In this document: one piece after another, positions 1 through 64,000 of the stretch
Position numbering within the stretch: the stretch's first letter is position 1
Layout: each line of letters starts with the position of its first letter
Virus record (IMG/VR): IMGVR_UViG_3300037840_000148
Location: 1-64,000 of that record
Source of the DNA: a virus
Reading direction: 5' to 3' (one strand)
DNA length: 64,000 nucleotides
Notes under the pieces: model-generated
Told to the model about the DNA's origin: nothing
The model's input: only the letters and a program-made list of their open reading frames with translations
The model's database searches: none
Position numbers and translations under genes: made by a program

Positions 1-2
1 CC

Positions 3-299
3 GGTGTCCAGAATAAAATAGCTGCTAAGACTGGTAGTTATGTATTGACTTTGAATGACGAAGTCGTTTTTGCGGATTGCACAACAGGAAGTTATACTTT
101 TACTTTACCTTCCGCCGCTTCGGCGTTGTCAGGACTCAATGCAAGTAAATTCACTATCAAGAGAATTGATAGTTCTGGAAACACTTGTATCGTAGTCGGT
201 ACAATCGACGGCGCGACAAACTACGCGTTGTCGGCGCAGTATAAATACGTCACCGTGACAACGAACGGAACGTCGTGGTTTATTATAGGAAATAATTAA
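3..299 (+). CDS. C-terminal part of a virion/tail-fibre-like protein (5' truncated by window edge)
   Basis: Frame open from window start; TFTLP...IKRIDSSGN...TIDG...L..QY..VT..NG..W pattern typical of phage fibre C-terminal modules. Confidence 0.6.
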   Translation, partial: GVQNKIAAKTGSYVLTLNDEVVFADCTTGSYTFTLPSAASALSGLNASKFTIKRIDSSGNTCIVVGTIDGATNYALSAQYKYVTVTTNGTSWFIIGNN

Positions 300-305
300 T
301 TTTAT

Positions 306-391
306 GGAGTCCAGCGGGAAGTGGTTCCCAACTAGCCTTGAAAACTAGGCCATCCGAAAGGATGATTGTTCAACTCAATTGGTCTCCTCCA
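306..391 (+). tRNA. tRNA-Ser(UGA), long variable arm, probable 8/4 fold
   Basis: Acceptor GGAGTCCA/TGGTCTCC, D arm GGGAA-GTGG-TTCCC, anticodon loop CT-TGA-AA, V arm CATCC-GAAA-GGATG, T arm ATTG-TTCAACT-CAAT, encoded CCA. Confidence 0.8.
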
Positions 392-397
392 TTTTAC

Positions 398-473
398 GCT
401 GATCTAGCTCATCGGTAGAGCGTCGGTTTGAAACGCCGAGTCGTACGTGGTTCGATTCCACGGTTCAGCGCCA
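398..473 (+). tRNA. tRNA-Phe(GAA)
   Basis: GCTGATC/GTTCAGC acceptor, GCTC/GAGC D stem, TCGGT-TTGAAAC-GCCGA, CGTGG-TTCGATT-CCACG, CCA. Confidence 0.9.
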
Positions 474-480
474 TTTCTAT

Positions 481-555
481 TGCCTTGTCGAATAATCGGC
501 AATTCGCGAGTCTTTGAAACTCGTTATGTACGTTCGATTCGTACCGAGGCAACCA
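481..555 (+). tRNA. tRNA-Gln(UUG)
   Basis: TGCCTTG/CGAGGCA acceptor, CGAGT-CTTTGAA-ACTCG, GTACG-TTCGATT-CGTAC, CCA. Confidence 0.9.
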
Positions 556-631
556 ATCTCGAAGTAACGCGATGCGCTTCAGATATGAAGCACGAGAGTC
601 GCCGCGGCGGTGAAACCGCCAAAGTTTCTAT

Positions 632-706
632 TCCCAGGTCGGCTAACAGGCAGGCCAACGCCCTCTGAAGGCGCGAATGTTCGTTCGAATCGAGCCCCGG
701 GAACCA
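632..706 (+). tRNA. tRNA-Gln(CUG)
   Basis: TCCCAGG/CCCGGGA acceptor, anticodon loop CT-CTG-AA, GTTCG-TTCGAAT-CGAGC, CCA. Confidence 0.88.
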
Positions 707-797
707 ATTTAACAAGGCTGAACAGGGGCTCGCCAAATAGCGAACAGCCAACGTCCGCACAATGCTCTGTTAAGTATTGCGGCAAGCAGGTAACAAG

Positions 798-1565
798 ATG
801 AAGACGTTTCTTGCATTGCTCTTGGTAATTTTTCTACTTATCGGCGGATATACACAGCGGTCGTCTCTGAGACATTTTGTATCTCTAGAATCAGATGCGA
901 TTCAGTCGTCCGGCGCGATTTTTACCGAGGCTGACAGGACGTTCCATTGCTCTGGGACAGAGATAGGCAGTACGAAAGATGGTGGCGGGATTTTCTTGAC
1001 CGCCCGTCATTGTGTCGCAAACGCCGACACGAATAAAATCAGCCAAAAGTTTGTCGTGTCATTCAGCGCAGATGAGGCAGGCCCATTTTATGACGCCACG
1101 CCAATCGCGATATCATTGAATGACGATCTGGCTCTTTTGTACCTAAAGAACGGCGCAAACATCCCGACAATCAGAATCCGGGATAATCGTCGACTCAGTT
1201 CTGGTGATTCGATTTTTAATGTCTCGTTTCCGTTAGGAACCGGGAAGCATGTATTTCATGGCGAGTATGTCGGGGATTATTTCCCGAAGCTGCCAGCCGA
1301 GATACTCAATCAATACCCGATGTGGCAATCCGCGATGCCGATGAATCTTACGATTGCGCACGGCTCAAGCGGTAGCGGTGTTTTCAGTCAAGCGCAACAC
1401 GCGTTGATTGGCGTAGCTGTCGGGACATTCGCGGAAGGAAGTTATAACATCGCGATTCCGTCCGAGCGCGTATTAGAATTTTTGAACGACCTTTCTGATA
1501 ACACGGTGACGAAGTTCATCGTGGCACATCCAGAAAAGGACGCAGTAATAGACGAATACTTTTAA
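798..1565 (+). CDS. Trypsin-like (S1) serine protease with N-terminal signal/anchor
   Basis: Catalytic triad motifs TARHC, DDLALL, GSSGSG; hydrophobic N-terminus MKTFLALLLVIFLLIGG. Confidence 0.88.
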   Translation: MKTFLALLLVIFLLIGGYTQRSSLRHFVSLESDAIQSSGAIFTEADRTFHCSGTEIGSTKDGGGIFLTARHCVANADTNKISQKFVVSFSADEAGPFYDATPIAISLNDDLALLYLKNGANIPTIRIRDNRRLSSGDSIFNVSFPLGTGKHVFHGEYVGDYFPKLPAEILNQYPMWQSAMPMNLTIAHGSSGSGVFSQAQHALIGVAVGTFAEGSYNIAIPSERVLEFLNDLSDNTVTKFIVAHPEKDAVIDEYF

Positions 1566-1566
1566 T

Positions 1567-1641
1567 AGTCGAGTAGCTCAACAGCGGAGCAGAGAGCCGA
1601 TTACTCTAAGGTTGTGTGTGCGACTCACACCTCGACTACCA
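1567..1641 (+). tRNA. Atypical tRNA / tRNA-like RNA, anticodon position GAU (Ile)
   Basis: Perfect AGTCGAG/CTCGACT acceptor plus ACCA, GCTC/GAGC D stem, GTGTG/CACAC T stem; non-canonical loops (CC-GAT-TA, TGCGACT). Confidence 0.65.
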
Positions 1642-1691
1642 ATATTCTAGTAAGTCAGTAGTAAAAATCCAAAACATCTTAAGGATTAATT

Positions 1692-2078
1692 ATGCCAGCA
1701 ACTACAACGGCCCTTCGTGGTCGTTTTCAAGGTTCGTCTTTACAGAACGCATTTGCGCAAGCCGGGACACAGGCTTCTGCTGCGCCCAATCTTGATTTAC
1801 TGCAGATAGTTATTCCGGGCGATCAACCGGGCGACGGTACGGTTACAGTCGCGGTCAACGTTGATTTTACAGGAGCCGTTCACAATCCCGCCTCCGCTCC
1901 CACTAATGGGACCAGATTAGGAGTATTCAATTCTACCGCTCCTAGTGGTAGCTCTACCGCACTATTCTTCTCTACAGCTTTTACCAATCCTTCCCAACAA
2001 GACATAATCCAATCCATCCAAGAAGGCGGCAACATTAGCTATTACTTAAGCTACGCCGGGGTTGCGACTGGTTCGTAA
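1692..2078 (+). CDS. Hypothetical protein
   Basis: 128-aa ORF with AAGGA RBS. Confidence 0.7.
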   Translation: MPATTTALRGRFQGSSLQNAFAQAGTQASAAPNLDLLQIVIPGDQPGDGTVTVAVNVDFTGAVHNPASAPTNGTRLGVFNSTAPSGSSTALFFSTAFTNPSQQDIIQSIQEGGNISYYLSYAGVATGS

Positions 2079-2080
2079 AT

Positions 2081-2383
2081 ATGGTCATTAATATTGATTT
2101 AAACAGCATTAGGAAATATTGGTTGACTATTTCCGCCGCGGCTATTGGTATCTGGTCGTATATGACCCCAGCAGCGCAAGCACAGCTTATCCATTATGTC
2201 ACGGTAGCTACGTTAGGTCATCCGATACTCGCGGCAGCTTTGGCTGTCATTATAGCAGATCTTAAACAATCGCCGATAGTCCCACCAACCCCGGCACCAG
2301 CACCGACACCGGTATCGACGGCGACTTCGACGTTAACGCTCAGCACAGGAAGTTTAGATTCGAATACAAATATAACTAAGTAA
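2081..2383 (+). CDS. Small membrane protein (holin-like)
   Basis: Two hydrophobic segments followed by a Pro/Thr-rich tail. Confidence 0.5.
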   Translation: MVINIDLNSIRKYWLTISAAAIGIWSYMTPAAQAQLIHYVTVATLGHPILAAALAVIIADLKQSPIVPPTPAPAPTPVSTATSTLTLSTGSLDSNTNITK

Positions 2384-2395
2384 AAAGGATATAAA

Positions 2396-3016
2396 ATGAA
2401 ACACGGAAAAAAGATTCTAGCTAGTATGTTGCTTTGTAGCATGTTCGCATACGGATGTTCTACAGCCTGGGTAACCACGCTGGATGATATTCTTATCGCG
2501 GCAGCACCGGCACTTATCAATATTTTGAATATCGTGGCTATCGCAAAGGGCCAGCCAATCAATACCGCGCTGGAATCCCAGATTACCGCGGACGCAGCAC
2601 GAGTCAAGACATTAGCCGCTGATTTCTCTGCGGCTTCCGCTGCAGCAGCCCCGACAGCATGTGCCCAGCTTCAAGCTGCTATTAACACGTACTCTGCCGA
2701 CCAAGCGCAGGTCATGGCGTTAGCACAGGTTTCTGACCCCGCTACCCAGACTAAGATTGAAACGTTGTCTGCTTTGATTTCCGGAACAATTGTGGCTATC
2801 ACGGCCGTGATCCCGAGTTGTCAACAGGCGGCGTCCTTCAAGGCGACCTTGGAAAAGACGGCCGTACCTCTTCCTTTGAAGACTTTTGTTAAGAGCTATA
2901 ACGACACGTTGAAGGTCAAGACCGGAAACGCGGCCGTTGATTCCTTCACGAAGTCTCACGAAGTCCACGTTCACGGTAAGTTTGTCCGAGTTATCACGCT
3001 CGGCCTAGCATACTAA
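2396..3016 (+). CDS. Predicted lipoprotein
   Basis: Basic N-terminus, hydrophobic core, lipobox-like AYG-C; Ala-rich helical body. Confidence 0.7.
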   Translation: MKHGKKILASMLLCSMFAYGCSTAWVTTLDDILIAAAPALINILNIVAIAKGQPINTALESQITADAARVKTLAADFSAASAAAAPTACAQLQAAINTYSADQAQVMALAQVSDPATQTKIETLSALISGTIVAITAVIPSCQQAASFKATLEKTAVPLPLKTFVKSYNDTLKVKTGNAAVDSFTKSHEVHVHGKFVRVITLGLAY

Positions 3017-3018
3017 TA

Positions 3019-3216
3019 ATGATTAATTTGACTGACTTGGGGACGATTGGCGTAAACCGTCGTTCCCTTGCAGTTGACCCTAAACAAATAGTTTCTTTAT
3101 CGGCAGATCCAGTCGAAGCAAATAGAACGGTAGTTACTTTGCTTAATGGTACGTGGTTTTTAGTCGCTGAAAGTATATCTGAAATTAATTCTCTTATCGA
3201 AACGGCGGGGGAATAA
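3019..3216 (+). CDS. FlbD/SwrD-family small protein
   Basis: MI.LT...I......T.VTL.NG....V.ES..EI pattern and 65-aa length match FlbD family. Confidence 0.6.
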   Translation: MINLTDLGTIGVNRRSLAVDPKQIVSLSADPVEANRTVVTLLNGTWFLVAESISEINSLIETAGE

Positions 3217-4037
3217 TGCCTGAACTACAAATTAGTGCTGGTGGTCGTAGGTATGGTTGGTTTAGAGCGCCGCATAAGCACACCGCGTATAGCATTATAT
3301 CAGTTCCTAATTTGACGTTGGCAGAACCACCCCCGATAGACGATCACCTTCATCAGTTCATGCAGGCCACGAAAGACCAAGGCCAAGAAGGTTCGTGTAC
3401 GGCTCACGCAGGCACGGAAGACAGGGAAGCAATTGCGGCACAGTATGAAGGCCGGATTGTTAAACTCAGTCCACAGTTTTTGTATTACATCGAACGTCAA
3501 CTTGATGGCACGTTAGATCAAGGTGACTGTGGTTCGACCGGCGAGACTAGTTGTAAAGCAATTAATCAGTTTGGTGTTTGTCAGGAATCAGGCGATCCTT
3601 ATAACGTTGCGAATCTTTCAGTCGCACCGACAGCCGCTCAGTTACAAGATGCTCTGTCATTCAAGGCAGGCGCATATCACTCGTTATTCACTACCCAAGA
3701 CGTCAAGCTTTGCATCAACTCAGGATACCGAGTTCGTATCGGTATGGACGTCTATCAGTCATTTGAAGACATCAAGTCTGACGGTTTGATGCCTATCCCG
3801 AACGCCTCGAAAGAACAACTTCTTGGTGGTCATGAAATTCTTATATTTGCTTACGATGACACCGTGAAGTGCCCGGGGGCACAAGCGCCCGGCGCAGTCA
3901 GGGTTCGTAATTCGTGGGGAACCGGTTGGGGGCTTGGTGGCGATTTCTGGATGCCTTATGAGTTGTTGGCAGTCAATTCAATCGTTCAACCCGATTTAAA
4001 GATTCAGCACCTCGGCCCCGCTTGGCGGCCCAAGTAA
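3216..4037 (+). CDS. Papain-like (C1) cysteine peptidase
   Basis: KDQGQEGSCTAHA (Gln/Cys), GGHE (His), RNSWG..WG (Asn). Confidence 0.9.
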   Translation: MPELQISAGGRRYGWFRAPHKHTAYSIISVPNLTLAEPPPIDDHLHQFMQATKDQGQEGSCTAHAGTEDREAIAAQYEGRIVKLSPQFLYYIERQLDGTLDQGDCGSTGETSCKAINQFGVCQESGDPYNVANLSVAPTAAQLQDALSFKAGAYHSLFTTQDVKLCINSGYRVRIGMDVYQSFEDIKSDGLMPIPNASKEQLLGGHEILIFAYDDTVKCPGAQAPGAVRVRNSWGTGWGLGGDFWMPYELLAVNSIVQPDLKIQHLGPAWRPK

Positions 4038-4143
4038 TAAAAAGTTTGAAGGGAAACATAGTTTGATCCAAATGTTTCCTTCATAAAAAGCGTCGGCTCC
4101 GGGAGAACCTCGTAGTCTGGCGTACACATAAAGAGGAAACACG

Positions 4144-4737
4144 ATGTCAGTATTCAATAATTATCAAATCAGTGGTATCCAACCTGTAACAGTCGGGGGA
4201 ACTGGCACTTCGCCCAAGTACTTTCAAAGACCAACGGGTAACTTCACGTCCGGCACGACTATTGGCCCGAGCGCATCTTCCGGCGCAGGTCAGTTAAACG
4301 CCCAAGGTTTTAACGTTTTAAATGGTCAGAAATTTACAGTCACAGCAGCCGGAGATTTCGAAGTAGGATCTGGCGGTGCTTGCCCGAACGTCACAATCGA
4401 TATGGTTGCTAACACCGGAACCGTAACGGCCCCAATTTGGACCGCTATTGCGTCAACCGGCGCGGTAACAACCCAGCCTTTGACCGGCGTATTTTATCCT
4501 TGGTATTTGGAAGCGCAGATTCAAGGAACAACCGCTTCCGGTATTATCCAAGGCCAGTTCTCGGCTGTGGTTGATAACGTTCTCCAGAACAGCACGCCGA
4601 AAGTTCTTTTGTCTAACTTGTCTGGTTTGAGTTTTGCAATAGATCCTGTTTTCGGTTTGGCCATTCGCGTGACGTTCTCAGTCAGCGAATCCGGTAACTC
4701 CGCTAACATGTATCAATTCCAGTTGGCAGCCATCTAA
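4144..4737 (+). CDS. Hypothetical beta-rich protein, possibly virion-associated
   Basis: 197-aa Gly/Thr/Ser-rich ORF, GAGG RBS. Confidence 0.65.
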   Translation: MSVFNNYQISGIQPVTVGGTGTSPKYFQRPTGNFTSGTTIGPSASSGAGQLNAQGFNVLNGQKFTVTAAGDFEVGSGGACPNVTIDMVANTGTVTAPIWTAIASTGAVTTQPLTGVFYPWYLEAQIQGTTASGIIQGQFSAVVDNVLQNSTPKVLLSNLSGLSFAIDPVFGLAIRVTFSVSESGNSANMYQFQLAAI

Positions 4738-4747
4738 TCGCTTAAGT

Positions 4748-4777
4748 AGGGGCGGTTAGTAGTCTAGCCGCCCTTTC
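4748..4777 (+). terminator. Stem-loop after ORF 4144-4737, possible terminator
   Basis: AGGGGCGGTTAG-TAGT-CTAGCCGCCCTT; U-tract weak. Confidence 0.45.
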
Positions 4778-4891
4778 AAGTTTCGTCCTGAATTGGCGGC
4801 ACGCACTACAAAACCGCGGCCCCACAGAACGACATGTGAAAATCATAGCAGCCCCGTTATAGCCTCGGCAATTTTATGGGGCGATTAGAAA

Positions 4892-5287
4892 ATGACTGTA
4901 TCTCCGGAATCACTAGCACATATTTATTATTGGTCGAAGATTATTGGCGAAGTTGGTGGAGCCAGTACCGTTCTTATTACTGCTGTTGTCGCGATATTCA
5001 AGTATCTTAAGGCTGTTTATAAACAACGCCAACAGTTAAATGATACTGTGACTTTATTGGCTACGAACCATGTTCCACATTTACAAAAAGCGCTCGATGA
5101 GCACGGCGGCATGTTGGTTAATATAACATCCGACGTTCGAGATATCGGAACTAAGATGCAAGGCGTCGAGGATCGTCAAGAAGATTTACGCCGAGGTGTA
5201 CATACTCTCGGTGATTCCTTTTTGAGGCATCTTGAAGCCGCGTCTAGAGAAACTTCTAAACCAGTAAAGAAAAGAACGAGGAAATAA
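4892..5287 (+). CDS. Single-pass membrane protein with coiled-coil (holin/spanin-like)
   Basis: TM segment VLITAVVAIF followed by heptad-like region and basic tail. Confidence 0.55.
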   Translation: MTVSPESLAHIYYWSKIIGEVGGASTVLITAVVAIFKYLKAVYKQRQQLNDTVTLLATNHVPHLQKALDEHGGMLVNITSDVRDIGTKMQGVEDRQEDLRRGVHTLGDSFLRHLEAASRETSKPVKKRTRK

Positions 5288-5449
5288 ATGCCATTTGAAA
5301 GTAAGGCACAAAATGCCTGGGCCCACACTCCTGCGGGAACAAAAGCTCTTGGCGGAAAAGAAAAAGTAAAAGAGTGGGAACACGCTACGGATTACTCGAA
5401 GATTCCGTATAAGGTTGCTCACGACGCAAGGAAGAAAAATGGCGAATGA
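5288..5449 (+). CDS. Small phage protein (MPFESKAQ..., 53 aa), not in ORF track
   Basis: ATG directly after preceding stop; MPF.SKAQ...W start is common in small phage proteins. Confidence 0.65.
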   Translation: MPFESKAQNAWAHTPAGTKALGGKEKVKEWEHATDYSKIPYKVAHDARKKNGE

Positions 5450-5609
5450 CTTCGCAGGTTTGGTTGTTAAACCCGGCGAGAATACGGATTTAGTCAAGGT
5501 GGAAAACGACGTTCCTGCTCCGCCTAAACCGGAACCACCAAAGCCTCCTGTCGGTTGGGATAAGCCAATATACCAGATAGCAAGACAAGCACGCAAGAAA
5601 AAAGATTAG
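5439..5609 (+). CDS. Small Pro-rich hypothetical protein
   Basis: ATG at 5439 overlaps upstream ORF end; RBS-like AAGGAAG. Confidence 0.55.
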   Translation: MANDFAGLVVKPGENTDLVKVENDVPAPPKPEPPKPPVGWDKPIYQIARQARKKKD

Positions 5610-5613
5610 AATC

Positions 5614-5760
5614 GGGTTCGTCAAGCAGAAGAACTTCCCTCCCGAGGGGTCTGGGAAGCGCACGTCGGAACGATACGACATTACTCGTCCCTCCTTTCCG
5701 AGTAATCTTACCTAAGCATCCTGACAGATGCCCAGAAGAGCATGTTTGATTGAACGACCC
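5614..5760 (+). ncRNA. Candidate structured RNA (closed multibranch, four hairpins)
   Basis: Closing helix GTTCG-TCAAGCA/TGTTTGA-T-TGAAC; internal hairpins CTTCCC/GGGAAG, GTCG/CGAC, ATTACTCG/CGAGTAAT, GCATC/GATGC; fills an intergenic gap. Confidence 0.45.
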
Positions 5761-5802
5761 CAGCCAGTATTTTAAGTTTCAAGATATTTTACGGAGAAGA
5801 AA

Positions 5803-6177
5803 ATGAAAGAACACACAAAACAGCTTCCGAATAAATCGTATGACGGAGATATTTCTATAGGCAGCGGTTTAGAGATTGGTTCGGTTCATCCTGCACATAC
5901 GAAGCATCAAGTCAAGGAAGCCAAGGATAATCGTAAACCCCATGCAGCTAGCCACGCACAGCGTAATGCTGCGTTGGCCGGTAACGCTAATCCAGAAGGC
6001 GAAGGTTCAGTTATGCCTTATACAGGACACGGCGGCCAGATAAAAGAGAATCCGGCAGCCATCAAGGCAAGTAGGTCGCAACGGAATCGAGCAGAAGCAA
6101 GTCAGTCTAATGAATTAGGTGAGGTGGCGCATATCATGCACCACAACAATACACCTAACTCGGATAACTTGAAGTAA
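5803..6177 (+). CDS. Hypothetical hydrophilic His-rich protein
   Basis: GGAG RBS; low-complexity sequence. Confidence 0.65.
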   Translation: MKEHTKQLPNKSYDGDISIGSGLEIGSVHPAHTKHQVKEAKDNRKPHAASHAQRNAALAGNANPEGEGSVMPYTGHGGQIKENPAAIKASRSQRNRAEASQSNELGEVAHIMHHNNTPNSDNLK

Positions 6178-6186
6178 AGGATTTAT

Positions 6187-6444
6187 ATGGCAAAAAAGAA
6201 GCATCACTTTTCTCATACACATACGGAATATCACCACGATGGTTCGGCGACTATTCATCATGTTCACGAGAGCGATCCTAAGAAAGATGTAAAGCACGCT
6301 GTCGAAGATCTTGATGGAGTTCACGATTCGATTCAGGACCACCTCGGATCGCCCAATGAAGGAGAGGCGGAAGCCAATGCGGGACCGGCTCAAGGTACGC
6401 CACAACCGACTCAGCTTCCTATGCCGGGGCCAGCGGTAGCGTAA
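6187..6444 (+). CDS. His-rich hypothetical protein
   Basis: KKKHHFSHTHTEYHHDGSATIHHVHE; AAAGG RBS. Confidence 0.7.
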   Translation: MAKKKHHFSHTHTEYHHDGSATIHHVHESDPKKDVKHAVEDLDGVHDSIQDHLGSPNEGEAEANAGPAQGTPQPTQLPMPGPAVA

Positions 6445-6632
6445 TGGCAAAGCATAACGTTTCGTTATATCGGGCACTAAGGCATCTCAGGGCCGGGGGA
6501 TTACACCACGCTTTAGGAATTGCGCCCGGAACTAAGATTCCTGCCGGAAAATTAAAGGTTCACGAGAATGACTCAGAACATGTAAAGCATATGAAAAATT
6601 TTGCTAAAACTATGAGTCATTTTCATCATTAG
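6444..6632 (+). CDS. Small basic His-rich phage protein
   Basis: TAATG coupling; GGLH.ALG..PG.KIP..KL pattern seen in small phage proteins. Confidence 0.65.
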   Translation: MAKHNVSLYRALRHLRAGGLHHALGIAPGTKIPAGKLKVHENDSEHVKHMKNFAKTMSHFHH

Positions 6633-6648
6633 ATAGTTTGGAGTTTCA

Positions 6649-8661
6649 ATGGCATTAACAGGCGAGGCCAAAAATAAGTACAATAAACAATATCGGGAAA
6701 ATTTAAAGAAGGCAGCAGAGTTTTTAGATTCATTAGTTGAGAAAGACAAGCAGGCAAACGGCGAGAGATATCTTTCCGAGGCTTTGTCTTATGAAGATTT
6801 GGGCAAGATCTATTATGGTCAGCCTTATAAAGACGTCGATGATGAAGACGAAGATCCACGAAGAAAGAAAAAGGTCGTTCTTCCGAATCCGTCTGCTACA
6901 GACATATTGGGAATGCCGAGGTCATTTGAAGAGTGGCTTCAGTTGCGCGACCAAGCTAGAAAAGATTTATTTTGGCTTGGTCGGGACGTATTTAGAAAAG
7001 ACTTTATTCCACACGTCCACCAGCCGGTTTGCGACCAGTTTGTTCAGAAAAAATTCGATGGCTGTTTTCCATCCGGATACACTATCGGTAATGTCCATGA
7101 AGCAATCGGTAAACAAGAGCGGTTCGACGCCGAAGGAAATCCCACTCGGGAAGCCATAATTTTAGACCCTCGTGGATTTTATAAATCTACGATTGATAGC
7201 GTCGATTGTGTCCAGTGGCTAATTAATGTTCCGGATATCAGAATTCTGATCATGGCGGCCGACCATAAAATCGGTTCTTCTTTGATGAAAGAGATCAAGG
7301 GATATTTGCATGTTCCGAAAGGCGGAGATTTTACTGATTTTCATCTTTTGTTTCCTGAATACGTAATTCGTGGAAAAGACGGAACTTCGTCAACACCTCT
7401 GACGTTGCCTTGCCGAGGGCATTTTCAAAGATTTCCATCATTGTGGTTTAACTCTATTGAGTCTGGATTGTCTGGTTGGCATTGTGATATCAAGAAAAGC
7501 GACGACGTCGTTAATGATGAAAATTGTATTGATACGGACGTTCGAGAAGCTCTTAATACTAAAATTGACGGCGCAGATAATCTTTTAGATGAGTGGGGTT
7601 TTTCTGACAATATCGGAACTCGGTATTACGGTGATCCTGTTCCTGATTGGTATGGGGATCGTTTAAAGAAAGCATCAGAGCCGGGAAACGGAGTTAAGTA
7701 TTTTTGTCGGGCGTGCTGGACAGTCAGACCGGAGTTTTCAGAAGTTCCTCTGAAAGAACTTACTGAAGATATGGTTATTCTTACTTTTCCAGAAAAAGCC
7801 ACATTTAAGTCTCTTCGAAAGAAACTTCTTCAGAATGAGACGCAATTCCGTTGTCAGCAATTAAACGAACCCGCGGGCGCAGACAAAGATAACCCGTTCA
7901 AGGTTCAGTTCGGCGAAGACATTCTCCGTAGGCATCTTTATCAGAAAGAAGCAGCGCCGCAAGAAGGTGATGTTTATATCTGTTGGGATTGGGCCTTGAC
8001 AGCCAACAAGCGGTCGGACTATTCCGCAGGAGTTGTTGGTCGAGTTTACAAGCGAGCAGATGGTCGACATGGTTTGGTTATTTTGGAAGTCGCGTGTGAT
8101 AAATGGACTTCGTCTGAACTTGCGCTGCAGATAATCAGCCTTAACAAGAAATGGAATCCAAAAAAGACGTTGATTGAAAATTCACCCGGGGCCGAATGGC
8201 TCAAGAGTGAACTTCACAGATTGGCTCCTGTATTCGGAGTCACGCTGGATGTCTTTTGGAAACCGCCTTCGCTTCAAGAAAATGCCAAGAGAAACCGAGT
8301 CAAGGGTCTAGAAACACTTTTGAAAGAAGACCTGCTCTGGTTTGTTATCGGGCATTGGATTGACCAGACGTTTAAACAATTACAAGATTACACCGGTGAA
8401 AAGAAAAATAAAGGCAGGAAAGACGACATCCCTGATGCCATGAGCTACTTTCATGTCGCCTTTTTTCCGTTGTCTTCCATGAACCAGAAAGACGCAGAAG
8501 AAGCCAAGGTTCTAATAAAGGAAGAAAAAGAAAAGGCTCAGCAGAAGGCTCAGTATGAGCGCATCTTTGGGAAGCCCCAGAACCAGTCGATATTTGTTCC
8601 ACCGGCAGAGGAACCTACTAGCGGGTGGCGTCCTCGTTGGCCCACGCGGTCACAACAATAA
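6649..8661 (+). CDS. terL: Terminase large subunit
   Basis: Walker A-like PRGFYKST, G.H.D...DD Walker B, IGTRY coupling motif, RNase H-like nuclease acids (CWDWA, SDYSA, KDDIPDA); precedes portal. Confidence 0.92.
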   Translation: MALTGEAKNKYNKQYRENLKKAAEFLDSLVEKDKQANGERYLSEALSYEDLGKIYYGQPYKDVDDEDEDPRRKKKVVLPNPSATDILGMPRSFEEWLQLRDQARKDLFWLGRDVFRKDFIPHVHQPVCDQFVQKKFDGCFPSGYTIGNVHEAIGKQERFDAEGNPTREAIILDPRGFYKSTIDSVDCVQWLINVPDIRILIMAADHKIGSSLMKEIKGYLHVPKGGDFTDFHLLFPEYVIRGKDGTSSTPLTLPCRGHFQRFPSLWFNSIESGLSGWHCDIKKSDDVVNDENCIDTDVREALNTKIDGADNLLDEWGFSDNIGTRYYGDPVPDWYGDRLKKASEPGNGVKYFCRACWTVRPEFSEVPLKELTEDMVILTFPEKATFKSLRKKLLQNETQFRCQQLNEPAGADKDNPFKVQFGEDILRRHLYQKEAAPQEGDVYICWDWALTANKRSDYSAGVVGRVYKRADGRHGLVILEVACDKWTSSELALQIISLNKKWNPKKTLIENSPGAEWLKSELHRLAPVFGVTLDVFWKPPSLQENAKRNRVKGLETLLKEDLLWFVIGHWIDQTFKQLQDYTGEKKNKGRKDDIPDAMSYFHVAFFPLSSMNQKDAEEAKVLIKEEKEKAQQKAQYERIFGKPQNQSIFVPPAEEPTSGWRPRWPTRSQQ

Positions 8662-8669
8662 GGAATTTA

Positions 8670-10790
8670 ATGTCTGAAGACCTTTCTGTAAAAGCAGCAG
8701 ATTTATACCTTCTACCTGCTGCGGAAATTACAGAAGATAATGTTCATTTAGATTCTGAAACAAATACAATGTCGTTTGAAAATGAAGCGGCGTTGAAATT
8801 AGTGATCGACGATACAGCCACGGCCGATAATTTTATAAATATCACGCAGTGGGCCAGCGGCTGGACTTTAGCCGACACACTTTATCAATCACCAGCCGCA
8901 GCATCCGCATTTGATGGCAGCAATGTGGCACAAGCGAATGTGCCTAAGTTTATTTTATCAAATCACATTTCTAGTATAGTTCCGAAATTGATGGGCGGCA
9001 TTTTTTATGAAGATCCTCCATTTCTTCTTCGTCCGCGACCAAACACGCCACAAGAGTTAACACGCGCTAAGACGGCTTTGTTTTCAGCGCAGTTGTGGGA
9101 TATGAAGTTTGAAGAAGAAGCCGAGCGGATGCTAGATCAGATGGCGTTGTTCGGAACGTGTATTGCAAAATGGGGATACTTAGAGTACACAGAGAAACAA
9201 AAACGATACAAGCGTAAAGCAGAAAAGACCGCAATCCCTAATCCATTAGGTGGACCGCCTCAGTTAATCGATACACCGGAGTCGGATGAAGTTGTTGTTG
9301 AATATTTTGATAGATTGATTTCTCGTCCTTGGATTAAGTATTGTGACATCCGAAAAGTACTCGTTGATCCGAATTGTCGGTACGGCGATATCCAACGCGC
9401 TAATTGGGTTGTATATCGAGATTACGCGACTTATTCCGATTTGGACGCGCTTCGTGGGGTAGAAGGCTACCAGATCCCAAGCGAAGAAATTTTGAAATAC
9501 ATTTTTCTGAACGGAATAACTTCCGGGATGGAAAATATTTCGTTAACTATTCCTGAAGGCATGCTTGGTTATTTGCAGCACGCCGTACCAGCCAACCAGA
9601 AAACGTCCGCGGACCCGTTCAAGGCCCCGATGGAAATTTTGGAGCGTTGGGATAAGGAACGAGTCATTGTTGTTTTGTCTTTTAACGGACATAACATCTT
9701 GATTCGTAATGAAGCAAATCCTTACGGCAAGATTCCTTTCTTCTCGGCAAATTGGCGTAACATCCCTGACTGTTTTTACGGCCAGGGGTTAGGAGTGCTA
9801 ATCGGAAGTGAGCAATTGGTCGAACAGGGGGTTACTAACCTTGCACTTGATCTTCTTGCTTATGGCCTGCAGCCTACGGCTGTTCGTAAGAGCGGTTTTA
9901 ATGCGCCTACGCAGAATACACGTTGGAAACAAGGCGGAATTATCGAAGTAGATGAAGACGTCGATAAGGCATTCAAGTTCCTCGAAATGCCACCAATTCC
10001 GCCAGGCGCGTGGGCAGCTATCCAGCAGGCCCAGACAAGCGCAACGGCGTCGTCCGGTGCCAACGAGCAGACCGTTCAGGGCGTTAGCAGCCAAGGTATT
10101 AAGTCAACCGGGATGCGGAGCGGAACCGGTGCGGCAGCCGTAGTTCAAGCTAATGCCAGCCGGTTAGATGGTCCGGACAGCAGATTCATTCGTCAGATAT
10201 TCATCCCTTGGTTGTACGTTATGGATGATCTCAACAACCAATTGTTGCCGACATCTGTTCTGCGAGACATTCTCGGCGAGAACCTCGGCAAAGATACCGC
10301 GGAATATAAAGTTGATCATATAGATTTTAGAGAAGCGAAGTTTGAATACGAAGTATTAGCCGGAAGTCATCTTGGAGCCAAGAAAGAAATGGCTCAAGCT
10401 CTTCCGATTATCATCCAGTTAATTAATAACCCGACGTTTACTCAGAACATCAACGATAGCGGAATGATTTGGGACGGTGTCGCTGTGTTCAAGGCGTTCA
10501 CGGATGCCGCCGGTTGGAAGTTCAGTCAGAACTTTTTGAAGCCGATGACGCAAGAACAGAAAACAAAACACGACGCTAACTCTCCTGCCGCTTTGCAACA
10601 GCAACAGATTCAAGCTCAGAAGCAGGCAGGGCTACAGAAGTTCCAGCAAGACCAGGTATTGGAAGATCAGAAGCAACTCGGGAAAGCTGGGGCGGAGGTT
10701 TTACGGCAAACTACGCAGCACGCACTAGATAGTGAAGAAGTAAATGGCGAGCCCGGCAACACAGGCTTTGGTAGTGAAACCAATCTCTAA
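8670..10790 (+). CDS. Portal protein
   Basis: About 706 aa after TerL; LFGTCIAKWG, IRNEANPYGKIPF...YGQG pattern of P22/N4-like portals; Gln-rich C-terminal helix. Confidence 0.85.
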   Translation: MSEDLSVKAADLYLLPAAEITEDNVHLDSETNTMSFENEAALKLVIDDTATADNFINITQWASGWTLADTLYQSPAAASAFDGSNVAQANVPKFILSNHISSIVPKLMGGIFYEDPPFLLRPRPNTPQELTRAKTALFSAQLWDMKFEEEAERMLDQMALFGTCIAKWGYLEYTEKQKRYKRKAEKTAIPNPLGGPPQLIDTPESDEVVVEYFDRLISRPWIKYCDIRKVLVDPNCRYGDIQRANWVVYRDYATYSDLDALRGVEGYQIPSEEILKYIFLNGITSGMENISLTIPEGMLGYLQHAVPANQKTSADPFKAPMEILERWDKERVIVVLSFNGHNILIRNEANPYGKIPFFSANWRNIPDCFYGQGLGVLIGSEQLVEQGVTNLALDLLAYGLQPTAVRKSGFNAPTQNTRWKQGGIIEVDEDVDKAFKFLEMPPIPPGAWAAIQQAQTSATASSGANEQTVQGVSSQGIKSTGMRSGTGAAAVVQANASRLDGPDSRFIRQIFIPWLYVMDDLNNQLLPTSVLRDILGENLGKDTAEYKVDHIDFREAKFEYEVLAGSHLGAKKEMAQALPIIIQLINNPTFTQNINDSGMIWDGVAVFKAFTDAAGWKFSQNFLKPMTQEQKTKHDANSPAALQQQQIQAQKQAGLQKFQQDQVLEDQKQLGKAGAEVLRQTTQHALDSEEVNGEPGNTGFGSETNL

Positions 10791-10802
10791 TAGGAATACA
10801 CA

Positions 10803-11132
10803 ATGGCAGAAAAATTAAAGCCTTTACTTATGAGAGAACTTACTCTCGGAGAAAAGGTAGCACTCCAGCAGTTAACCATGTCGCCAGGTTTTCCAGTCCT
10901 GATTAAGTTGATTGAGTCAGGCTGTCAATCCGCAACGGCCGACACGATTCGAGTCGATACTGAAGATGTTAACTATGAAACGATTCTTCAAGCTCGGCAC
11001 CATTATGCTAGGGCGGTTAACCGGTTCACTCAGTTAATTCGTGAGTCTATTAATTATCATGTCCAACGCTCTGTAGTGACAGAAGAAGTCCAAGTAGCTC
11101 AAGAAACACAAACCCCGGAAGTAATCCAGTAA
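10803..11132 (+). CDS. Small head-module protein between portal and scaffold
   Basis: 109 aa, AGGA RBS, syntenic position. Confidence 0.65.
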   Translation: MAEKLKPLLMRELTLGEKVALQQLTMSPGFPVLIKLIESGCQSATADTIRVDTEDVNYETILQARHHYARAVNRFTQLIRESINYHVQRSVVTEEVQVAQETQTPEVIQ

Positions 11133-11160
11133 TTAATAGTAATTCAATACGGAGAATCCA

Positions 11161-12459
11161 ATGAGTACAGAAACGCAACCTATTACTAGGGCGTTGTTGA
11201 AGTCGATGTCTGCAGATACGTTAGCAAAATTAGTTAATGACCCGGTCAAGAGAGCCGAAATCAACGCTTTCCTGATGACCCCGGAAGGCCGTGGAGCAGT
11301 CGCTGAAATAGTGACTCAGGAAGTCCCAGACGAACAGGAAGAAGTCATATTGCCTGTCCCGACACCGGAAGAAGAGGCGGCCGTCAAGGCAGCGAAAGAC
11401 GCCGAGATCGCGGAAGCCACGAGAGTTTTGCAGGAAGAAGCGGTTAAGAAAGCCGCCGAGGAAGAAGCCCAAGCGCTGGCTGAAGCCGGTATCACTATTC
11501 ATCGTGATGATTCCGGAAACATCATAAAGATTATTAAAGAGTATCAAGTAACCGACGATAACGGGACTCCTATCGCTCGTCCGACGCATCTTGAAGCACG
11601 CAGTTGGGCTGAAATGGCTAGAAAAGAAAAAGAGGCACATATCCAGATTACCCGGGGTTTTACTCGGCTGAAGAATCAGAAAACGACATTCAATAAGCCT
11701 TTGAAACCGGCTGGAATACCAGACGTCCCGCTGCTTTCTGAAGAAGAAAGAATCAAAGCGGCTATGGATTTGAATAGTGACGACGAAAATGTTGTTACCA
11801 AGGCTGACCGTAAGCTTCGTGCCGATCAGATTCTTCGTGATCAACGCCAGGAAGCTATCAATAAAGAATTACGTCGACAGGACGAAGTATCACAGGAATT
11901 CAAACGTCAGCATCGACACGATTTTAACCCATGCGAAGCTAACGCCCAACTTATCGCAGACTACCTGAAGGAACATTCGGACGCGGATGGCAATCCTTTA
12001 GCGTGGACTGTAGATAATCTTGAGCTAGCATTCGCAGCAACAGAACCCGATCTGGTACCAGTGAAAGGCGCTGTTGTAGAAGTTCCGACACCACGAGCGG
12101 ATAATCCACCCGAGGCGTCAACAGAAGAAGTGGTAGAACCAGTCCGGCAGGCAGCGGCGAATAATCCGCCAGCGCCAACCGTCCAGGCTCCGCCGCCAGT
12201 AGCACCAGCAGTAACCGTACCGGCAGCGCCTCTAGCGGCTAATACACTGCCAGCAGCGAGACCGGGAGTCAATGCAGGCATCATTCCGGGGCAGGCTTCA
12301 GGCCAACGTCCGGTCGCTCGTCCTGCAGGACTAACGATGAAAGAGATCTGGAAGTGGACTCCTGAACAAATGCGAAAAGAGCGGGCGAATCCCGCACGTA
12401 AAGCAGAAGTTGACCGCGTGATCGCGGCCTATAACAAGGAGCGTGCTTCTAGGGTCTAG
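11161..12459 (+). CDS. Capsid scaffolding protein
   Basis: Acidic coiled-coil, Pro/Ala linker, basic C-terminal helix; immediately before capsid gene. Confidence 0.7.
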   Translation: MSTETQPITRALLKSMSADTLAKLVNDPVKRAEINAFLMTPEGRGAVAEIVTQEVPDEQEEVILPVPTPEEEAAVKAAKDAEIAEATRVLQEEAVKKAAEEEAQALAEAGITIHRDDSGNIIKIIKEYQVTDDNGTPIARPTHLEARSWAEMARKEKEAHIQITRGFTRLKNQKTTFNKPLKPAGIPDVPLLSEEERIKAAMDLNSDDENVVTKADRKLRADQILRDQRQEAINKELRRQDEVSQEFKRQHRHDFNPCEANAQLIADYLKEHSDADGNPLAWTVDNLELAFAATEPDLVPVKGAVVEVPTPRADNPPEASTEEVVEPVRQAAANNPPAPTVQAPPPVAPAVTVPAAPLAANTLPAARPGVNAGIIPGQASGQRPVARPAGLTMKEIWKWTPEQMRKERANPARKAEVDRVIAAYNKERASRV

Positions 12460-12474
12460 ACATTTAGGTGACAT

Positions 12475-13286
12475 ATGAGTGGACCTACTCCCTCAGCAGC
12501 AAACGTATCTAACGTCTTGACGGCTCAGGCGATCTTGTTCGATAAAGAACTGATCCCGAACTTGAAAGGCGAAACGGATGCCTTTGTTGCATGCGCTGAA
12601 CGGCGCGTGCAGCCTTTGCATGCCGGTATCAACCGTACCTTCTTCCAGTACAACACACTGGCCGGGGATACGACTCAGAATGCCGACGGAACAGTCGGTA
12701 ATCCTGAATTTGTAACACAGATCAGCGCTCCGGCGCAGGTCGGTGAATGGAATAACTACACCAACTTCTCGTCATTCGCTATTGCGGCGTCTATTGATGA
12801 ATTGGTTGGAAATTCCGCTGTTGAGCTTGGTTACCAAGCCGGGCAGTCGATTTCCGAGTTGTATTCCGCAGTGGCTGATAGCGCATCTACTGTTGACAGC
12901 AACGTCAACCAGAGCGCATTGCTATCCAGCCCCTATACTCTTGACCTTGGAACAATCCGTGAACTGAAGCAGCAGCTAGTTTCAGAAGACGTTCTTCCTT
13001 GCAAAAAGGGTAAGTTCATGGGCGCGATCAGCCCGAACGTGTTGGGAGATATCTACAACGCAACGACAGTGAACAACTCTATCGTTGATTTGTGGAAGTA
13101 TGCCAACATGGAAAAGTTTGACAAGATGGGTGGTGCCGACCAGACGATGGAAATCGAATTGCCGGGTACCAACATCGTGTTCCGTCAGACACCTTTCGTG
13201 ACCAAGACCTCCAACTACCAAGGCGGCGGGAAGATCGCGTATAGGACTTACGTGTTTGGAAATTATGCGTTGATCGGGGTTTGGCT
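12475..13286 (+). CDS. Major capsid protein (N4-gp56-like), exon 1 of a 341-aa spliced product
   Basis: Position after scaffold; QPL..G....F..Y..L and I.P....D motifs of HK97-fold capsids; truncated at about 270 aa unless spliced. Confidence 0.85.
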
Positions 13287-13521
13287 AAACTAATCTGGCC
13301 CTTCGCGGCGTAATCCGCTGAAGATAACTGACTCTAATTGAACTGGAAAGCTGACTACTGAAAAGTAAAAGCTAACAGCGCGGAAGCGAACACTCGCACC
13401 GTTAACGAGCAAACGAGACAGCAACCTTCGGGTTGAAGTGGTGCTCTGAACATCATATGAAAATATGAGAAGTTAGCAGAAATGACTAACTCGTTATTTA
13501 AAATATAACGTAACAAATTTG
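13287..13521 (+). mobile_element. Group I self-splicing intron without internal ORF (235 nt)
   Basis: 5' exon GGCU pairs with IGS GGCC (U.G at splice site); TCT/AGA P10; P7 GAGCA/TGCTC; P8 CAACC-TTCG-GGTTG; P9 AGTTAG..CTAACT; ends in G; removal restores the reading frame. Confidence 0.88.
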
Positions 13522-13735
13522 AGAAGTCCCGGGCGACACAGATTTGGATGAAGGCGATTGGAGAACTATAGAGTGTCGGGTTGTAACCGATGCTCCTCCT
13601 TCTTCATTTGATCCTACAGCCACGATTGGCGGATGGGCGAGTTACAAATTTCACCAAACAGTAACACTCCCCCCGGCCACGGGCGTAAATTCCCAGAGGA
13701 TCAGATATGCTGATTCGGTACCTGCCATTCAGTAG
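13522..13735 (+). CDS. Major capsid protein, exon 2
   Basis: Spliced junction CT|A GAA GTC gives ..GVWL-EVPGDTDLDEGDW..; contains DP.....G..SYK capsid C-terminal motif. Confidence 0.85.
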
Positions 13736-13761
13736 GTATTAGTTAGTAATTAAAAAAGTTC

Positions 13762-13790
13762 TTGACACAGGATGCAAACTGTGCTAGAAT
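13762..13790 (+). promoter_or_regulatory. Sigma70-type promoter for the endonuclease gene
   Basis: TTGACA-17 nt-TAGAAT with extended -10 TG. Confidence 0.8.
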
Positions 13791-13801
13791 GTAATGAAGT
13801 G

Positions 13802-13849
13802 GGTTGGGGATATGCCTCGAACGTATTCCCAACCGACTCTTTCGAGGAG
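13802..13849 (+). promoter_or_regulatory. Predicted H-type pseudoknot covering the RBS
   Basis: 13-bp stem 13802-13814/13822-13834; 7-nt loop CCTCGAA is the exact complement of TTCGAGG (13841-13847), which overlaps SD GAGGAG. Confidence 0.65.
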
Positions 13850-13856
13850 AGTAAAA

Positions 13857-14645
13857 ATGAATAAAATAGTAAAAGGAATAATTTATCACGTCGTAGATAA
13901 GACAACGAAACAAGTTATAAAAGTCGGAAGTACGATTCGTACTTTAGATCAAAGGTTTAAGCAAGCAGACTATAAAAAGAATTACATAAATCATTTTTTA
14001 ATTGAAGCAAAAACTATTGAAAGTTCGGATTTAGATTGGTATGACCCTAAAGATTCTGATTGTCCTTTTTTGTGGCATTTAATTGCTTCTGAACACATAG
14101 AAATAGTGAAGATGGGAACCTATCGCTCCAGCCCATTGTCTAATTTCTTTTCGCCTATTGATCAAAAATATTTTAGTAAGTTTGGATTATCGGAACTGTC
14201 TTCTTTAGGTGGCAAGAAAGGCGGTCGTCGCAATGTTGAAAGTGGGCATCTTAAATCTATAAGTTCTAAGGGTGGATTAGCCAGTGGGTTTAGTAATGGG
14301 AGAAAGAACGGCTTAATTCTTGCTCGTGAAAAGCGTGGAGTATGCGCTCCGGGCACGGCTGTAAAAGGCGGTAAAGCTGGCGGTCCAAAGGCTGGCCGAA
14401 TTGCTGTAGAAAGCGGGCAGTTAGAAAGTCTTCGTACATTTGAACACCAATCACAGGCCGGTAAAGTAGCAAATCATAATCGCTGGCACGTAAAACGCAA
14501 CATAATAAATCCCAATTGTAAGCTTTGTAAGGACAATAATGCAAGACATGCGCAAACTAGTCTCGGGGACGGATCTCCGAGACCCGTGGAAACACAAACA
14601 CGACATCAAGACAACGCAAGAAACAATCAAGAAACTGCTTGCTGA
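13857..14645 (+). CDS. Free-standing GIY-YIG-like homing endonuclease
   Basis: GIIY-x11-KVGST, downstream R, E and N positions; KGG repeats; C-terminal H..WH...C..C; AT-rich relative to neighbours. Confidence 0.7.
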   Translation: MNKIVKGIIYHVVDKTTKQVIKVGSTIRTLDQRFKQADYKKNYINHFLIEAKTIESSDLDWYDPKDSDCPFLWHLIASEHIEIVKMGTYRSSPLSNFFSPIDQKYFSKFGLSELSSLGGKKGGRRNVESGHLKSISSKGGLASGFSNGRKNGLILAREKRGVCAPGTAVKGGKAGGPKAGRIAVESGQLESLRTFEHQSQAGKVANHNRWHVKRNIINPNCKLCKDNNARHAQTSLGDGSPRPVETQTRHQDNARNNQETAC

Positions 14646-15192
14646 CGGGACACCCAACTGGGTGAAGTGGCCGGAAGATTATAAGAATTACGTCAAGGAA
14701 TCCTTCCAGGCAGCAAAAGAAGAAAGCGACAGTCAAGTTTCCGATTACAAGATGGCGAATCAGGATATCCTGACTAACGCCGCGGCTCGGAAGGTTAACG
14801 CAATCAGTACTAGAGATTTTATCGAGAAACTCCGCCGTAACGGCGTGAAGTGTTTTACAGTCGATAACAATTGGCATAATACGGTAGCCTTATGGGCAGT
14901 AATCCCTGGGACAGACAGATGCGAGTACATTTGTTACCTCCAGGTTCCCGCAATGTATGAGTGGTCTATCCTTAGAGTCGACCGTCACGGCCTGCCAGCA
15001 GGCGAAGATTACAGGGGCTGGAGAACCGTTCTCGTTCAACTGATTACGAAAGGCGTCTTGACAGAAACGAAGGCCCATCAAATTTTCAAACGTCCAACGG
15101 ACAGCGAAGTCAGCATGATTTATCGCGAAAGTTTGTTCTTCATCAGAAACCACGCAGAGCTAGATTTTGGTCCTCAAGACTACGAATTCTAA
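14539..15192 (+). CDS. Hypothetical head-module protein
   Basis: 217-aa ORF with AAGGA RBS. Confidence 0.7.
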   Translation: MQDMRKLVSGTDLRDPWKHKHDIKTTQETIKKLLADGTPNWVKWPEDYKNYVKESFQAAKEESDSQVSDYKMANQDILTNAAARKVNAISTRDFIEKLRRNGVKCFTVDNNWHNTVALWAVIPGTDRCEYICYLQVPAMYEWSILRVDRHGLPAGEDYRGWRTVLVQLITKGVLTETKAHQIFKRPTDSEVSMIYRESLFFIRNHAELDFGPQDYEF

Positions 15193-15201
15193 AGAGATAT
15201 A

Positions 15202-15285
15202 ATGACGTTTCCAATCATATTGTTCACCGGCATCCTTGCCGTATTGATTTTCTTGGGTTCATACAACCCCAACAAGAAGTTGTAG
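15202..15285 (+). CDS. Possible 27-aa single-TM peptide
   Basis: MTFPIILFTGILAVLIFLGSYNPNKKL, AGAG RBS. Confidence 0.4.
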   Translation: MTFPIILFTGILAVLIFLGSYNPNKKL

Positions 15286-15401
15286 CCGGGTAAATTCCCG
15301 GTAAGCCTCCGGTCCCGTGAGCTAGCAATTACGGGCAACTCAGTCGTGCCGCGACACTAAAACGGCCAGCCGGGATTAATTTCTCGGGTTCTAGGAGAAG
15401 T

Positions 15402-15932
15402 ATGTCACACGATCAGAACGAAACAAAGTCACAAGTCCCGCCAGTCATTCCAGAAAAGCGAAACAGAAGTATGGAAGAAAAGTTAGACCTTCTTCTTACT
15501 TTGCTAGCTACTAAGGAAGCTCGGGTTGCTGAAGACGAAGAGAACAAGGAAATCGCCCGTAAGGCCCGTAACGCCCAACGTGAAAAGTCCAGCGCGGCTC
15601 ACGTTGAAAAGCAGCTTGTCAAGCAGGCTCGTTGCCGTCACTTAAAGGGAGGGAAGCTCGGCCCGTTAGGCGGCGTTCCTAATTACAACGTCACGATGCA
15701 TACCTTCATCAATAACCGCGTTGAAGGAAAATGCAACAACTGCAGTATGCGATGGGAACCGCAAGACACGAAGGAATTTCTGGTTCGGAAAGGCAGAAAG
15801 ATTCCGAATCACACAAAGCAAGGCTGGGAAGAATTCCGTGCGATGTTCACACAATCCACGAACACGTCCACCAGCAGTGAAGTTCCTCTTCAGGTTCAAC
15901 CACAAATTATTCCTGAAGGCGTAGAAGCCTAA
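15402..15932 (+). CDS. Coiled-coil protein with putative Zn site
   Basis: AGGAG RBS; CRH...CNNC. Confidence 0.7.
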   Translation: MSHDQNETKSQVPPVIPEKRNRSMEEKLDLLLTLLATKEARVAEDEENKEIARKARNAQREKSSAAHVEKQLVKQARCRHLKGGKLGPLGGVPNYNVTMHTFINNRVEGKCNNCSMRWEPQDTKEFLVRKGRKIPNHTKQGWEEFRAMFTQSTNTSTSSEVPLQVQPQIIPEGVEA

Positions 15933-15971
15933 ATAGATCCTTGACAGGGTCACACCGTTCCGGCGGATCAG

Positions 15972-16010
15972 ATTCGGTATCCGGATTTAATACCGAATTC
16001 TTTTAATTTT
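15972..16010 (+). terminator. Possible intrinsic terminator
   Basis: ATTCGGTAT/ATACCGAAT stem followed by TCTTTTAATTTT. Confidence 0.4.
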
Positions 16011-16018
16011 GGAGCATT

Positions 16019-18028
16019 ATGAAAAGTTTGAGAGCCGCTGTACTTTCTTTAATTCTGCCGATTTTACTCCTAGCTGCACCTACCATTTTTGCACAAAACC
16101 CCACCCAACAAGTCTCAACAGGCACGATAACCGCTGTTAGTACTGGCTGCACGTTAGTCAATACTGCGGGCTGCGTAGTTCTTCCTCTCCCTAATAATAA
16201 TCGTATGGCTGTCGCTGTTACAGTCACGGGAACGTTCAGCGGGACTTTGAATTTCATTGGAACTAATGCCACGTTGCCTTTTGCTACTGCTTTGGCAATG
16301 ACTCCGTTGGCTGGTGGAAGCACGGTTATCACGGCGACTGTGGCAGGTACTTGGAATAACGCCAGCATTGGTGGTTTGACTATCGTCGGGGTATATGCAT
16401 CTGCACTGGCTTCAGGAACGCCGACAGTCACCATTACTTCTTCAACTACGTCCGGTTCTTCGACAGGTGGTGGTGCTCTGCAGTTTCAAAACGCCGGGGC
16501 CGGATTAGGGTCTGCTGGGACTTTTAATTGCAGCACGAATTTGACTTGCACTATCACTGGCGGCGTCTTAACTATTGTTTCTAGTAGTAGCGGCACCACG
16601 ACCAACCAGGTTCTTAACGGTGTGCCGGTTAATACGAACGGCACATCTACGGCTTTGAACTCTGTTGTTTGTACACCGCCCACGGCAAATGGCCAATATC
16701 CGTTTCTTTACAACATTACCGCGAGCGCGACAGCGCAGCCAACCTGCCCACTTCTCGGCCTCTCTGCGGATCAGGCGGCGGGAGCAGCGGTTCTTTATAG
16801 CGACAACGGAAGCGTCATGTACAATCCGGCGTCTGCGCTGTCCCTGCCGAACACGGCATCCCTCGGCAATCCGAATTTCTATACAGTATCGCAGCAAAAC
16901 GCAAATGCCGTAGTGGTGACGCCCGCGAGCCCATTTAATATCGCGCTGGATGGCGGTGCGGCTGGAACCAGCCAAGCCCCTGCTACACTGCCGTATCACA
17001 CGCGATGCGGCTGGATGATAGACCAAGTAGCTTCGACCCAATGGGACATCGACTGTTGGAACGTGTACGGCTTCTTTGGCGGGATAGCGGTTCCGACATC
17101 GGCAACTGGATTGGCAACAAATTCTTCAGGTGGTTTGGTTCAACAGACCGGAGCGAATATCAGTTCTATCGTTCAAGGCTTGACCGGCTGCAACACGGCA
17201 ACCTACACGTACACCCCGCAGGCGAATGATTGTGTAGCTCCATCTGGCGGCGCAGCGTTCTCTGCCATCACTGGAGGGACGAATACGACGGCGGCAATGG
17301 TTCTTGGCTCTGGATCATCGTTGGCATTGAGCGGGACTGGCGCTGTAAACTTGAGTGCAGGTGGCGTTGGTGGCCTCGTTCTTCCAGCGATCACCAGCAA
17401 CACCGGCGCAGTTACCGGAGAACTATACTCCTATACCACAGGCGGTAATACTTGCCTCTTGGCCCCTCAAACGGCGATTGGATTTTGGTGTCTAGCGGTT
17501 GTTGGTGGTTCTGGAAGCACGAACACTGTTTGCGTTAATCAAGTTATTACTGCGCTATATTCGTATGCATCACCGACCTGTACTTCTCTCAGCGATGTCC
17601 TGACTGTTGCCAATGCCTATACAAACGCAACTACTACACCATCTAGCGTTGTAGGGCTAACGGCGGCTCTTTCCGCGAATACAGCCTATGCGATTTCCTG
17701 TCATATCGTTTTTCAAGGTTCGGCAACGACAACCGGATTATTGCTGTCAAGCACAGGGCCAGCCTCGCCAACAAAAGTAACCGCCAGCCTTCGTGCAACG
17801 ACTACAACCGGAGCGGCGGCAGTAACGTGGGCTGGCGCTTCGGATGGAACGACATTTGCGTTTTCTCTGGGACCAACGACCTTAGTTACGACCGGAGCCG
17901 ATCTTGGCGCTGATTTGAATGTAGGAATAATCAATGGCACGAACGCCGGGACATTTCAATTGCAAGCAGCAGCAGCCGGGACTGGAACGGTAACTATTCA
18001 ACCGGGTAGCACATGCACAAAGGAATAA
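16019..18028 (+). CDS. Secreted fibre/adhesin-like protein
   Basis: Signal peptide ending IFA-Q; very Thr/Gly/Ser-rich with many Cys. Confidence 0.75.
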   Translation: MKSLRAAVLSLILPILLLAAPTIFAQNPTQQVSTGTITAVSTGCTLVNTAGCVVLPLPNNNRMAVAVTVTGTFSGTLNFIGTNATLPFATALAMTPLAGGSTVITATVAGTWNNASIGGLTIVGVYASALASGTPTVTITSSTTSGSSTGGGALQFQNAGAGLGSAGTFNCSTNLTCTITGGVLTIVSSSSGTTTNQVLNGVPVNTNGTSTALNSVVCTPPTANGQYPFLYNITASATAQPTCPLLGLSADQAAGAAVLYSDNGSVMYNPASALSLPNTASLGNPNFYTVSQQNANAVVVTPASPFNIALDGGAAGTSQAPATLPYHTRCGWMIDQVASTQWDIDCWNVYGFFGGIAVPTSATGLATNSSGGLVQQTGANISSIVQGLTGCNTATYTYTPQANDCVAPSGGAAFSAITGGTNTTAAMVLGSGSSLALSGTGAVNLSAGGVGGLVLPAITSNTGAVTGELYSYTTGGNTCLLAPQTAIGFWCLAVVGGSGSTNTVCVNQVITALYSYASPTCTSLSDVLTVANAYTNATTTPSSVVGLTAALSANTAYAISCHIVFQGSATTTGLLLSSTGPASPTKVTASLRATTTTGAAAVTWAGASDGTTFAFSLGPTTLVTTGADLGADLNVGIINGTNAGTFQLQAAAAGTGTVTIQPGSTCTKE

Positions 18029-21000
18029 AGTATATTTTTCTCCTGATTGTCTTACTGATCCCAAGCCATGCATGGGCGACCTTCAGTGTCGTGCAGTCCG
18101 TGTTTAACAATTCCTGCGGCGCTGTGACGAGTTGCAGCATCACGGTATCAGCGATTGGGGCCGGGCATCTTGGAGTTGTACTCATACACAATGGAAACAC
18201 GTCAACTCTTTCGAGTGTCACCGCAGCGGGAGAAACATTTTCCTTGCTCGTGGCCGGAGGAACAAGTTGCCACTTTCAAGGCGGCGGCAATACAACCGAC
18301 ATGGGATGCGCCTACACTCTCAAAACTGTTGGAGGCGCTATTACCGTCACCTGCAATTGGAGTGGGACGACGGGCGCATCGAACACAAGTTGTGGATTTT
18401 ATGAGATCGCCTACACCACGAATTGCGGGGCAGAGCCAAGTATATTCCTAGAAAGCAACGTCACCAATGGGCAGGACACTTCCGCATCCACGAATCTCCT
18501 GGGAGTTGACTTCACTGCAAGCTACCCGAAATTTATAAACGGATCAAACGATATAATCTTCCAGTTGACGAACGTCTCCACCGGAACAGTTTCATCCATA
18601 AACACATCGTTCGTGTTGGACAACAACACCGGGCAGGTAGCTGACGCGCATCGACTGAATACGTTCGACATGACTGTGCCGACTTGGACGAACAGCGTAT
18701 CCGCGACTGCACTAGTCTCGGCTATTTCGTTTGGCGAGAACTTCTGCTCGCCTCTGACGACATTCCCAAACTCTCCAACGGGACTGTCAGCTATATATTC
18801 AGGGGCGCAAGGTTCTAGCGGAACGCAAACGCTTGCTATCACCTCCGCTGGCCTGTTCGAGTTGGTGTTCGACAACGCGGACAATTGGGGAATCGACGGA
18901 TGGTACGATCTCGTCAATGATCCTACACTGACTACGAACCTTCTCAGTCCGGCCTGTCCGGTTGGAACTGGAAATGCCTGCACCCTGCCTGGGAGCTTGA
19001 ATTCCGCAGAGCCGGGGCTGTTTCAGCGAACTTATTATGACTTTGGTGATGTGAAGCAGTATGGGAAACCATCCCATGCTTATTTCCCCAATATGTCGCG
19101 CTCATTGAATGTGCTCGAATACAACCCCAGCCGGATAGTGGTTGAAACCAAGTCGATGCCCGCAGCCACAGCATCCACGATATTCAACAATCTAACAGGA
19201 ACGACACGGTATTACATCTATCCGAACGGGCAGATTTACGTTCACCACGTAGCCACCGTAACGAACGCTGCCACGATAGCCACAACCGGAACGCCAATTT
19301 TCAGCGATGTCACTCTGGAAGACCCTACTCAATTGGGAACCACGCCGCCAGATTCGATTGGCTGGATACGTGCAACAGCAAGCGGCAATCCTTGGAGCGG
19401 AAGTGGACCTGTTGACCCCTATATCTTTGCCTATTGGGGACCGGGAACGACTGGGACATATCAGTTTTACACGAAGGCCAGCATCATGCTCGTTCGTAGT
19501 CCAAACAATCTCTACGATAATTCGCAAATCATCCATAGCTGGCAGTCGGGAACTGGATACGGTGTAGTGCGCTGGGGATGGAGTACAAATAACGCAATCA
19601 TCGCATTAGGGGCTGGCGGAACTGAAACCGAGGACATGCTGATCCAGCTTGGCACACAAGGTAGCACGGTGCTTCCCAACATCACATCGAGCACAGTGGC
19701 GGGACCAATCGCAACGGCCTACATCAATAATCCAACTCCGCCTCCAGTTCAAGACGTGTCACCGTCAGTGAATGTAAATACCACTTCTCAATTCACGACG
19801 AATGATTCTGGCGGTACGTACGCCTGTGCAAACACATCCAACGGCGGGACTTGTCTAGGCAGCGTCAACTCCAGCACGGGACTCTATACAGCTCCAGCAA
19901 GTTTGATCGCTCCGCAATCGCTCGGCGGGTATCCATTGCGGCCCAATGATGATGTATTCAATGTGAACATTTCAGGGCTGTCTGCGGCATCAAATTCGGC
20001 GACGATTATGGCGGCGGTAGGAAGCGTACCTGTAAACTTTTTGCCATCATTTCCAATCAACTACGTCACTCCATCGACCACCACAACCTCAATGGTGTTC
20101 AAGAGCACGCCAAATAATAATGGGACTTTCCAGACTCCAGTATGGCCTCTAGCAAACGTGGAAAACGGTTGGTGGGATTCGCTCGTGGGAAACACTACGA
20201 GCGACCATCACATCCGAATGATTGATACGACCACCGGGAACTTAACCGAGATTTATCAGTGGTTCGCGCAGGCTCCCGTACCAAGCTGCACGGTCAATGG
20301 ATCGAATTCAGCAACCTGTACGATCACCTCTACAAATACCTCGGCTGGATTCGTGCGGGCGGCTGCGCTTGGAAAGTCGGTTTTGCTGACAGGATGGACG
20401 AGCGGTGATACCTACCTTAACGGTACATTCACGCTAACTTCCGCAACTTCTACATCGATCACATTCAATATTTCGCATGCGACGGCATCAACGACCACGA
20501 GCGGTTCTGCTTCGCTCATAACGTCTTGCGTGTTGGCGACCTGCAACGCGGTCTCTGGAATGCAATATCTCAACACTGACTACGGATTGCCTGTTAATGG
20601 CTCTGTTGACGCTGCCGGTCTTCCACTTTCTCCACTTACCTTAAATGCCCAGGAAGTAGTGAATGCGGTAGCGAACGGCACGGCCATTACTCACGCGCTA
20701 CGAATGACACTCCAAAATGGATTCATCTGCGGGTCAAGCACGGCTAGCGCGTGTCCTGTGGGCTCCGTGAGTAATGCCGCAGGTACAAGACATATCTGGC
20801 CCGCGACATCGGAAGCCTTCGCTGGCGGTGGTATCGTTCCCTATGGTACGAGATTCCGCCTGAAATCGGCTTTCAACATCTCTAGTTTCTCTGCGGGCGC
20901 ACAAGTCCTATTAACGCAAATGAAAAATTATGGTCTCATCCTCGCTGACGGTGGAGGGGGATGGCAAATCACTTCTGACTTCGACAACCTTCCCGCTTCA

Positions 21001-21984
21001 GCCGCCGCCGTGATGCAAGAAATCAACAATGCCAATATCGCCACGTCAAATTGGGAAGTCGTGGACGAATCGAGTTTGATGGAGACGACGCTATCCGGCG
21101 CAACAACAACCGGGGAGATTGTCACCTACACACAATCAAGCGGATCGGCCAGCGCGAATGTCGGTTTGATGGGCACGGCGGTAAATGTTGGAACGCAGCA
21201 GTTTTACATAATGGCAGGGACTCCAGCGCAGCAGCTTCCTTATTATTCAAATGGCGCGGTGACCTGCACGATGTCTCCTACGGTCGGCTCGATCACATCT
21301 GGATGTCTCTACACGCCCCCTGGATCGGAAGCGTCCGTTACAACTACCACGGTGACGGTGACCAGCAACGCAAACGGCTCGGTAAAGGCCCAGATGACGG
21401 TATACGTGACCCCAGCGGTAATTCGGCTTCTGCAAGCTACCTCTGACTACACAGACTCTTTGACCCACGTTTGGTACAGCAGTAATCACTATGGCGTCGG
21501 CATGTCGAATGTCCCTTCGTGGCCGGGATGCTGCAATAACAATTCCTCGATCACTGGAACTGACAAGCAACTATTTTGGAATCACCTTTTGAATACGGCT
21601 GGTACACGAAACGATTACAAGATGGACATTCACCTCCCAAACGGTGTTTATCAGATCGTGTTCAATAACGGTACTTATCTTACGCTTGGGCAAGATGTTC
21701 GCAATTTCTATGTGCAAGGGGCACTGGCGGCAACCATAGATTCAGTGGCCGTCGCGGGAACTAACGCACAGTGGTTTCAGACATTCAGCGCTACCGTAAT
21801 CAACAACGTGCTATCGTTTTACAACACAGGAATTGGCCAGCAGGCCAAGGATAGTGGGGACGTTTCTTCAATTTCCATTAGTCAGACATCCTCGAACATT
21901 CCAACAGCCCCAATCAAGGCAGGCGTGCTCTTATCGGAGAAACAAGCACCAGATAATTGGATATTGACACAATCAGGAAATTAA
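18013..21984 (+). CDS. Secreted multi-domain adhesin-like protein (Ig-like repeats, C-terminal malectin-like domain)
   Basis: Signal peptide ending AWA-T; GS....GLYTAP Ig-like repeats; YTDS...W..., LPNG.Y.I.F, R.F.VQG C-terminal pattern. Confidence 0.72.
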   Translation: MHKGIKYIFLLIVLLIPSHAWATFSVVQSVFNNSCGAVTSCSITVSAIGAGHLGVVLIHNGNTSTLSSVTAAGETFSLLVAGGTSCHFQGGGNTTDMGCAYTLKTVGGAITVTCNWSGTTGASNTSCGFYEIAYTTNCGAEPSIFLESNVTNGQDTSASTNLLGVDFTASYPKFINGSNDIIFQLTNVSTGTVSSINTSFVLDNNTGQVADAHRLNTFDMTVPTWTNSVSATALVSAISFGENFCSPLTTFPNSPTGLSAIYSGAQGSSGTQTLAITSAGLFELVFDNADNWGIDGWYDLVNDPTLTTNLLSPACPVGTGNACTLPGSLNSAEPGLFQRTYYDFGDVKQYGKPSHAYFPNMSRSLNVLEYNPSRIVVETKSMPAATASTIFNNLTGTTRYYIYPNGQIYVHHVATVTNAATIATTGTPIFSDVTLEDPTQLGTTPPDSIGWIRATASGNPWSGSGPVDPYIFAYWGPGTTGTYQFYTKASIMLVRSPNNLYDNSQIIHSWQSGTGYGVVRWGWSTNNAIIALGAGGTETEDMLIQLGTQGSTVLPNITSSTVAGPIATAYINNPTPPPVQDVSPSVNVNTTSQFTTNDSGGTYACANTSNGGTCLGSVNSSTGLYTAPASLIAPQSLGGYPLRPNDDVFNVNISGLSAASNSATIMAAVGSVPVNFLPSFPINYVTPSTTTTSMVFKSTPNNNGTFQTPVWPLANVENGWWDSLVGNTTSDHHIRMIDTTTGNLTEIYQWFAQAPVPSCTVNGSNSATCTITSTNTSAGFVRAAALGKSVLLTGWTSGDTYLNGTFTLTSATSTSITFNISHATASTTTSGSASLITSCVLATCNAVSGMQYLNTDYGLPVNGSVDAAGLPLSPLTLNAQEVVNAVANGTAITHALRMTLQNGFICGSSTASACPVGSVSNAAGTRHIWPATSEAFAGGGIVPYGTRFRLKSAFNISSFSAGAQVLLTQMKNYGLILADGGGGWQITSDFDNLPASAAAVMQEINNANIATSNWEVVDESSLMETTLSGATTTGEIVTYTQSSGSASANVGLMGTAVNVGTQQFYIMAGTPAQQLPYYSNGAVTCTMSPTVGSITSGCLYTPPGSEASVTTTTVTVTSNANGSVKAQMTVYVTPAVIRLLQATSDYTDSLTHVWYSSNHYGVGMSNVPSWPGCCNNNSSITGTDKQLFWNHLLNTAGTRNDYKMDIHLPNGVYQIVFNNGTYLTLGQDVRNFYVQGALAATIDSVAVAGTNAQWFQTFSATVINNVLSFYNTGIGQQAKDSGDVSSISISQTSSNIPTAPIKAGVLLSEKQAPDNWILTQSGN

Positions 21985-21999
21985 ATAACCAGGAGAAAC

Positions 22000-22374
22000 A
22001 TGAAAAAATTCTTAGCAGCATTTCTATTCGTCGCTTTTTCAGCCGTCGCAGCATCTGCGCAATCGGCAATTCCGCCTGCCGGAACCCCGCACAACGTCCA
22101 AGCTACATGGACAGCCCCGACAACACCGGGTGGCTCAGGAGTAATTGCAGGATACAACATCTATCGAGCGGGTGTTTCTTACACGAAGATTAATACCGCG
22201 TTGAATACCACGACGTCTTTTGTAGACACGACGGTAGTTTCCGGCGCGACGTATAGCTATTGTGTCACGACCGTTGACTCAAAGAATGAAGAGTCCGCGT
22301 GTTCGCTTCCGGCATCGACGACAATTCCGGCCAACCCGAATGGGCCTACAACTATTATCATCGTAACTCAGTAA
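22000..22374 (+). CDS. Secreted single fibronectin type III domain protein
   Basis: Signal peptide ending ASA-Q; V..TW.AP, GYNIYR, F.DTTV..G.TY.Y.V..VD...ES..S. Confidence 0.85.
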   Translation: MKKFLAAFLFVAFSAVAASAQSAIPPAGTPHNVQATWTAPTTPGGSGVIAGYNIYRAGVSYTKINTALNTTTSFVDTTVVSGATYSYCVTTVDSKNEESACSLPASTTIPANPNGPTTIIIVTQ

Positions 22375-22381
22375 GGATCAA

Positions 22382-23461
22382 ATGGCAAATTCGCAAAGCA
22401 CGGTCACGCTCCAGCAGGAATGTGACATACTCCAAGGATATGGGGACCTGGAGCCGATTCTAAATGTTGCGGGACAAACTTCGACTGCAGTTTTGACGGC
22501 CGCCAACAATGTAATGAGCGCCATACATGCGGTAGCATTCCCGCATAAATGGGCAGAGGCTAATGCTCCTCTTTTCTATACAAATTCTTTGCAGCAAGAT
22601 TATGCCGCGGTATATCCGAACGGCCAGTCGTTAACTAATTTGTCCTGGCTTGAACGTGGAATTTGTATTGATATAAACAATATTGCACAGCCAAAACCAT
22701 ATCGTTTGATTGAAACAGGCAGAGAGCTTAGTCAGGCAACCGGTAGTGTATTCGATGCTAGCAACAGTAATAGTCCGGCATTTCTAGTCAACTGGATTCC
22801 TAATAATGTTTTGTATTATGGAATATGGGGTCAAGCCAATACTGGAACATCGACCTTAGGAAATAATCCTGTCGCGGGCTCTGTTTATACGCCGCTTGTA
22901 TCGCTTGGTGGCAGCATGCCTTTGAATCCAATCATGCAGATCCAAGACGCTAACGGAAATCTGTTAGTGTTGACTGGGTTTGGGACCGAGGGTTCAGCGG
23001 CCCCAGTTCTTCCAGTCAATTCTACTCCCGGTACAACGGTTTCAGGAAGCGGGGCTACAACGGTGTGGACGGTTGTAGATCCTTATGGGGTCGGTTTTAG
23101 AATTCTTCCTGTTCCCGTGCAAAGTGGAGTTACGTGGCAGTTTAATCTTGTTTATCAAATGAAGCCAGTAAGGTTCACCAGTCTTGGTCAAACTCTCGCT
23201 CCATTTCCAGATGAATTTGAACCGCATTTTCAGATGGGCTTGATTGCGCAACTTTATCGTTTTTCTCCGATGAAAGCCGTGTACGAAAAATTTCCCGCAG
23301 CATGGCAATTGTGGTTGAAATCATTGCAAGAACTTCGGTCACGAGAAGATCGTGAAACTGAAGAAAATATTTTTGTCCCGGATCGGGGAATAATGGGAGG
23401 AACGGCTGGAAGAAATAAGTTTATGGGGCCAGCTTATCCGTTCAATTATCCGAGCAGATAA
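22382..23461 (+). CDS. Head-tail adaptor-like protein 1
   Basis: N-terminal AAN.V....PHKW and C-terminal PFPDEF...F helical motifs typical of adaptors; position. Confidence 0.6.
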   Translation: MANSQSTVTLQQECDILQGYGDLEPILNVAGQTSTAVLTAANNVMSAIHAVAFPHKWAEANAPLFYTNSLQQDYAAVYPNGQSLTNLSWLERGICIDINNIAQPKPYRLIETGRELSQATGSVFDASNSNSPAFLVNWIPNNVLYYGIWGQANTGTSTLGNNPVAGSVYTPLVSLGGSMPLNPIMQIQDANGNLLVLTGFGTEGSAAPVLPVNSTPGTTVSGSGATTVWTVVDPYGVGFRILPVPVQSGVTWQFNLVYQMKPVRFTSLGQTLAPFPDEFEPHFQMGLIAQLYRFSPMKAVYEKFPAAWQLWLKSLQELRSREDRETEENIFVPDRGIMGGTAGRNKFMGPAYPFNYPSR

Positions 23462-23502
23462 TCTTTATTATCAACAAGTTACAGACGTTTTAAGGAATAA
23501 AA

Positions 23503-24438
23503 TTGTCGAATACTATTTTTACAACAATTAATTTTGCCCAAGCCTTAATTAATTATGCTCCGTTGACTTATGGAATCGGGAGCGAGCCTGCGATCACGAT
23601 TGCTTCGATGATTCGTAACTCTTTTCTAAATAGCCCGTTAAGTTGGTCGTGGAACCGTTTTGAGGATAGTAGCACTACGATCACTTCGGCAAATACGGAT
23701 TATACAGTTAATTTAACAAATTTCGGTTGGCTTGAGCGCGTTGTATTAACGGACGGAAGCGGAAACACACAAGAAATTAAAGAGATTTATAACACGCTGT
23801 CCTTGGCAAAGAATAAAGTTTCGCAACGGCCTAGCGCTGTGTCTGTATTAATAAATACACCCGGCACGAGCGTAAAGATTCGTTTCAATTCTACGCCAGA
23901 TCAAAGCTACACAGCCACCTTAATTTACCAAGGTTTGGCGACTCAGTTCGGACCTTTTGTTATCAACTCATCGGCTAACGCGGCTGGTGGAAATACGGCA
24001 TATACCGGGATATTTACTCCGGCGTCATTTCCGACAGGGTCGACAGCCACAATCGCGGGATTCACGACCAACGCAGTTAATAACGGTACGTTTTTAGTTG
24101 TGTCTTGTACATCCACTATTTTGACGGTTGCAAATGCCTCGGGTATCGCCGAGACGCCCGCAAACGCCACAGCAATTAATGGGAGTTGGGCACCAATTCC
24201 TGATCAGTATAGTGATGTTTATACTTCACTCTTTTTATCTGAAGCGTTTCAGTCCGTTGGTTATGATGCCGAGGCGGCTAGATATCGTCAGCGCGGAGTC
24301 GCAGCAATGCTTGCGAAAGCCGAAGGCTTGACTCAAGCACAAATTAGCGCTTGGACTTTGCAGTGGTTACAGCGAGATACAATGGCTCAAGCCAGTCAGT
24401 TAAGAACTGCCCAAGGAAATCAGGCCCGCGGAATTTAA
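23503..24438 (+). CDS. Head-tail adaptor-like protein 2 with inserted beta domain
   Basis: PLSWSWN, RP......IR...TPDQ.Y, PIPDQY motifs; TTG start with AAGGA RBS. Confidence 0.6.
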   Translation: MSNTIFTTINFAQALINYAPLTYGIGSEPAITIASMIRNSFLNSPLSWSWNRFEDSSTTITSANTDYTVNLTNFGWLERVVLTDGSGNTQEIKEIYNTLSLAKNKVSQRPSAVSVLINTPGTSVKIRFNSTPDQSYTATLIYQGLATQFGPFVINSSANAAGGNTAYTGIFTPASFPTGSTATIAGFTTNAVNNGTFLVVSCTSTILTVANASGIAETPANATAINGSWAPIPDQYSDVYTSLFLSEAFQSVGYDAEAARYRQRGVAAMLAKAEGLTQAQISAWTLQWLQRDTMAQASQLRTAQGNQARGI

Positions 24439-24446
24439 GGATATAA

Positions 24447-27400
24447 ATGGATTTACTAGCAGGAGCAGGCGCAAGGTCAATCAAGGAAATTCCTTTTGCG
24501 CCGTTATTCATAGAAGATTTATGGCCTGGTTTGTATACAAACCGTTCTGCGCTCCATGACCCTAGCGGTCTTTATGAGCGTCGATACATGGGCGGCAGGC
24601 CCGGTAGCTTGATTGGCGGTCAGAATGTCGAGATTACAGTCCGGAATACAATCGGCCGCCGTTTTGGTTTAACGCCGTTTTCAATCGGGACATATCCTAC
24701 TCAACCAATCAGGGCTTTTTCATTCGAAGACGTTACCGGTTTAATCAGAGTCTTGATTGATACCGGAACGACCGGTTTGCTGACAGTTACTTCGGCAGCC
24801 AATGCTAGTGGCATCACGACCGTTTATACCGGAGTATTTCCGGCCGGTGCTGTAAATGCCTACGCCGGGATGTATTTTCAGATTCAAGGCTTCACAACGA
24901 ACGCATCAAATAACGGCGTATTTCTATGCACGGCATCAACCGCAACAACGTTGACTTTACAGAATCCGCAAGGCATCGCGGAAACTAACCCGGCGCAGGC
25001 AATTTCTTCCGGCGCGGTCTACTATGATCCACAAATTGGTGTGCCTTTGCTTTTGAAAGGCAAGCAACCGAATGCCCAACAGTCTTATTTTGTCGCTGTC
25101 GCCGGGATTTGTTATGTCGGTGACGGTGTCGAGACGTGGACTTATGTCCCGTATAATGTCAATGGGACCGTCTGGAATTGGGGAATTCAACCACCGACAT
25201 CCGCGCCGAGCGTGAACGTAGTACAGAGCGGTTCGGCGTCCGTTTTGTGGACCGCTAGTACAGTCTGGTCGACGATGGGCTTGATTTATGACTCAGCCAG
25301 CGGGACTATCCTGCAGCTACACTCCGTTAACGCCAGCAACGCCAACACGACACAATTTGGTTCAACAGGACCGGGTGTTCCTACCGGCGGATGGAATACG
25401 TCCTTTAATGGCACGACGACTGACGGTTCAGTAACGTGGCAAAATAACGGAATCATAACTTCATGGTCGGCAAATACTAGGTTTGCCAGCGTGTTCGCTG
25501 CGTATAATAATCTTCCGGAAGTCATCTACGACCCAGTTACAAAAGCCATCTACGTTAATGTCTCGACAGCAACTGTCGGCGGTTATACCGGTTATTACAC
25601 AGGTAGCCAGGTACCGAATTTTAAAGCCGGTAACGGCCAGACGACGGTAGATAATCAATGCTTGTGGCAATATGTTGGAACGCCTGGTGTACTGCCGACA
25701 TGGGCTGCCTCGACTACATACCCGACATTTTTAGTTAGCCGCGGTAATCCTCCGGTAGGCAATTATCAAGCAGCGACAGTCACGGAGCCTTTGAGTTTAT
25801 TGTTCGGTTTGCCGACTAGTCAGCCGGTTTATTGGCAAGTTGTTAAGGTCGGTGGAACGTCGGGCTCATCGGGCGTTGCGCCGTTTGGTTCGACGGTTGT
25901 TCTGGCTGGATCGATTATCGGTGATAACGGCGATACACTTTGGCTATCACTGGGCTCAGGAACATGGGCCGCAACAACCGGTTATAGCGGTTGGACTGCG
26001 CCCGGGTCGATATTTAGTGCATTGAAAGATTCCAACGGAAATTTTCAAGTCTGTACTACAACTGGCGTGAGTGGCGGGACTCAACCAACGTGGGGTTCGA
26101 CATACGGAGCCACAACGACAGACGGCACGGTTGTATGGACATGCGTCGGGACATCAATGGGCTGGACATCAAATACCAAATGGTATCTTCCGTCGACCGG
26201 TTTCTATCCTCCGCAGACAAGTGGGACTAGCAGTGCGTCATACGGCGGGGCATCAATCATAGATTCCAACGGCGATATCGAGTTTATTATCAATAGCGGT
26301 TTAGGCGGCGCAAGTCACCCGACATGGAATTCAGTCGGTGGATACACGGCAGATTCTGGAACGGCGTTGGTTTTAACGCAAGTCACGGTCGGCGCGACCA
26401 CCGCGACGTATACAGGGACAATCACGGGCGGCGCTGCGAACGGCTTGGTAGGTAAGACGTTTCTTATCGGCGGATTTACTAACGCTGGAAATAACGCCCT
26501 GATTAATGTCACGGCGTCAACCGGCTCAACTTTGGTGTGTTCTTTGACAAGTCAGGTTAATGAAACGAATCCCGGAACTGCGCATCAAAACGCAATTTGG
26601 TATAATCTTGAGGTTAAACCTGCCCAATCCTTGGGTTGGACGAAAGGCTATTCTTACGCATATTCATATAAATCCCGTAATCTTCTGGATTTTTATTCTG
26701 TTCCGTCCGGTAGTCCGTTAGCTATCCCGACACCCCCGGGTCAATCAAGCCCATTACCAGCGCCGACCGGTAGTTTGTTAGGCGCGGTATCGACGGCTTC
26801 ACCGGCATTTACAGTTACGGGTGGAAACGCCGGTGCCGTAAATACGGTTTCAGGACTCGGTTCGACCGATCCGCAAGTCGACACTATTGTAATTTGGCGA
26901 AGCGCTGACGGCGGCGGTTCAAGCAATATGTTTGAACTGACGGAAATTCCTGCGCCACAACCAGTCAACGGTGTCGCCCGTCCGTGGTCGTTTCAAGATT
27001 TCCTGCCGGATTTACCGACATCCGTATTCCCTGGTTTGAACGAGCTTATTTCTGCGCCAATCGATGAAGTCAATAATCCGCCGCTCGCGACATTTCTCCC
27101 GATGGAGTATAATTTCGAACGTATCTGGGGTGCAACAGGACAACAGGTGTTGTTTTCTGGTGGTCCGGATACTTTGGTAGGTAATCCACAAGCGGCTTTT
27201 AATCCTGCAGACGAGTTTCCATTTTTGTCGAATGTCTTAAGGATTGTCAAGACGACACAAGGTTCGGTTGTATATACAGCCAACAGCCTAGAAATTATTC
27301 TCGGCGGTCCTGCTACGGCTAGTTTTTTCAGTGTTACTTTAGCTCCGGGTATCGGTCTAGGCAACTATAACGCTCTTGATGTCTATATGGGTGAGCAGTT

Positions 27401-28160
27401 TTTTATGGACGCGACAGGCCAACTCCAGGTAGTGTCTCCGACACTGTCTGTCACCGCGGCCGGTTTCCCGATTGCTGATCAACTCATGAAATTCAACCCG
27501 AAGACGGCATATATTACGTTCGCTGATTTGCCGAACGACACCGGGATTTATATCGGAACAGGCAGCACGACCTATAACGGCGCTACAGGTTGGTTCAGGA
27601 TGGCCCCCCGTCAGATCCCCGGTGGTATTAACGGTCCCGAGCCTGTCTGGAGCCCTTTTGCCGCGATTACGAACGGCTGCCAGCTATTACAGGCTGTCGA
27701 AACGACGCCAGGTATTAAAAAGCTGCTTGTCGGCCCTGCGTTAGCCGGGGAAGAGATTTTAAAGCGTGACCCGACCGTCTATACAGACGACGGCACGCCT
27801 TTTGATGCCAACTTCCAGTTAGGTTCGTTGTGGCTTGTCCGTCGCGGCGAGTTGGCTATCCTGAAGTTCCTTGAGTCGGATTTCTCGATGAATACCAACC
27901 CGACAGTTTCATATCTTTTGAATGAAATTTCTGGGACATTTAATAGCTTCGTGACATCACAGGCGTTATTTGATCCGCCGGTTCTATACGGCAAAATCAA
28001 AGCCCCGACATCCTACGTCCCGTTGCGTTTTTATTTCTCATCGACCGGTTCGTTGGCTTTGGCTGTTCATATGCAAGTCGGATTTGATTTTGGAACTACT
28101 GCGAATGCCGACGAGTGTTTCAATTTCACGATTTATGGCGCAATAAGTAAGGGACACTAA
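24447..28160 (+). CDS. Tail tubular/nozzle-like protein with inserted carbohydrate-binding-like repeats
   Basis: QNVEI...NTI.RR.G N-terminus; ERIWG...V.FS C-terminal propeller-like part; repeated TTTDG.V.W modules. Confidence 0.65.
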   Translation: MDLLAGAGARSIKEIPFAPLFIEDLWPGLYTNRSALHDPSGLYERRYMGGRPGSLIGGQNVEITVRNTIGRRFGLTPFSIGTYPTQPIRAFSFEDVTGLIRVLIDTGTTGLLTVTSAANASGITTVYTGVFPAGAVNAYAGMYFQIQGFTTNASNNGVFLCTASTATTLTLQNPQGIAETNPAQAISSGAVYYDPQIGVPLLLKGKQPNAQQSYFVAVAGICYVGDGVETWTYVPYNVNGTVWNWGIQPPTSAPSVNVVQSGSASVLWTASTVWSTMGLIYDSASGTILQLHSVNASNANTTQFGSTGPGVPTGGWNTSFNGTTTDGSVTWQNNGIITSWSANTRFASVFAAYNNLPEVIYDPVTKAIYVNVSTATVGGYTGYYTGSQVPNFKAGNGQTTVDNQCLWQYVGTPGVLPTWAASTTYPTFLVSRGNPPVGNYQAATVTEPLSLLFGLPTSQPVYWQVVKVGGTSGSSGVAPFGSTVVLAGSIIGDNGDTLWLSLGSGTWAATTGYSGWTAPGSIFSALKDSNGNFQVCTTTGVSGGTQPTWGSTYGATTTDGTVVWTCVGTSMGWTSNTKWYLPSTGFYPPQTSGTSSASYGGASIIDSNGDIEFIINSGLGGASHPTWNSVGGYTADSGTALVLTQVTVGATTATYTGTITGGAANGLVGKTFLIGGFTNAGNNALINVTASTGSTLVCSLTSQVNETNPGTAHQNAIWYNLEVKPAQSLGWTKGYSYAYSYKSRNLLDFYSVPSGSPLAIPTPPGQSSPLPAPTGSLLGAVSTASPAFTVTGGNAGAVNTVSGLGSTDPQVDTIVIWRSADGGGSSNMFELTEIPAPQPVNGVARPWSFQDFLPDLPTSVFPGLNELISAPIDEVNNPPLATFLPMEYNFERIWGATGQQVLFSGGPDTLVGNPQAAFNPADEFPFLSNVLRIVKTTQGSVVYTANSLEIILGGPATASFFSVTLAPGIGLGNYNALDVYMGEQFFMDATGQLQVVSPTLSVTAAGFPIADQLMKFNPKTAYITFADLPNDTGIYIGTGSTTYNGATGWFRMAPRQIPGGINGPEPVWSPFAAITNGCQLLQAVETTPGIKKLLVGPALAGEEILKRDPTVYTDDGTPFDANFQLGSLWLVRRGELAILKFLESDFSMNTNPTVSYLLNEISGTFNSFVTSQALFDPPVLYGKIKAPTSYVPLRFYFSSTGSLALAVHMQVGFDFGTTANADECFNFTIYGAISKGH

Positions 28161-28169
28161 GGGACGCTA

Positions 28170-29825
28170 ATGGCCGATCAACCAAACAATTTGATAGCCG
28201 CCGACGATCCTGCGCTAGATGAAGTGAAGTTTATCCAACGAGAGCCGATATTAGCTAGCCAACCGCCCGGGACAGCGCCGTCAGTAAACGACCCTTTTCA
28301 AGGCGCTATCATCAGCCAGATTGGTTTGCAGACAGATACCGCGGATTCTCAATTAGCCGGGCATCTTCCGATTTATCGTTTGATGCCGTCATCGGTCGCT
28401 GGTTCCGCTACGGCCGTATCAGCAGCTACGTCGACATTATTAAAGAACCCCGAGTTTGTCACAGCACAAGCGCAAATAGAACAAAATACAGTCGCGATTG
28501 CGAACATCCAAACCCAGAATATATTTCTCGGTGCATGGAGCGCAACGACGGCATACGTTGCTGGAAATCAGGTCACGGAAGCCGGTGGTTATTACATCTG
28601 TATTTTAGCAAATATCAACCAGATGCCGCCGAACGTGACGTATTGGCAGCTTGTTTCGACAACAAATACGACTGTCTTTCTTGGCGCTTATAATGGCGCT
28701 ACAGCTTATGTCCCTGGTAACCAAGTTACCTATCAAGGTTCGTATTGGATTTGTATTGCGAACTCGACGGGTAACGCGCCATCAACTACATCGACTTTCT
28801 GGACGTTGGTCGGGACGTCTGTAATCTTGATTGGCGCATGGAATTCAGGTACTGCGTATGTTCAAGGAAATGAAGTTACTTTCAGCGGGAATGTCTATCA
28901 GTGCATCTTAGCGAATACAAACCAAACGCCGCCGAATGTGACGTATTGGCTTTTGATTGGTCCGGCAAGTCTAGACAATGTTCCTGACGGTACGACTAGA
29001 TTTGCGGCTACCGGTTCGACGCTTTCGTATGTCCCGACGTCTAATCCACTAACTGCATCCGCCGGTGTATCAAACGCAACTATTACGGTTTTATCGTTTA
29101 CGATGCGAACGAGCAGTAAGGGTGACATCTCTATTACCGGCAGTTCTATAACGTTGTTGTCTTATTCAACTTTATACTATATTTATTATGACGACCCAAC
29201 TTTAGCGGGTGGTTCGGTAACGTTTGTTCCTACAACTACTAAAGCTACAGCAATTCAAGGCGCGGGAAGATTTTTTGTCGGATCGATTGTTACTCCGGCA
29301 GCGACCGCGCCTAATACAACGGGCAATAACGACGGCGGTGTCGGAGCGCAAGGCGGAAGCACCAGCGTATTTTTATTTGGTGCTTTTACTAATACCGGCG
29401 CAACGATTGATCCGACTTTATCAAATCCACAAAATGCGTTTGATGGCGATCTGACAACTTTTGCGTCCGTCGTTCAAACAAATTCCGCGTCAACGACCGT
29501 AAATGGCGGGATGATTCTTCAAGCCGCCACCCCGACATCAGCTCCTTGGTCAAGTTTGATTTTATACGTCTTGACGTCGGTTACAGGAACTAGTGGAGTA
29601 CATAATAGCGCTACAGTCGATATATCTCTCGACGGCGGTAATTCATATACAACTTTATTTACTGTCACGGATAGTAATCGAGCACAAACAACCGATCAAA
29701 TGACTTTATCGAATAACCAAAATCTTGCTCTTGTGCGAGTTAGATGTCGAACAGCCGGAGACGGCGTAGCCACAGGCGCGGTCACACTCAATATTTATGA
29801 AGCATATGTAGAAGGTATAATCTAA
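28170..29825 (+). CDS. Tail fibre-like protein with three CBM5/12-like repeats
   Basis: 3x GAW...TAYV.GN.VT..G..Y.CI.AN....P......W. Confidence 0.7.
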   Translation: MADQPNNLIAADDPALDEVKFIQREPILASQPPGTAPSVNDPFQGAIISQIGLQTDTADSQLAGHLPIYRLMPSSVAGSATAVSAATSTLLKNPEFVTAQAQIEQNTVAIANIQTQNIFLGAWSATTAYVAGNQVTEAGGYYICILANINQMPPNVTYWQLVSTTNTTVFLGAYNGATAYVPGNQVTYQGSYWICIANSTGNAPSTTSTFWTLVGTSVILIGAWNSGTAYVQGNEVTFSGNVYQCILANTNQTPPNVTYWLLIGPASLDNVPDGTTRFAATGSTLSYVPTSNPLTASAGVSNATITVLSFTMRTSSKGDISITGSSITLLSYSTLYYIYYDDPTLAGGSVTFVPTTTKATAIQGAGRFFVGSIVTPAATAPNTTGNNDGGVGAQGGSTSVFLFGAFTNTGATIDPTLSNPQNAFDGDLTTFASVVQTNSASTTVNGGMILQAATPTSAPWSSLILYVLTSVTGTSGVHNSATVDISLDGGNSYTTLFTVTDSNRAQTTDQMTLSNNQNLALVRVRCRTAGDGVATGAVTLNIYEAYVEGII

Positions 29826-30115
29826 TGATTGAAAAATCGATTGATAAAGAGTACGGGACGGTTAATTCTTCCGCAGAGATTTTTTATACTGATAACGGTC
29901 AAGCCGTAATACATATCACGTCTACGCTCGGTGAAGCACGACACGAACACCGCATAACTGTCGGTTCGGAAGACGGCCGAGATATGGTTGGGTCGTTATC
30001 AGAAGATGAATTGAAAGCTTCATTACAGAAACATCTTGATGAAAAGCGACAACAAGCCGCCGATATCTTAAACGGTCGTGCAAAGGTAGCTAAAGTCGCC
30101 TTGGGGTTGAATTAA
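29825..30115 (+). CDS. Hypothetical protein (fibre chaperone-like position)
   Basis: 96 aa, TAATG coupling. Confidence 0.6.
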   Translation: MIEKSIDKEYGTVNSSAEIFYTDNGQAVIHITSTLGEARHEHRITVGSEDGRDMVGSLSEDELKASLQKHLDEKRQQAADILNGRAKVAKVALGLN

Positions 30116-30591
30116 TGGCAAGAACACCTGAAACAATAGCGGGTCGTTTTAGTAATCCGCTTGTTTTGAATTTGATTGAAATTACTGCGCCCGGCGATCC
30201 GCTGATTTGGCGACTCAGTCAGAATTCTGTCCCGTGGTTTTTCGGGACTGTCAACCCGTCGTCCATTACTGGGTTTTTGAATAATGATTTTTACATGAAT
30301 GTCACGACCGGCGCAATATGGCAACTTCAGTCCGGTCTTTGGATTAACATTCCGTCCGGCGGATCTAATGGCGGCGCTTACGCGGCGACTTTTTCAAACC
30401 AAACATCGTTGGTTATTACTGGTGTGACACACGCGTTGGGAACCGCAGATTTAATAGTTGCAATTTACGATTCAGCAACCGGAACTAGAAATTTGATAAT
30501 TCCGAACTCTGTCTCGATAGACAGCACGACATACGACGTCACGGTGACATTCGAAGCGGCACAAAGCGGAAGAATTGTTATACAGGGATAA
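30115..30591 (+). CDS. Virion structural protein
   Basis: DFY.N..TG..W and TH.LG..D..V..YD.....V.F....SG patterns of phage fibre modules. Confidence 0.65.
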   Translation: MARTPETIAGRFSNPLVLNLIEITAPGDPLIWRLSQNSVPWFFGTVNPSSITGFLNNDFYMNVTTGAIWQLQSGLWINIPSGGSNGGAYAATFSNQTSLVITGVTHALGTADLIVAIYDSATGTRNLIIPNSVSIDSTTYDVTVTFEAAQSGRIVIQG

Positions 30592-30601
30592 CATAGATAA
30601 T

Positions 30602-33600
30602 ATGAAGAAATTATTTTCAGTTTTATTTTTTACTGTCTTGTTTGCTATCAATGTTTCTGCGCAGCAAAAAGTAAATGGCGGTTTGTCTATCCGAGGTCCA
30701 ATTCCTTATAGAGATATCACGGCATATATGCCTGTCGGTGGATGCGACAACGCAAATCTATCCGGTGGCCAAGAGCACGGAACGATTAACGCATCATCGA
30801 ATTCTCTGACTTTGGTTGGTGGAGGCGGGTCATACTACGCTAATGGATGCGGGGTGTTCGTAGCCGGGGCAGGGCCTCTTTCGACGCTTTCGACTCCCAC
30901 GCAAGGGGCTGCTCCTAATCCGACCACTCCCGTAGGAATGACTTCCGGTTCCACCACCGTGCATTACAAAGTAGCTGCGATTGACCCGCAATACGGCACT
31001 TCAGCAGCGAGCGCGGCATTGACGATCACCACAGCGCCATCGACACGTACGCCGATTGATTACGTCGGAATCTACTGGACGGCGGTCAACGGTGCGGTCG
31101 GCTATCTCGTTTATACAGATAATAATGGTGGAGGAACTTACGTCCCTCTTGGATATTCTTTTGATTGTACTGCATTTTCTGCTGGTGGAATCTGCGGCGC
31201 GATTGATAAAGGAGTCGAAACGAACAGTTGGGTTGGCGGGACTGCGGCGATGTGGCCGGGAGCGCCTCCAGGATCGGTGACAGGACAAGCTCTAATCACC
31301 ACGATAACATCAGGTGGCGGCACTGGAGCTTTGACCCTTGCGGCGACAGCCACAACATCTGTAACCCAAGCATTTACGTGGCCGGATGAGTCAATGTTTA
31401 TCGGGCAGGCCATTTCGGATGCGAACAGCGATGGCGACAATTCGCACCACAATAAAGGGACGGTATTTATTCCGAAGGGGGTTTGGTATACCGACACAAT
31501 CCCGTATCCCGGCGGCTATACAGAAGGAGTCCAGATAAATCTGTCTGGAGAAGTTGTTTTGTTTGGATTGCCTGTATACGGCGGCCTTGCTAGTGGAGGA
31601 ACCGGAAGAGTGTCAATCAGCGGGCACGATTGTGGGGATTACGGCGCAAATAATTACGTGATGAACGGTTGCACGATTGCGGGTTCTACATATCTCGGAG
31701 CTCTTTTTGTCACACAAGGCTCAAACAGCGGATTGAATTTAGATCATGTATCGGTGTCCCCATTTCAGGGTGGAATTGTCCAAGATTCGCAAGGCGACGT
31801 GACCACAAAGGACGTAAATTTCGTCTTTTCGACTTCCAGCACCGGACTCATGCTCCAAATTGATAATAACGTGTATTTCAGCGTCTATGACCACAGCAAC
31901 TGGAACGATGGCGCTAACAGCACCGCAAATAATATCCCGATGATCTGGTTTTTGGGACTGACGAGTACGGCTCACAGCAGCGATTTCATATTCAACAACA
32001 ACACATTCGTTGCTCATACGGTCAGAATGGATCAAGCCTTTCCGGGCGGGGGCGGTCCTTCATCTCCAGTAGTTTTTAGCGGCCTTACATCTATAGAGGA
32101 TAATTGGGATCCGGGATTTGTGACTACAGCAACCAACAATTATGTTCAGTCGTGGACAATCGACAATGTGAACACCGGAGATGCGAATGCTGTCCAATCG
32201 CTCATGTACGGTTATGCCGGTTACAGCAACACGATAGCTGGTAACCAGATATTTGTGCATGGGCAGACCTTTGGTTTCTCCAGCCTCATTAGCAGTTCAG
32301 CGCAAACGGTAGCAGACACAAAATGCTTTTGGGTTGTCGATAGTGAAAACCAGCCAGGAGCAGGCTTTGAAAGCTTAGGATACTGGGGAAATATTTATAA
32401 TGGAACGTATACAGGTTGCGATTATGGAATCACGTTATTGGGGCCGGATGTTCAGACTACCGAAGTATTGACCTCGGGAGGAAACTCCGCTGGCGGAACT
32501 GCCGGAGAACAGATGATTGGCCACATCATCCGGCGTCCATCAGTAACGACCAGCGCAAGTTCAGGATCGCTCTCAGCGGCGACCTACTACATCAAAGTCA
32601 CCTTCAAAGATGTGGCTGGACGTGAGGGCGGGGCAAGCCCGGAAGTATCGCAGGTAGTAGGCGCATCGGGTTCGGTGGTGGTTACGGCAACCGGAACCAT
32701 TTATTTTCCGGCAAGCTGTAATGTTTATTACGGGACATCTGCGGGCGGAGAAGCTAATTATTTCAATTCGACTACCGTTACGAATGGAACCTGTACATAT
32801 ACATTAACAACAACTTCCGGGGCGTCGTCAGGAACGCCTCCCCCAGTCGGAAATGCCATGAATACGTGGTTGACGGAAGAAAATAATGCCAACTCGTGTC
32901 TATATTGCGGTTTTAGCGGCGGATTAGGGACGGGATTTATCGGGTTTAATCTCAATGCCGCACAATACGCCGCGGTTCCTTCTGGCGTTCAGTTTCCGTT
33001 CAATGGCGGCGTGCATACATATAAATTCTTTTCAGGTTCCGAAACAACCGCACCGACAGGGGCTTCCGGAATAGACCAATTGTGGGCGGATTCTACCGCA
33101 CACGGATGGAAGATTAATCCAAACAATTCCGGTGCTCAGTTACTTGCTGGTTTCGGATCGACTCCGACAAACGGCGATTGTGCAAATATTTCCGTTGTAG
33201 GCGGCGTTGTTAGCTTAGGTGATGCCGGGGCTGCTTGCGGAGCGAGCGGCGGCGGTCTGAATACCAATATGAACAACATGGCAAATCCGACTGCGATGAG
33301 CCAGAGCCTTATTCCTGGTGCTGCGAATAGTATAGCATTAGGTTCACAGGCGTTGCCTTTTACAAATGGGTTTTTCGGGACGGTTGCAAATCAAAGCGGA
33401 TCATTCAATACTGCTAATTTGACAGCCAATCGAGTTATCAACTGGCCGGACGCAACGTCCACGACAGTCCGAGCTTGTGCGTCTGTATCAAATCAGTTCT
33501 TAACTGCGATTGCGGTAGCAACCGGCATTTGCAGTCAAGCACAACCGACGTTAGCAAATATCGCCGCCGGAGCTTCGCCTAGTGGGTTGTTTGATTTCAG

Positions 33601-34429
33601 CGGTTCGACGATGAAAATCCCGCAAGCAGCCGGTTTATTTGCCGGATCGGCAAGTAACATCGGTTTAGATACCACGGCGCATTCCGTCCATCTGTACATC
33701 AATAATGCTGATAGTATTGCGTCTGCATTTGCGTCTGCTCCTACCGGCTCGTTGTGTGTCCAGACTAGCGGAACGACAGGATTACTTGTCGAGGCTTCCG
33801 GAGTTTGCGGGACGGTCACGCCGTCAAGTACGAATACCTTTACTAACAAGACGTTAAACGCAGAAAGCACTGGTAATTCTTTGAGCGAACCTATCCGGGC
33901 ATTTTTCCCGGCCGGTGGTTGTAATAATTCGACGGCCGGTAACGGTTGGGATATCGGCGTGACAAATACGCCGACGCCGCAATGCGCCGGTACGACGGTC
34001 AGAAAAGGAACGCTGGCATTTGCGCAAGGAAACGTCGGGTATATAAATTTCCATCTCCCGAGTGATTGGAATTCAAGTGCGTCGACGGATATCGAAATTT
34101 GTTTCACAACGACGGATACAACAAACGGACATGTCACGAGCTTTAATATCCAGACGGGCTTTAATGCCACAAACGGCACCGTGACAGACGATCCTACGTT
34201 GAATACGTTGCAGGCTTTGAGCGTCACAATCGGAGCAAGTCAAGTGTCTGGTGGCGAGTTATGCGGTAAATTGACTGGTATGACCATGACGGGTTCCGCT
34301 GCGGATTATAACTTTGAAATTGTCGTGACAAGAAATAACTCAGGAACGGATACAAATACAGACACCGCGGTCGCTGTTAAGTCGGCTGAATTGATTTATG
34401 GGGTTACTAAGAATGCCACGAATCGTTAA
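30602..34429 (+). CDS. Secreted large adhesin/tailspike-like protein (beta-helix region)
   Basis: Signal peptide ending VSA-Q; AI.DA....GTVFIPKG.W beta-helix cap; Gly/Thr/Ser/Cys-rich. Confidence 0.72.
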   Translation: MKKLFSVLFFTVLFAINVSAQQKVNGGLSIRGPIPYRDITAYMPVGGCDNANLSGGQEHGTINASSNSLTLVGGGGSYYANGCGVFVAGAGPLSTLSTPTQGAAPNPTTPVGMTSGSTTVHYKVAAIDPQYGTSAASAALTITTAPSTRTPIDYVGIYWTAVNGAVGYLVYTDNNGGGTYVPLGYSFDCTAFSAGGICGAIDKGVETNSWVGGTAAMWPGAPPGSVTGQALITTITSGGGTGALTLAATATTSVTQAFTWPDESMFIGQAISDANSDGDNSHHNKGTVFIPKGVWYTDTIPYPGGYTEGVQINLSGEVVLFGLPVYGGLASGGTGRVSISGHDCGDYGANNYVMNGCTIAGSTYLGALFVTQGSNSGLNLDHVSVSPFQGGIVQDSQGDVTTKDVNFVFSTSSTGLMLQIDNNVYFSVYDHSNWNDGANSTANNIPMIWFLGLTSTAHSSDFIFNNNTFVAHTVRMDQAFPGGGGPSSPVVFSGLTSIEDNWDPGFVTTATNNYVQSWTIDNVNTGDANAVQSLMYGYAGYSNTIAGNQIFVHGQTFGFSSLISSSAQTVADTKCFWVVDSENQPGAGFESLGYWGNIYNGTYTGCDYGITLLGPDVQTTEVLTSGGNSAGGTAGEQMIGHIIRRPSVTTSASSGSLSAATYYIKVTFKDVAGREGGASPEVSQVVGASGSVVVTATGTIYFPASCNVYYGTSAGGEANYFNSTTVTNGTCTYTLTTTSGASSGTPPPVGNAMNTWLTEENNANSCLYCGFSGGLGTGFIGFNLNAAQYAAVPSGVQFPFNGGVHTYKFFSGSETTAPTGASGIDQLWADSTAHGWKINPNNSGAQLLAGFGSTPTNGDCANISVVGGVVSLGDAGAACGASGGGLNTNMNNMANPTAMSQSLIPGAANSIALGSQALPFTNGFFGTVANQSGSFNTANLTANRVINWPDATSTTVRACASVSNQFLTAIAVATGICSQAQPTLANIAAGASPSGLFDFSGSTMKIPQAAGLFAGSASNIGLDTTAHSVHLYINNADSIASAFASAPTGSLCVQTSGTTGLLVEASGVCGTVTPSSTNTFTNKTLNAESTGNSLSEPIRAFFPAGGCNNSTAGNGWDIGVTNTPTPQCAGTTVRKGTLAFAQGNVGYINFHLPSDWNSSASTDIEICFTTTDTTNGHVTSFNIQTGFNATNGTVTDDPTLNTLQALSVTIGASQVSGGELCGKLTGMTMTGSAADYNFEIVVTRNNSGTDTNTDTAVAVKSAELIYGVTKNATNR

Positions 34430-36422
34430 GATTTTATTTGTTTTATCTTGTTTGTTATGTTTATTGGTTCCTATAAAAGGCCGTGCGCAAGCGTGGTCTG
34501 GACTTTTAAACCCGACTTTTGGTTCCGGGGCGTGTAATCCGGCGTCAGTATCATCCCCACAAAAGTGTGCTATTGATTGGTCGACTGCCGGAGTAATTGG
34601 GGGCATTCCCTCTGGTTCGTGGACACAATCCGGCTCAACTATAACAGCAACAAGTGGCGACAGAACCGCGACAATCCAAGCGGCATTAAATTCTTGTGGG
34701 ACTAATCATTATATTTTACTCGGGCCTGGCGTTTTTAGTGTTACTCATTTGACGGTTCCATCTAATTGTGAGTTGCGTGGTGCGGGTACGTTGACATCTT
34801 CAGGAACTATCGTCAGTGGTACGGCTACTAGTGGTTCGTTGATATCTATAGGAAGCGGCGGTGGCCCAAATTATACATCACCGGCATCAACAACAATTAC
34901 TTCTGGTGCAACTGCAGGCTCGACAAGTATTGGAGTATCTAGTGCTTCAGGAATTTCGACGGGAACGTTACTCGCAATTTCTGAAATTAATGATCCTGTT
35001 TATGTAACTATCCACGTAATTCAAGGTAATTGCACATTTTGTGACGGCACTGGTGATGGGGGAGTTAGGGCAAGAGGACAGGTTGTTCGGGTTACGAATG
35101 TTTCCGGTACAACGCTAACGATTTCTCCCGGACTTTATACTAATTACGGCAGCGCTACTGGAACTGGTCCGGCGTTGGCTTATTATTATCAACCGGGCGG
35201 TCAGAATGCAGGGGTTTATCTTTTGCAAACATATGCTAATGGGACGGGTTATGCCCAGACGTTTAATTTAAGCGCATGCTATGATTGTTGGATTAAAGGG
35301 GTATTTGATAATTACTCGGATGGCGATCACGTAGATATCTATTGGAGTTTACATTATGAAATTCGAGACAGCTATTTTTCTAATGCTTATTTGCACACTT
35401 CTGGCTCCGCCGATTCGGATATAGATTGTATCAATAAATCATCCGATGGTTTAATTGAAAACAATATTTTAGAACGACTACATGTCGGGATTATGTGGGA
35501 ATGGGGTTGTTCCGGCAATGTATTTGGTTATAATTATAGTTATGGCAATTTCGATCAAGGCAACAATACTGGAAATCCGCCCCCAGTAATCTTGGCTTCC
35601 TTCGGGATGCACGGCGCTCATACACAATTTAATTTATTGGAAGGTAATGTCGGCAACACAATGATTGAAGATAGTTTTTGGGGCACCGGATCAAACGACA
35701 CGACGTTCCGTAATCAGTTTCGCGGGACAGACACGCTGGCTCAACCGCTTATCGCCGGTCGTCAGACAGTCAATTGGTCTAGTACTCAATTTGCTACACA
35801 GCAAATGAACGCCCAAGTTATATCATATCCACACACAAACAACAACTCTATTGGAAACATTTTTGGATCTGCGGATGCCGTAACTGCCGCTACTTCCGGG
35901 TTGTATAATGGTGGGTTGTCGCCGTTTACATCCACCGTGATTCCTTCATCAACCCGAAATTATCAATATTGGTTTTATGCCACGAGTATTGGATATGATA
36001 CCGGCTCAGATACCAACGGTAGTGGAGTAACTACTTTTGCAAGTGGGCCGTCTAACACAGCAGGATATTGGGTTGGGTTGGCATCCGGGACATTTTTCCA
36101 ACACGGTAATTTCGATATAGCCAGTAATTCAATTATTTGGAACGGTGCTGTAACACACACATTACCCACCTCATTTTATCGATCAACCCGACCGTCGTGG
36201 TTTGGTAGCGTTCCGTGGCCCGCAATGGGTCCGGACGTTACTGGTGGTAGCGTAGATACGTCGACATTAGCTGGCCACGTTAATGCTATCCCGGCAGAAG
36301 CTTGCTACAACTCTGAATCTAGAGATGCGACCGGCATTAAACTTTTTGATCCGACAGTTTGTTATTATGGATCTACACCACCAAATCCGCCGTCCGGCCT
36401 TCACGTAATTATAGAAAATTAA
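34413..36422 (+). CDS. Secreted right-handed beta-helix (pectin lyase-like) protein
   Basis: Signal peptide ending GRA-Q; DWS.AGV.GGIP, D.TA.IQAALN.C...ILLGPG.F, L.ENN, NL.EGN repeats. Confidence 0.78.
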   Translation: MPRIVKILFVLSCLLCLLVPIKGRAQAWSGLLNPTFGSGACNPASVSSPQKCAIDWSTAGVIGGIPSGSWTQSGSTITATSGDRTATIQAALNSCGTNHYILLGPGVFSVTHLTVPSNCELRGAGTLTSSGTIVSGTATSGSLISIGSGGGPNYTSPASTTITSGATAGSTSIGVSSASGISTGTLLAISEINDPVYVTIHVIQGNCTFCDGTGDGGVRARGQVVRVTNVSGTTLTISPGLYTNYGSATGTGPALAYYYQPGGQNAGVYLLQTYANGTGYAQTFNLSACYDCWIKGVFDNYSDGDHVDIYWSLHYEIRDSYFSNAYLHTSGSADSDIDCINKSSDGLIENNILERLHVGIMWEWGCSGNVFGYNYSYGNFDQGNNTGNPPPVILASFGMHGAHTQFNLLEGNVGNTMIEDSFWGTGSNDTTFRNQFRGTDTLAQPLIAGRQTVNWSSTQFATQQMNAQVISYPHTNNNSIGNIFGSADAVTAATSGLYNGGLSPFTSTVIPSSTRNYQYWFYATSIGYDTGSDTNGSGVTTFASGPSNTAGYWVGLASGTFFQHGNFDIASNSIIWNGAVTHTLPTSFYRSTRPSWFGSVPWPAMGPDVTGGSVDTSTLAGHVNAIPAEACYNSESRDATGIKLFDPTVCYYGSTPPNPPSGLHVIIEN

Positions 36423-36437
36423 AAGTATTCAGGAGTA

Positions 36438-37244
36438 TTGATGTCATTTCTCTCCACCGTTTTTGGAGGTCCGTCGCAATCTGAAATCAATGCTGCGAAT
36501 CAAGAGTCTAATCTTGCTCAGACGTACAGCAATGCATTTAGTCAGACTTTCGGCGAGCAGCAAGGGATTCTGAATCAAATCAATCAGCAATTGACTCCGA
36601 TTGCGAATCTCGGCCCGAATCAGCAAGGCTTTAGTCCACAAGAATTAGCCGCGATGAATACCGGCGCTATTGATGCCGCGGGTGCTGCGGCAAGAAATGC
36701 GAAACAGGCTGCGGCTACGACGTTGGCAGGAGAGGGCGGCGGTGGTTCATCCGGACTTGTGAGCGGCGTCCAGCAGCAAATTGAAGGCTCGATTGACAGC
36801 CAGGCCGCGAATGAATTAGCAGCGACACAAAATGCAATTACGCAGAAGAACTATGATGTCGGCCGGAGTAATTTTTGGAATTCGTCTAGCGGCGAGCAAA
36901 GTCTAGCTAGTAAATATAATCCGGAAGCATTTGGTAATCTAGCTTCATCTACAGAACAGTCGGCATTTAGTGATCAGAGCAAAGTTTCCGCAGAAAACGG
37001 TAGTTTGTTTGGGGATATCGGAAAGGTTGTCGGAATGGTCGCTCCTTTGATTACTGGTGGTTTGGGTAATCTTGATAGTACAGGATCTTCCAGCACCGGT
37101 GAGCAATTTGGTAATTTCTTTTCAGGCGCTCTTGGTTTAAGTCAACCTGGATCTAGTGGTTCTGGTGGTTCTTCCGGGGGCGGCGGTTTGTCTTCAGATA
37201 CAGGCAATGGCTTGCCCGGTAGCGGTAATAGTAGCGAGTGGTAA
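36438..37244 (+). CDS. DNA ejection/pilot-like protein
   Basis: Gln/Ala/Ser/Gly-rich helical protein, first of three typical podovirus internal virion proteins. Confidence 0.6.
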   Translation: MMSFLSTVFGGPSQSEINAANQESNLAQTYSNAFSQTFGEQQGILNQINQQLTPIANLGPNQQGFSPQELAAMNTGAIDAAGAAARNAKQAAATTLAGEGGGGSSGLVSGVQQQIEGSIDSQAANELAATQNAITQKNYDVGRSNFWNSSSGEQSLASKYNPEAFGNLASSTEQSAFSDQSKVSAENGSLFGDIGKVVGMVAPLITGGLGNLDSTGSSSTGEQFGNFFSGALGLSQPGSSGSGGSSGGGGLSSDTGNGLPGSGNSSEW

Positions 37245-37263
37245 AGAGGACTGATAGATAAAA

Positions 37264-39690
37264 ATGATACAACTTACTCCTGAATTACAGGCCGCCGTAG
37301 CTCCTATCCAACAACTTGCTGCGCAGAATCAACCAACTCCTCCGTCAGCGCCAGCCCCGGCCGGTCAAGATGCGTTAAGTACCGGGATACCTACAGCCAC
37401 GACAGGTTTAGCCGGGCCTTTGCAGAACGCTTTAAGTAACCCAGCGAACGGCGTTCCGCTGTCTTTTAACGACAAACTACACGCTAATGTCAACGATGCG
37501 GCCGATAATACGCCGCCTGCAGCACAAGGAAAGCCTGGTAGTTGGGCGCGTCAGCTTGTTTCTGGCGCGGTATCAAGTCTTTCAACTGGATTAGGCGACG
37601 TAGCTGCCGCAGCACCGGCCAAAGGTATATTGGGCGGAATCGGTGCAGTCCAGAACGCTCGTGCGGACAGAATTCAGAAAGAACGAAAGGCCCAGACGGA
37701 AGAAGATCAAGCGCGGGCTACGATTGCTTTAACTAATGTCCAGAAGATGTATCACCAGACGCAACTTCACCAACTAAGTGATGAAATTAATCATGCCGAC
37801 GTCGCGGAAGGACAAAAAGAATTCCAACATCTTACAAAAGATGTCAGTGATTTAGGTTTTCCGCCCGCCACGATAGTTGCGCAAGATATCAGTGAAGCTC
37901 AGTATCAAGCCGGACTGAAAGACGGAACCATCAACCCTAGTACGATGACGATCATTCCGACTAATACATATACTCCGATTGGAAAGGATGGGAAACCGGC
38001 AGTAGATCCTGATACCGGTTTACCTAATCATGCCAAGATGTATTCTGTCGTTATTGTCCCGAAACAACTCCCGTTATCCGAAGATCAAATTGATACCATA
38101 AATAAATACGGCAATGGCCCGAAATTTACTTACGACAAGGATCATCCTATCGTACTACCTGGTGCAACAGCTTTGAATCTCGTCCAGTCAGCCAGAGACG
38201 CACAAACCGTCCAAGCTAAGGCTGAATCTGACCGTAAAGCCGCCCAAATTGCCGACTTAACTCAAGATCAAAAATTAGCACAAGCACAAGCATTGAAGAA
38301 TCTCGGCCCGCAGTTCCCTGGAATTTCAGCACAATCAGAAAGTCTCGATAAAACCATGAAGTTCATTACCGGTCAGCATATGATCCAGCAACCGGAGATG
38401 GGCGCTGACGGCAAGCCGACAGGAAAAGTCAACACGGTAGTCGACCCCCGTAGCGCGGCGTTCGCTCAAGCACACCCGACGGCTGCGGAAGATTTCATGA
38501 ATCTTAACGGCGGTTATGTCGATTATGTCAAGTCTCGTGACACTGAGACAGAAAAGCTAAAAGATCAAGCAAACGCTCCGCTGGATAAGATAGAAAAAGA
38601 TCTCCCGGAAATGGAGCCAACCAAGCTGCCGTCTACGATTTCGTTTCTTCAACAAAAATTGAAAGATCCTAATGCGGATAAGCCGCAGGTAACGAATTTA
38701 CTAGTCCAAGCGCAACAAGCGTTGGTAGGGTCACAACGCGCCAAGCTTAAGGAAGAGGAAGACAAAAATAGTCTAGATAATCCTCCGACTTCTAATGCGC
38801 CGTTGACGCCGGAACTTCAATCTCAAATTAATAGTCTCCCGGCCCCGCAAAAAGCCGTCTTATCTGCATATGATCCGAACACCCAGAGCGCTTTGATGTC
38901 AATCGCGTTCGGTAACGGCGAACAGGACTTAGAAAAGAACTTCCCGAGTCGTTTGACTAAAGGTGCTCCAGGTCTTAATACCCAACAAGCGTTAGGGGTT
39001 CTTCACCAATTGAATCCCCAGTGGAGTGAACAAAGTTACGGCGTGAAGCATGACGCTTATAAGAGCGCTACGAGCGGGAAGCTTGCCGACCAACGAGACA
39101 GCCTGAATAACTTCATCGGGCACGCCGCGGAAGCCAAGAGAATTTCAGATACCTTCTGGAATTCAGATCCGCGTCTTTTCAAGAGTACGATTAATAAATT
39201 ATCGACTCTTGGATATGGGACAAGCGCTAACGCCCTACGAGAAGCTTTGGAAATAGTCAACTCGGAAGCTCTGACGATGATCAAGAGCGGCTATGCCGCG
39301 ACTGCGGATGAAATCAAAGCCCAGAATGAAATAAACAGTGCCGACGCTACTGTTGGTCAGATTGATGCCGATTTGAAGGTCTTGGCACGTATGGGTACCG
39401 TCCGAGCCAACACGATGAACGGTCATTATAAAACAGCAACCGGTGATAATTTCCCGAACTTGATTGATACCGAGAATCAAAACGACGCTAGGTATCTCGG
39501 CATCCCGGTTGAGAAGTTTTATACTGGCGGAAGAATCGGTGGTTCAGGCAACGCGCCACAACAACAGGTAACGCAGACCGGTGCGCCGGGACAATCGGCC
39601 GGAGCCGCGGCAGCGACGCCTAACGCCGCACCAGTCGAAGGGACACAACCGAGCGACTTCTTCGGTCAGTTCGGCGGGAAACCGAGATAA
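37264..39690 (+). CDS. Internal virion/ejection protein
   Basis: 808 aa, helical, Ala/Gln-rich; position. Confidence 0.6.
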   Translation: MIQLTPELQAAVAPIQQLAAQNQPTPPSAPAPAGQDALSTGIPTATTGLAGPLQNALSNPANGVPLSFNDKLHANVNDAADNTPPAAQGKPGSWARQLVSGAVSSLSTGLGDVAAAAPAKGILGGIGAVQNARADRIQKERKAQTEEDQARATIALTNVQKMYHQTQLHQLSDEINHADVAEGQKEFQHLTKDVSDLGFPPATIVAQDISEAQYQAGLKDGTINPSTMTIIPTNTYTPIGKDGKPAVDPDTGLPNHAKMYSVVIVPKQLPLSEDQIDTINKYGNGPKFTYDKDHPIVLPGATALNLVQSARDAQTVQAKAESDRKAAQIADLTQDQKLAQAQALKNLGPQFPGISAQSESLDKTMKFITGQHMIQQPEMGADGKPTGKVNTVVDPRSAAFAQAHPTAAEDFMNLNGGYVDYVKSRDTETEKLKDQANAPLDKIEKDLPEMEPTKLPSTISFLQQKLKDPNADKPQVTNLLVQAQQALVGSQRAKLKEEEDKNSLDNPPTSNAPLTPELQSQINSLPAPQKAVLSAYDPNTQSALMSIAFGNGEQDLEKNFPSRLTKGAPGLNTQQALGVLHQLNPQWSEQSYGVKHDAYKSATSGKLADQRDSLNNFIGHAAEAKRISDTFWNSDPRLFKSTINKLSTLGYGTSANALREALEIVNSEALTMIKSGYAATADEIKAQNEINSADATVGQIDADLKVLARMGTVRANTMNGHYKTATGDNFPNLIDTENQNDARYLGIPVEKFYTGGRIGGSGNAPQQQVTQTGAPGQSAGAAAATPNAAPVEGTQPSDFFGQFGGKPR

Positions 39691-42600
39691 TGGCTACAGG
39701 AAACGACGTAAATCAGACAATCCCGATAGATTTGAATCCGTCCGGCGTCAATGATGTCTCGACACCGGGGATGATCTCAATCGATCAAAACCCAGTTGCG
39801 CCCGAACCTCAGTTAGCCGCTCCTCAAAATATCCCGAACCAGCAGACACCGAGAAACATCCCCAAGACGGCAGACAAGCCGCCTATTATTTCTCCGACTC
39901 AGACAGTCCCGATGTTTTCACCTAACGGCGATCTCGGTGATATCCCGACCGAACGTGTCCATGACGCCATTAAAGCTGGCGGAATAATTGGTACTCCGGT
40001 TGTTGCGCCTGACGGTAGTCACGGCGTTGTTCCGGCTAGCCGGTTGCATGAAGCGTTGAAAGCCGGGGGAAAAATTGATCCGGACGGTTGGGCTCCGATG
40101 CACCACACACCCGGTATACTTGAAAAAGTAACCGGTTTGCCGATCACGGCAACGGGACCGGGCACGATTGGCGCAGACGTTACTAACAGATGGAACGCAG
40201 CAACACCTAAAAACCCCGACTTAAACGCCCCGTATCAATCTACCGGACAACTTCCTGCGCCGAGCGTAATTACCCCGCCGGAAGCGCATGAAGAATTATC
40301 AAAGGGCGTTGTTGCGAATGCCATGACACCGTATGAACGTCAACAACACCCGTTCTTAGCGGCCGGATTAGATTTTGCGGGCGGGATGACATCGCCGGAA
40401 AACTTCGCAATCATGGTTGGGTCAGGCGGATTAGGTAAACTGCCCGGTCCTGCGGGTCAGATTATCGCGAAAGCCTTGTCGTCCGGCTTTGGTTTAATGT
40501 CCGTTTATGCCGCGGTGAAGGAATCGCCGCAGTTTATGGACGCTTTAGCTAAAGGCGATGAGCCGGGCGCTAAAGAAGCCTTGATGAAGATAGTTTTGAA
40601 TATCGCGGCCGGTGAAATGGCTGCCGAGCACGTAATACCAGGCTTCAAGCCGACATTAGGCGCTGTCGGCGAATCAGCAGAGGCCGGAACGCAAGCTTTA
40701 GGCGCTGCAGCGACAGAATACGGCGGTAAGGCCGTCGATGCAGTCAAGAAAGCCGGAGAAGTGGCCGGTGCAGTAGGCGGCGTAGTCAAGGGTGCTGGTC
40801 AAAAGGCCGCGGAAACAGTCACGCAACCGGTCAAGATGATGAACGAAGGGTCGGAAGAAAGGCTTATTCGGTCTATGTCCGGCAGCGCGGGTGTTAATGA
40901 ACGTGACTTAAAAGAAAACGCAACTAGAATGTTGCCTTATCTTGTTGAACAGAATAAAACAAGTAAAGTTTCGACTCCGGAAGATCTTGCCGAGGCTATG
41001 CATGACCAAAAGACAAAACTTTGGAATGATAAACTCGGCGGTAAACATCCTGGAGAAACAATCGACGGGGATAAAATCGCTCAGGATATTAAAGACGGTA
41101 TCAATACCTCGACCCGTCGTCATTTTCCGGAAGTCACGGAAGCATTAGAAAAGTGGGCGGATACTTTTAAAGGTCCGTATCAGCTTGACGAAGCGATGCA
41201 AGCCATTACTGACTTTAATAGCAAGCTGCGAAACTTCTACAAGCAATCACCGAGCGAACAATACAGAATGGCCGCGGCAGATCCCAAATTAGGGATATTA
41301 CAGGACGCTGCAGATTCTTTGCGAGATCACGCCTTTGATAAGCTTTCCGAATTAGGTGAAAAGAACATCCCGGAACTGCGAAAGGATTATGGCGCACTGA
41401 ATCAATGGCAGCGTGTCGCTGAAAAACGTGCCGTGGTTTATGGCCGTCAAGCACCGGTTGACTTCAAACAGAGTATGGGCGCTGTCGCTGCGGTAGCAAG
41501 CGGTCATCCATTAGCTGCGGCGATTCCGTTTGTTACAAAGTACCTCAACTCTCCTGAGCACTTGATTGAATCCGCCATCAAGAAGGCCAGTAAGACGACA
41601 ACTGCGACACCGCCTGAAACTCCAACCGAGCAACCAAACCCTACAAAGGCTACCGCGGGGCCGGGCCTCGGTAGCAAGATTGACCTACCGGCCTATAATC
41701 TCCCGACCGAACCTGCCCAAAATGTCCCGGCTGACAGACGCGCTGAAGGTACTTTACCTGCGGATGTCCACAAACATGAGTGGGGACACATTACAAATGC
41801 AGCAATCGAAGACTTCGGGACGGAAGGCATCAAGAGTGATTCGCATCCAGACTTAGCCGGTCAGAAAAAGACTGCCGCCGCGACAATTATTTTTCACGGT
41901 GTCGACTTTGATGACCCAGAGTCCGTTGCAAGGAATTCCGGCCGTATCCTGTCGACAATTCTAGGCGGCGCTGCTGCGGACGAACTGCACAGCCAAATAC
42001 CGTTCGAAATCAATAGAATGGCTGGCGGCGATGTTAAATTATTGAAAGACATATTCAAAAAAGTAGGCTTCTCGGATGACGAAATAGATGGCGCTATTAG
42101 ATACGGTTTAGATAGAGCAAAAAGAAACTTGACAAAACCCGGAATCGGTGATATATTACAGGCTAATGCTAAAGTCCGAGAGGCTGACTTGCACCCTGAT
42201 TATCACGCTAGCCCGGAAAGAACCGAAGCTTACGCTAATGAAGTAAGGAGAATCCGCGATGAAAACAACAGAGCAGGAAAAACAGCCGTTCAAGGGAACG
42301 ACGAAGCAAATGCTGGAGAACCTGGAAATAAATCTCCAAAAGTGGACGCCGGAACAGAAGGCGAAATTTCGGGAGAAGGTACTAAGCGAAGTCTCCCAGC
42401 CACAGCAGTCGTAACCCCTGACGAAGAAGAAAGTAAAGAACCGGTCACGGCTCGTGACGCGTTCGAAAATATCAAGAAAAAGTATGGTGAATCATCGAAT
42501 GCCGCAAAGACTGGCGAGGGTGCGTCATTCATTACACCGGAAGGTAAGTTTGTCCACCTCGGCACGGATGACCATCCGCAGGTAATCAAGAAAGCCGGTT

Positions 42601-44897
42601 ATGAAAGTGACAGTCAAGATACCCGGGTGCCGTTTATTAATGAATCCGGCGCTATCAGGTCGAATTTCACGACAGGTCGTGCTGGTAGGACGTTGTCATT
42701 CAGCGTTCCGAAAGACGGTGTCAATCCGGAACAAATTGATGCCATGAAGGCCGCCGTCCATCAAGGACTCGGCCGAAACGGTCAGTTGCGTATCGAGACC
42801 GCCGACTCGCCGACGAACCTTAAGAATTCAATCAAGGATTTTGCTACTGCTAATAATGTAGAACCAATGCTTCGGGAGATTGGTGTCCACCCAGAGCAGT
42901 CTAAAAAACTGGATTTACACGCCGAAAAAGAAGAATACAAAGAGTCGCCTGGTTGGACTGAAAAAGCCATCCGGATGGCTAAAGATCAAGGCGGGGCGTT
43001 CTCGATAGACACCAAATCGGGCGAAGCGCCAAAAACCGGCTATATGGTTGAAGCTCGGCCGGAATCTAGAATTTATCTAAATCACGAAGCTACTCCGGAA
43101 GATCTGCAAAAATTCCACGATGATAACCGAGAGTACCTAGCCGAACACCCTGATTTGCATGTCGGGGGTTGGTACGACGCCGATAAAGGTAAGAACGAAT
43201 TAAATATCTCGGCGCGAACTGAAGACAAAAATCGAGCTATCGATTTAGCTAAAAAGTTAGATCAAGTTGCCATCTACGATTTGAATAAAGGCGAGCCAAT
43301 CGAGACTGGCGGAAAAAGCGAGCAAATTGAGTTTCCTGATTATCCTTTAAATCAGCGGATGGCAAACCTGCGCGGCGAAAGTAAGCCTTACGATGAGAAG
43401 ACTAGTCAACGTATTAGTTCAAGATTCCCTACTGCCGTTAGTGCGTCTGAAGACCCGATGGGCCATAATTTAACACTAGACGTTAATAAGATCCTTGAGC
43501 GCCCGAAGGTAGCACAAGCTTTATCAGAAAAGATTCTGAAACAGAATAAAAGCATGGTCTTTACGCCGGAAGAAAAAGCCAACCCGAAAGATTTATTTGA
43601 TTCATTTATCAGGCAGGCTAAAGATAATATAAAATATGTTTACAACCAGGCCCGGGCTTCAGGGAATCATATCGCCGACCGTATCTGGTATGACGGCGCA
43701 CACAATTTCGGAACGCGGGACGCGGAAGTTTACGGTTTAGAGCCGAGACAAAACTTTGCGACTATAGCAACCCAATCTCCTCAGAAAGATTGGAACCAAA
43801 ACGTATCTTTATATGAACGCTTGACGGACGCCGTCCTCAATAAACCGGATGTTAAGTTCACACCGGAAATGAACACGAAGGCAAATCAGTTTATTCGCGA
43901 GATTGCTAAAACTAATAGCAAGCGAGCCGCGCAAGGAAAATCACAGATCGATCCTTGGGTCGACCGAAAACTGATTAATAAGCTGAAAGGCAAGTCTCTG
44001 GATGATTTGAGTAATCCTGTAGAGAAAGCTGCCTGGGTTCGTTTGTACGACGAGGCACACAACCCCCGGGAATTTCATGAAATAGCCCCGGATGGAACTA
44101 AGAAGGGCATCGTGATGCTGAAGGGCACCAACACCCCTGAAAAAGTGGCTTGGGGCGGTCTAGACAGCATCGCGAAAGGAATTTCTGTCCTGCAAGACGG
44201 TTCTTTGGAAAACATCAGCAGAAATCTCGGCGAAGCCCATAAAGTAAGAAGCTTTTATAACAACATCGCCGAGCCAAACAGCCCGCACGAAGATGTCACG
44301 GCGGATACTCACCACGTTGGCTTGAGTTTGATGCGGCCGGTTGCTGGGTCTGATGCTGAACCGGCATTAAATTTCGGCGGTAACGGTTCGACGATAACAG
44401 GGACTCATGGAACGTATCCGTTGTATGTCGAAGCAACTAGACAAGCTATGCGTGAACTGAATGCCGAACATCCTGATGATCCACCGATGCAGTATCCTCG
44501 TCAACTTCAATCTGTTGCTTGGGTTGAATGGCGAAAAATGTTTCCACCGGAATCTAGGACTGAAGCAACTAAAAATAGTGTAAACTCAATATGGAAGGAA
44601 CACCTTGATGGAAAAATCACAGCCGACGAAGCAAGACAACAAGTCTCAGAATTCGCACGTCGATTACGTTCTGGACTGGATGAGGGAGAACAACGTCCCG
44701 CTGACGAAGGAAAACTACCTGCACATCAATTACATGGGGCAGGAAGTTCCACCGGAAGCGGAACAGGATCTTCCGCCGGAACTGAAGTACCGGCAAGAGC
44801 AGTAAAAATCAACCCGAAGAAACAAGCCGCCGCTAACGGCTGGCTCGGCATGATGCAGTCAACGAAAACCGGACAGAAGAGTCTAGGAACAAAATAA
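39690..44897 (+). CDS. Large ejection/polyvalent protein with zincin (HEWGH) and further C-terminal domains
   Basis: 1735 aa; HEWGH...LGG.AA.E...GD M41-like motif; C-terminal WY..A, SPQ..W..N, KV.SF..NI, VT.D.H, LQ...W. Confidence 0.7.
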   Translation: MATGNDVNQTIPIDLNPSGVNDVSTPGMISIDQNPVAPEPQLAAPQNIPNQQTPRNIPKTADKPPIISPTQTVPMFSPNGDLGDIPTERVHDAIKAGGIIGTPVVAPDGSHGVVPASRLHEALKAGGKIDPDGWAPMHHTPGILEKVTGLPITATGPGTIGADVTNRWNAATPKNPDLNAPYQSTGQLPAPSVITPPEAHEELSKGVVANAMTPYERQQHPFLAAGLDFAGGMTSPENFAIMVGSGGLGKLPGPAGQIIAKALSSGFGLMSVYAAVKESPQFMDALAKGDEPGAKEALMKIVLNIAAGEMAAEHVIPGFKPTLGAVGESAEAGTQALGAAATEYGGKAVDAVKKAGEVAGAVGGVVKGAGQKAAETVTQPVKMMNEGSEERLIRSMSGSAGVNERDLKENATRMLPYLVEQNKTSKVSTPEDLAEAMHDQKTKLWNDKLGGKHPGETIDGDKIAQDIKDGINTSTRRHFPEVTEALEKWADTFKGPYQLDEAMQAITDFNSKLRNFYKQSPSEQYRMAAADPKLGILQDAADSLRDHAFDKLSELGEKNIPELRKDYGALNQWQRVAEKRAVVYGRQAPVDFKQSMGAVAAVASGHPLAAAIPFVTKYLNSPEHLIESAIKKASKTTTATPPETPTEQPNPTKATAGPGLGSKIDLPAYNLPTEPAQNVPADRRAEGTLPADVHKHEWGHITNAAIEDFGTEGIKSDSHPDLAGQKKTAAATIIFHGVDFDDPESVARNSGRILSTILGGAAADELHSQIPFEINRMAGGDVKLLKDIFKKVGFSDDEIDGAIRYGLDRAKRNLTKPGIGDILQANAKVREADLHPDYHASPERTEAYANEVRRIRDENNRAGKTAVQGNDEANAGEPGNKSPKVDAGTEGEISGEGTKRSLPATAVVTPDEEESKEPVTARDAFENIKKKYGESSNAAKTGEGASFITPEGKFVHLGTDDHPQVIKKAGYESDSQDTRVPFINESGAIRSNFTTGRAGRTLSFSVPKDGVNPEQIDAMKAAVHQGLGRNGQLRIETADSPTNLKNSIKDFATANNVEPMLREIGVHPEQSKKLDLHAEKEEYKESPGWTEKAIRMAKDQGGAFSIDTKSGEAPKTGYMVEARPESRIYLNHEATPEDLQKFHDDNREYLAEHPDLHVGGWYDADKGKNELNISARTEDKNRAIDLAKKLDQVAIYDLNKGEPIETGGKSEQIEFPDYPLNQRMANLRGESKPYDEKTSQRISSRFPTAVSASEDPMGHNLTLDVNKILERPKVAQALSEKILKQNKSMVFTPEEKANPKDLFDSFIRQAKDNIKYVYNQARASGNHIADRIWYDGAHNFGTRDAEVYGLEPRQNFATIATQSPQKDWNQNVSLYERLTDAVLNKPDVKFTPEMNTKANQFIREIAKTNSKRAAQGKSQIDPWVDRKLINKLKGKSLDDLSNPVEKAAWVRLYDEAHNPREFHEIAPDGTKKGIVMLKGTNTPEKVAWGGLDSIAKGISVLQDGSLENISRNLGEAHKVRSFYNNIAEPNSPHEDVTADTHHVGLSLMRPVAGSDAEPALNFGGNGSTITGTHGTYPLYVEATRQAMRELNAEHPDDPPMQYPRQLQSVAWVEWRKMFPPESRTEATKNSVNSIWKEHLDGKITADEARQQVSEFARRLRSGLDEGEQRPADEGKLPAHQLHGAGSSTGSGTGSSAGTEVPARAVKINPKKQAAANGWLGMMQSTKTGQKSLGTK

Positions 44898-44909
44898 TAG
44901 GAGGATAAT

Positions 44910-45128
44910 ATGCGACAAGAAAACGGCGGAGGCGACAAACTCGCTTCCGGAGCAGCGCGGGCGTCATTTAGAACTTCAAATTCTAAAGTTACAGCCGAGA
45001 AATGGGCGGCTATCTGGGATGACTATGAACCAGAATCAAAAATCCGTAGTAGTGATTCCAACGCTCCGTCGACCGGAGATGTTAGCTCTGACGCTACAGC
45101 ATCTGTCCCAGACGCGACAGGCTTCTAG
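44910..45128 (+). CDS. Small hypothetical protein
   Basis: Strong AGGAGG RBS; overlaps the next gene. Confidence 0.5.
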   Translation: MRQENGGGDKLASGAARASFRTSNSKVTAEKWAAIWDDYEPESKIRSSDSNAPSTGDVSSDATASVPDATGF

Positions 45129-45795
45129 TCTAGACGTCCGGATCTACGTCGATCATACGACGGAACAAAGACTTGATGAAGTAGAATACGTCCGAGATAC
45201 GTTCTTCCCGACGGCGGATATTTTTCACGCCGCGACACACGTCTTGTGCCCGGGCGGGACGTGGAACATCCTGCAATCCCTGAAATCCGGATATGAAACT
45301 GGTGTGGAATTTATTTTCTTCGTTGAGGAAGACGTCTTTGTCCGGCCGGAATTCTTCGATAGGCATCTAGAGATGCAGGCGAGCGGCGATTACTTCGTGA
45401 CATGCGGCAGAAAGCTACCGAATAGAGATGAGTTTTACTATTCCAACCCCGGGACGTGTTACCGCCGCGAGAAGTTGGCTTTAGTCATTCCACATATCAA
45501 CGATAGATACTTTGCGGATCAAGCTGGATACGTCGAGGAACATTTTCCTAATATGCAGGACGCTGGAACTAACGATGACGGTTTGATTCGGCGCGTGATG
45601 CAATCCGTTGGCGGAAAAGCTTTATGCGCCGTCCCGCCAACTGCCTACCATCAAGGGTTTCACTATTACAACCGGATGCCGCAATTCACGGTCGAGGGAA
45701 CACTACCAGAGAAGATTGAACAACTAAAGGTTTTGTTACAGAAGGTTAATCCGAAAGATCGATATTCATCCGACTTCGAGCCATTTAATGGCTGA
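45019..45795 (+). CDS. GT-A fold glycosyltransferase
   Basis: VVIPTLRRPEML...L, IYVDH, FFVEED (DxD-like), NDDG, H.G.H. Confidence 0.75.
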   Translation: MTMNQNQKSVVVIPTLRRPEMLALTLQHLSQTRQASSLDVRIYVDHTTEQRLDEVEYVRDTFFPTADIFHAATHVLCPGGTWNILQSLKSGYETGVEFIFFVEEDVFVRPEFFDRHLEMQASGDYFVTCGRKLPNRDEFYYSNPGTCYRREKLALVIPHINDRYFADQAGYVEEHFPNMQDAGTNDDGLIRRVMQSVGGKALCAVPPTAYHQGFHYYNRMPQFTVEGTLPEKIEQLKVLLQKVNPKDRYSSDFEPFNG

Positions 45796-46231
45796 ATAAT
45801 TTAGCCGTAAGCCACAGACAGACGAAGTGCATCGTGTTGTCATTCAGGATATAGACGGGCGCGGCGAAGGCGACCTTCCAGACATTCTGTTGTAATTCGT
45901 TAGGTGTAGGCCGGGCGCAAAGCGGGGCTTCCTTCCAAACTTCATGCATCGTATATCCGTTTTTCCACTTCAGGATATACGTCGCTAATGACCAGCGATC
46001 AATCAACCAATGTGGAATCGCAATTAACGCCAAAAACGGCAACGACCATATTCCAGAAAAAAGCGCGACAGCCAACGTGTACAAAAAGACGTGAATCGTG
46101 CAAGCAATATGCCCCCTCTTCCCCGGTTGACTCTTCTCGGTAGCCATCCATTGATTTTGAAGTAAATAATCTCCTACAAAATGTCCTAACATCGCATTGA
46201 TAAAGATTATGGAAGGCGTCATCGGCTCCAT
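45785..46231 (-). CDS. DUF3307-like membrane protein
   Basis: GHFVGDYLLQ..WMA..K, H...Y, H..ID, D...H motifs. Confidence 0.8.
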   Translation of the reverse strand: MEPMTPSIIFINAMLGHFVGDYLLQNQWMATEKSQPGKRGHIACTIHVFLYTLAVALFSGIWSLPFLALIAIPHWLIDRWSLATYILKWKNGYTMHEVWKEAPLCARPTPNELQQNVWKVAFAAPVYILNDNTMHFVCLWLTAKLFSH

Positions 46232-46273
46232 TCCTTAATCTTCTTATTAAATTTCTGCTTCGGCCGTGCGGCA

Positions 46274-46507
46274 TTAGTTTCCTGCCTCAACTTCTCGTAA
46301 GCTTCCCTCGATTTCGGATTCTTTCTCTCGCGATGTCCGATTGTCCCTTTCATATTTCCTCCGCTCATCTTCGATTTTAAATATCTCTCGATTTATAGCT
46401 TCTTCCTCGGCCCATGTTCCGTACTTCCTTACTTGACTGCGCTTCAAAATCAAACTGATCGCTTTCTCGTGGAAGCCGTCGACGATTTTCTGTTGTTCTT
46501 TTGTCAT
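46274..46507 (-). CDS. Hypothetical protein
   Basis: ATG coupled to upstream stop (TAATG). Confidence 0.5.
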   Translation of the reverse strand: MTKEQQKIVDGFHEKAISLILKRSQVRKYGTWAEEEAINREIFKIEDERRKYERDNRTSREKESEIEGSLREVEAGN

Positions 46508-46665
46508 TAGAACTTTATCCCATAAACAATCGCGTAATAAATTACATAAACCCAACCGCAAATCGCGTGCAGGATTGCCCAACCTACGCTATGCCACTTT
46601 AACCATGACAAAATTCCCGATACAATACATCCTAGTGTTGCAAAAGAACTCGACTCATTCGACAT
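46507..46665 (-). CDS. Small membrane protein (52 aa), not in ORF track
   Basis: AGGAG RBS; SW..WHS..WAI.H...GW.YVIYY. Confidence 0.65.
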   Translation of the reverse strand: MSNESSSFATLGCIVSGILSWLKWHSVGWAILHAICGWVYVIYYAIVYGIKF

Positions 46666-46673
46666 AACGTCTC

Positions 46674-46841
46674 CTATGTGCGCCAAAATTTATCTTTTCT
46701 ATATTCTTTCCGTTCCAGATGTAGTTCTCGCTTCAGTCTTTCAAATTGCCCTGTTTCAAGATAACAGCCGTAGTTTCCCTTCCGGCAATAACAACCGGTT
46801 AATGAGCTAACAATTAAAATAGCAGTAATAATTTTTATCAT
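46674..46841 (-). CDS. Small predicted lipoprotein
   Basis: MIKIITAILIVSSLTG-C lipobox. Confidence 0.6.
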   Translation of the reverse strand: MIKIITAILIVSSLTGCYCRKGNYGCYLETGQFERLKRELHLERKEYRKDKFWRT

Positions 46842-47131
46842 TATTGTCTCGATAGCATGATATCGCCGACAGCATAAGTAACTGACCCGCATTTCAAAAG
46901 ATTTGTTCTCTTGTCGCCTTCACCGACGCTTGGTATCGCTTCGCACTTCAAGATGACGTCATCCGGTTCATCACCGGCAATCCTCGTGACCTTGATCTTC
47001 GCCGGGATTAGCGGCTCTAGGACGGCTTGCTCGCCCTTATGGCGAATTAAATGGAACGCGATTAATCCGCTGTCGGCATTTAGCGTCGTTCCTAATATCA
47101 AGATTAAGGTCACGAGGATGGCGAATTTCAT
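46841..47131 (-). CDS. Small secreted hypothetical protein
   Basis: Signal peptide MKFAILVTLILILGTTLNA. Confidence 0.6.
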   Translation of the reverse strand: MKFAILVTLILILGTTLNADSGLIAFHLIRHKGEQAVLEPLIPAKIKVTRIAGDEPDDVILKCEAIPSVGEGDKRTNLLKCGSVTYAVGDIMLSRQ

Positions 47132-47553
47132 TATTTTTTGCCTTTTGTCTTAATAAAATGTTCAATTCTACGGATCGCAACCCGAACCCGTTGTCTTGGT
47201 GTTTTTGCTTTATCGTATGCTTCAGCATATCTCTCTGGCCAATAATCATCCGTATCAGACGAGTGCTGCGTTTTTATCAAGAACAACCTATCCGCCTGTT
47301 TTTCTGTGATATTTAAAGCTTCGATAGCATTACAGCGAACATCGCCCCAATATTTGTCATCACCACAAAGTGTTTTTTCGATGTTGTTATGCAAAATATA
47401 GGCCGCGCCAGCCAGACAACAGACGGTTCCGCACGGCGGGGTTTGTAAAACAGAACCTATTGTATCGGCCGGTTTAACACCTTCGGTCATATCGAAACGT
47501 CGTGGTTCTCGAAGCAAAAACCTTTCAATCCTGCGAAGTAATTTAGTATTCAT
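47131..47553 (-). CDS. Phage hypothetical protein
   Basis: FDM...CGT.CCLAG.A...AL.I...A..LF pattern; AAAGG RBS. Confidence 0.7.
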   Translation of the reverse strand: MNTKLLRRIERFLLREPRRFDMTEGVKPADTIGSVLQTPPCGTVCCLAGAAYILHNNIEKTLCGDDKYWGDVRCNAIEALNITEKQADRLFLIKTQHSSDTDDYWPERYAEAYDKAKTPRQRVRVAIRRIEHFIKTKGKK

Positions 47554-47570
47554 GTCTTTCCTTTCTAATT

Positions 47571-48563
47571 TTAGTTTGTTGGAATTTTAAATCCATATCC
47601 CGCCTTTAATGCGTATTCTTTTCTTGTTGTTAAATCTTGACCAATTTTTATATATCTATCTGTAATATCGGCATTGCTTGAATGCCCCATCCAATACCGC
47701 ATCAAACTCCTCGGGATATTCTGGCTTTCAAGGTGAGTCGCCCTGAACCGCCGGAAAGCGTGAAAACCCTCCGTAATCCCGACGTCTTCTAGTTGATCGT
47801 AGGCCGTTTCAACCCTGACGTGACCGCCAAGGCTATTTTGGAACAAAAAGCCCGTCTCGGGGAGTTTCGCATCGATTAAATACTGGTTTACGTCCGAGTG
47901 GAGGTCAACTTCCCTGTTCCCGGCTTCCGTCTTGGGTTGTGGCTCGATACGGCCGCGGACTAGTGTACTCTTTACCACCACGACGGCTTTTAGGGGGTTC
48001 CAATACGAGAAGCCATAAGTGCCTCCTAGAGGGATTTTTTCCGGTATTATGCCGCAGCCCGGAACAGTAGATCCATAAGTCGTTGTATGGTGCCCTTGTA
48101 AAGCTAAGGCTTCCCCTACACGAAGACCTGACGCCGCAAGTAGTATCAGAAGACTCCTAACCTGCTTTGGTGCCTGTAATAGGCTCGTATCGATTTGTTC
48201 CGGGGTTACAATAGGCGCGTCGACTTCCTGCTGATTCACGATAGGCAGGTCGATAAAGTCATGATTCCACTTCCGTGGGTATAACTCGTTGCCATTCAAA
48301 TCAGTAGCAGACGAAATTACAGCCTTCACGACGTTGAAAATCTGATTGATTGTCGAGGCGGCTAAACCGACGTTATTCAACTCCGCTATAAAAGCCTTCA
48401 TTTTGCCGTTATCGACATACTCAAGATCCGCGTCGCCTAATCTCGGCAAAATGTGATTGTTCAAATATGAATCATAGATTCGGACGGTCGCTGGCCGGAC
48501 AGGCGAACGACGACGCGTTTGAATCCATTCGATGTATTTCACGGCTTGTTGTTCGAATTTCAT
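47571..48563 (-). CDS. int: Tyrosine recombinase / integrase
   Basis: SGLRVGE (R), PKT (K), HAFRR, GH, TDRY (Y); N-terminal SAM-like Y....NHILP.LG. Confidence 0.92.
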   Translation of the reverse strand: MKFEQQAVKYIEWIQTRRRSPVRPATVRIYDSYLNNHILPRLGDADLEYVDNGKMKAFIAELNNVGLAASTINQIFNVVKAVISSATDLNGNELYPRKWNHDFIDLPIVNQQEVDAPIVTPEQIDTSLLQAPKQVRSLLILLAASGLRVGEALALQGHHTTTYGSTVPGCGIIPEKIPLGGTYGFSYWNPLKAVVVVKSTLVRGRIEPQPKTEAGNREVDLHSDVNQYLIDAKLPETGFLFQNSLGGHVRVETAYDQLEDVGITEGFHAFRRFRATHLESQNIPRSLMRYWMGHSSNADITDRYIKIGQDLTTRKEYALKAGYGFKIPTN

Positions 48564-48569
48564 AATTCA

Positions 48570-48598
48570 ACGGTATCACAACTCAAAACGGTTGTCAA
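48570..48598 (-). promoter_or_regulatory. Sigma70-type promoter, probably leaderless, for the recombinase
   Basis: TTGACA-17-TACCGT (TG extension), 6 nt before ATG, no SD. Confidence 0.55.
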
Positions 48599-48837
48599 GT
48601 CTTTTTATTTTTATTACGTTTTTCAAATCTCTTATTGATTGCTTTTTCTTCGCCCCAATGTTTCTCACACAACCAAGCGCCGTTTTCTTTCCTATGAAAG
48701 CCTTCCTTGCCACAAATTTCATATTGTGCGCCACCCATTAAGTTACCGGGATCATAAACAGACGGCGCGGTTCCTGGTCGAGCGGAGCCCTCGATATAAA
48801 TGCTCCTACGGCACGGATGGATATTTTCAGTCTTCAT
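48595..48837 (-). CDS. Small Zn-finger-like hypothetical protein
   Basis: C...C...LCEKH. Confidence 0.6.
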   Translation of the reverse strand: MKTENIHPCRRSIYIEGSARPGTAPSVYDPGNLMGGAQYEICGKEGFHRKENGAWLCEKHWGEEKAINKRFEKRNKNKKT

Positions 48838-48879
48838 TCCTTCACTCCTTCATTCCTTCACTCCTTCTTTCCTTCATCA
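48832..48879. repeat. Six imperfect 8-nt tandem units (CTTCAYTC)
   Basis: cttcattc cttcactc cttcattc cttcactc cttctttc cttcatca. Confidence 0.85.
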
Positions 48880-49928
48880 TATCCGATTGAAAAACCCAAC
48901 CGCGTTGAGTTCTTTTTCAGCGTCTTTAATTTGAAATTCTTCTGGAGTCGTTCTAGTGTTTCATCGACAGGTATATCAAGGCAGAGATACGTCGAGGCAA
49001 TTTCACGGAGATACGCTAGACTCAAGCCTTCCGTTTTATCGACAAGATGTTTCAAATCTTCTTCAGAAATTTGATCCTGCGTGACGTATTTCAAATACGC
49101 CGCCCGCGTTTCTGCTTCCGGGGCGTGGATTCCGATGACGAGATCGAAACGTCCCGGCCGCTTGATGAAACGATCCGCTAGAAGTTCCGGCTGGTTGGTG
49201 GTCGCCAGATGAGTGATGTTATTAACTTGATTTTGACCGTCAAGAAGTGACAGCGCCGCCTTGACTTCCCGGTTACCTTGGTCCCCCGAGAATGTCCCCT
49301 CGATATCTTCCATTACGGTCATGATCGGTCTAGACGGTTCGATCTGCCGGAAGTGTTGGATGCAGATATTCGCGGTATCAAAGTCATCAATCAGAAAGAT
49401 CACGCCGCCAATTTTAATTAGGTCTCTGCTAAGAAGACTAATGATGCTGGTCTTGCCGCACCCTGGCTCGCCGTATAAAAGGACGCCTCTCTTTTGCAGT
49501 AGATGGTATTTTTCATACCGATCAGCCCGAGACCAAAATAGTCGAATTTGATCCATCAAGTACTTCGACGGCAAGCCAGGCAAATCAACGGCTTCGTCCG
49601 CCGGTGCCGTGACCGGCGAATAGACTTTATGACCGTCTTCGACGTCAAGCGTATAAAGCCCGGGCGGCAGGACTCGTCGGACGTCATCAACGCTTCTATA
49701 CGATCCGTTACCTAACGCCCAACCGTGCTTTTTATTTTGACTAGTTTCTTTTTTCAACGGTAACCATCCTTTTTCTTCTCTATTATAAAGTTTTGCAAAT
49801 TTCTTCATTACATCATCTAAACTACTTAATGAAGACACAAAAGAACCAGGACTTTTAGATTTAGCCGGTTTTGCGGGTGATATTCCTGATTTTCTCGCCA
49901 TCAGGATCTCGGATACGCTAGACTCCAC
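48858..49928 (-). CDS. AAA+ ATPase
   Basis: GEPGCGKT Walker A, VMEDIE Walker B, ATTN...RPGRFD second region of homology. Confidence 0.92.
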   Translation of the reverse strand: MESSVSEILMARKSGISPAKPAKSKSPGSFVSSLSSLDDVMKKFAKLYNREEKGWLPLKKETSQNKKHGWALGNGSYRSVDDVRRVLPPGLYTLDVEDGHKVYSPVTAPADEAVDLPGLPSKYLMDQIRLFWSRADRYEKYHLLQKRGVLLYGEPGCGKTSIISLLSRDLIKIGGVIFLIDDFDTANICIQHFRQIEPSRPIMTVMEDIEGTFSGDQGNREVKAALSLLDGQNQVNNITHLATTNQPELLADRFIKRPGRFDLVIGIHAPEAETRAAYLKYVTQDQISEEDLKHLVDKTEGLSLAYLREIASTYLCLDIPVDETLERLQKNFKLKTLKKNSTRLGFSIGYDEGKKE

Positions 49929-50125
49929 GTACTACGGTAAACAGGCCGAAGTTCGTACGGTCCATCGAATTGACCCGGCCTGCGGTATATTCTCATCTCG
50001 CCGATTTTTTCACAACCACTAAAACGGATGACTTGCTTTTCTAATTCATCGCCGTGTCTCCGAAGATCTTCATACATTTGATCGCGTTTATCTTTATCCG
50101 GCGTTGTAATGACTTCTATATTCAT
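49901..50125 (-). CDS. Hypothetical protein
   Basis: GAGGAG RBS. Confidence 0.6.
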   Translation of the reverse strand: MNIEVITTPDKDKRDQMYEDLRRHGDELEKQVIRFSGCEKIGEMRIYRRPGQFDGPYELRPVYRSTWSLAYPRS

Positions 50126-50194
50126 ACGACTAACTCCTCGATGATTCCAATGACTTCCGACAAGACTAAAATCCCTACTGTGATTCCCATTCCT

Positions 50195-50479
50195 TCAAAC
50201 ATCAAAAGACTGAGATACCCGCCGATTCTTAATCCGGACTTCATGAAACTGACTTTTGTATGCCAAATCATCTATTCTCCCGTGTTCTCTTATATATTGA
50301 CCGCGTTTTACCCGCCAGTAAGACTCTAAGCAATCCTTTGAACAAAAATAAATATCAAGCTTTTCATCCCAGACAAAACCCCGTTTTTCTATTCGCCAGC
50401 CCGCTGAAAGAAACCAACCAGGCGGTTCATTTCTGGGTTTATCTGAACCACAACGTTTACAAATATGGCTTTCTTTCAT
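50195..50479 (-). CDS. TRASH/MYM-like zinc-finger protein
   Basis: CKRCG...YFCSKDC. Confidence 0.65.
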   Translation of the reverse strand: MKESHICKRCGSDKPRNEPPGWFLSAGWRIEKRGFVWDEKLDIYFCSKDCLESYWRVKRGQYIREHGRIDDLAYKSQFHEVRIKNRRVSQSFDV

Positions 50480-50652
50480 AAATCTTTTTTATATTTTCGT
50501 TTAAGATAGCGATCTTTACAATCAAAAGAACAAAAATATTCACCTCTCTCCGCACTTGCCCACCAATGCTCGCCTTTCGGTTCTTTCGCGCCACATCGTT
50601 TGCAATGAGGTTTATGTTTACCATCCCAAATGCCCTCATTACCGGGATGCAT
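50476..50652 (-). CDS. TRASH/MYM-like zinc-finger protein (58 aa), not in ORF track
   Basis: MHPGNEGIWDGKHKPHCKRCG...YFCSFDC; ATGA coupling to next gene. Confidence 0.65.
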   Translation of the reverse strand: MHPGNEGIWDGKHKPHCKRCGAKEPKGEHWWASAERGEYFCSFDCKDRYLKRKYKKDL

Positions 50653-50851
50653 TTAATCTTTTTCCTTTAGCAATAAAATTAGCTTTATATGCTTCTAGAC
50701 ACTCTTTAGAACAAAAACTAAAAGTCGGATTGGTAAAATCAGCACACCAAAATGCTGGAACTACCTTGATATCTTCGCCACACCGCTTACAACGTATCGG
50801 CTTTTTCTTACGCGGTAACGTAACTGTCAGATGGTACGGATAAAATTTCAC
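50639..50851 (-). CDS. TRASH/MYM-like zinc-finger protein
   Basis: CKRCG...FCSKEC. Confidence 0.65.
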   Translation of the reverse strand: MKFYPYHLTVTLPRKKKPIRCKRCGEDIKVVPAFWCADFTNPTFSFCSKECLEAYKANFIAKGKRLNASR

Positions 50852-51348
50852 TTCATCCCCGCTAAAGCCGCGACCTTCGCGGCATAAATTTCGGCATCTA
50901 ATCCTGAGCCGTTGTAATGCCGGATGCCTTGCTTCAATCCGTATTGCTGGACATTCCGAGCTAAAATTTCGACGCCGACATCCATGCTGTCTTCGGCTTT
51001 CAAAAGATTCTTATCACGGAAATTGTCATATTGACTCGCCCAGACTCGCGGCATGACTTGCAGGAGTCCAACGCCGCCATCCCGGCTGACAGCCAACGGA
51101 TCACAATTTGATTCGACGGCGATTACGGCTGCGATGACTTTAGCCGGAAGCCCCGATCTAATTGAGCTTCTAGCCGTCGATTCTGCCAACTGGAAGTCAC
51201 CGCAGCCTGCCCGACCGTACACACGGGCCGCATCGAACAAAGCTTCACGAAATTCCGGCCGGTCATAATCGGTTAAATTGACGGCCGGTTTTGAAAATAA
51301 AGATAACGATAAAGCGGATACTAGAATTGAAATCGTCTTGATATTCAT
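50848..51348 (-). CDS. Soluble lytic transglycosylase (SLT) with signal peptide
   Basis: AVI.VES..DP.AVS..G..GLLQVMP; YNG. Confidence 0.9.
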   Translation of the reverse strand: MNIKTISILVSALSLSLFSKPAVNLTDYDRPEFREALFDAARVYGRAGCGDFQLAESTARSSIRSGLPAKVIAAVIAVESNCDPLAVSRDGGVGLLQVMPRVWASQYDNFRDKNLLKAEDSMDVGVEILARNVQQYGLKQGIRHYNGSGLDAEIYAAKVAALAGMK

Positions 51349-51405
51349 TTATCCTCCTTTAAATTTAACATCCGGCCACCAGCAGCAAAAGTACAATCGT
51401 TCGCT

Positions 51406-51717
51406 TCATCGAGTCGGCTCCCCGGCCTCGGGTACAGCTTCGTATGTGGCCTCGAAAATGTCGGGCTTGCAGGGATAGAACTCGCCTTTAACACCCTTGA
51501 TGATCCAATCACCCGGAGAAGCCGTCATTGTTCCCTCAAGTGTCGGAATGTAGACATTGCCATCGGGAGGCGTGAATCCGATGCCAGTTACTATGTGCGG
51601 ATCGTCTGGTGCGTGCGGCAATTCGCCCATGAACAGGAACAGTTTCGCAATGCTGGACTCTCGACCATCCCATCGAATTGCTTCGATCACAACTGGCTTC
51701 TTTCGATACTTGCTCAT
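51406..51717 (-). CDS. Conserved phage protein (RKKPVVIEA...PGDWII family)
   Basis: IPTLEG.M.A.PGDWIIKGVKGEFYPCKPDIF..TYE. Confidence 0.8.
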   Translation of the reverse strand: MSKYRKKPVVIEAIRWDGRESSIAKLFLFMGELPHAPDDPHIVTGIGFTPPDGNVYIPTLEGTMTASPGDWIIKGVKGEFYPCKPDIFEATYEAVPEAGEPTR

Positions 51718-52133
51718 TTTCGACCCTCCTCTGCTCGCAACGCGGCGATTCTTTCCAATATCTCTTTTGGGCCATCATGGTGAACATATGCCCATTGCAA
51801 CGCTTCGAGTTTGGCCTTACGCTCAACCTCTGCCAGCGCGTCGGTTGGGGCGAGGGCAATAATTTCATTTGCTAATTGGTTAGCTAAACTTCGAGAATCT
51901 AAACGGTTTGATTTCAACCAGACCTGTACAGTGTCAGCCGCTATCCTTGCCATCGCCGCACCCGCCTCGGTTCTGGCTTGGGCTAGGTCGACTTTAAGGG
52001 CCTCTATCTCAGCGTCTCTAGCGTGCCAAGCAAGAGAAGCGGCTCCACGTTGCCCCTCGAAGTTCTCTTCCAGTTTCGGATCGGCCCAATCCATGTCTTT
52101 GATCCACTCCTCGAATGTCTTAGCCACGTTCAT
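51714..52133 (-). CDS. Hypothetical protein
   Basis: GGAGG RBS; overlapping chain of genes. Confidence 0.6.
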   Translation of the reverse strand: MNVAKTFEEWIKDMDWADPKLEENFEGQRGAASLAWHARDAEIEALKVDLAQARTEAGAAMARIAADTVQVWLKSNRLDSRSLANQLANEIIALAPTDALAEVERKAKLEALQWAYVHHDGPKEILERIAALRAEEGRK

Positions 52134-52302
52134 CCTCCTGTCTCGCTCGCTTCCCGGCTTCCCCTTGTCGCAACTTGTTTAGAGCCTCGATCTCCATAGC
52201 GATGACTTCAAAGGTGTCGGCGATCAACTGCTTATCCTGATTGGTTACGCCGCTACGTAACGCCAGTGCATTTTCTCGAATCACTTCAACTCCGTCTTTC
52301 AT
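52120..52302 (-). CDS. Hypothetical protein
   Basis: AGGAG RBS, ATGA coupling. Confidence 0.55.
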   Translation of the reverse strand: MKDGVEVIRENALALRSGVTNQDKQLIADTFEVIAMEIEALNKLRQGEAGKRARQEDERG

Positions 52303-52466
52303 GGTTTCTCCTTTTTGGCTTCCCATTGCCGTCGCAACTCCGCTCTTGGACTGCGAATTTCTGCACTGTCACATTTCGTGCAAATCCAAACAGACATCGT
52401 GTGAAACTGATCGTCATGATTCCAGTACCAGGAATGTCGGCAGAATAGCTGCTTTAGTCGTTTCAT
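52299..52466 (-). CDS. Small CxH...CxxC prophage-type protein
   Basis: KQLFCRH.W...CTKC. Confidence 0.6.
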   Translation of the reverse strand: MKRLKQLFCRHSWYWNHDDQFHTMSVWICTKCDSAEIRSPRAELRRQWEAKKEKP

Positions 52467-53173
52467 TTCCGCACCACCAATCGAGCCAACTCCAATACTG
52501 GACATCCCGCAACATGCGGATGTGTGTTTAAGGACTCTGGTCGCGCTCCGCAAGGGCAATGCATCTCAATCTCGGCCACCAACTCTCTGATCGGCCTGAG
52601 CAATTCAGCCTTTTGTCTTAAGGTTGCAATTTCCTGATTCCTCGACGCTAAAACTTCCGCCAGTTCTTGCGTAATCTCTCGTCGCAACTCCGCATCGTGT
52701 TCTTCGAGTGAGACTTGCTTCGAGCCGATGAGGGCGAGGATGGCAGACTTGAGCGACTCAGCTTCGTCTCCCGCTGCCGATAGCACAGCATCTTGCTCCG
52801 GAGTGACATACTTCCCAGAGGCCATCAATCTGTTCTGTTTGGCATATTCGGCGCACAATTCAGCCGCCTCCCTCAGAGCCAAAGCCTGAGCCGCTTCGAT
52901 GTCGCGCTCCAATTTCTCAATGTAGGCGAGGATATCTTGTCGGCCCATATTGTTTAGGCTCTCGGCCATCTGCTTCCTCTGCAACTGCGTAATCGGAGCT
53001 CCTTCGATGTCGCGCTCGATCTGCGGGATGAGGGATTCGATATCATCAGCCCGATTGAGATAATTCCCTGCAAGCAACGAGCATGACGAAAGATGCGTTC
53101 CATCGTCTATCGCGTCCGCCATCTTCTTCCACTTCTCGACCAGTTTTCTCAGTGGTTGCGTAATAGGATTCAT
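52463..53173 (-). CDS. Hypothetical coiled-coil protein
   Basis: GGAGAGG RBS; C-terminal CPC...H...C. Confidence 0.6.
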   Translation of the reverse strand: MNPITQPLRKLVEKWKKMADAIDDGTHLSSCSLLAGNYLNRADDIESLIPQIERDIEGAPITQLQRKQMAESLNNMGRQDILAYIEKLERDIEAAQALALREAAELCAEYAKQNRLMASGKYVTPEQDAVLSAAGDEAESLKSAILALIGSKQVSLEEHDAELRREITQELAEVLASRNQEIATLRQKAELLRPIRELVAEIEMHCPCGARPESLNTHPHVAGCPVLELARLVVRK

Positions 53174-53236
53174 CGACCTCTCCCGACACAAGAATGCTGT
53201 GTCAACGCTACGATTCCAAGATCCTCTTTCTAATTC

Positions 53237-53265
53237 AGACTAACACAAAACCAATTTATTGTCAA
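53237..53265 (-). promoter_or_regulatory. Sigma70-type promoter
   Basis: TTGACA-17-TAGTCT with TG extension. Confidence 0.65.
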
Positions 53266-53273
53266 TAGTTATT

Positions 53274-53795
53274 TTAAAATTCTTTAGGACACTCGCAATC
53301 AAGACAAAGCGCGATAGGTTCGTGTTGCTCATAGAAATAAATTGGCGTCCGGCAGACTGAACACAATTCAGTAGGCAATGGCGGCGGGATAAATTTAGTC
53401 TTTTCACTCCAAATTGTCGACTCGCCGGGGTCAATGACGGCCCAACCGTCTTTGTCATATTGAAAACTTGTTGAGCCGGATTCTTCAATTTGTTTTTCCT
53501 TCTGGGCCTTCTTGGCTTCCTTTAATTGTTTCTTGACTGCGGCATTTGCTTCTTCTTGTGCTAATAATCGGTTATAATTTTCTAAAGCCTCCGAAGTAAT
53601 TGTTAAACCGGACAACGGCTTTGATTTCTTTAAAGCAATCAGTGGCTTGACTCGTTGAGTCAACCAAACCCAATTTGGTGGACCCTCCGTCCGGAATCCG
53701 GCCTTTTTCGCGGCTTGCTGGTCGTTGGACCAGTGCTCACCAGCCGTTAATTGCGCCTCGAACTGCTTGAATTGTTCGTTCCATATGATTTTCAT
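53274..53795 (-). CDS. Hypothetical protein with C-terminal zinc ribbon
   Basis: AK.AGF N-terminal motif; CSVC...CLDC. Confidence 0.7.
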   Translation of the reverse strand: MKIIWNEQFKQFEAQLTAGEHWSNDQQAAKKAGFRTEGPPNWVWLTQRVKPLIALKKSKPLSGLTITSEALENYNRLLAQEEANAAVKKQLKEAKKAQKEKQIEESGSTSFQYDKDGWAVIDPGESTIWSEKTKFIPPPLPTELCSVCRTPIYFYEQHEPIALCLDCECPKEF

Positions 53796-53832
53796 AAATT
53801 CGGATAACTAATACTTATCCATCTGTCAAGCA

Positions 53833-54024
53833 CTATTTTATGGCCATCAATCGCCGCATGGCGGCTTCGTATTGCTCGACCCCGTCTTGCCGCCCTGATT
53901 TACAGCACCACAAGTAATTCGTGCGTAATCTATTGCGCTCATGGACAGACGCGCCCGTTGTCGAGGTTTCGTATTGCGCTAGAAGAGCTTGATCCGGTTG
54001 TATTTTAAAGTCTTCGTAGGTCAT
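53833..54024 (-). CDS. Hypothetical protein
   Basis: AAGGAG RBS. Confidence 0.6.
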   Translation of the reverse strand: MTYEDFKIQPDQALLAQYETSTTGASVHERNRLRTNYLWCCKSGRQDGVEQYEAAMRRLMAIK

Positions 54025-54187
54025 TAAAACTCCTTGTTTAGCATTCTTTTTATACCTTCTTCATCAATTTCACCAGTTATAAACTCTGCTAAAAGCAGCA
54101 TTAGAGTGAAGAAAACAATAAAACCACCGAATACAACCACGAATCCCATTAATCTACCTCCTCCGGTTGTATTTTGAAGTCTTCGTA
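53993..54187. repeat. 26-bp direct repeat (53993-54018 and 54162-54187, one mismatch)
   Basis: tccggttgtatttt(a/g)aagtcttcgta. Confidence 0.85.
54024..54149 (-). CDS. 41-aa single-TM protein, not in ORF track
   Basis: GGAGGAGG RBS; MGFVVVFGGFIVFFTLMLLLAEF. Confidence 0.55.
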   Translation of the reverse strand: MGFVVVFGGFIVFFTLMLLLAEFITGEIDEEGIKRMLNKEF

Positions 54188-54192
54188 AGCCT

Positions 54193-54372
54193 TCATGATT
54201 GTCTCCTAATTTCAGCCACCGAACGATAGCTGCCGGTGCACGGCACCCTAAGTCCCTCCGGGCCGGGTTGAAGATGCCAAGACAAAATTGGTTCGTTGTC
54301 CAAATTAACAGCGCCTAATTGATCGAACTCAATGATTCTTCCGCACTTTGGGCATTTACGTTTGGTCTTCAT
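54193..54372 (-). CDS. 59-aa zinc-finger-like protein, not in ORF track
   Basis: CPKCG...H...C.GS; directly downstream of a promoter. Confidence 0.6.
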   Translation of the reverse strand: MKTKRKCPKCGRIIEFDQLGAVNLDNEPILSWHLQPGPEGLRVPCTGSYRSVAEIRRQS

Positions 54373-54378
54373 AAACGT

Positions 54379-54407
54379 ATAATAGTATATTATCCGCCAA
54401 ATGTCAA
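54379..54407 (-). promoter_or_regulatory. Sigma70-type promoter, probably leaderless
   Basis: TTGACA-17-TATTAT, 6 nt before ATG 54372. Confidence 0.7.
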
Positions 54408-54410
54408 GAG

Positions 54411-54749
54411 TTATTCTAGTCTCTTTTTCCTAGCCTTACTCTCCAAATACAGCCGTTGTGCTTCCACGAGTCCCGGCCGAATTAGCGCGGCTTGATACAT
54501 CTGGTAGCATAAATTGCAGACGTCGCCATACAAAACGACCCGGAAGTTCTCCGTGGTATCGCGGATCGGGTATCCGCAGCCGGGTGCGCTGCAGCGATTC
54601 GGCAGTTGTTCGAATATCCTGTCATACCCACGGACGTTTGATTGCAAAAGCCACGTATCAAGGTCTCTAGGAAACTTCTTCTCGGCGTCCTTGAACTTAA
54701 TTTCTAGTTCAAATACCCAACGTATGAAATCTTTTTCTCGGTCATTCAA
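54411..54749 (-). CDS. Hypothetical zinc-binding protein
   Basis: CSAPGC...CNLC; TTG start. Confidence 0.55.
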   Translation of the reverse strand: MNDREKDFIRWVFELEIKFKDAEKKFPRDLDTWLLQSNVRGYDRIFEQLPNRCSAPGCGYPIRDTTENFRVVLYGDVCNLCYQMYQAALIRPGLVEAQRLYLESKARKKRLE

Positions 54750-54760
54750 ATGGCCCCCAA

Positions 54761-55270
54761 TTAACTGTTAATTCGTCTTACCCAATCACTGAAAAACGGC
54801 CTATCTTCCGGCTTCGCGGCAATGATGTTAATAACGTGTTGAACCATATTAGCTTTATAGTATGTCAACAATGATACCGGCTCGGCGGCGTTCAACGTTT
54901 CAAGCGTCACCGGCCCGAATATTGTGTCAGACGCAATCCCGAGAGAAAATTGCAGGACTTTGACAGCCGTTCCGACACCAAATAAAATACCGAGGTCGAA
55001 CAATTTGTTTGCGATAAACTGGTCTTTTATCTGGGAATATAAAGGCTTCCAGTACCCCTCTAAATAAATCTCAGCCGCTCTGTCAGTCGTGAGATTCTTG
55101 ATGTCTTCGTTAGGAAATTCCGCGGCGCTGATACCATACTTCGTGCCCTTTAATTCGCCGACGCCGACCTTTCCGCCGGTCCAGTTGCCGGAATCGTCGT
55201 GGAGGCATTGATAGCCGCCCTCGTGCGTGTCATCGATGGTTATGAGAAATGCGGTTTTAAAATCTGACAT
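54761..55270 (-). CDS. Glycoside hydrolase family 108 lysozyme (endolysin)
   Basis: HEGGY...D.G..T...TKYGIS, IY...YW, D.IFGP.TL, F...W..R. Confidence 0.9.
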   Translation of the reverse strand: MSDFKTAFLITIDDTHEGGYQCLHDDSGNWTGGKVGVGELKGTKYGISAAEFPNEDIKNLTTDRAAEIYLEGYWKPLYSQIKDQFIANKLFDLGILFGVGTAVKVLQFSLGIASDTIFGPVTLETLNAAEPVSLLTYYKANMVQHVINIIAAKPEDRPFFSDWVRRINS

Positions 55271-55401
55271 TTACTTAAAAACCCCCAATTTATAAAGCAT
55301 AAAACAAACACCAATCCATATTACGTCTGTTCCAAAAACAACAGGAATTATAAATTTCCAAAAATCTTTATTGCTCATTTTAATACCCTCAATGAATGGC
55401 T

Positions 55402-55695
55402 TTATTTAAGCCTTTTCACAATTTCTCTTAAAACATCCGCCCGCTCTTCCCAAAACGAACCACCATGAAATTTATCATCAATCATTTGTAGTAACTCTTC
55501 ATTTGTCTTTGGAGAATCCGGCCGCTCGTGTTTGCAGCGTTGCTCCTCTGGTATTTGCATTAAAGCTAGATATCTTCTAGCCGTATAAAAATCCAAATCA
55601 ATATTATAGTCTTTATCAAGATGCAGTCCACACCTTATACACCAGCGGGCAGGTTTTCCATTGACGTACACATGATCGACCACCGTTTTTGCCAT
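55402..55695 (-). CDS. Hypothetical protein
   Basis: AGGAG RBS; CIRC. Confidence 0.55.
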   Translation of the reverse strand: MAKTVVDHVYVNGKPARWCIRCGLHLDKDYNIDLDFYTARRYLALMQIPEEQRCKHERPDSPKTNEELLQMIDDKFHGGSFWEERADVLREIVKRLK

Positions 55696-55702
55696 ATTGC
55701 TC

Positions 55703-55933
55703 CTAACTTTGCGCTCTGATTTCCATCTGTTCATCAATAAACTCAGCAATTTCCTTGAGGCACGCGGAATCATAGATATTGCTAAATTGATCATAAAATG
55801 CATACCGCCGCCATGCTGAATACCACTTTATCTGACCTAACAAGATATCCGTGTGGACTGACCGGACTTCCCAAATTTGTGTCAATCCAGTTTGACTCCG
55901 GCCAATCAAAATGAAGCTAAGATTTTGCATCAA
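55703..55933 (-). CDS. Conserved phage hypothetical protein
   Basis: LG.IKWY..WR.Y.F......CL.EI..F. Confidence 0.7.
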   Translation of the reverse strand: MMQNLSFILIGRSQTGLTQIWEVRSVHTDILLGQIKWYSAWRRYAFYDQFSNIYDSACLKEIAEFIDEQMEIRAQS

Positions 55934-56180
55934 TAGTTGTTACTTCATTAAATTTAACAACAAACGGCTTTCCGGCAAAAACCTGTTTTGAAATTGAATC
56001 AAATTGGAAAAAATACCTTCTCTTTAATTTCACGGCTGTTGCGGACCACCCAGAAACTACGACATCTTTGAACCCGCTGCTTTTTAGAGCCTTAGCAAGC
56101 GGACAGTCAATGTTGCTTGAAAAATCGGCATCCTTTAGATGCCTCGCTGTAACCTTGATGCTCTTGATTTTTGCCATCAT
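55917..56180 (-). CDS. Hypothetical protein
   Basis: GAGGAGG RBS; CPLA.AL. Confidence 0.6.
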   Translation of the reverse strand: MMAKIKSIKVTARHLKDADFSSNIDCPLAKALKSSGFKDVVVSGWSATAVKLKRRYFFQFDSISKQVFAGKPFVVKFNEVTTIDAKS

Positions 56181-56294
56181 TCCTCCTCTGGTTTGTTTTC
56201 TCCGTGATAGATTCCGTAATGACTCCTGACGAGACAGAAAGCGCACCACGGTTCACAAAAGCCTAGTTTATGCCTGACTGCTTGTACGAAGAAC

Positions 56295-56322
56295 AGTATA
56301 CATGAAATTAGCATTTTGTCAA
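56295..56322 (-). promoter_or_regulatory. Sigma70-type promoter
   Basis: TTGACA-16-TATACT. Confidence 0.6.
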
Positions 56323-56432
56323 GTCTTTTCTTAGAAGTTTTTCCAATCGTCGAATCCGACTGATCGGAATCTTATAAATCTCAGCTAACTGCCTCGCAGT
56401 CGGGAATGGCGTCGTGATCATGATCGGTTTCT

Positions 56433-57002
56433 TCATAACGCTTTCTTTGGCCCACGGGCTTGATATTTATCCGGTTTCGCAACGAAACTTTCAAAATCCA
56501 CCGGAGCGTAATTTGTGTACTCGATAGCGAACAACCGCTGCCACGGATTATTTAACCGCTCGTGTTTCATGACATCATTGGCCGAAAAATCTCCATATTT
56601 TGGGTCATTAGGATGAAAACCGTGCCAGATATTGTGTAGATGCCCGTGCAAATTAAGCTCTGCCCCTTCCGGTAAAGACTTAGCGGGCTCGTGTGTCAAC
56701 CAACAGTTTCTAAACATCAAGCCGTCACATGCGAAATCAAATCCGGCTTTCATCCAACGGAGATTCGACCATTGCCGGTCGTGATTACCGCGAACAAGGA
56801 TCTTTTTGCCTGGTAATGCCGGTATAATCCAATCACTTTTCTTCCCGATTTGAACGTCTCCGAGATGGATTATCAAATCGTCCGGTTTCACGATTTGATT
56901 CCAATTCTTGATGATTCGCTCCGTGAAGTCCGTCGGGCGGTCGCAGTATGTCGTGATATTTTGATGATTAAAGTGGGTATCCGAGCAAATAAAAGTCTTC
57001 AT
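56433..57002 (-). CDS. Calcineurin-like metallophosphoesterase
   Basis: SDTHF.H, HLGD, GNHD, HEP, HGHLH. Confidence 0.9.
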   Translation of the reverse strand: MKTFICSDTHFNHQNITTYCDRPTDFTERIIKNWNQIVKPDDLIIHLGDVQIGKKSDWIIPALPGKKILVRGNHDRQWSNLRWMKAGFDFACDGLMFRNCWLTHEPAKSLPEGAELNLHGHLHNIWHGFHPNDPKYGDFSANDVMKHERLNNPWQRLFAIEYTNYAPVDFESFVAKPDKYQARGPKKAL

Positions 57003-57157
57003 GTCTTCGTCCTCTTCTGGAAACCAATTATCATGCCAATCAACTATCTTTATCATAAGGTAGCGCTGCTGCTAATACCAAGACTGCCAAGACTAGAAAT
57101 ATCCATAATATCCATAAAATCCACCGGTCAGGAATCGATTGAAGAAAATACAAAAAG

Positions 57158-57511
57158 CTATAATAGCCCATCTAGTGCTCCGATGCGGTAAAGGCGGTCT
57201 AGTTCGACTTGAAACCGCATCCCGTGGCCGCCATCTACAGGATAGCCTTTATAATCCTGTAAATCAAGATATGCGTGAGCCATTTCATGTAAAAGAACCA
57301 AGCTAGTAAGATTTTCATAACCCCTTAAACCGGAGTCAATCAAAATATACTTTTTATCGCTATTATAAACCCCGTCGGCATGCTTCATTCTGACCGTATT
57401 AGAAAAACCTACATAAGTCAGCATTATCTTGCTTTGAAAAAATTGAAAATTAAGTCGATCAAACTCTTTTTGGAGTTTCTTGTCCGTCATCTTTTTCATC
57501 TTTATTATCAA
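57158..57511 (-). CDS. SprT-like zinc metalloprotease
   Basis: F..LN..FF, LLHEMAH, HG..F. Confidence 0.82.
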   Translation of the reverse strand: MIIKMKKMTDKKLQKEFDRLNFQFFQSKIMLTYVGFSNTVRMKHADGVYNSDKKYILIDSGLRGYENLTSLVLLHEMAHAYLDLQDYKGYPVDGGHGMRFQVELDRLYRIGALDGLL

Positions 57512-58136
57512 TCCTCAATTCATATGTCCCGAGTTCAGCGACACATGTAAATAGCGTCCGGTCCCACTCAAGTTGTTTATCTACGTAATAATGCCCAAAA
57601 CACCACTCTTTCGGTTGATGGATATCAAACATCGCCTGTAAAGCTTCGGCTGTTCTGGACATCGAGCACTCCATCTTAGCCGTGAAATACGGCCCGACTA
57701 AAGTCATAAGAAGCATTTTAGCTATTTTAGACGGCGCTTCGTGCGACAAAACAAACTTCGGCTTGACAGTTTCATAAAAATCAATAGCTTTTTGAAGCTC
57801 TTCGTAACTCAATTCTTCATCCGGCCACCATGAAACGCCTGTTTGGCGCACCATTCTGTCAATTGAAAATGCCCCGGCGAGCCAGAATAGTTCATACTCA
57901 GGTAGGTATCCCCAATCACCGAGATAATTCGGGTGCTTTCGGCACTTCTCCGGATTATCGTGATTCCCCCGGAACCATTTATGGTCCTGGGACATATTAT
58001 GGACGACTACACCAGAAAAGCCGACGCCCATATCGCCAACTTGGATGCTTTTTTGACCATCCGGAAGATTACGAACTAAACGCTTATAGTCTCCAGTCTT
58101 CCCGTGGACATCTCCAATAACGACAATTTTAGTCAT
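57459..58136 (-). CDS. Calcineurin-like metallophosphoesterase
   Basis: GDVHG, QVGDMG, GNHD, GAFSID, SHEAP, FGH. Confidence 0.9.
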   Translation of the reverse strand: MTKIVVIGDVHGKTGDYKRLVRNLPDGQKSIQVGDMGVGFSGVVVHNMSQDHKWFRGNHDNPEKCRKHPNYLGDWGYLPEYELFWLAGAFSIDRMVRQTGVSWWPDEELSYEELQKAIDFYETVKPKFVLSHEAPSKIAKMLLMTLVGPYFTAKMECSMSRTAEALQAMFDIHQPKEWCFGHYYVDKQLEWDRTLFTCVAELGTYELRIDNKDEKDDGQETPKRV

Positions 58137-59058
58137 GTTGATCTCGATACCAATCGATTGTACGCCTTAAACCCGTCATTATATCAGTCTTTGGCTGGAA
58201 GTCAAGTAATTTCTTTGATCTAGATGTATCTAGACACCGCCTTGGTTGACCGTCTGGCTTATCTCGGTGAGTAAAAAATGGCCACTTATAACCAATAATT
58301 TCAGCTATTCTTTCTGCTATCCCAAAAATCGAAATTTCTTCACCGCTGCCGAGGTTAATTGGATCAGGCTCATTATAGATTTCCATCGCTTTGACAATCG
58401 CTTCGGCACAATCTTCAACATAAAGAAAGTCGCGTGTTGTAAGACCGGAACCCCACATATCAACAAACTTCTCATTATTCTTGACTGCGAAATCAATTTT
58501 CTTAATCAATGCCGGAATAACGTGACTTGTTTCAGAATCGAAGTTATCCCCCGGCCCGTAAAGATTTGTCGGGATCAAATAGATTGAATTAAAAAGATAT
58601 TGCTGACGTAATGCCTGACTATACGTCAATAATAGCTTCTTAGCCAGACCGTATGGCGCGTTTGTTTCCTCCGGATAGCCATTATGGATGTCTTCTTCCT
58701 TGAACGGCACCGACGTCATTTTAGGGTAGGAACAAACAGTCCCGACAGTCACGAGTTTCTCGATGTCGAAGTCTTTCGCGGCTCTCATTATTTCCAAACC
58801 CATCACGGCATTATCATATAGAAAGTCAGCCGGACTAGTTTGATTCGCACCGATTCCACCGACGTTAGCGGCTAAATGGATTACTATTTCCGGACCTTCT
58901 ATCGAAAACATCCCGTCAACGTCTGTTTGATTTGTAAGATCATACCGTTCGTGTGACGGAACAATGACGTCTGAATACCCCCGTTCCCACAGCTTCTGAC
59001 AGACGTGCTTGCCGAGAAAGCCGTGACCGCCGGTGACTAAAATACGTTTACTTAGCAT
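58129..59058 (-). CDS. fcl: GDP-L-fucose synthase
   Basis: [38 protein letters not shown]...[15 protein letters not shown]. Confidence 0.95.
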
Positions 59059-60001
59059 ATATTTCCGAGTTCACCATGATTTTTACTAATTCTTTGAACT
59101 TCACTTTTGGCGTCCAACCGAGTTTTTCCTTTGCGTAAGAGGCGTCTCCTAACAAGTTTTCAACTTCCGTCGGACGATAATACTTCGGGTCAACTTCGAC
59201 ATAATCTTCCCAATCTAGTCCAAGATATGTAAACGCCTCATAACAGAATTCACGGACTGAATGTGATTCACCGGTTGCTAGGACATAATCATCCGGAATA
59301 TCTCGCTGAAGCATCCGCCACATCCCTTCAACAAATTCCGGCGCGTATCCCCAATCTCTCGTGGCCGACAAATTACCGAGTCTCAGAACGCCGCGCAGAC
59401 CGCGATAAATCTCGACAGCACCTTTGACAATCTTCTGAGTTACGAATGTCTCGCCTCGCCGCGGTGATTCGTGGTTGAACAAAATCCCGTTTGAAACGTG
59501 CATCTTATATCCTTCTCGATAATTCCTTGCCATCCAATATCCATACAATTTAGAAATGCCGTACGGGCTGCGAGGCGCAAATTTTGTATATTCATTCTGA
59601 GGAACGCAAGTAGTATTACCAAACATTTCGCTACTCGATGCCTGATAAAACCTTGATTCAGGCACGATATCTCGAACGGCTTCTAATAAACGTAATGTTC
59701 CAATAGCATCAGCGTTAGTTGTGTATTCCGGGATATCAAAACTACTCCGAACGTGTGATTGTGCCCCCAATGCGTAAATTTCATCTGGTTTTGAATCATA
59801 TACTAGTTTTCGGATTGATCCGGTATCCGTTAAATCGGCATAAATCAAATTTAACTTATCAAAAATATGGTCGATTCTTCTAGTATTAAAACTAGACGAT
59901 CTACGTAAAGAACCGTAGACAGAATAACCCTTCTGCAATAAAAGTTCGGCGAGATAAGAACCGTCCTGGCCCGTAATTCCAGTGATCAAAGCACGCTTCA
60001 T
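59048..60001 (-). CDS. gmd: GDP-mannose 4,6-dehydratase
   Basis: [30 protein letters not shown]...[20 protein letters not shown]. Confidence 0.97.
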
Positions 60002-61716
60002 CGACGGCCTCGTTGCGAATCCCGCTGCTCTCTGAACTTCCTGGCGCTTTCAATCCTGTCCTGTCGTTCTTTATCGTTTGATTTCGGTGTAATTCGGCCG
60101 TTATCCAAAACGCGGTCTGCCCAATCCGCGCCGGGGTATATGTTGCTGAGATACGGCGGATGTAAACCGCGAATTTCGTCGAGTTTCTTGCCATTCCGTT
60201 CGATAAATAGCGAACACCCAGCATAGAAATGCGGGAATTCCGGTTCGTTAGCTAGAAACATTGCTGGTTCTTTTGTCAAGGACATTTTCAAATTGTAGCA
60301 AATCCAGCTTGCCGCGCTTTGGTCATGCCTGTGTCCGAGAACATCAGGATTGCTTGATGCTTGAAGTTTTTCGTTTGTCCACGGACCTCGGAAGACGCCA
60401 AGTTTAGCCAACCGCTTATATTCTTCAAAGAATTGAACCGCGGTGGGGTTCAGGAAATTCAAAGCAAAAGCCGTACAGATTACCTGCGGAACCTTCTTCA
60501 TTTCATTCCGCTGACGGTCGATTAGTTTCAAAGCCTCGTCAGAGATCCACTCGTAATTAGTATTAGGTCCGTTAATCGAGATCCAATAACCTTGCTTCTC
60601 GACTAAATTCCAGATTGTTTCAAGACTCCTGACCGCGATAACGGATGAATCCGCCCACAGAATCTTAGTATAGCCTAGCCGCCGGGCTTCCTCGATAGCG
60701 TGGATCTTGAATTCATATGGACTGTCTTCGTGTGTCGGTGAGCCGACCGGCAGGACATCCTTGAACGTCATGATTTTCGCGCCTGGGCTATTGACTTGCA
60801 TCTGATGAACGAACCGGTCGAGGTTATCCGAGAAAGGCTTCCCGATCAGTTCTTCTTCATTCTGTTTCCCTGTATACTCACGTTTTCCTACCGCGACTGT
60901 CACGATTGTTTTATCCGTGCTGAGACTACCCATAAGCTGCCACCTCCGTGGAATCATATCTCTTGAATCTAGATGTTCGACTACAAACCACTTCCGTGGG
61001 GCGCAGACGATCCTGTCAGCTTTATTATCCCCCAAAAATGCCGCCCACCAACCGTAGCTGGAATTCGAAATTACTGCGTGCTGACATTGACTCATTAAGT
61101 GCATATCCCAAAAACGGTCGCCAGTTGAAATTATTTCGCCTTCGATGTTTTCATGGCACCAATCCGGATCATCGCTAAAAATGAAAGGCTTCGCGTGCGG
61201 ATACTTTTGCCTGATACTATTAATACAATTTTGATAATACGCTATCGGCATCAAGCCATGATAATCCTGTAAACTGACATAATCGCCACGACGAACATGG
61301 ACGCCAACTGAATCACTTGTGTTTAGTATTTTATTCAACAATTCGCTGACGTCTTTTTTAGGAAAGTTCTTTGGAACAAACTCCTTTCGAAGCTCATCAG
61401 CGACACACTCAATATACCGTTCGCTTTGCCAATGCCCCGTCAATGTGCAGTTTCGTGGTGGATCGTAGATGTCCGGCCGGAATGTCATATTAGAGTCTGT
61501 GATTTCAGGACCATCAGAGTCACCGAAAACAATCTTCGTCTTGAAGCCGTCAAGGCCGTATTGTGGCTTATTCAAAGCATGCGGCTCATTAGACGCAGGC
61601 AGAAGGTCACGTTTTTTAAATACGACTTCGTAGCCACGTTTTTGTAAACTTCGGCCCATCGCGTATTGAAAAAGTTGGTTCCCGAGACCGCCCATCAGCG
61701 CGATTGCGATTGGCAT
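59998..61716 (-). CDS. Alpha-1,2-fucosyltransferase (GT11) fused to a second GT-like domain
   Basis: [28 protein letters not shown]; C-terminal half K..AI...ILWADSS...HRHDQS. Confidence 0.88.
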
Positions 61717-62252
61717 TCAATCTCCTTCTTTTCCATCCACTCAAGCACTTTTCTAACTTGTTCAGTCGTTGCTTTTGATTTTATCGCGTTAGCTAAATAT
61801 GATATAACCGAACAATTTTCTTTTGTGTATCCTAACTCTGGTATAAATCTATCCAAACTTGCAGACGTATCAGTTTGTGTAAAATGCGATAAATTAAATG
61901 GTGTACCAAAAACAGGACATTTACCATTTCCGATTAGCTCCAAAAGATCCTCTTTCGTAATACTTATTGGTAAATTCATCTTTTTAGCTCTTTGTTTCGC
62001 AGATGTTAGCATTTGTTGAGCCACAGCAGGAAATCCTATACACATTTTACACTGGTGTCTAATTCGACCGTGCCCGCAAATCTGATGACCGCCACAATCA
62101 GGACATCTTGATTTTCTACGACTATGTATGCAAAACTGATTTCCTGTTCCACATTTACTACATTGAATGGGAACATTTCCGTGTTTACAAAAAGGCCCTA
62201 TATTGCACTCTTTACAACAATTCTTTCTTCTGCCATGTTTACAATTACTCAT
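61695..62252 (-). CDS. HNH-type endonuclease with four CxH..CxxC repeats
   Basis: AK.RAK...., CPVFG, SLDR..P..GY...N.......N..K; AT-rich. Confidence 0.75.
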   Translation of the reverse strand: MSNCKHGRRKNCCKECNIGPFCKHGNVPIQCSKCGTGNQFCIHSRRKSRCPDCGGHQICGHGRIRHQCKMCIGFPAVAQQMLTSAKQRAKKMNLPISITKEDLLELIGNGKCPVFGTPFNLSHFTQTDTSASLDRFIPELGYTKENCSVISYLANAIKSKATTEQVRKVLEWMEKKEIECQSQSR

Positions 62253-62935
62253 TTATTTTTTAAAAAATCAGGATGAAACCTTCTTATTTTCTCTGTATAC
62301 TCTTCTTTTTTATTCCATCCAACAGATGCAAACTGATTTTCTCTTCTCCTATACCAAAAAAGAGGCTCATTAATAGAAGCCATTTTCCAATTTCTAGCTA
62401 ATATCTCGATCCACAAAAACCAATCTTCCCAACTATCAATATCTGTTCTATAACCTCCTGCCTGCAGAAACGCTTCCCGGTCAATCAAAGACGTCACGGG
62501 GATTTCATTACTCTGCAATTGCTCTTCATACGTTCTGTTCTTAATCGGAATAACGCCGTTTTCAATCCCGAAATACATCATCTCCGTCGAGACAATCCCG
62601 ATTCCGGCAGTCATCAACGGCAAAGTCTTCTTGATGAAGTCCGGACGAATCATGTCGTCGGCATCTAACGGCAGAATGTAATCACCACATGACAAGCTGA
62701 CGGCGTGATTCCTAGCTGCCGCAGGTCCGGCATTTTTCTGCCGAACGAGCTTAATCAAATTTCCTTCATTGATAAATTTCTCGACGGTCGCGTAACTCGT
62801 ATCCGTCGAGCCATCATCCACGACAATTATCTCCCGTTTGACACCCTCGACTGGGTGTTGATTGATAGCCGAAAATACACTGCTTTCAATCGTCGCGGCG
62901 GCATTAAACATCGGGATAATTATGCTGACAATCAT
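62249..62935 (-). CDS. Glycosyltransferase family 2
   Basis: SIIIP.FN, VVDDGSTD, N.GPAAARN, LDADD, EDW. Confidence 0.93.
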   Translation of the reverse strand: MIVSIIIPMFNAAATIESSVFSAINQHPVEGVKREIIVVDDGSTDTSYATVEKFINEGNLIKLVRQKNAGPAAARNHAVSLSCGDYILPLDADDMIRPDFIKKTLPLMTAGIGIVSTEMMYFGIENGVIPIKNRTYEEQLQSNEIPVTSLIDREAFLQAGGYRTDIDSWEDWFLWIEILARNWKMASINEPLFWYRRRENQFASVGWNKKEEYTEKIRRFHPDFLKNK

Positions 62936-62938
62936 AAT

Positions 62939-63085
62939 TTACTCAAACTTAAACGGCCAAAATTTTAAACGTTCCCATATAGACATCACTATATAGATAA
63001 TTGCTATCCCAAGAGCCATACCCATAAAAGCTATAAAATACCCAACTATAGCGGCATAAAGAACCATCATTACGAATGTCTTCAT
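62939..63085 (-). CDS. 48-aa membrane protein, not in ORF track
   Basis: ATGA coupling; long hydrophobic stretch. Confidence 0.55.
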   Translation of the reverse strand: MKTFVMMVLYAAIVGYFIAFMGMALGIAIIYIVMSIWERLKFWPFKFE

Positions 63086-63777
63086 TTCTGAAAGCCCTTT
63101 TCACGCGCAACTAAAATTGGCTGATACTTCGCTCGGACTGAATCGTACCCCGGTCCTGCTGTTGGCTCTGGATAACAATACGCCGGTGTCAGGATTTTCG
63201 CGGGCGGGTTATAGTGTAAATAGTGGTTCAAGTGACTTTCATCATTATGGATTGCGATACAACCCCACTCTAGATCTTTATCGATGTTGTCTCGTAACGT
63301 TCTAGCCATTTTGAGATACGCTTGGGCATTACCACCATTAAAGCCGCCGCAGAAATAATACTTATTGCCTACAAGATAGGCGGTCGATTGCGGTCTTGTG
63401 CTTTCAGGAACTCCCGGGCCACCTTCCGGATAGCCGGGATGTAACGTCGCCGTGATGCCTTGACTGTAAATATTTCCGACTGGCGCGACGAATTCCATAT
63501 CAGCATCGACCCAGAAGATTTGATCATACGTTTCTAATTCTTTTTCAAGTATCAACATCGTATGATACCTGAAAAGCGTTTCTTTCGGGAAGCCTTTCGG
63601 TTCGATAATTACCATTTGTTTTATAATATCAGCAGGATAAGAATCAATAAAACAATCACTAAAAAGGAAAACATCTATCCCCTCCGGATAAAAGAATTTT
63701 TTGGCAGACCTGATCATCGTTTTAGCGAAAGGCCAGTACTGTTCGCCTGTCGCGATACAAATCAAGGCTATTTTCAT
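63082..63777 (-). CDS. Glycosyltransferase family 6 (ABO/alpha-Gal type)
   Basis: IATG.Y, F..SA..FF, DADM, HPGY, ST AY, YYFCGGFNGG, DESHLN.Y, L.P.Y.YP. Confidence 0.88.
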   Translation of the reverse strand: MKIALICIATGEQYWPFAKTMIRSAKKFFYPEGIDVFLFSDCFIDSYPADIIKQMVIIEPKGFPKETLFRYHTMLILEKELETYDQIFWVDADMEFVAPVGNIYSQGITATLHPGYPEGGPGVPESTRPQSTAYLVGNKYYFCGGFNGGNAQAYLKMARTLRDNIDKDLEWGCIAIHNDESHLNHYLHYNPPAKILTPAYCYPEPTAGPGYDSVRAKYQPILVAREKGFQK

Positions 63778-63998
63778 CTTCGGTTCTTCCGTTGCTCTTT
63801 AAACTTCCTACCCGATTCCATTCTAGCACGAGCCTCGTCGTTTGTCAACATCTTTAATTTCGGTTGCTTACTGAGCATCTTCATGACGTCGTATTCTTCG
63901 CTAGCGACTTCTTCGTACCACGGCTCAGGACGGCCGTGACGGTAAATTTCACGGATCATCTCAGGGAAAAATTTATGTTCGAAAACTGCAAACCGCTT
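63774..63998 (-). CDS. C-terminal part of a gene running off the window (probably glycan cluster)
   Basis: Frame open to the window edge; ATGA overlap with GT6. Confidence 0.6.
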   Translation of the reverse strand, partial: KRFAVFEHKFFPEMIREIYRHGRPEPWYEEVASEEYDVMKMLSKQPKLKMLTNDEARARMESGRKFKEQRKNRR

Positions 63999-64000
63999 GA

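Follow-up and report, generated by a model that had tools for sequence, protein, structure and literature searches.

Sec signal peptides on five late-operon proteins of a soil phage suggest their export from the host cytoplasm

Introduction

Tailed-phage morphogenesis is taught as purely cytoplasmic. Known podovirus tailspikes (P22 gp9, Sf6, HK620, CBA120 TSP2 and Fri1 gp49) lack a signal peptide, contain few disulfides if any, and bind the particle by an N-terminal domain. Other fibres, including collagen-repeat fibres, those of the lambda Stf type and the short fibre of cyanophage A-1(L), carry a C1q/TNF-like knob. Signal-bearing proteins encoded among tail genes of temperate phages are known as morons (lambda Lom and Bor, Gifsy SodC); these genes are non-essential and small, have their own promoter and terminator, and are often foreign in composition. 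On the bacterial side, the closest systems are the glycanases and epimerases of EPS loci (PslG, AlgL, AlgG and ExoK as functional analogues) and the MAT fibres of Bdellovibrio bacteriovorus, which combine a signal, a β-rich domain of ~115–130 aa, a long fibre and an exchangeable tip, including TNF-like tips with disulfides (PMC10769870). The MAT fibres are chromosomally encoded and were shown on the predatory bacterium's own surface. We found no description in the literature of a signal-based export-then-assembly pathway for a tailed phage.

Here we analysed a window of 64,000 nucleotides (positions 1 to 64,000 of IMG/VR record IMGVR_UViG_3300037840_000148) from a phage of soil origin, whose genome is complete at 111 kb and whose host probably belongs to the Acidobacteria. 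A preliminary description of this DNA had proposed five Sec-exported, adhesin-like proteins embedded in the virion module.

Results

Five genes in two variable slots of a late operon

All five ORFs are present on the + strand where they had been placed (Table 1). BLAST shows no mutual similarity among the proteins, which rules out paralogy. The genes occupy two variable slots of one tightly coupled late operon and are indeed interleaved with genes for signal-less proteins of 0–8 Cys (22382, 23503, 24447, 28170, 29825 and 30115). However, the adaptor and nozzle labels given to these neighbours found no sequence confirmation, their basis being position and homology to structural genes of Tunturi 3. 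All sister phages have conserved copies of 22382, 23503 and 24447, as does Tunturi 3. Across 14 sister phages, the content of slot 1 ranges from nothing, in six of them, to 2.6 kb. None of the five genes occurs in the sisters G005–G013 or in the cultured Tunturi 3, and the slot 2 fibres of these phages are signal-less and Cys-poor. In addition, searches of nine related phage records returned neither p16019 nor p30602, and single-sequence IMG/VR scans with p16019 or 24447 gave no match.

Gaps of −17 to +15 nt couple the signal-protein genes translationally to particle genes. Promoter-like sites number 14 against 25 expected, and terminator-like sites 10 against 21 expected. The composition of the five genes fits the phage and not the host, which rules out recent capture from the host; the GC3 of p34413 is 35%, compared with an overall GC of 55–60% in the host loci. 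Like morons, the five genes encode signal-bearing proteins among particle genes, but they are 0.4–4 kb long, translationally coupled and phage-like in composition, and they have no promoter or terminator of their own, so the moron hypothesis was rejected. Their coupling and composition indicate that the five genes are long-resident, late and expressed during particle building.

Table 1 Positions and properties of the features discussed, numbered within the window
Feature	Position	Strand	Description
p16019	16019..18028	+	669 aa, 16 Cys mature; signal peptide aa 1–25; N-terminus MKSLRAAVLSLILPILLLAAPTIFA, predicted cleavage before QN
p16019 beta-sandwich domain	aa 30–143	+	AF2 model
p16019 shaft	aa 145–430	+	Ser/Thr/Gly/Ala-rich; unmodelled by AF2
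p16019 knob	17576..18025 (aa 520–669)	+	C-terminal, TNF/C1q-like; AF2 pLDDT 88–95
p18013	18013..21984	+	1323 aa, 22 Cys mature; signal peptide (AWA then TF), multi-domain, malectin-like C-terminal part; N-terminus MHKGIKYIFLLIVLLIPSHAWA, predicted cleavage before TF
p22000	22000..22374	+	124 aa, 2 Cys mature; signal peptide and one FN3 domain; N-terminus MKKFLAAFLFVAFSAVAASA, predicted cleavage before QS
p30602	30602..34429	+	1275 aa, 22 Cys mature; signal peptide, FN3-like domain, beta-helix, beta-sandwich, C-terminal jelly-roll; N-terminus MKKLFSVLFFTVLFAINVSA, predicted cleavage before QQ
p34413	34413..36422	+	669 aa, 12 Cys mature; signal peptide and pectate-lyase-fold protein (fold call from homologues); N-terminus MPRIVKILFVLSCLLCLLVPIKGRA, predicted cleavage before QA
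Core tail genes 22382, 23503, 24447	region 22382..29825	+	signal-less; between the two slots
Fibre 28170	within 22382..29825	+	signal-less; two CBM5/12 modules
Trypsin-like peptidase	777..1565	+	signal peptide; gene kept in sister phages
SLT lytic transglycosylase	50848..51348	-	signal-bearing; likely exported endolysin
Integrase-like gene	47571–48563		weak match, under Pfam cut-off

Signal peptides and start codons

Each of the five proteins begins with a classical n-h-c Sec signal peptide, composed of a basic n-region, a hydrophobic core of 10–15 residues and a small-x-small site, as judged by a crude rule-based test together with inspection by eye. Cleavage is predicted before Gln in four of them, p18013 being the exception. 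In the AF2 model of p16019, the signal forms a helix at residues 2–19. Among ORFs of at least 300 aa from 11 phage genomes or contigs (G000 and G005–G014), 9 of 199 passed the crude test, and four of these nine fall in the window. By the same test, signals are kept in homologues of the four large proteins, namely in 105 of 149 p16019 representatives, in 36 of 49 p18013 homologues, and in 99 of 120 and 60 of 88 members of the other two families. All p22000 homologues that were found lack a signal.

The true starts do not lie downstream of the signals, as homologues align from residues 1–17. A p16019 start at M63, used in the 607-aa version of one gene caller (P0210), was discarded because the homologue alignment begins at residue 10. 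The sole alternative start of p22000, codon 68, is not usable, and p34413 has no usable alternative. Judged from these sequence features, all five proteins are likely to be real Sec substrates.

Cysteine pairs accompany the signals

The four large proteins contain 12–22 Cys and 33–38% Ser, Thr and Gly, in agreement with the composition described before, and the small p22000 has two Cys. The Cys content is 1.6–2.4%, whereas the 17 other + strand ORFs located at 6–45 kb have a median of 0.65% (Mann–Whitney p = 0.002). The mature Cys counts are all even, and the residues mostly form close sequential pairs. Signal and Cys pairs are absent together in homologues of the FN3 domain, of the p16019 N-domain and of p18013 aa 272–576. 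Particularly, the p22000 homologues of the sister phages G011 and G013 have 94 aa and lack the signal and both Cys, and the signal-less p16019 N-domain of G007 begins exactly at the mature N-terminus. Cys parity and spacing, together with the three signal-less homologues lacking Cys pairs, back the earlier proposal of disulfide folding outside the cytoplasm, and export with oxidative folding of the five proteins appears likely from these patterns. The CxxC motif, sought as a sign of a phage-encoded Dsb protein, occurs in none of the small signal-bearing ORFs.

Alternatively, the hydrophobic N-termini might remain uncleaved as tethers or assembly segments, with assembly in the cytoplasm and oxidation of the Cys after release. 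The signal-less knob-family proteins L165 (38 Cys) and L173 (22 Cys) are still Cys-rich, so many Cys alone do not prove export. Such an arrangement is nevertheless very improbable, because the n-h-c layout and its small-x-small sites followed by Q are canonical and the same as in clearly secreted cellular homologues, and signal and Cys pairs co-vary in the three homologue pairs.

Fibre-like features of p16019, p22000 and p30602

The adhesin-like label originally given to all five proteins suits p16019 and p22000, but p34413 and p30602 look like polysaccharide depolymerases and p18013 resembles a glycan-binding protein with several domains. Searches of Pfam, PHROGs and NCBIfam returned no match for the four large proteins, and PDB sequence searches yielded nothing useful. 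p22000 matches Pfam fn3 (E 5e-4) as well as Ig-type tail and Hoc-like PHROGs.

In the AF2 model and by structure comparison, the p16019 knob is a C-terminal jelly-roll of the TNF/C1q type. It superposes on the PLTL lectin 9ib6 (Z 11.8, rmsd 2.1 Å, 115 residues), and Pgp3, C1q and Bd2734 also match, as do many phage tail-fibre tips in BFVD (rmsd 2.2–3.3 Å over ~150 columns). The knob domain stands at the extreme C-terminus of more than 500 proteins of 144–1339 aa, with the Cys pair C561/C666 nearly invariant (alignment A4). In IMG/VR contigs, 19 of 34 knob proteins bear signals, often adjoining further signal-bearing, Cys-rich ORFs, while Atlas gave only sub-threshold viral fibre leads for p16019. 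The model thus suggests a fibre-like protein of the trimer type with a TNF-like lectin knob. The knob also superposes on C1q/TNF-knob fibres (8ke9, Z 8.3), but p16019 differs from them by its signal peptide, its 16 Cys, the conserved, presumably disulfide-bonded Cys pair of the knob and the lack of collagen or coiled-coil repeats.

In its predicted order of parts, namely a signal, a β-rich domain of ~115 aa, a shaft and a TNF-like tip, p16019 resembles the MAT fibres, and tip swapping is alike in both; the likeness is one of layout and fold (Bd1399, Foldseek E 4e-4; Bd2734 against the knob, Z 7.8). By analogy, p16019 could be an adhesive MAT-type fibre of the infected or lysogenic cell, with the other proteins remodelling the cell's own polysaccharide together with a phage glycosyltransferase operon, and the integrase-like gene would be in line with such a conversion of the cell surface. 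This would block superinfection or alter adhesion. It is improbable, as the p16019 gene, in contrast to those of the MAT fibres, lies with the others inside a phage late operon and has no promoter of its own, the integrase match is weak, and neither an outer-membrane anchor nor a sorting signal was detected. In the search for PEP-CTERM or T9SS sorting, none of the five proteins had an NCBIfam match at E 0.05, and their C-termini lack a PEP motif.

The AF2 model of p30602 contains an FN3-like N-terminal part and a right-handed β-helix at aa ~260–615, with aa ~750–1085 unmodelled. The helix matches the tailspikes of Fri1, Sf6, HK620, CBA120 and K2-2, alginate lyase and polygalacturonases with Z 16–19, and it superposes on the podovirus tailspikes named above with an rmsd of 3–4 Å over 255–300 residues. 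Residues 30–850 are ~60% identical to signal-bearing proteins of ~1145 aa in phage-derived clusters of Acidobacteriota genomes, and residues 810–1275 share up to 72% identity with the C-termini of other signal-bearing proteins; tblastn against cultured phages gave no match. Moreover, the fibre slot that holds p30602 and p34413 follows the gene of the conserved 1237-aa tail protein 24447, and p34413 homologues carry PF12708, adding to the likeness to tailspikes. In contrast to known tailspikes, these proteins have a Sec signal with a predicted cleavage site, 12–22 Cys and no recognisable anchor.

These folds are consistent with p16019 and p30602 at least, and perhaps all five proteins, being virion appendages. 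They would form their disulfides in the periplasm and dock onto otherwise finished particles only after release or when the action of holin and endolysin joins the two compartments. In favour of docking, the genes are coupled to particle genes and occupy the slots for head decoration and fibres, and the G007 N-domain starting at the mature N-terminus points the same way, as does the share of signal-bearing knob proteins in IMG/VR. In addition, head-tail clusters of phage origin in Acidobacteriota genomes encode a spike-like protein with a signal, its gene flanked by those of the capsid and of a ~900-aa virion structural protein. In the cultured Tunturi 1, gp12, 13, 14, 16 and 17 all carry signals, every large spike-like protein encoded behind the tail gene is signal-bearing, and no large signal-less fibre is annotated. 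However, no virion-anchor domain was recognised in the five proteins, although the poor conservation of fibre N-termini in the clade could hide one. Host enzymes are collinear with two of the five (p34413 and p18013), sister phages can do without the slots, the phage already has a signal-less fibre, and the pathway would be without precedent in the literature we searched. We consider docking at lysis quite possible, if doubtful.

p34413 and p18013 resemble secreted proteins of host polysaccharide loci

p34413 has more than 700 homologues, nearly all starting with '...AHAQ(A/L)WSG'. Cellular copies in Acidobacteriaceae and Sulfotelmatobacter MAGs are 61–62% identical over residues 1–668, the alignment with the cellular enzyme beginning at residue 1, and their neighbours are Wzy_C protein, flippase and GT4 genes. 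PF12708 was detected on the L005 copy (E 5e-10), and p34413 itself has no Pfam match at E 0.01. p30602 was not found in four MAGs holding a p34413 homologue.

The full-length p18013 homologue L146 is 45% identical over aa 28–1289, and its gene is flanked by Bac_transf, GT2, Wzy_C, GT1 and GT4 genes. Some p18013 homologues carry He_PIG or Malectin Pfam domains, and the p18013 profile aligns with PDB chain 9hhu over a 134-residue stretch (E 0.005), which we read as malectin-like from the Malectin domains of these homologues. Atlas gave no usable match for p18013.

By these alignments, p34413 and p18013 appear to be collinear copies of secreted proteins from host Wzx/Wzy polysaccharide loci, with no added N-terminal anchor. 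Their cellular homologues, signal-bearing and encoded inside Wzx/Wzy clusters, recall the glycanases and epimerases of EPS loci, and the fold matches of the related p30602 helix include alginate lyase and AlgE4 epimerase. p34413 and p18013, however, are phage-borne and late-expressed, and the likeness is one of setting.

Discussion

The part of the preliminary description that concerned export and disulfides is supported by our analysis, and the five proteins may attach to the virion at lysis, form an appendage or coat on the cell, or act as free exported enzymes and lectins. Tentatively, and with slightly less than even confidence, we favour free accessory proteins that act outside the virion on envelope glycans. 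The five proteins would be made along with the other products of the late structural operon, leave the cytoplasm through the host Sec system, be cut by signal peptidase I, in four cases before Gln, and fold with many disulfides in the oxidising periplasm. Their target would be the host envelope polysaccharide, addressed by depolymerase-type β-helices (p34413 and p30602), malectin and Ig modules (p18013), a TNF-like lectin knob (p16019) and FN3 (p22000). They would be accessory cargo of the variable slots and not core particle parts, with p34413 and p18013 taken whole from the host. Free or loosely bound in the periplasm, and outside the cell after lysis, they may cut, mask or bind the slime, capsule or O-antigen that surrounds the infected cell and nearby cells, which would help progeny to escape and spread and would reduce readsorption.

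This accessory role is in line with the conserved signals and the lack of downstream starts, with the enriched, even and closely paired Cys that signal-less homologues lack, and with the collinearity of p34413 and p18013 with cellular Wzx/Wzy-locus proteins without an extra anchor. It also agrees with the variability of the slots, the absence of the five genes from the sisters and Tunturi 3, the signal-less CBM5/12 fibre 28170 already present in the phage, and the existence of other exported phage enzymes, the trypsin-like peptidase and the SLT protein. On the other side, the p16019 knob is typical of virion tail fibres and the p30602 helix is of the tailspike type. The genes are coupled to particle genes, show no excess of promoters or terminators and are phage-like in composition. 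The signal-bearing large spike-like proteins of Tunturi 1 hint at a receptor-binding role, and a route across the outer membrane is not evident, as no PEP-CTERM, T9SS or other NCBIfam match was obtained.

A two-compartment assembly line of Acidobacteria phages would build heads and tails in the cytoplasm, and would send fibres and spikes through Sec to form disulfides in the periplasm and to join the particles only at lysis. In a bolder variant, the soluble phage glycosyltransferases GT6 and GT11, with GDP-fucose genes (58–64 kb), would decorate the particle with a blood-group-like glycan, and the exported p16019 fibre would bind it through its knob. Structurally, the knob is closest to a lectin whose structures include complexes with blood group B and Lewis b sugars (9ib7 and 9ib9). 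We regard such an assembly line as rather unlikely.

Conserved Sec signals on large fibre- and spike-type proteins of a late operon sit badly with the view of cytoplasmic assembly, and the same pattern is seen again in many IMG/VR contigs, in the cultured Tunturi 1 and in clusters of phage origin within host genomes. The pattern reflects either a late step of assembly, so far undescribed, that crosses the inner membrane, or a large and overlooked class of exported, glycan-targeting phage proteins, and the cultures available for both Tunturi 1 and its host make this choice accessible to experiment. The answer bears on host range in one of the most abundant phyla of soil, on how phages cope with thick slime layers, and on the prediction of receptor-binding proteins from metagenomes.

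Signal peptides and cysteines of the five proteins

The five proteins p16019, p18013, p22000, p30602 and p34413, named by window ORF start, all open with a classical n-h-c signal peptide, and Gln occupies position +1 in four of them, as the preliminary description had stated. A crude signal test, applied to the homologue families of the four large proteins, was passed by 99/120 members for p34413, 60/88 for p30602, 105/149 for p16019 and 36/49 for p18013, showing that the signal is kept across these families. Most failures are incomplete entries, and the +1 residue is most often Gln in three of the four families. True starts cannot be placed downstream of the signals: p22000 has no alternative before codon 68, p34413 lacks one anywhere from codon 18 to codon 113, and homologue alignments of p16019, p18013 and p30602 begin inside the signal. 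The genes are separated by intergenic gaps of -17 to +15 nt.

The mature proteins all contain an even number of cysteines, mostly in close sequential pairs, and they are richer in Cys than the remaining 17 ORFs of the late operon (p = 0.002). Sister phages G011 and G013 encode signal-less 94-aa FN3 homologues, which begin precisely at the FN3 domain start of p22000 and have both of its cysteines replaced by Val and His. A protein of sister phage G007, 59% identical to p16019 aa 26-143, begins at the mature N-terminus and lacks the signal as well as Cys52. Similarly, an 873-aa signal-less IMG/VR protein with zero cysteines shares 41% identity with aa 272-576 of p18013 and lacks the Cys315-Cys323 loop. 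In these three cases signal and cysteines are present or absent together, a rule with exceptions. The exceptions are two signal-less giants (loci L165 and L173) of the family sharing the knob, the C-terminal TNF/C1q-like domain of p16019, and these may be anchored virion fibres oxidising outside the cell. Both giants have an N-terminus of the type 'MQA.PNLDFT..'. For the five proteins, true export with predicted oxidative folding is highly likely.

Domain architecture

In the p16019 model, the signal helix is followed by a beta-sandwich (aa 30-143), then by a Ser/Thr/Gly-rich stretch left unmodelled, and finally by a jelly-roll that is modelled with confidence at the C-terminus. Structural matches of this jelly-roll include the TNF-like lectin PLTL (Z 11.8, rmsd 2.1 Å, 115 residues), chlamydial Pgp3, C1q domains, a tip of the Bdellovibrio mosaic adhesive trimer (MAT) and many phage tail-fibre tips. 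More than 500 proteins have the knob at their very C-terminal end, and its Cys pair is nearly invariant. p30602 contains a right-handed beta-helix resembling phage tailspikes, alginate lyase and polygalacturonases (Z 16-19), together with FN3-like and jelly-roll modules. The p34413 family, with more than 700 members, conserves the signal and has the pectate-lyase fold (PF12708); close homologues also lie on contigs of ~100 kb. Members of the p18013 family bear He_PIG and Malectin modules, and p22000 is one FN3 domain. Paralogy among the five proteins was rejected. p22000 ('PNGPTTIIIVTQ') and p34413 ('PPNPPSGLHVIIEN') share a C-terminal ending in which a Pro-rich turn leads into a short hydrophobic strand.

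Genomic context and host

The window covers the initial 64 kb of a virus record that is complete at 110,831 bp and carries direct terminal repeats, and its podovirus-type late operon spans 6.6-45 kb. Among cultured phages, the closest relative is the Acidobacteriota podovirus Tunturi 3, a Tunturiibacter phage (PMC11924767); its portal is 36% identical, its head protein 37% and its 22382 homologue 35%. Portals of 50-94% identity are present on 80 IMG/VR contigs, several of which are genomes of 100-111 kb. Since the best cellular matches for two of the cargo genes come from Acidobacteriaceae and Sulfotelmatobacter MAGs, the host is very probably an acidobacterium.

In the window region 12475-14645, the major head protein ORF ends at 272 aa; its relatives are 320-345 aa long and 73-94% identical over residues 1-271. 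About 1.2 kb separates this ORF from the next conserved gene, and the short ORF together with the gap fits an interrupted (intron-type) capsid gene. Given a weak tyrosine-integrase match, the phage may be temperate.

Set beside Tunturi 3 and the sister genomes G005-G013, the genome shows a conserved core and two variable slots. Slot 1, between the 15402 and 22382 homologues, spans 6.4 kb here and harbors 16019, 18013 and 22000; in 14 relatives it measures 0-2.6 kb, being empty in six and containing a signal-bearing gene in only one. Slot 2, between 24447 and 36438, harbors 28170 (encoding a signal-less fibre with two CBM5/12 modules), two small ORFs, 30602 and 34413. In the relatives it holds unrelated genes, which are signal-less and Cys-poor. 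Because the slots are variable and promoter- or terminator-like sites show no excess, the five genes are accessory cargo, yet fully integrated into the late operon.

The dispensability of the slots and the ordinary fibre, free of a signal, that this phage also encodes favor the reading that the five products are free accessory exported proteins. The fibre and spike folds, the coupling to the late operon and the sister-phage twin of the p16019 N-domain, which has no signal, favor instead export followed by attachment to particles at lysis.

Features of the window and of the compared loci
Source	Feature	Coordinates	Strand	Particulars
Window	Trypsin-like peptidase	777-1565	+	Signal-bearing; conserved in sister phages
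Window	Papain-family protease	3216-4037	+	
Late operon	Large terminase	6649	+	
Late operon	Portal	8625	+	
Late operon	Major head protein	12475	+	
Late operon	p16019	16019	+	16 mature Cys
Late operon	p18013	18013	+	22 mature Cys
Late operon	p22000	22000-22374	+	2 mature Cys
Late operon	Conserved tail genes	22382, 23503, 24447	+	
Late operon	p30602	30602	+	22 mature Cys
Late operon	p34413	34413-36422	+	12 mature Cys
Late operon	Three large internal-protein-like genes	36438, 37264, 39690	+	
Window	Tyrosine-integrase match	47571-48563	-	Phage_integrase E 2.5e-5, below cut-off; SAM-like N-domain
Window	SLT lytic transglycosylase	50848-51348	-	Signal-bearing
Sister phage G007 (L102, L103)	Four fibre-like genes	61129-68075		Signal-less, Cys-poor; upstream of terminase; p16019 N-domain twin included
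Cellular cluster (L126; L138-L145)	Large terminase	L126:1-20000 (cluster)		E 3e-21
Cellular cluster	Protein in portal position			
Cellular cluster	Head-protein-like			70-93% identity between genomes
Cellular cluster	Signal-bearing protein			780-1200 aa; N-module conserved, C-part variable
Cellular cluster	Virion structural protein			~900 aa
Tunturi 1 (L153, PP887698)	gp12	10371-23028 (region)		1190 aa, 20 Cys, signal
Tunturi 1	gp14			Annotated tail spike, 21 Cys, signal
Tunturi 1	gp17			Annotated virion structural protein, 32 Cys, signal
IMG/VR phage contig L152	Signal-bearing ORFs, 609 and 302 aa	4111-6845		Shortly upstream of the 873-aa signal-less protein with the p18013 aa 272-576 domain
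L165	Knob-family giant	5174-10393		1739 aa, 38 Cys, no signal
L173	Knob-family giant	6344-10417		1357 aa, 22 Cys, no signal

Cellular homologues and origin

Four MAGs contain cellular p34413 copies (61-62% identity over residues 1-668), whose neighbors are genes for an asparagine-synthase-like product, a Wzy_C protein, a Polysacc_synt_3 flippase and a GT4. p18013 has a cellular copy along its full length (45% identity), located among Bac_transf, GT2, Wzy_C, methyltransferase, GT1 and GT4 genes, and neither phage protein carries an added N-terminal module relative to its cellular copies. The collinearity of these copies and their position inside polysaccharide loci show p34413 and p18013 to be whole-length versions of secreted host proteins from such loci. 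That two of the five are collinear with host proteins again favors free proteins. Recent capture from the host was rejected, as p34413 has a GC3 of 35% and the phage genome 46% GC, versus 55-60% GC in the host loci.

p30602 aa 30-850 matches signal-bearing proteins of ~1145 aa, whose relatives lie in a phage-derived cluster in eight cellular genomes of the family of cellular genome G015; the full-length match in G015 (L126) likewise lies in such a cluster. This head-tail cluster is conserved in cellular Acidobacteriota genomes and may represent either a common prophage or a particle locus that has been domesticated. The N-terminal module of its signal-bearing protein is present in 36/61 genomes of one family, a tally that takes in the unpublished genomes G024, G037 and G049, all loci used here coming from other genomes.

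Occurrence in other phages

In the cultured Acidobacteria podovirus Tunturi 1, whose host Tunturiibacter psychrotolerans X5P2 is likewise in culture, gp12, gp13, gp14, gp16 and gp17 all open with Sec-type signals and contain 2-32 Cys; its description mentions no signal peptides and includes no proteomics (PMC11924767). Among IMG/VR knob-family proteins, 19/34 bear a signal, often adjoining further signal-bearing Cys-rich ORFs, and on one IMG/VR contig the p34413 module is fused into a 2132-aa signal-bearing protein. The signal-bearing spikes of Tunturi 1 and of the prophage-like clusters lend further weight to attachment at lysis. Literature searches gave no account of tailed phages whose tail fibres or spikes carry Sec signals. 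The closest described system is the family of Bdellovibrio MAT fibres, laid out as signal, beta-domain, trimer and swappable tip (PMC10769870).

Destination of the exported proteins

The preliminary description had proposed that fibres form disulfides in the periplasm and attach at or after lysis, or that the phage builds an appendage or coat on the infected cell. Its account of signals and cysteines stands, and its interpretation finds partial support. That the proteins remain free is plausible, if short of probable, and their attachment to particles at lysis is a possibility we hold more tentatively. The five proteins showed none of the known sorting signals for the outer membrane, and the periplasm would probably be their holding place until lysis. 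Other phage enzymes also bear signals, namely the trypsin-like peptidase and the SLT lytic transglycosylase, the latter a likely Sec-exported endolysin. The five proteins are variations on kinds already known: tail fibres, tailspikes and secreted polysaccharide-locus enzymes.

Follow-up and report, generated by a model that had tools for sequence, protein, structure and literature searches.

The ORF at positions 22000–22374 on the plus strand of the window, the stretch of 64,000 nucleotides analysed here, encodes an exported protein of 124 aa whose FN3 domain begins at strand B and whose C-terminal tail is a homologue of the strand A that the domain lacks. This arrangement suggests a split-FN3 plug-and-socket system in which the 124-aa protein would act as an adaptor or chain unit, a reading to which we give an even chance. 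Binding, chain length, cellular location and biological role, where they are given below, are what we infer for this protein.

The window covers the first 64 kb of a phage contig that is complete at 110.8 kb and has direct terminal repeats, and among its products are a large terminase, a portal of the SU10 type and a protein resembling a major head protein. The phage infects soil Acidobacteria, and its nearest isolated relative is the Acidobacteria phage Tunturi_3 of Tunturiibacter (36% portal identity). The ORF of interest, judged from its sequence to be a genuine gene, starts 15 nt past the stop of the gene encoding a 1323-aa protein and ends 7 nt before the next gene. The features of the gene and its product are as follows:

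22000–22374, + strand: small exported FN3 ORF, 124 aa
21991–21995, + strand: Shine-Dalgarno sequence AGGAG, 5 nt before the ATG, read from the sequence
22000–22059, + strand: signal peptide MKKFLAAFLFVAFSAVAASA, predicted cleavage between ASA and Q, from the sequence pattern and the presence of a leader in all relatives
22060–22335, + strand: mature FN3 core, strands B to G, from Pfam, the AlphaFold2 model, VIA-align and the array profile
22336–22371, + strand: C-terminal tail PNGPTTIIIVTQ, orphan homologue of strand A whose distance to the stop is fixed

Residues 1–20 are predicted to be a Sec-type signal peptide with an MKK start, a hydrophobic core and the ASA/Q cleavage site. The mature N-terminus that follows (QSAIPPAGTP) is a Pro/Gly-rich stretch of 10 residues that forms no strand A. 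The Pfam fn3 family (PF00041) matches residues 29–102 at profile positions 12–78 of 84 (E 5.4e-4, 20.5 bits against a cut-off of 25), and a phmmer search with the 124-aa protein returned 9001 matches at E up to 1e-3, mostly tandem FN3 arrays. The AlphaFold2 model of the mature protein, built from a 13-sequence alignment, features strands B, C, C', E, F and G at residues 10–17, 29–37, 41–47, 53–60, 64–73 and 85–88 of the mature numbering and a short tail strand at 98–101; residues 1–9 are unstructured and an N-terminal strand is absent. VIA-align places model residue 9/10 on canonical FN3 residues 18–20 (Z 8.5–9.4, rmsd ~2 Å over ~80 residues). The top 50 VIA-align matches are all FN3 in both runs, one with Foldseek candidates and the other an independent search of 48,161 chains. 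Against a reference profile of 92 positions, built from 100 complete tandem-array repeats, the core aligns from position 16 onwards. The protein is assigned to FN3 by its sandwich of strands B, C, C', E, F and G, which is superposable on solved FN3 domains in a model with a pLDDT of only 76. Because the Pfam span, the model, VIA-align and the array profile agree, the FN3 domain is taken to begin at strand B. A strand A pairing with strand B is absent from the N-terminus in the model, in VIA-align and in the profile, and its homologue sits C-terminally; the core is a fold without one edge strand, one of several features of donor-strand subunits.

The best phmmer matches are giant tandem FN3 arrays, in which the query from residue ~31 to residues 117–122 covers one period in shifted register. 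The alignment is ungapped, with IPANPNGPTTIII lying over 'avPtaPtslsI', which consists of the linker and of strand A in the array repeat that follows, and the linker from strand G to strand A has the same length in the 124-aa protein as in the covalent tandem arrays. Since the array alignments run ungapped, the tail is a strand-A homologue on a linker of native length; since this linker is as short as in the arrays, the protein's own slot lies beyond the reach of the tail in the native direction. An earlier note on this DNA had claimed that the mature protein starts at FN3 strand B, that the tail is A-strand-like and that the linker is too short for self-completion in the normal orientation. 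The first claim is borne out by the four comparisons above and the second by the ungapped alignment to the strand A of the next repeat. The third also holds, with a linker of tandem-array length and a strand A that starts opposite the end of strand G.

A strand-A PSSM made from the first 13 columns of the complete array repeats has a median of −16.3 bits over the C-termini of the 130 phage ORFs. The tail of the 124-aa protein scores −0.3 bits and ranks third of the 130; it is the weakest of its family, in which the relatives reach 7–19 bits, and this score counts against the plug-and-socket reading. C-termini of the PxxP plus strand type are found in only two of the 130 ORFs, those encoding the 124-aa FN3 protein and a 674-aa protein described below. 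The inventory of the phage is one strand-A-less FN3 and two clear tails, both of the tails on proteins with signal peptides. Across 24 loci, 21 of 411 ORFs score at least 4 bits with the PSSM, 18 of them FN3-tail genes and the other three enzymes of MAG G004. Given the count of two in 130 ORFs and the conservation described below, the tail feature is not due to chance. When the tail was placed before the core and compared with the full-length FN3 profile, the alignment still began at position 16 and shuffled tails scored equally, a result that is uninformative because the rebuilt A–B loop is ~10 residues longer than in the arrays.

In the monomer model, tail residues 98–101 are in a strand/bridge state within the same chain at a pLDDT of ~67. 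This agrees with a self-completing, permutation-like monomer, which we consider rather unlikely. In such a monomer the tail would pair with the protein's own strand B in the reverse of the native A direction, giving an ordinary secreted FN3 module that serves, for example, in carbohydrate binding or as a spacer for a neighbouring enzyme. By topology reasoning, the end of strand G shares a pole with the A–B turn, and the 7–9-residue linker could reach the slot in reverse; type V pilins also have a self-complementing monomer state (PMC13655056). Foldseek matches of the FN3 model to CBM20 starch-binding domains over the full model length, with an rmsd of 4.4–5 Å, are a weak hint of a fold-back topology. 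However, the confidence of the tail in the model is low, the linker is no longer than in the covalent arrays, the same tail is carried by FN3-free beta-helix enzymes in which it is modelled free, and in two longer relatives (P0005 and P0295) the chain runs on from the tail into another domain. In AlphaFold monomers, established donor-strand subunits are often shown with the donor strand folded back on its own chain, and for this reason the fold-back in the monomer model is not diagnostic.

The family sample of 55 sequences (48 distinct cores) draws on protein databases, on 13 species-representative genomes, of which 12 are Acidobacteriota, and on contigs from IMG/VR (3) and metagenomes (37). 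At identities of 36–57%, signal peptide, strand-B start and tail are all conserved among the 48 distinct relatives. The leader is hydrophobic in all relatives and ends in AxA before Q(G), and in all family members it is followed by 8–10 residues patterned G(I/L/V)PxGTxH and then by the strand-B tryptophan. The tail is laid out as P-N-x-P plus 8 residues and then the stop, and all but one of the 48 distinct cores (47/48) end exactly 12 residues after the start of PNxP, with 20 different tails. The linker residues P, N, P, N and P do not vary across the 13-sequence alignment, nor do two cysteines, one in strand F and one at the start of strand G, a pair that fits an oxidising, exported location.

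Several variants depart from this layout. Relatives on metagenome contigs (L061, L062–L064 and L065) contain a Cys in the tail (PSGC or PTGC) and a CxxxC motif in the C–C' loop and are without the F–G Cys pair; these three cysteines of the mature protein could form a disulfide lock of the tail. P0005 (199 aa) and P0295 (234 aa) encode a second domain of ~80 residues after the tail, ending in CQSQ(K/A)AM. Their 'tail' is probably the first strand of that second domain, and the two proteins may represent an ancestral two-domain form. The 575-aa protein P0124 appears to be a longer, acceptor-only form, with a first FN3 that starts at strand B right after the signal peptide, five later FN3 repeats with normal A strands, and no C-terminal tail.

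The gene lies beside a set of further exported proteins, and the neighbours that bear on its function are:

16019–18028, + strand: 669-aa protein, N-terminus resembling a signal peptide, opens the exported block 16019–22374, no family match
18013–21984, + strand: 1323-aa exported protein directly upstream of the FN3 gene, C-terminus QAPDNWILTQSGN weakly A-like
22382–23461, + strand: 359-aa protein in the SU10-type adaptor position by synteny only, no Pfam match itself
30575–34429, + strand: 1284-aa exported protein, likely start 30602, orthologue of a ~1147-aa prophage protein
34398–36422, + strand: 674-aa exported beta-helix protein, depolymerase-like, from homologues, model and Foldseek
36381–36419, + strand: tail PNPPSGLHVIIEN of the 674-aa protein, orphan strand A, from PSSM, homologues and model

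In all longer related loci, the small FN3 gene follows the gene of the ~1147-aa exported protein, which exhibits 44–60% identity to the product of window ORF 30575–34429. In small prophages, an SU10-type adaptor gene (PF24175, SU10_adaptor) directly follows the FN3 gene, and this position between a large exported protein and the adaptor gene is kept in two different phage lineages. The placement bears on whether the gene is an evolutionary remnant, that is, a fragment of a tandem FN3 array in shifted register with a functionless tail. The stretch that runs from strand B through the following A equals precisely one array period in shifted register, and odd variants such as P0020 are found on short contigs, both of which suit a remnant. 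Against it stand the stop position kept among the 48 distinct sequences in spite of their divergence, the invariant prolines and asparagines of the linker and the retained gene place, and we regard a remnant as very improbable.

No covariation was found between the FN3 tail and the C-terminus of the ~1147-aa neighbour in related prophages. That C-terminus (ITPEMFLVELKQ) is nearly invariant, scores −13.6 bits, is not A-like and has the appearance of the final strand of the domain it belongs to. A conserved neighbour without an A-like or covarying C-terminus counts against the plug-and-socket reading. Within 10 kb in the small prophages, no donor or acceptor is seen apart from the FN3 protein, and its partners there would therefore be itself or host proteins. 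A search of GenBank phage records did not provide a match to the 124-aa FN3 protein or to the 674-aa protein.

The 674-aa protein carries the other clear tail of the phage. Its C-terminus scores 10.5 bits with the strand-A PSSM and ranks first of the 130. The protein belongs to a family of exported beta-helix enzymes with more than 700 database matches, in which many homologues at 42–64% identity carry Pectate_lyase_3 (PF12708), although the window protein itself has no Pfam match at E up to 0.01. A signal peptide is predicted in 105 of its 120 best homologues. Among the 108 sampled homologues with a short C-terminal extension, 77 end exactly in P-x-x-[LVIFM]-x5-COOH; the consensus of this tail is PAPPTGLTATV followed by H, Q or N, and 71 of the 77 finish in one of these three residues. 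The model of the 674-aa protein has a confident beta-helix core, and its residues 659–674 have a pLDDT below 50 and no secondary structure. Foldseek with this model gave phage capsule depolymerases and tailspikes as the best hits (E 1.5e-10, with a TM-score of only ~0.33), and its model suggests an enzyme rather than an adhesin. A search for members of the 674-aa family in which the tail is followed by a complete FN3 in the same chain found none, the longer homologues carrying other Ig-like domains. Eleven viral loci with 674-aa relatives contain longer or shortened forms, and neither tails nor small FN3 genes were found in them.

Turning to the large partners, the earlier note had proposed that the beta-helix protein ends in the same free strand as the FN3 protein, which stands on the PSSM rank, the 77 of 108 homologues and the disordered tail of the model. 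It had further described the large proteins as interchangeable tip adhesins. The free strand is retained for the 674-aa protein and the adhesin role is dropped, since the large partners look depolymerase-like in Foldseek. For the 1323-aa protein, two free strands had been named. The motif PNSPTGLSAIY is internal in this protein and cannot for that reason be a free strand, and PTAPIKAGVLL is followed by 17 more residues and is no free C-terminal strand either. The true C-terminus, QAPDNWILTQSGN, scores −2.0 to 1.6 bits (rank 5 of 130). The 1323-aa protein has no sequence match in Pfam, PHROGs or PDB and no close relatives in IMG/VR, and PDB sequences gave no match for the three large proteins. 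The C-terminus of the 1284-aa protein scores −9.7 bits and is not A-like; that this protein is fibre or beta-helix-like is a lead only.

Signal-peptide-like N-termini are found on the genes at 16019–18028, 18013–21984, 30575–34429 and 34398–36422 and on none of the genes at 22382–30591 that lie between. The intervening genes look like virion tail parts and include a tail-fibre match. In regions 16019–22374 and 30575–36422, five genes with Sec-type signal peptides lie inside the virion-gene block of what is a podovirus-like phage, and four of their products are large (669, 1323, 1284 and 674 aa). Sec signals are unusual on tailspike-like depolymerases, for which an N-terminal virion anchor is normal. 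Among the intervening genes, a 551-aa tail-fibre-like protein (28170–29825, + strand) features two CBM_5_12 carbohydrate-binding repeats (E 3e-14). A 1237-aa tail protein (24447–28160, + strand) has, at residues ~250–275, the beginning of an FN3-like domain whose strand A is normal (PPTSAPSVNVVQSGSASVLWTAS), and the phage therefore also has an ordinary, unsplit FN3.

Candidate acceptors are more numerous in the hosts than in the phage. Each of five prophage-carrying Acidobacteriota MAGs contains 6–8 further matches to the family profile beyond the prophage copy. In every ORF examined, the host strand-A-less FN3 is located at the C-terminus or within 4 residues of it, the tail is absent, and the Pfam match of the FN3 starts at profile position 10–12. 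The host strand-A-less FN3 is preceded directly by an ASH/HYDIN-type Ig domain, with LSGTGVQP of the Ig domain running into VSHSVTLTW of the FN3, which ends in EVSATVP and a stop. In other candidate host acceptors, which are small lipoproteins, an LAGC lipobox and then a short tether come before the strand-A-less FN3. Because many host proteins end in a tail-less, strand-A-less FN3, the phage tail is no less likely to dock onto other acceptors than to build a homopolymer.

Donors are scarcer in the same genomes. Strict-pattern tails gave one match in the five host genomes. No relative of the 674-aa protein was found in the five host MAGs, and a weak match to it was present in only 2 of 201 sampled Acidobacteriota genomes. 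The few recognisable tails count against the plug-and-socket reading, because with so few donors the host strand-A-less FN3 may be stable six-stranded variants that need no partner. One host locus combines both parts. In MAG G004, three consecutive secreted beta-helix-like proteins of 622, 533 and 537 aa (L099, G004:C14:334477–339979) are encoded in a polysaccharide-biosynthesis-type locus, and all three end in strand-A tails of 10–18 bits. Two proteins, including one lipoprotein, that terminate in a strand-A-less FN3 are encoded at L100 (G004:C14:354901–358252), which places these acceptors 15–18 kb downstream of the three tail-bearing enzymes.

The host data also bear on an alternative in which the tail is a C-terminal tag recognised by some factor for sorting, secretion or processing in the Acidobacterial envelope, with the six-stranded FN3 unrelated to it. 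The strict distance to the C-terminus and the polar last residue (H, Q, N or K) resemble many sorting signals, the host strand-A-less FN3 is always the last domain, as a C-terminal sorting domain would be, and hosts rich in this domain show few strict-pattern tails. The tag is, however, FN3 strand A residue for residue (PxxPxxLxxxV), scoring 7–24 bits against a median of −16. Moreover, the tag and an FN3 without exactly that strand share one protein, one phage and one host locus, and no candidate reader machinery was found beside the genes among the neighbours, which were partly scanned. On balance, a sorting tag is an improbable account of the tail.

In the plug-and-socket reading, the six-stranded core (B to G) would leave an open slot at the strand A position, and a tail, with a free carboxylate at its end, would insert in trans beside strand B of a strand-A-less FN3, giving a seven-stranded domain made from two chains. 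With another copy of the 124-aa protein as acceptor, the product would be a chain of beads mimicking a tandem FN3 array with a nick in each A–B loop; such a homopolymer filament is one possible outcome. The acceptor could also be a host strand-A-less FN3 at the end of lipoprotein-anchored Ig stalks, and the slot of the 124-aa protein could in turn accept tails such as that of the 674-aa depolymerase-like enzyme. Because it has both a slot and a tail, the 124-aa protein would be suited to an adaptor or extender role, joining exported enzymes that degrade polysaccharide with one another or with the cell envelope. Depolymerase-like enzymes mounted in this way could support release of progeny through exopolysaccharide or alter the cell surface. 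A broader and more tentative proposal, for which we see rather less than an even chance, is that Acidobacteriota and their phages share a non-covalent split-FN3 tag-and-catcher system. Enzyme tails would snap into the tips of lipoprotein-anchored stalks, and the phage unit with slot and tail would chain with itself or act as adaptor, mounting depolymerases on the host scaffold.

Among the closest known systems are the type V pili of Bacteroidia (FimA, Mfa1; PMC13655056, PMC4789730). There, a C-terminal donor strand replaces the N-terminal strand, the last residues are essential, and the self-complementing monomer and the strand-exchanged polymer are two states of one protein (PMC13655056). The essential end of the donor strand (PMC13655056) matches the fixed C-terminus of the 124-aa family. 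Sec export and an N-terminal strand missing from the mature acceptor are shared with the type V pili, as is the assignment of anchor, stalk, adaptor and tip roles by who carries the donor strand. The two differ in fold, with two transthyretin-like sandwiches in the pilins, FN3 in the phage protein and no sequence relation. In type V pili, gingipains open the slot by cleaving a lipoprotein precursor; in the phage protein, strand A is simply not encoded. The phage protein is also without a lipobox, no protease was seen, and its polymerisation is putative. Chaperone-usher pili (Fim, Pap, Caf1) likewise have an incomplete Ig-like sandwich that is completed by the next subunit, and their tips use the same socket. 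Their missing strand, however, is the C-terminal G and their donor an N-terminal extension, and they need a periplasmic chaperone and an outer-membrane usher, neither of which was found among the phage neighbours scanned (Pfam, PHROGs). More broadly, no chaperone, usher or precursor-plus-protease family was found with Pfam and/or PHROGs among 20 window proteins, many of which match nothing, and no assembly-factor family was found among 10 prophage neighbours, many of them without any match.

Other systems share parts of the arrangement. In covalent tandem FN3 arrays (e.g. P0021–P0031), strand B to the next A is likewise one period with the same linker; the phage units differ from these in being separate exported polypeptides, nicked in the A–B loop. 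In SpyTag/SpyCatcher, derived from a split CnaB2 domain, a detached terminal strand docks in trans and forms a covalent isopeptide bond; this is a laboratory construct, and no covalent bond is indicated for the phage protein. The cohesin–dockerin pair of cellulosomes also uses a short C-terminal module to dock unrelated secreted polysaccharide enzymes on a surface scaffold, although the dockerin is a folded calcium-binding domain that binds a cohesin face and provides no fold-completing strand. A swap of the N-terminal FN3 strand between molecules has been crystallised in a strand-swapped FN3 scaffold (PDB 4m6a). As far as the available description of this entry goes, a detached terminal strand docks in trans there as well, in what is a laboratory construct or crystal dimer. 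By analogy, the proposed split-FN3 system works like donor-strand complementation and would stand outside the type V and chaperone-usher families, because the fold differs, the missing strand is another than in chaperone-usher pilins, and a chaperone, usher, lipobox or protease was not found among the proteins scanned.

Donor-strand complementation is known from pili with dedicated pilin folds, and the full-text literature searched provided no description of an FN3 donor-strand or split-FN3 docking system. If the plug-and-socket reading is true, the very common FN3 domain would be seen here for the first time as a natural plug and socket of two chains, and one that joins enzymes, adaptors and anchors beyond the building of fibres only. 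It would explain both the C-terminal tag on most of the sampled 674-aa homologues (77/108) and the many terminal strand-A-less FN3 domains. It would also show a route by which phages plug depolymerases into a host system and offer a small natural protein-ligation pair for engineering.

Two further regions of the window were noted. At 39690–44897 (+ strand), a 1735-aa protein exhibits a match to DUF7178 (E 9e-15) and is preceded by an 808-aa protein rich in Ala, Pro and Gln; the two are probably internal or ejected virion proteins. On the minus strand at 58129–63777, a run of genes has N-termini that, judged by eye, resemble NAD-dependent sugar-nucleotide dehydratase/epimerase enzymes and glycosyltransferases, and this region may be a sugar-modification island of the phage.
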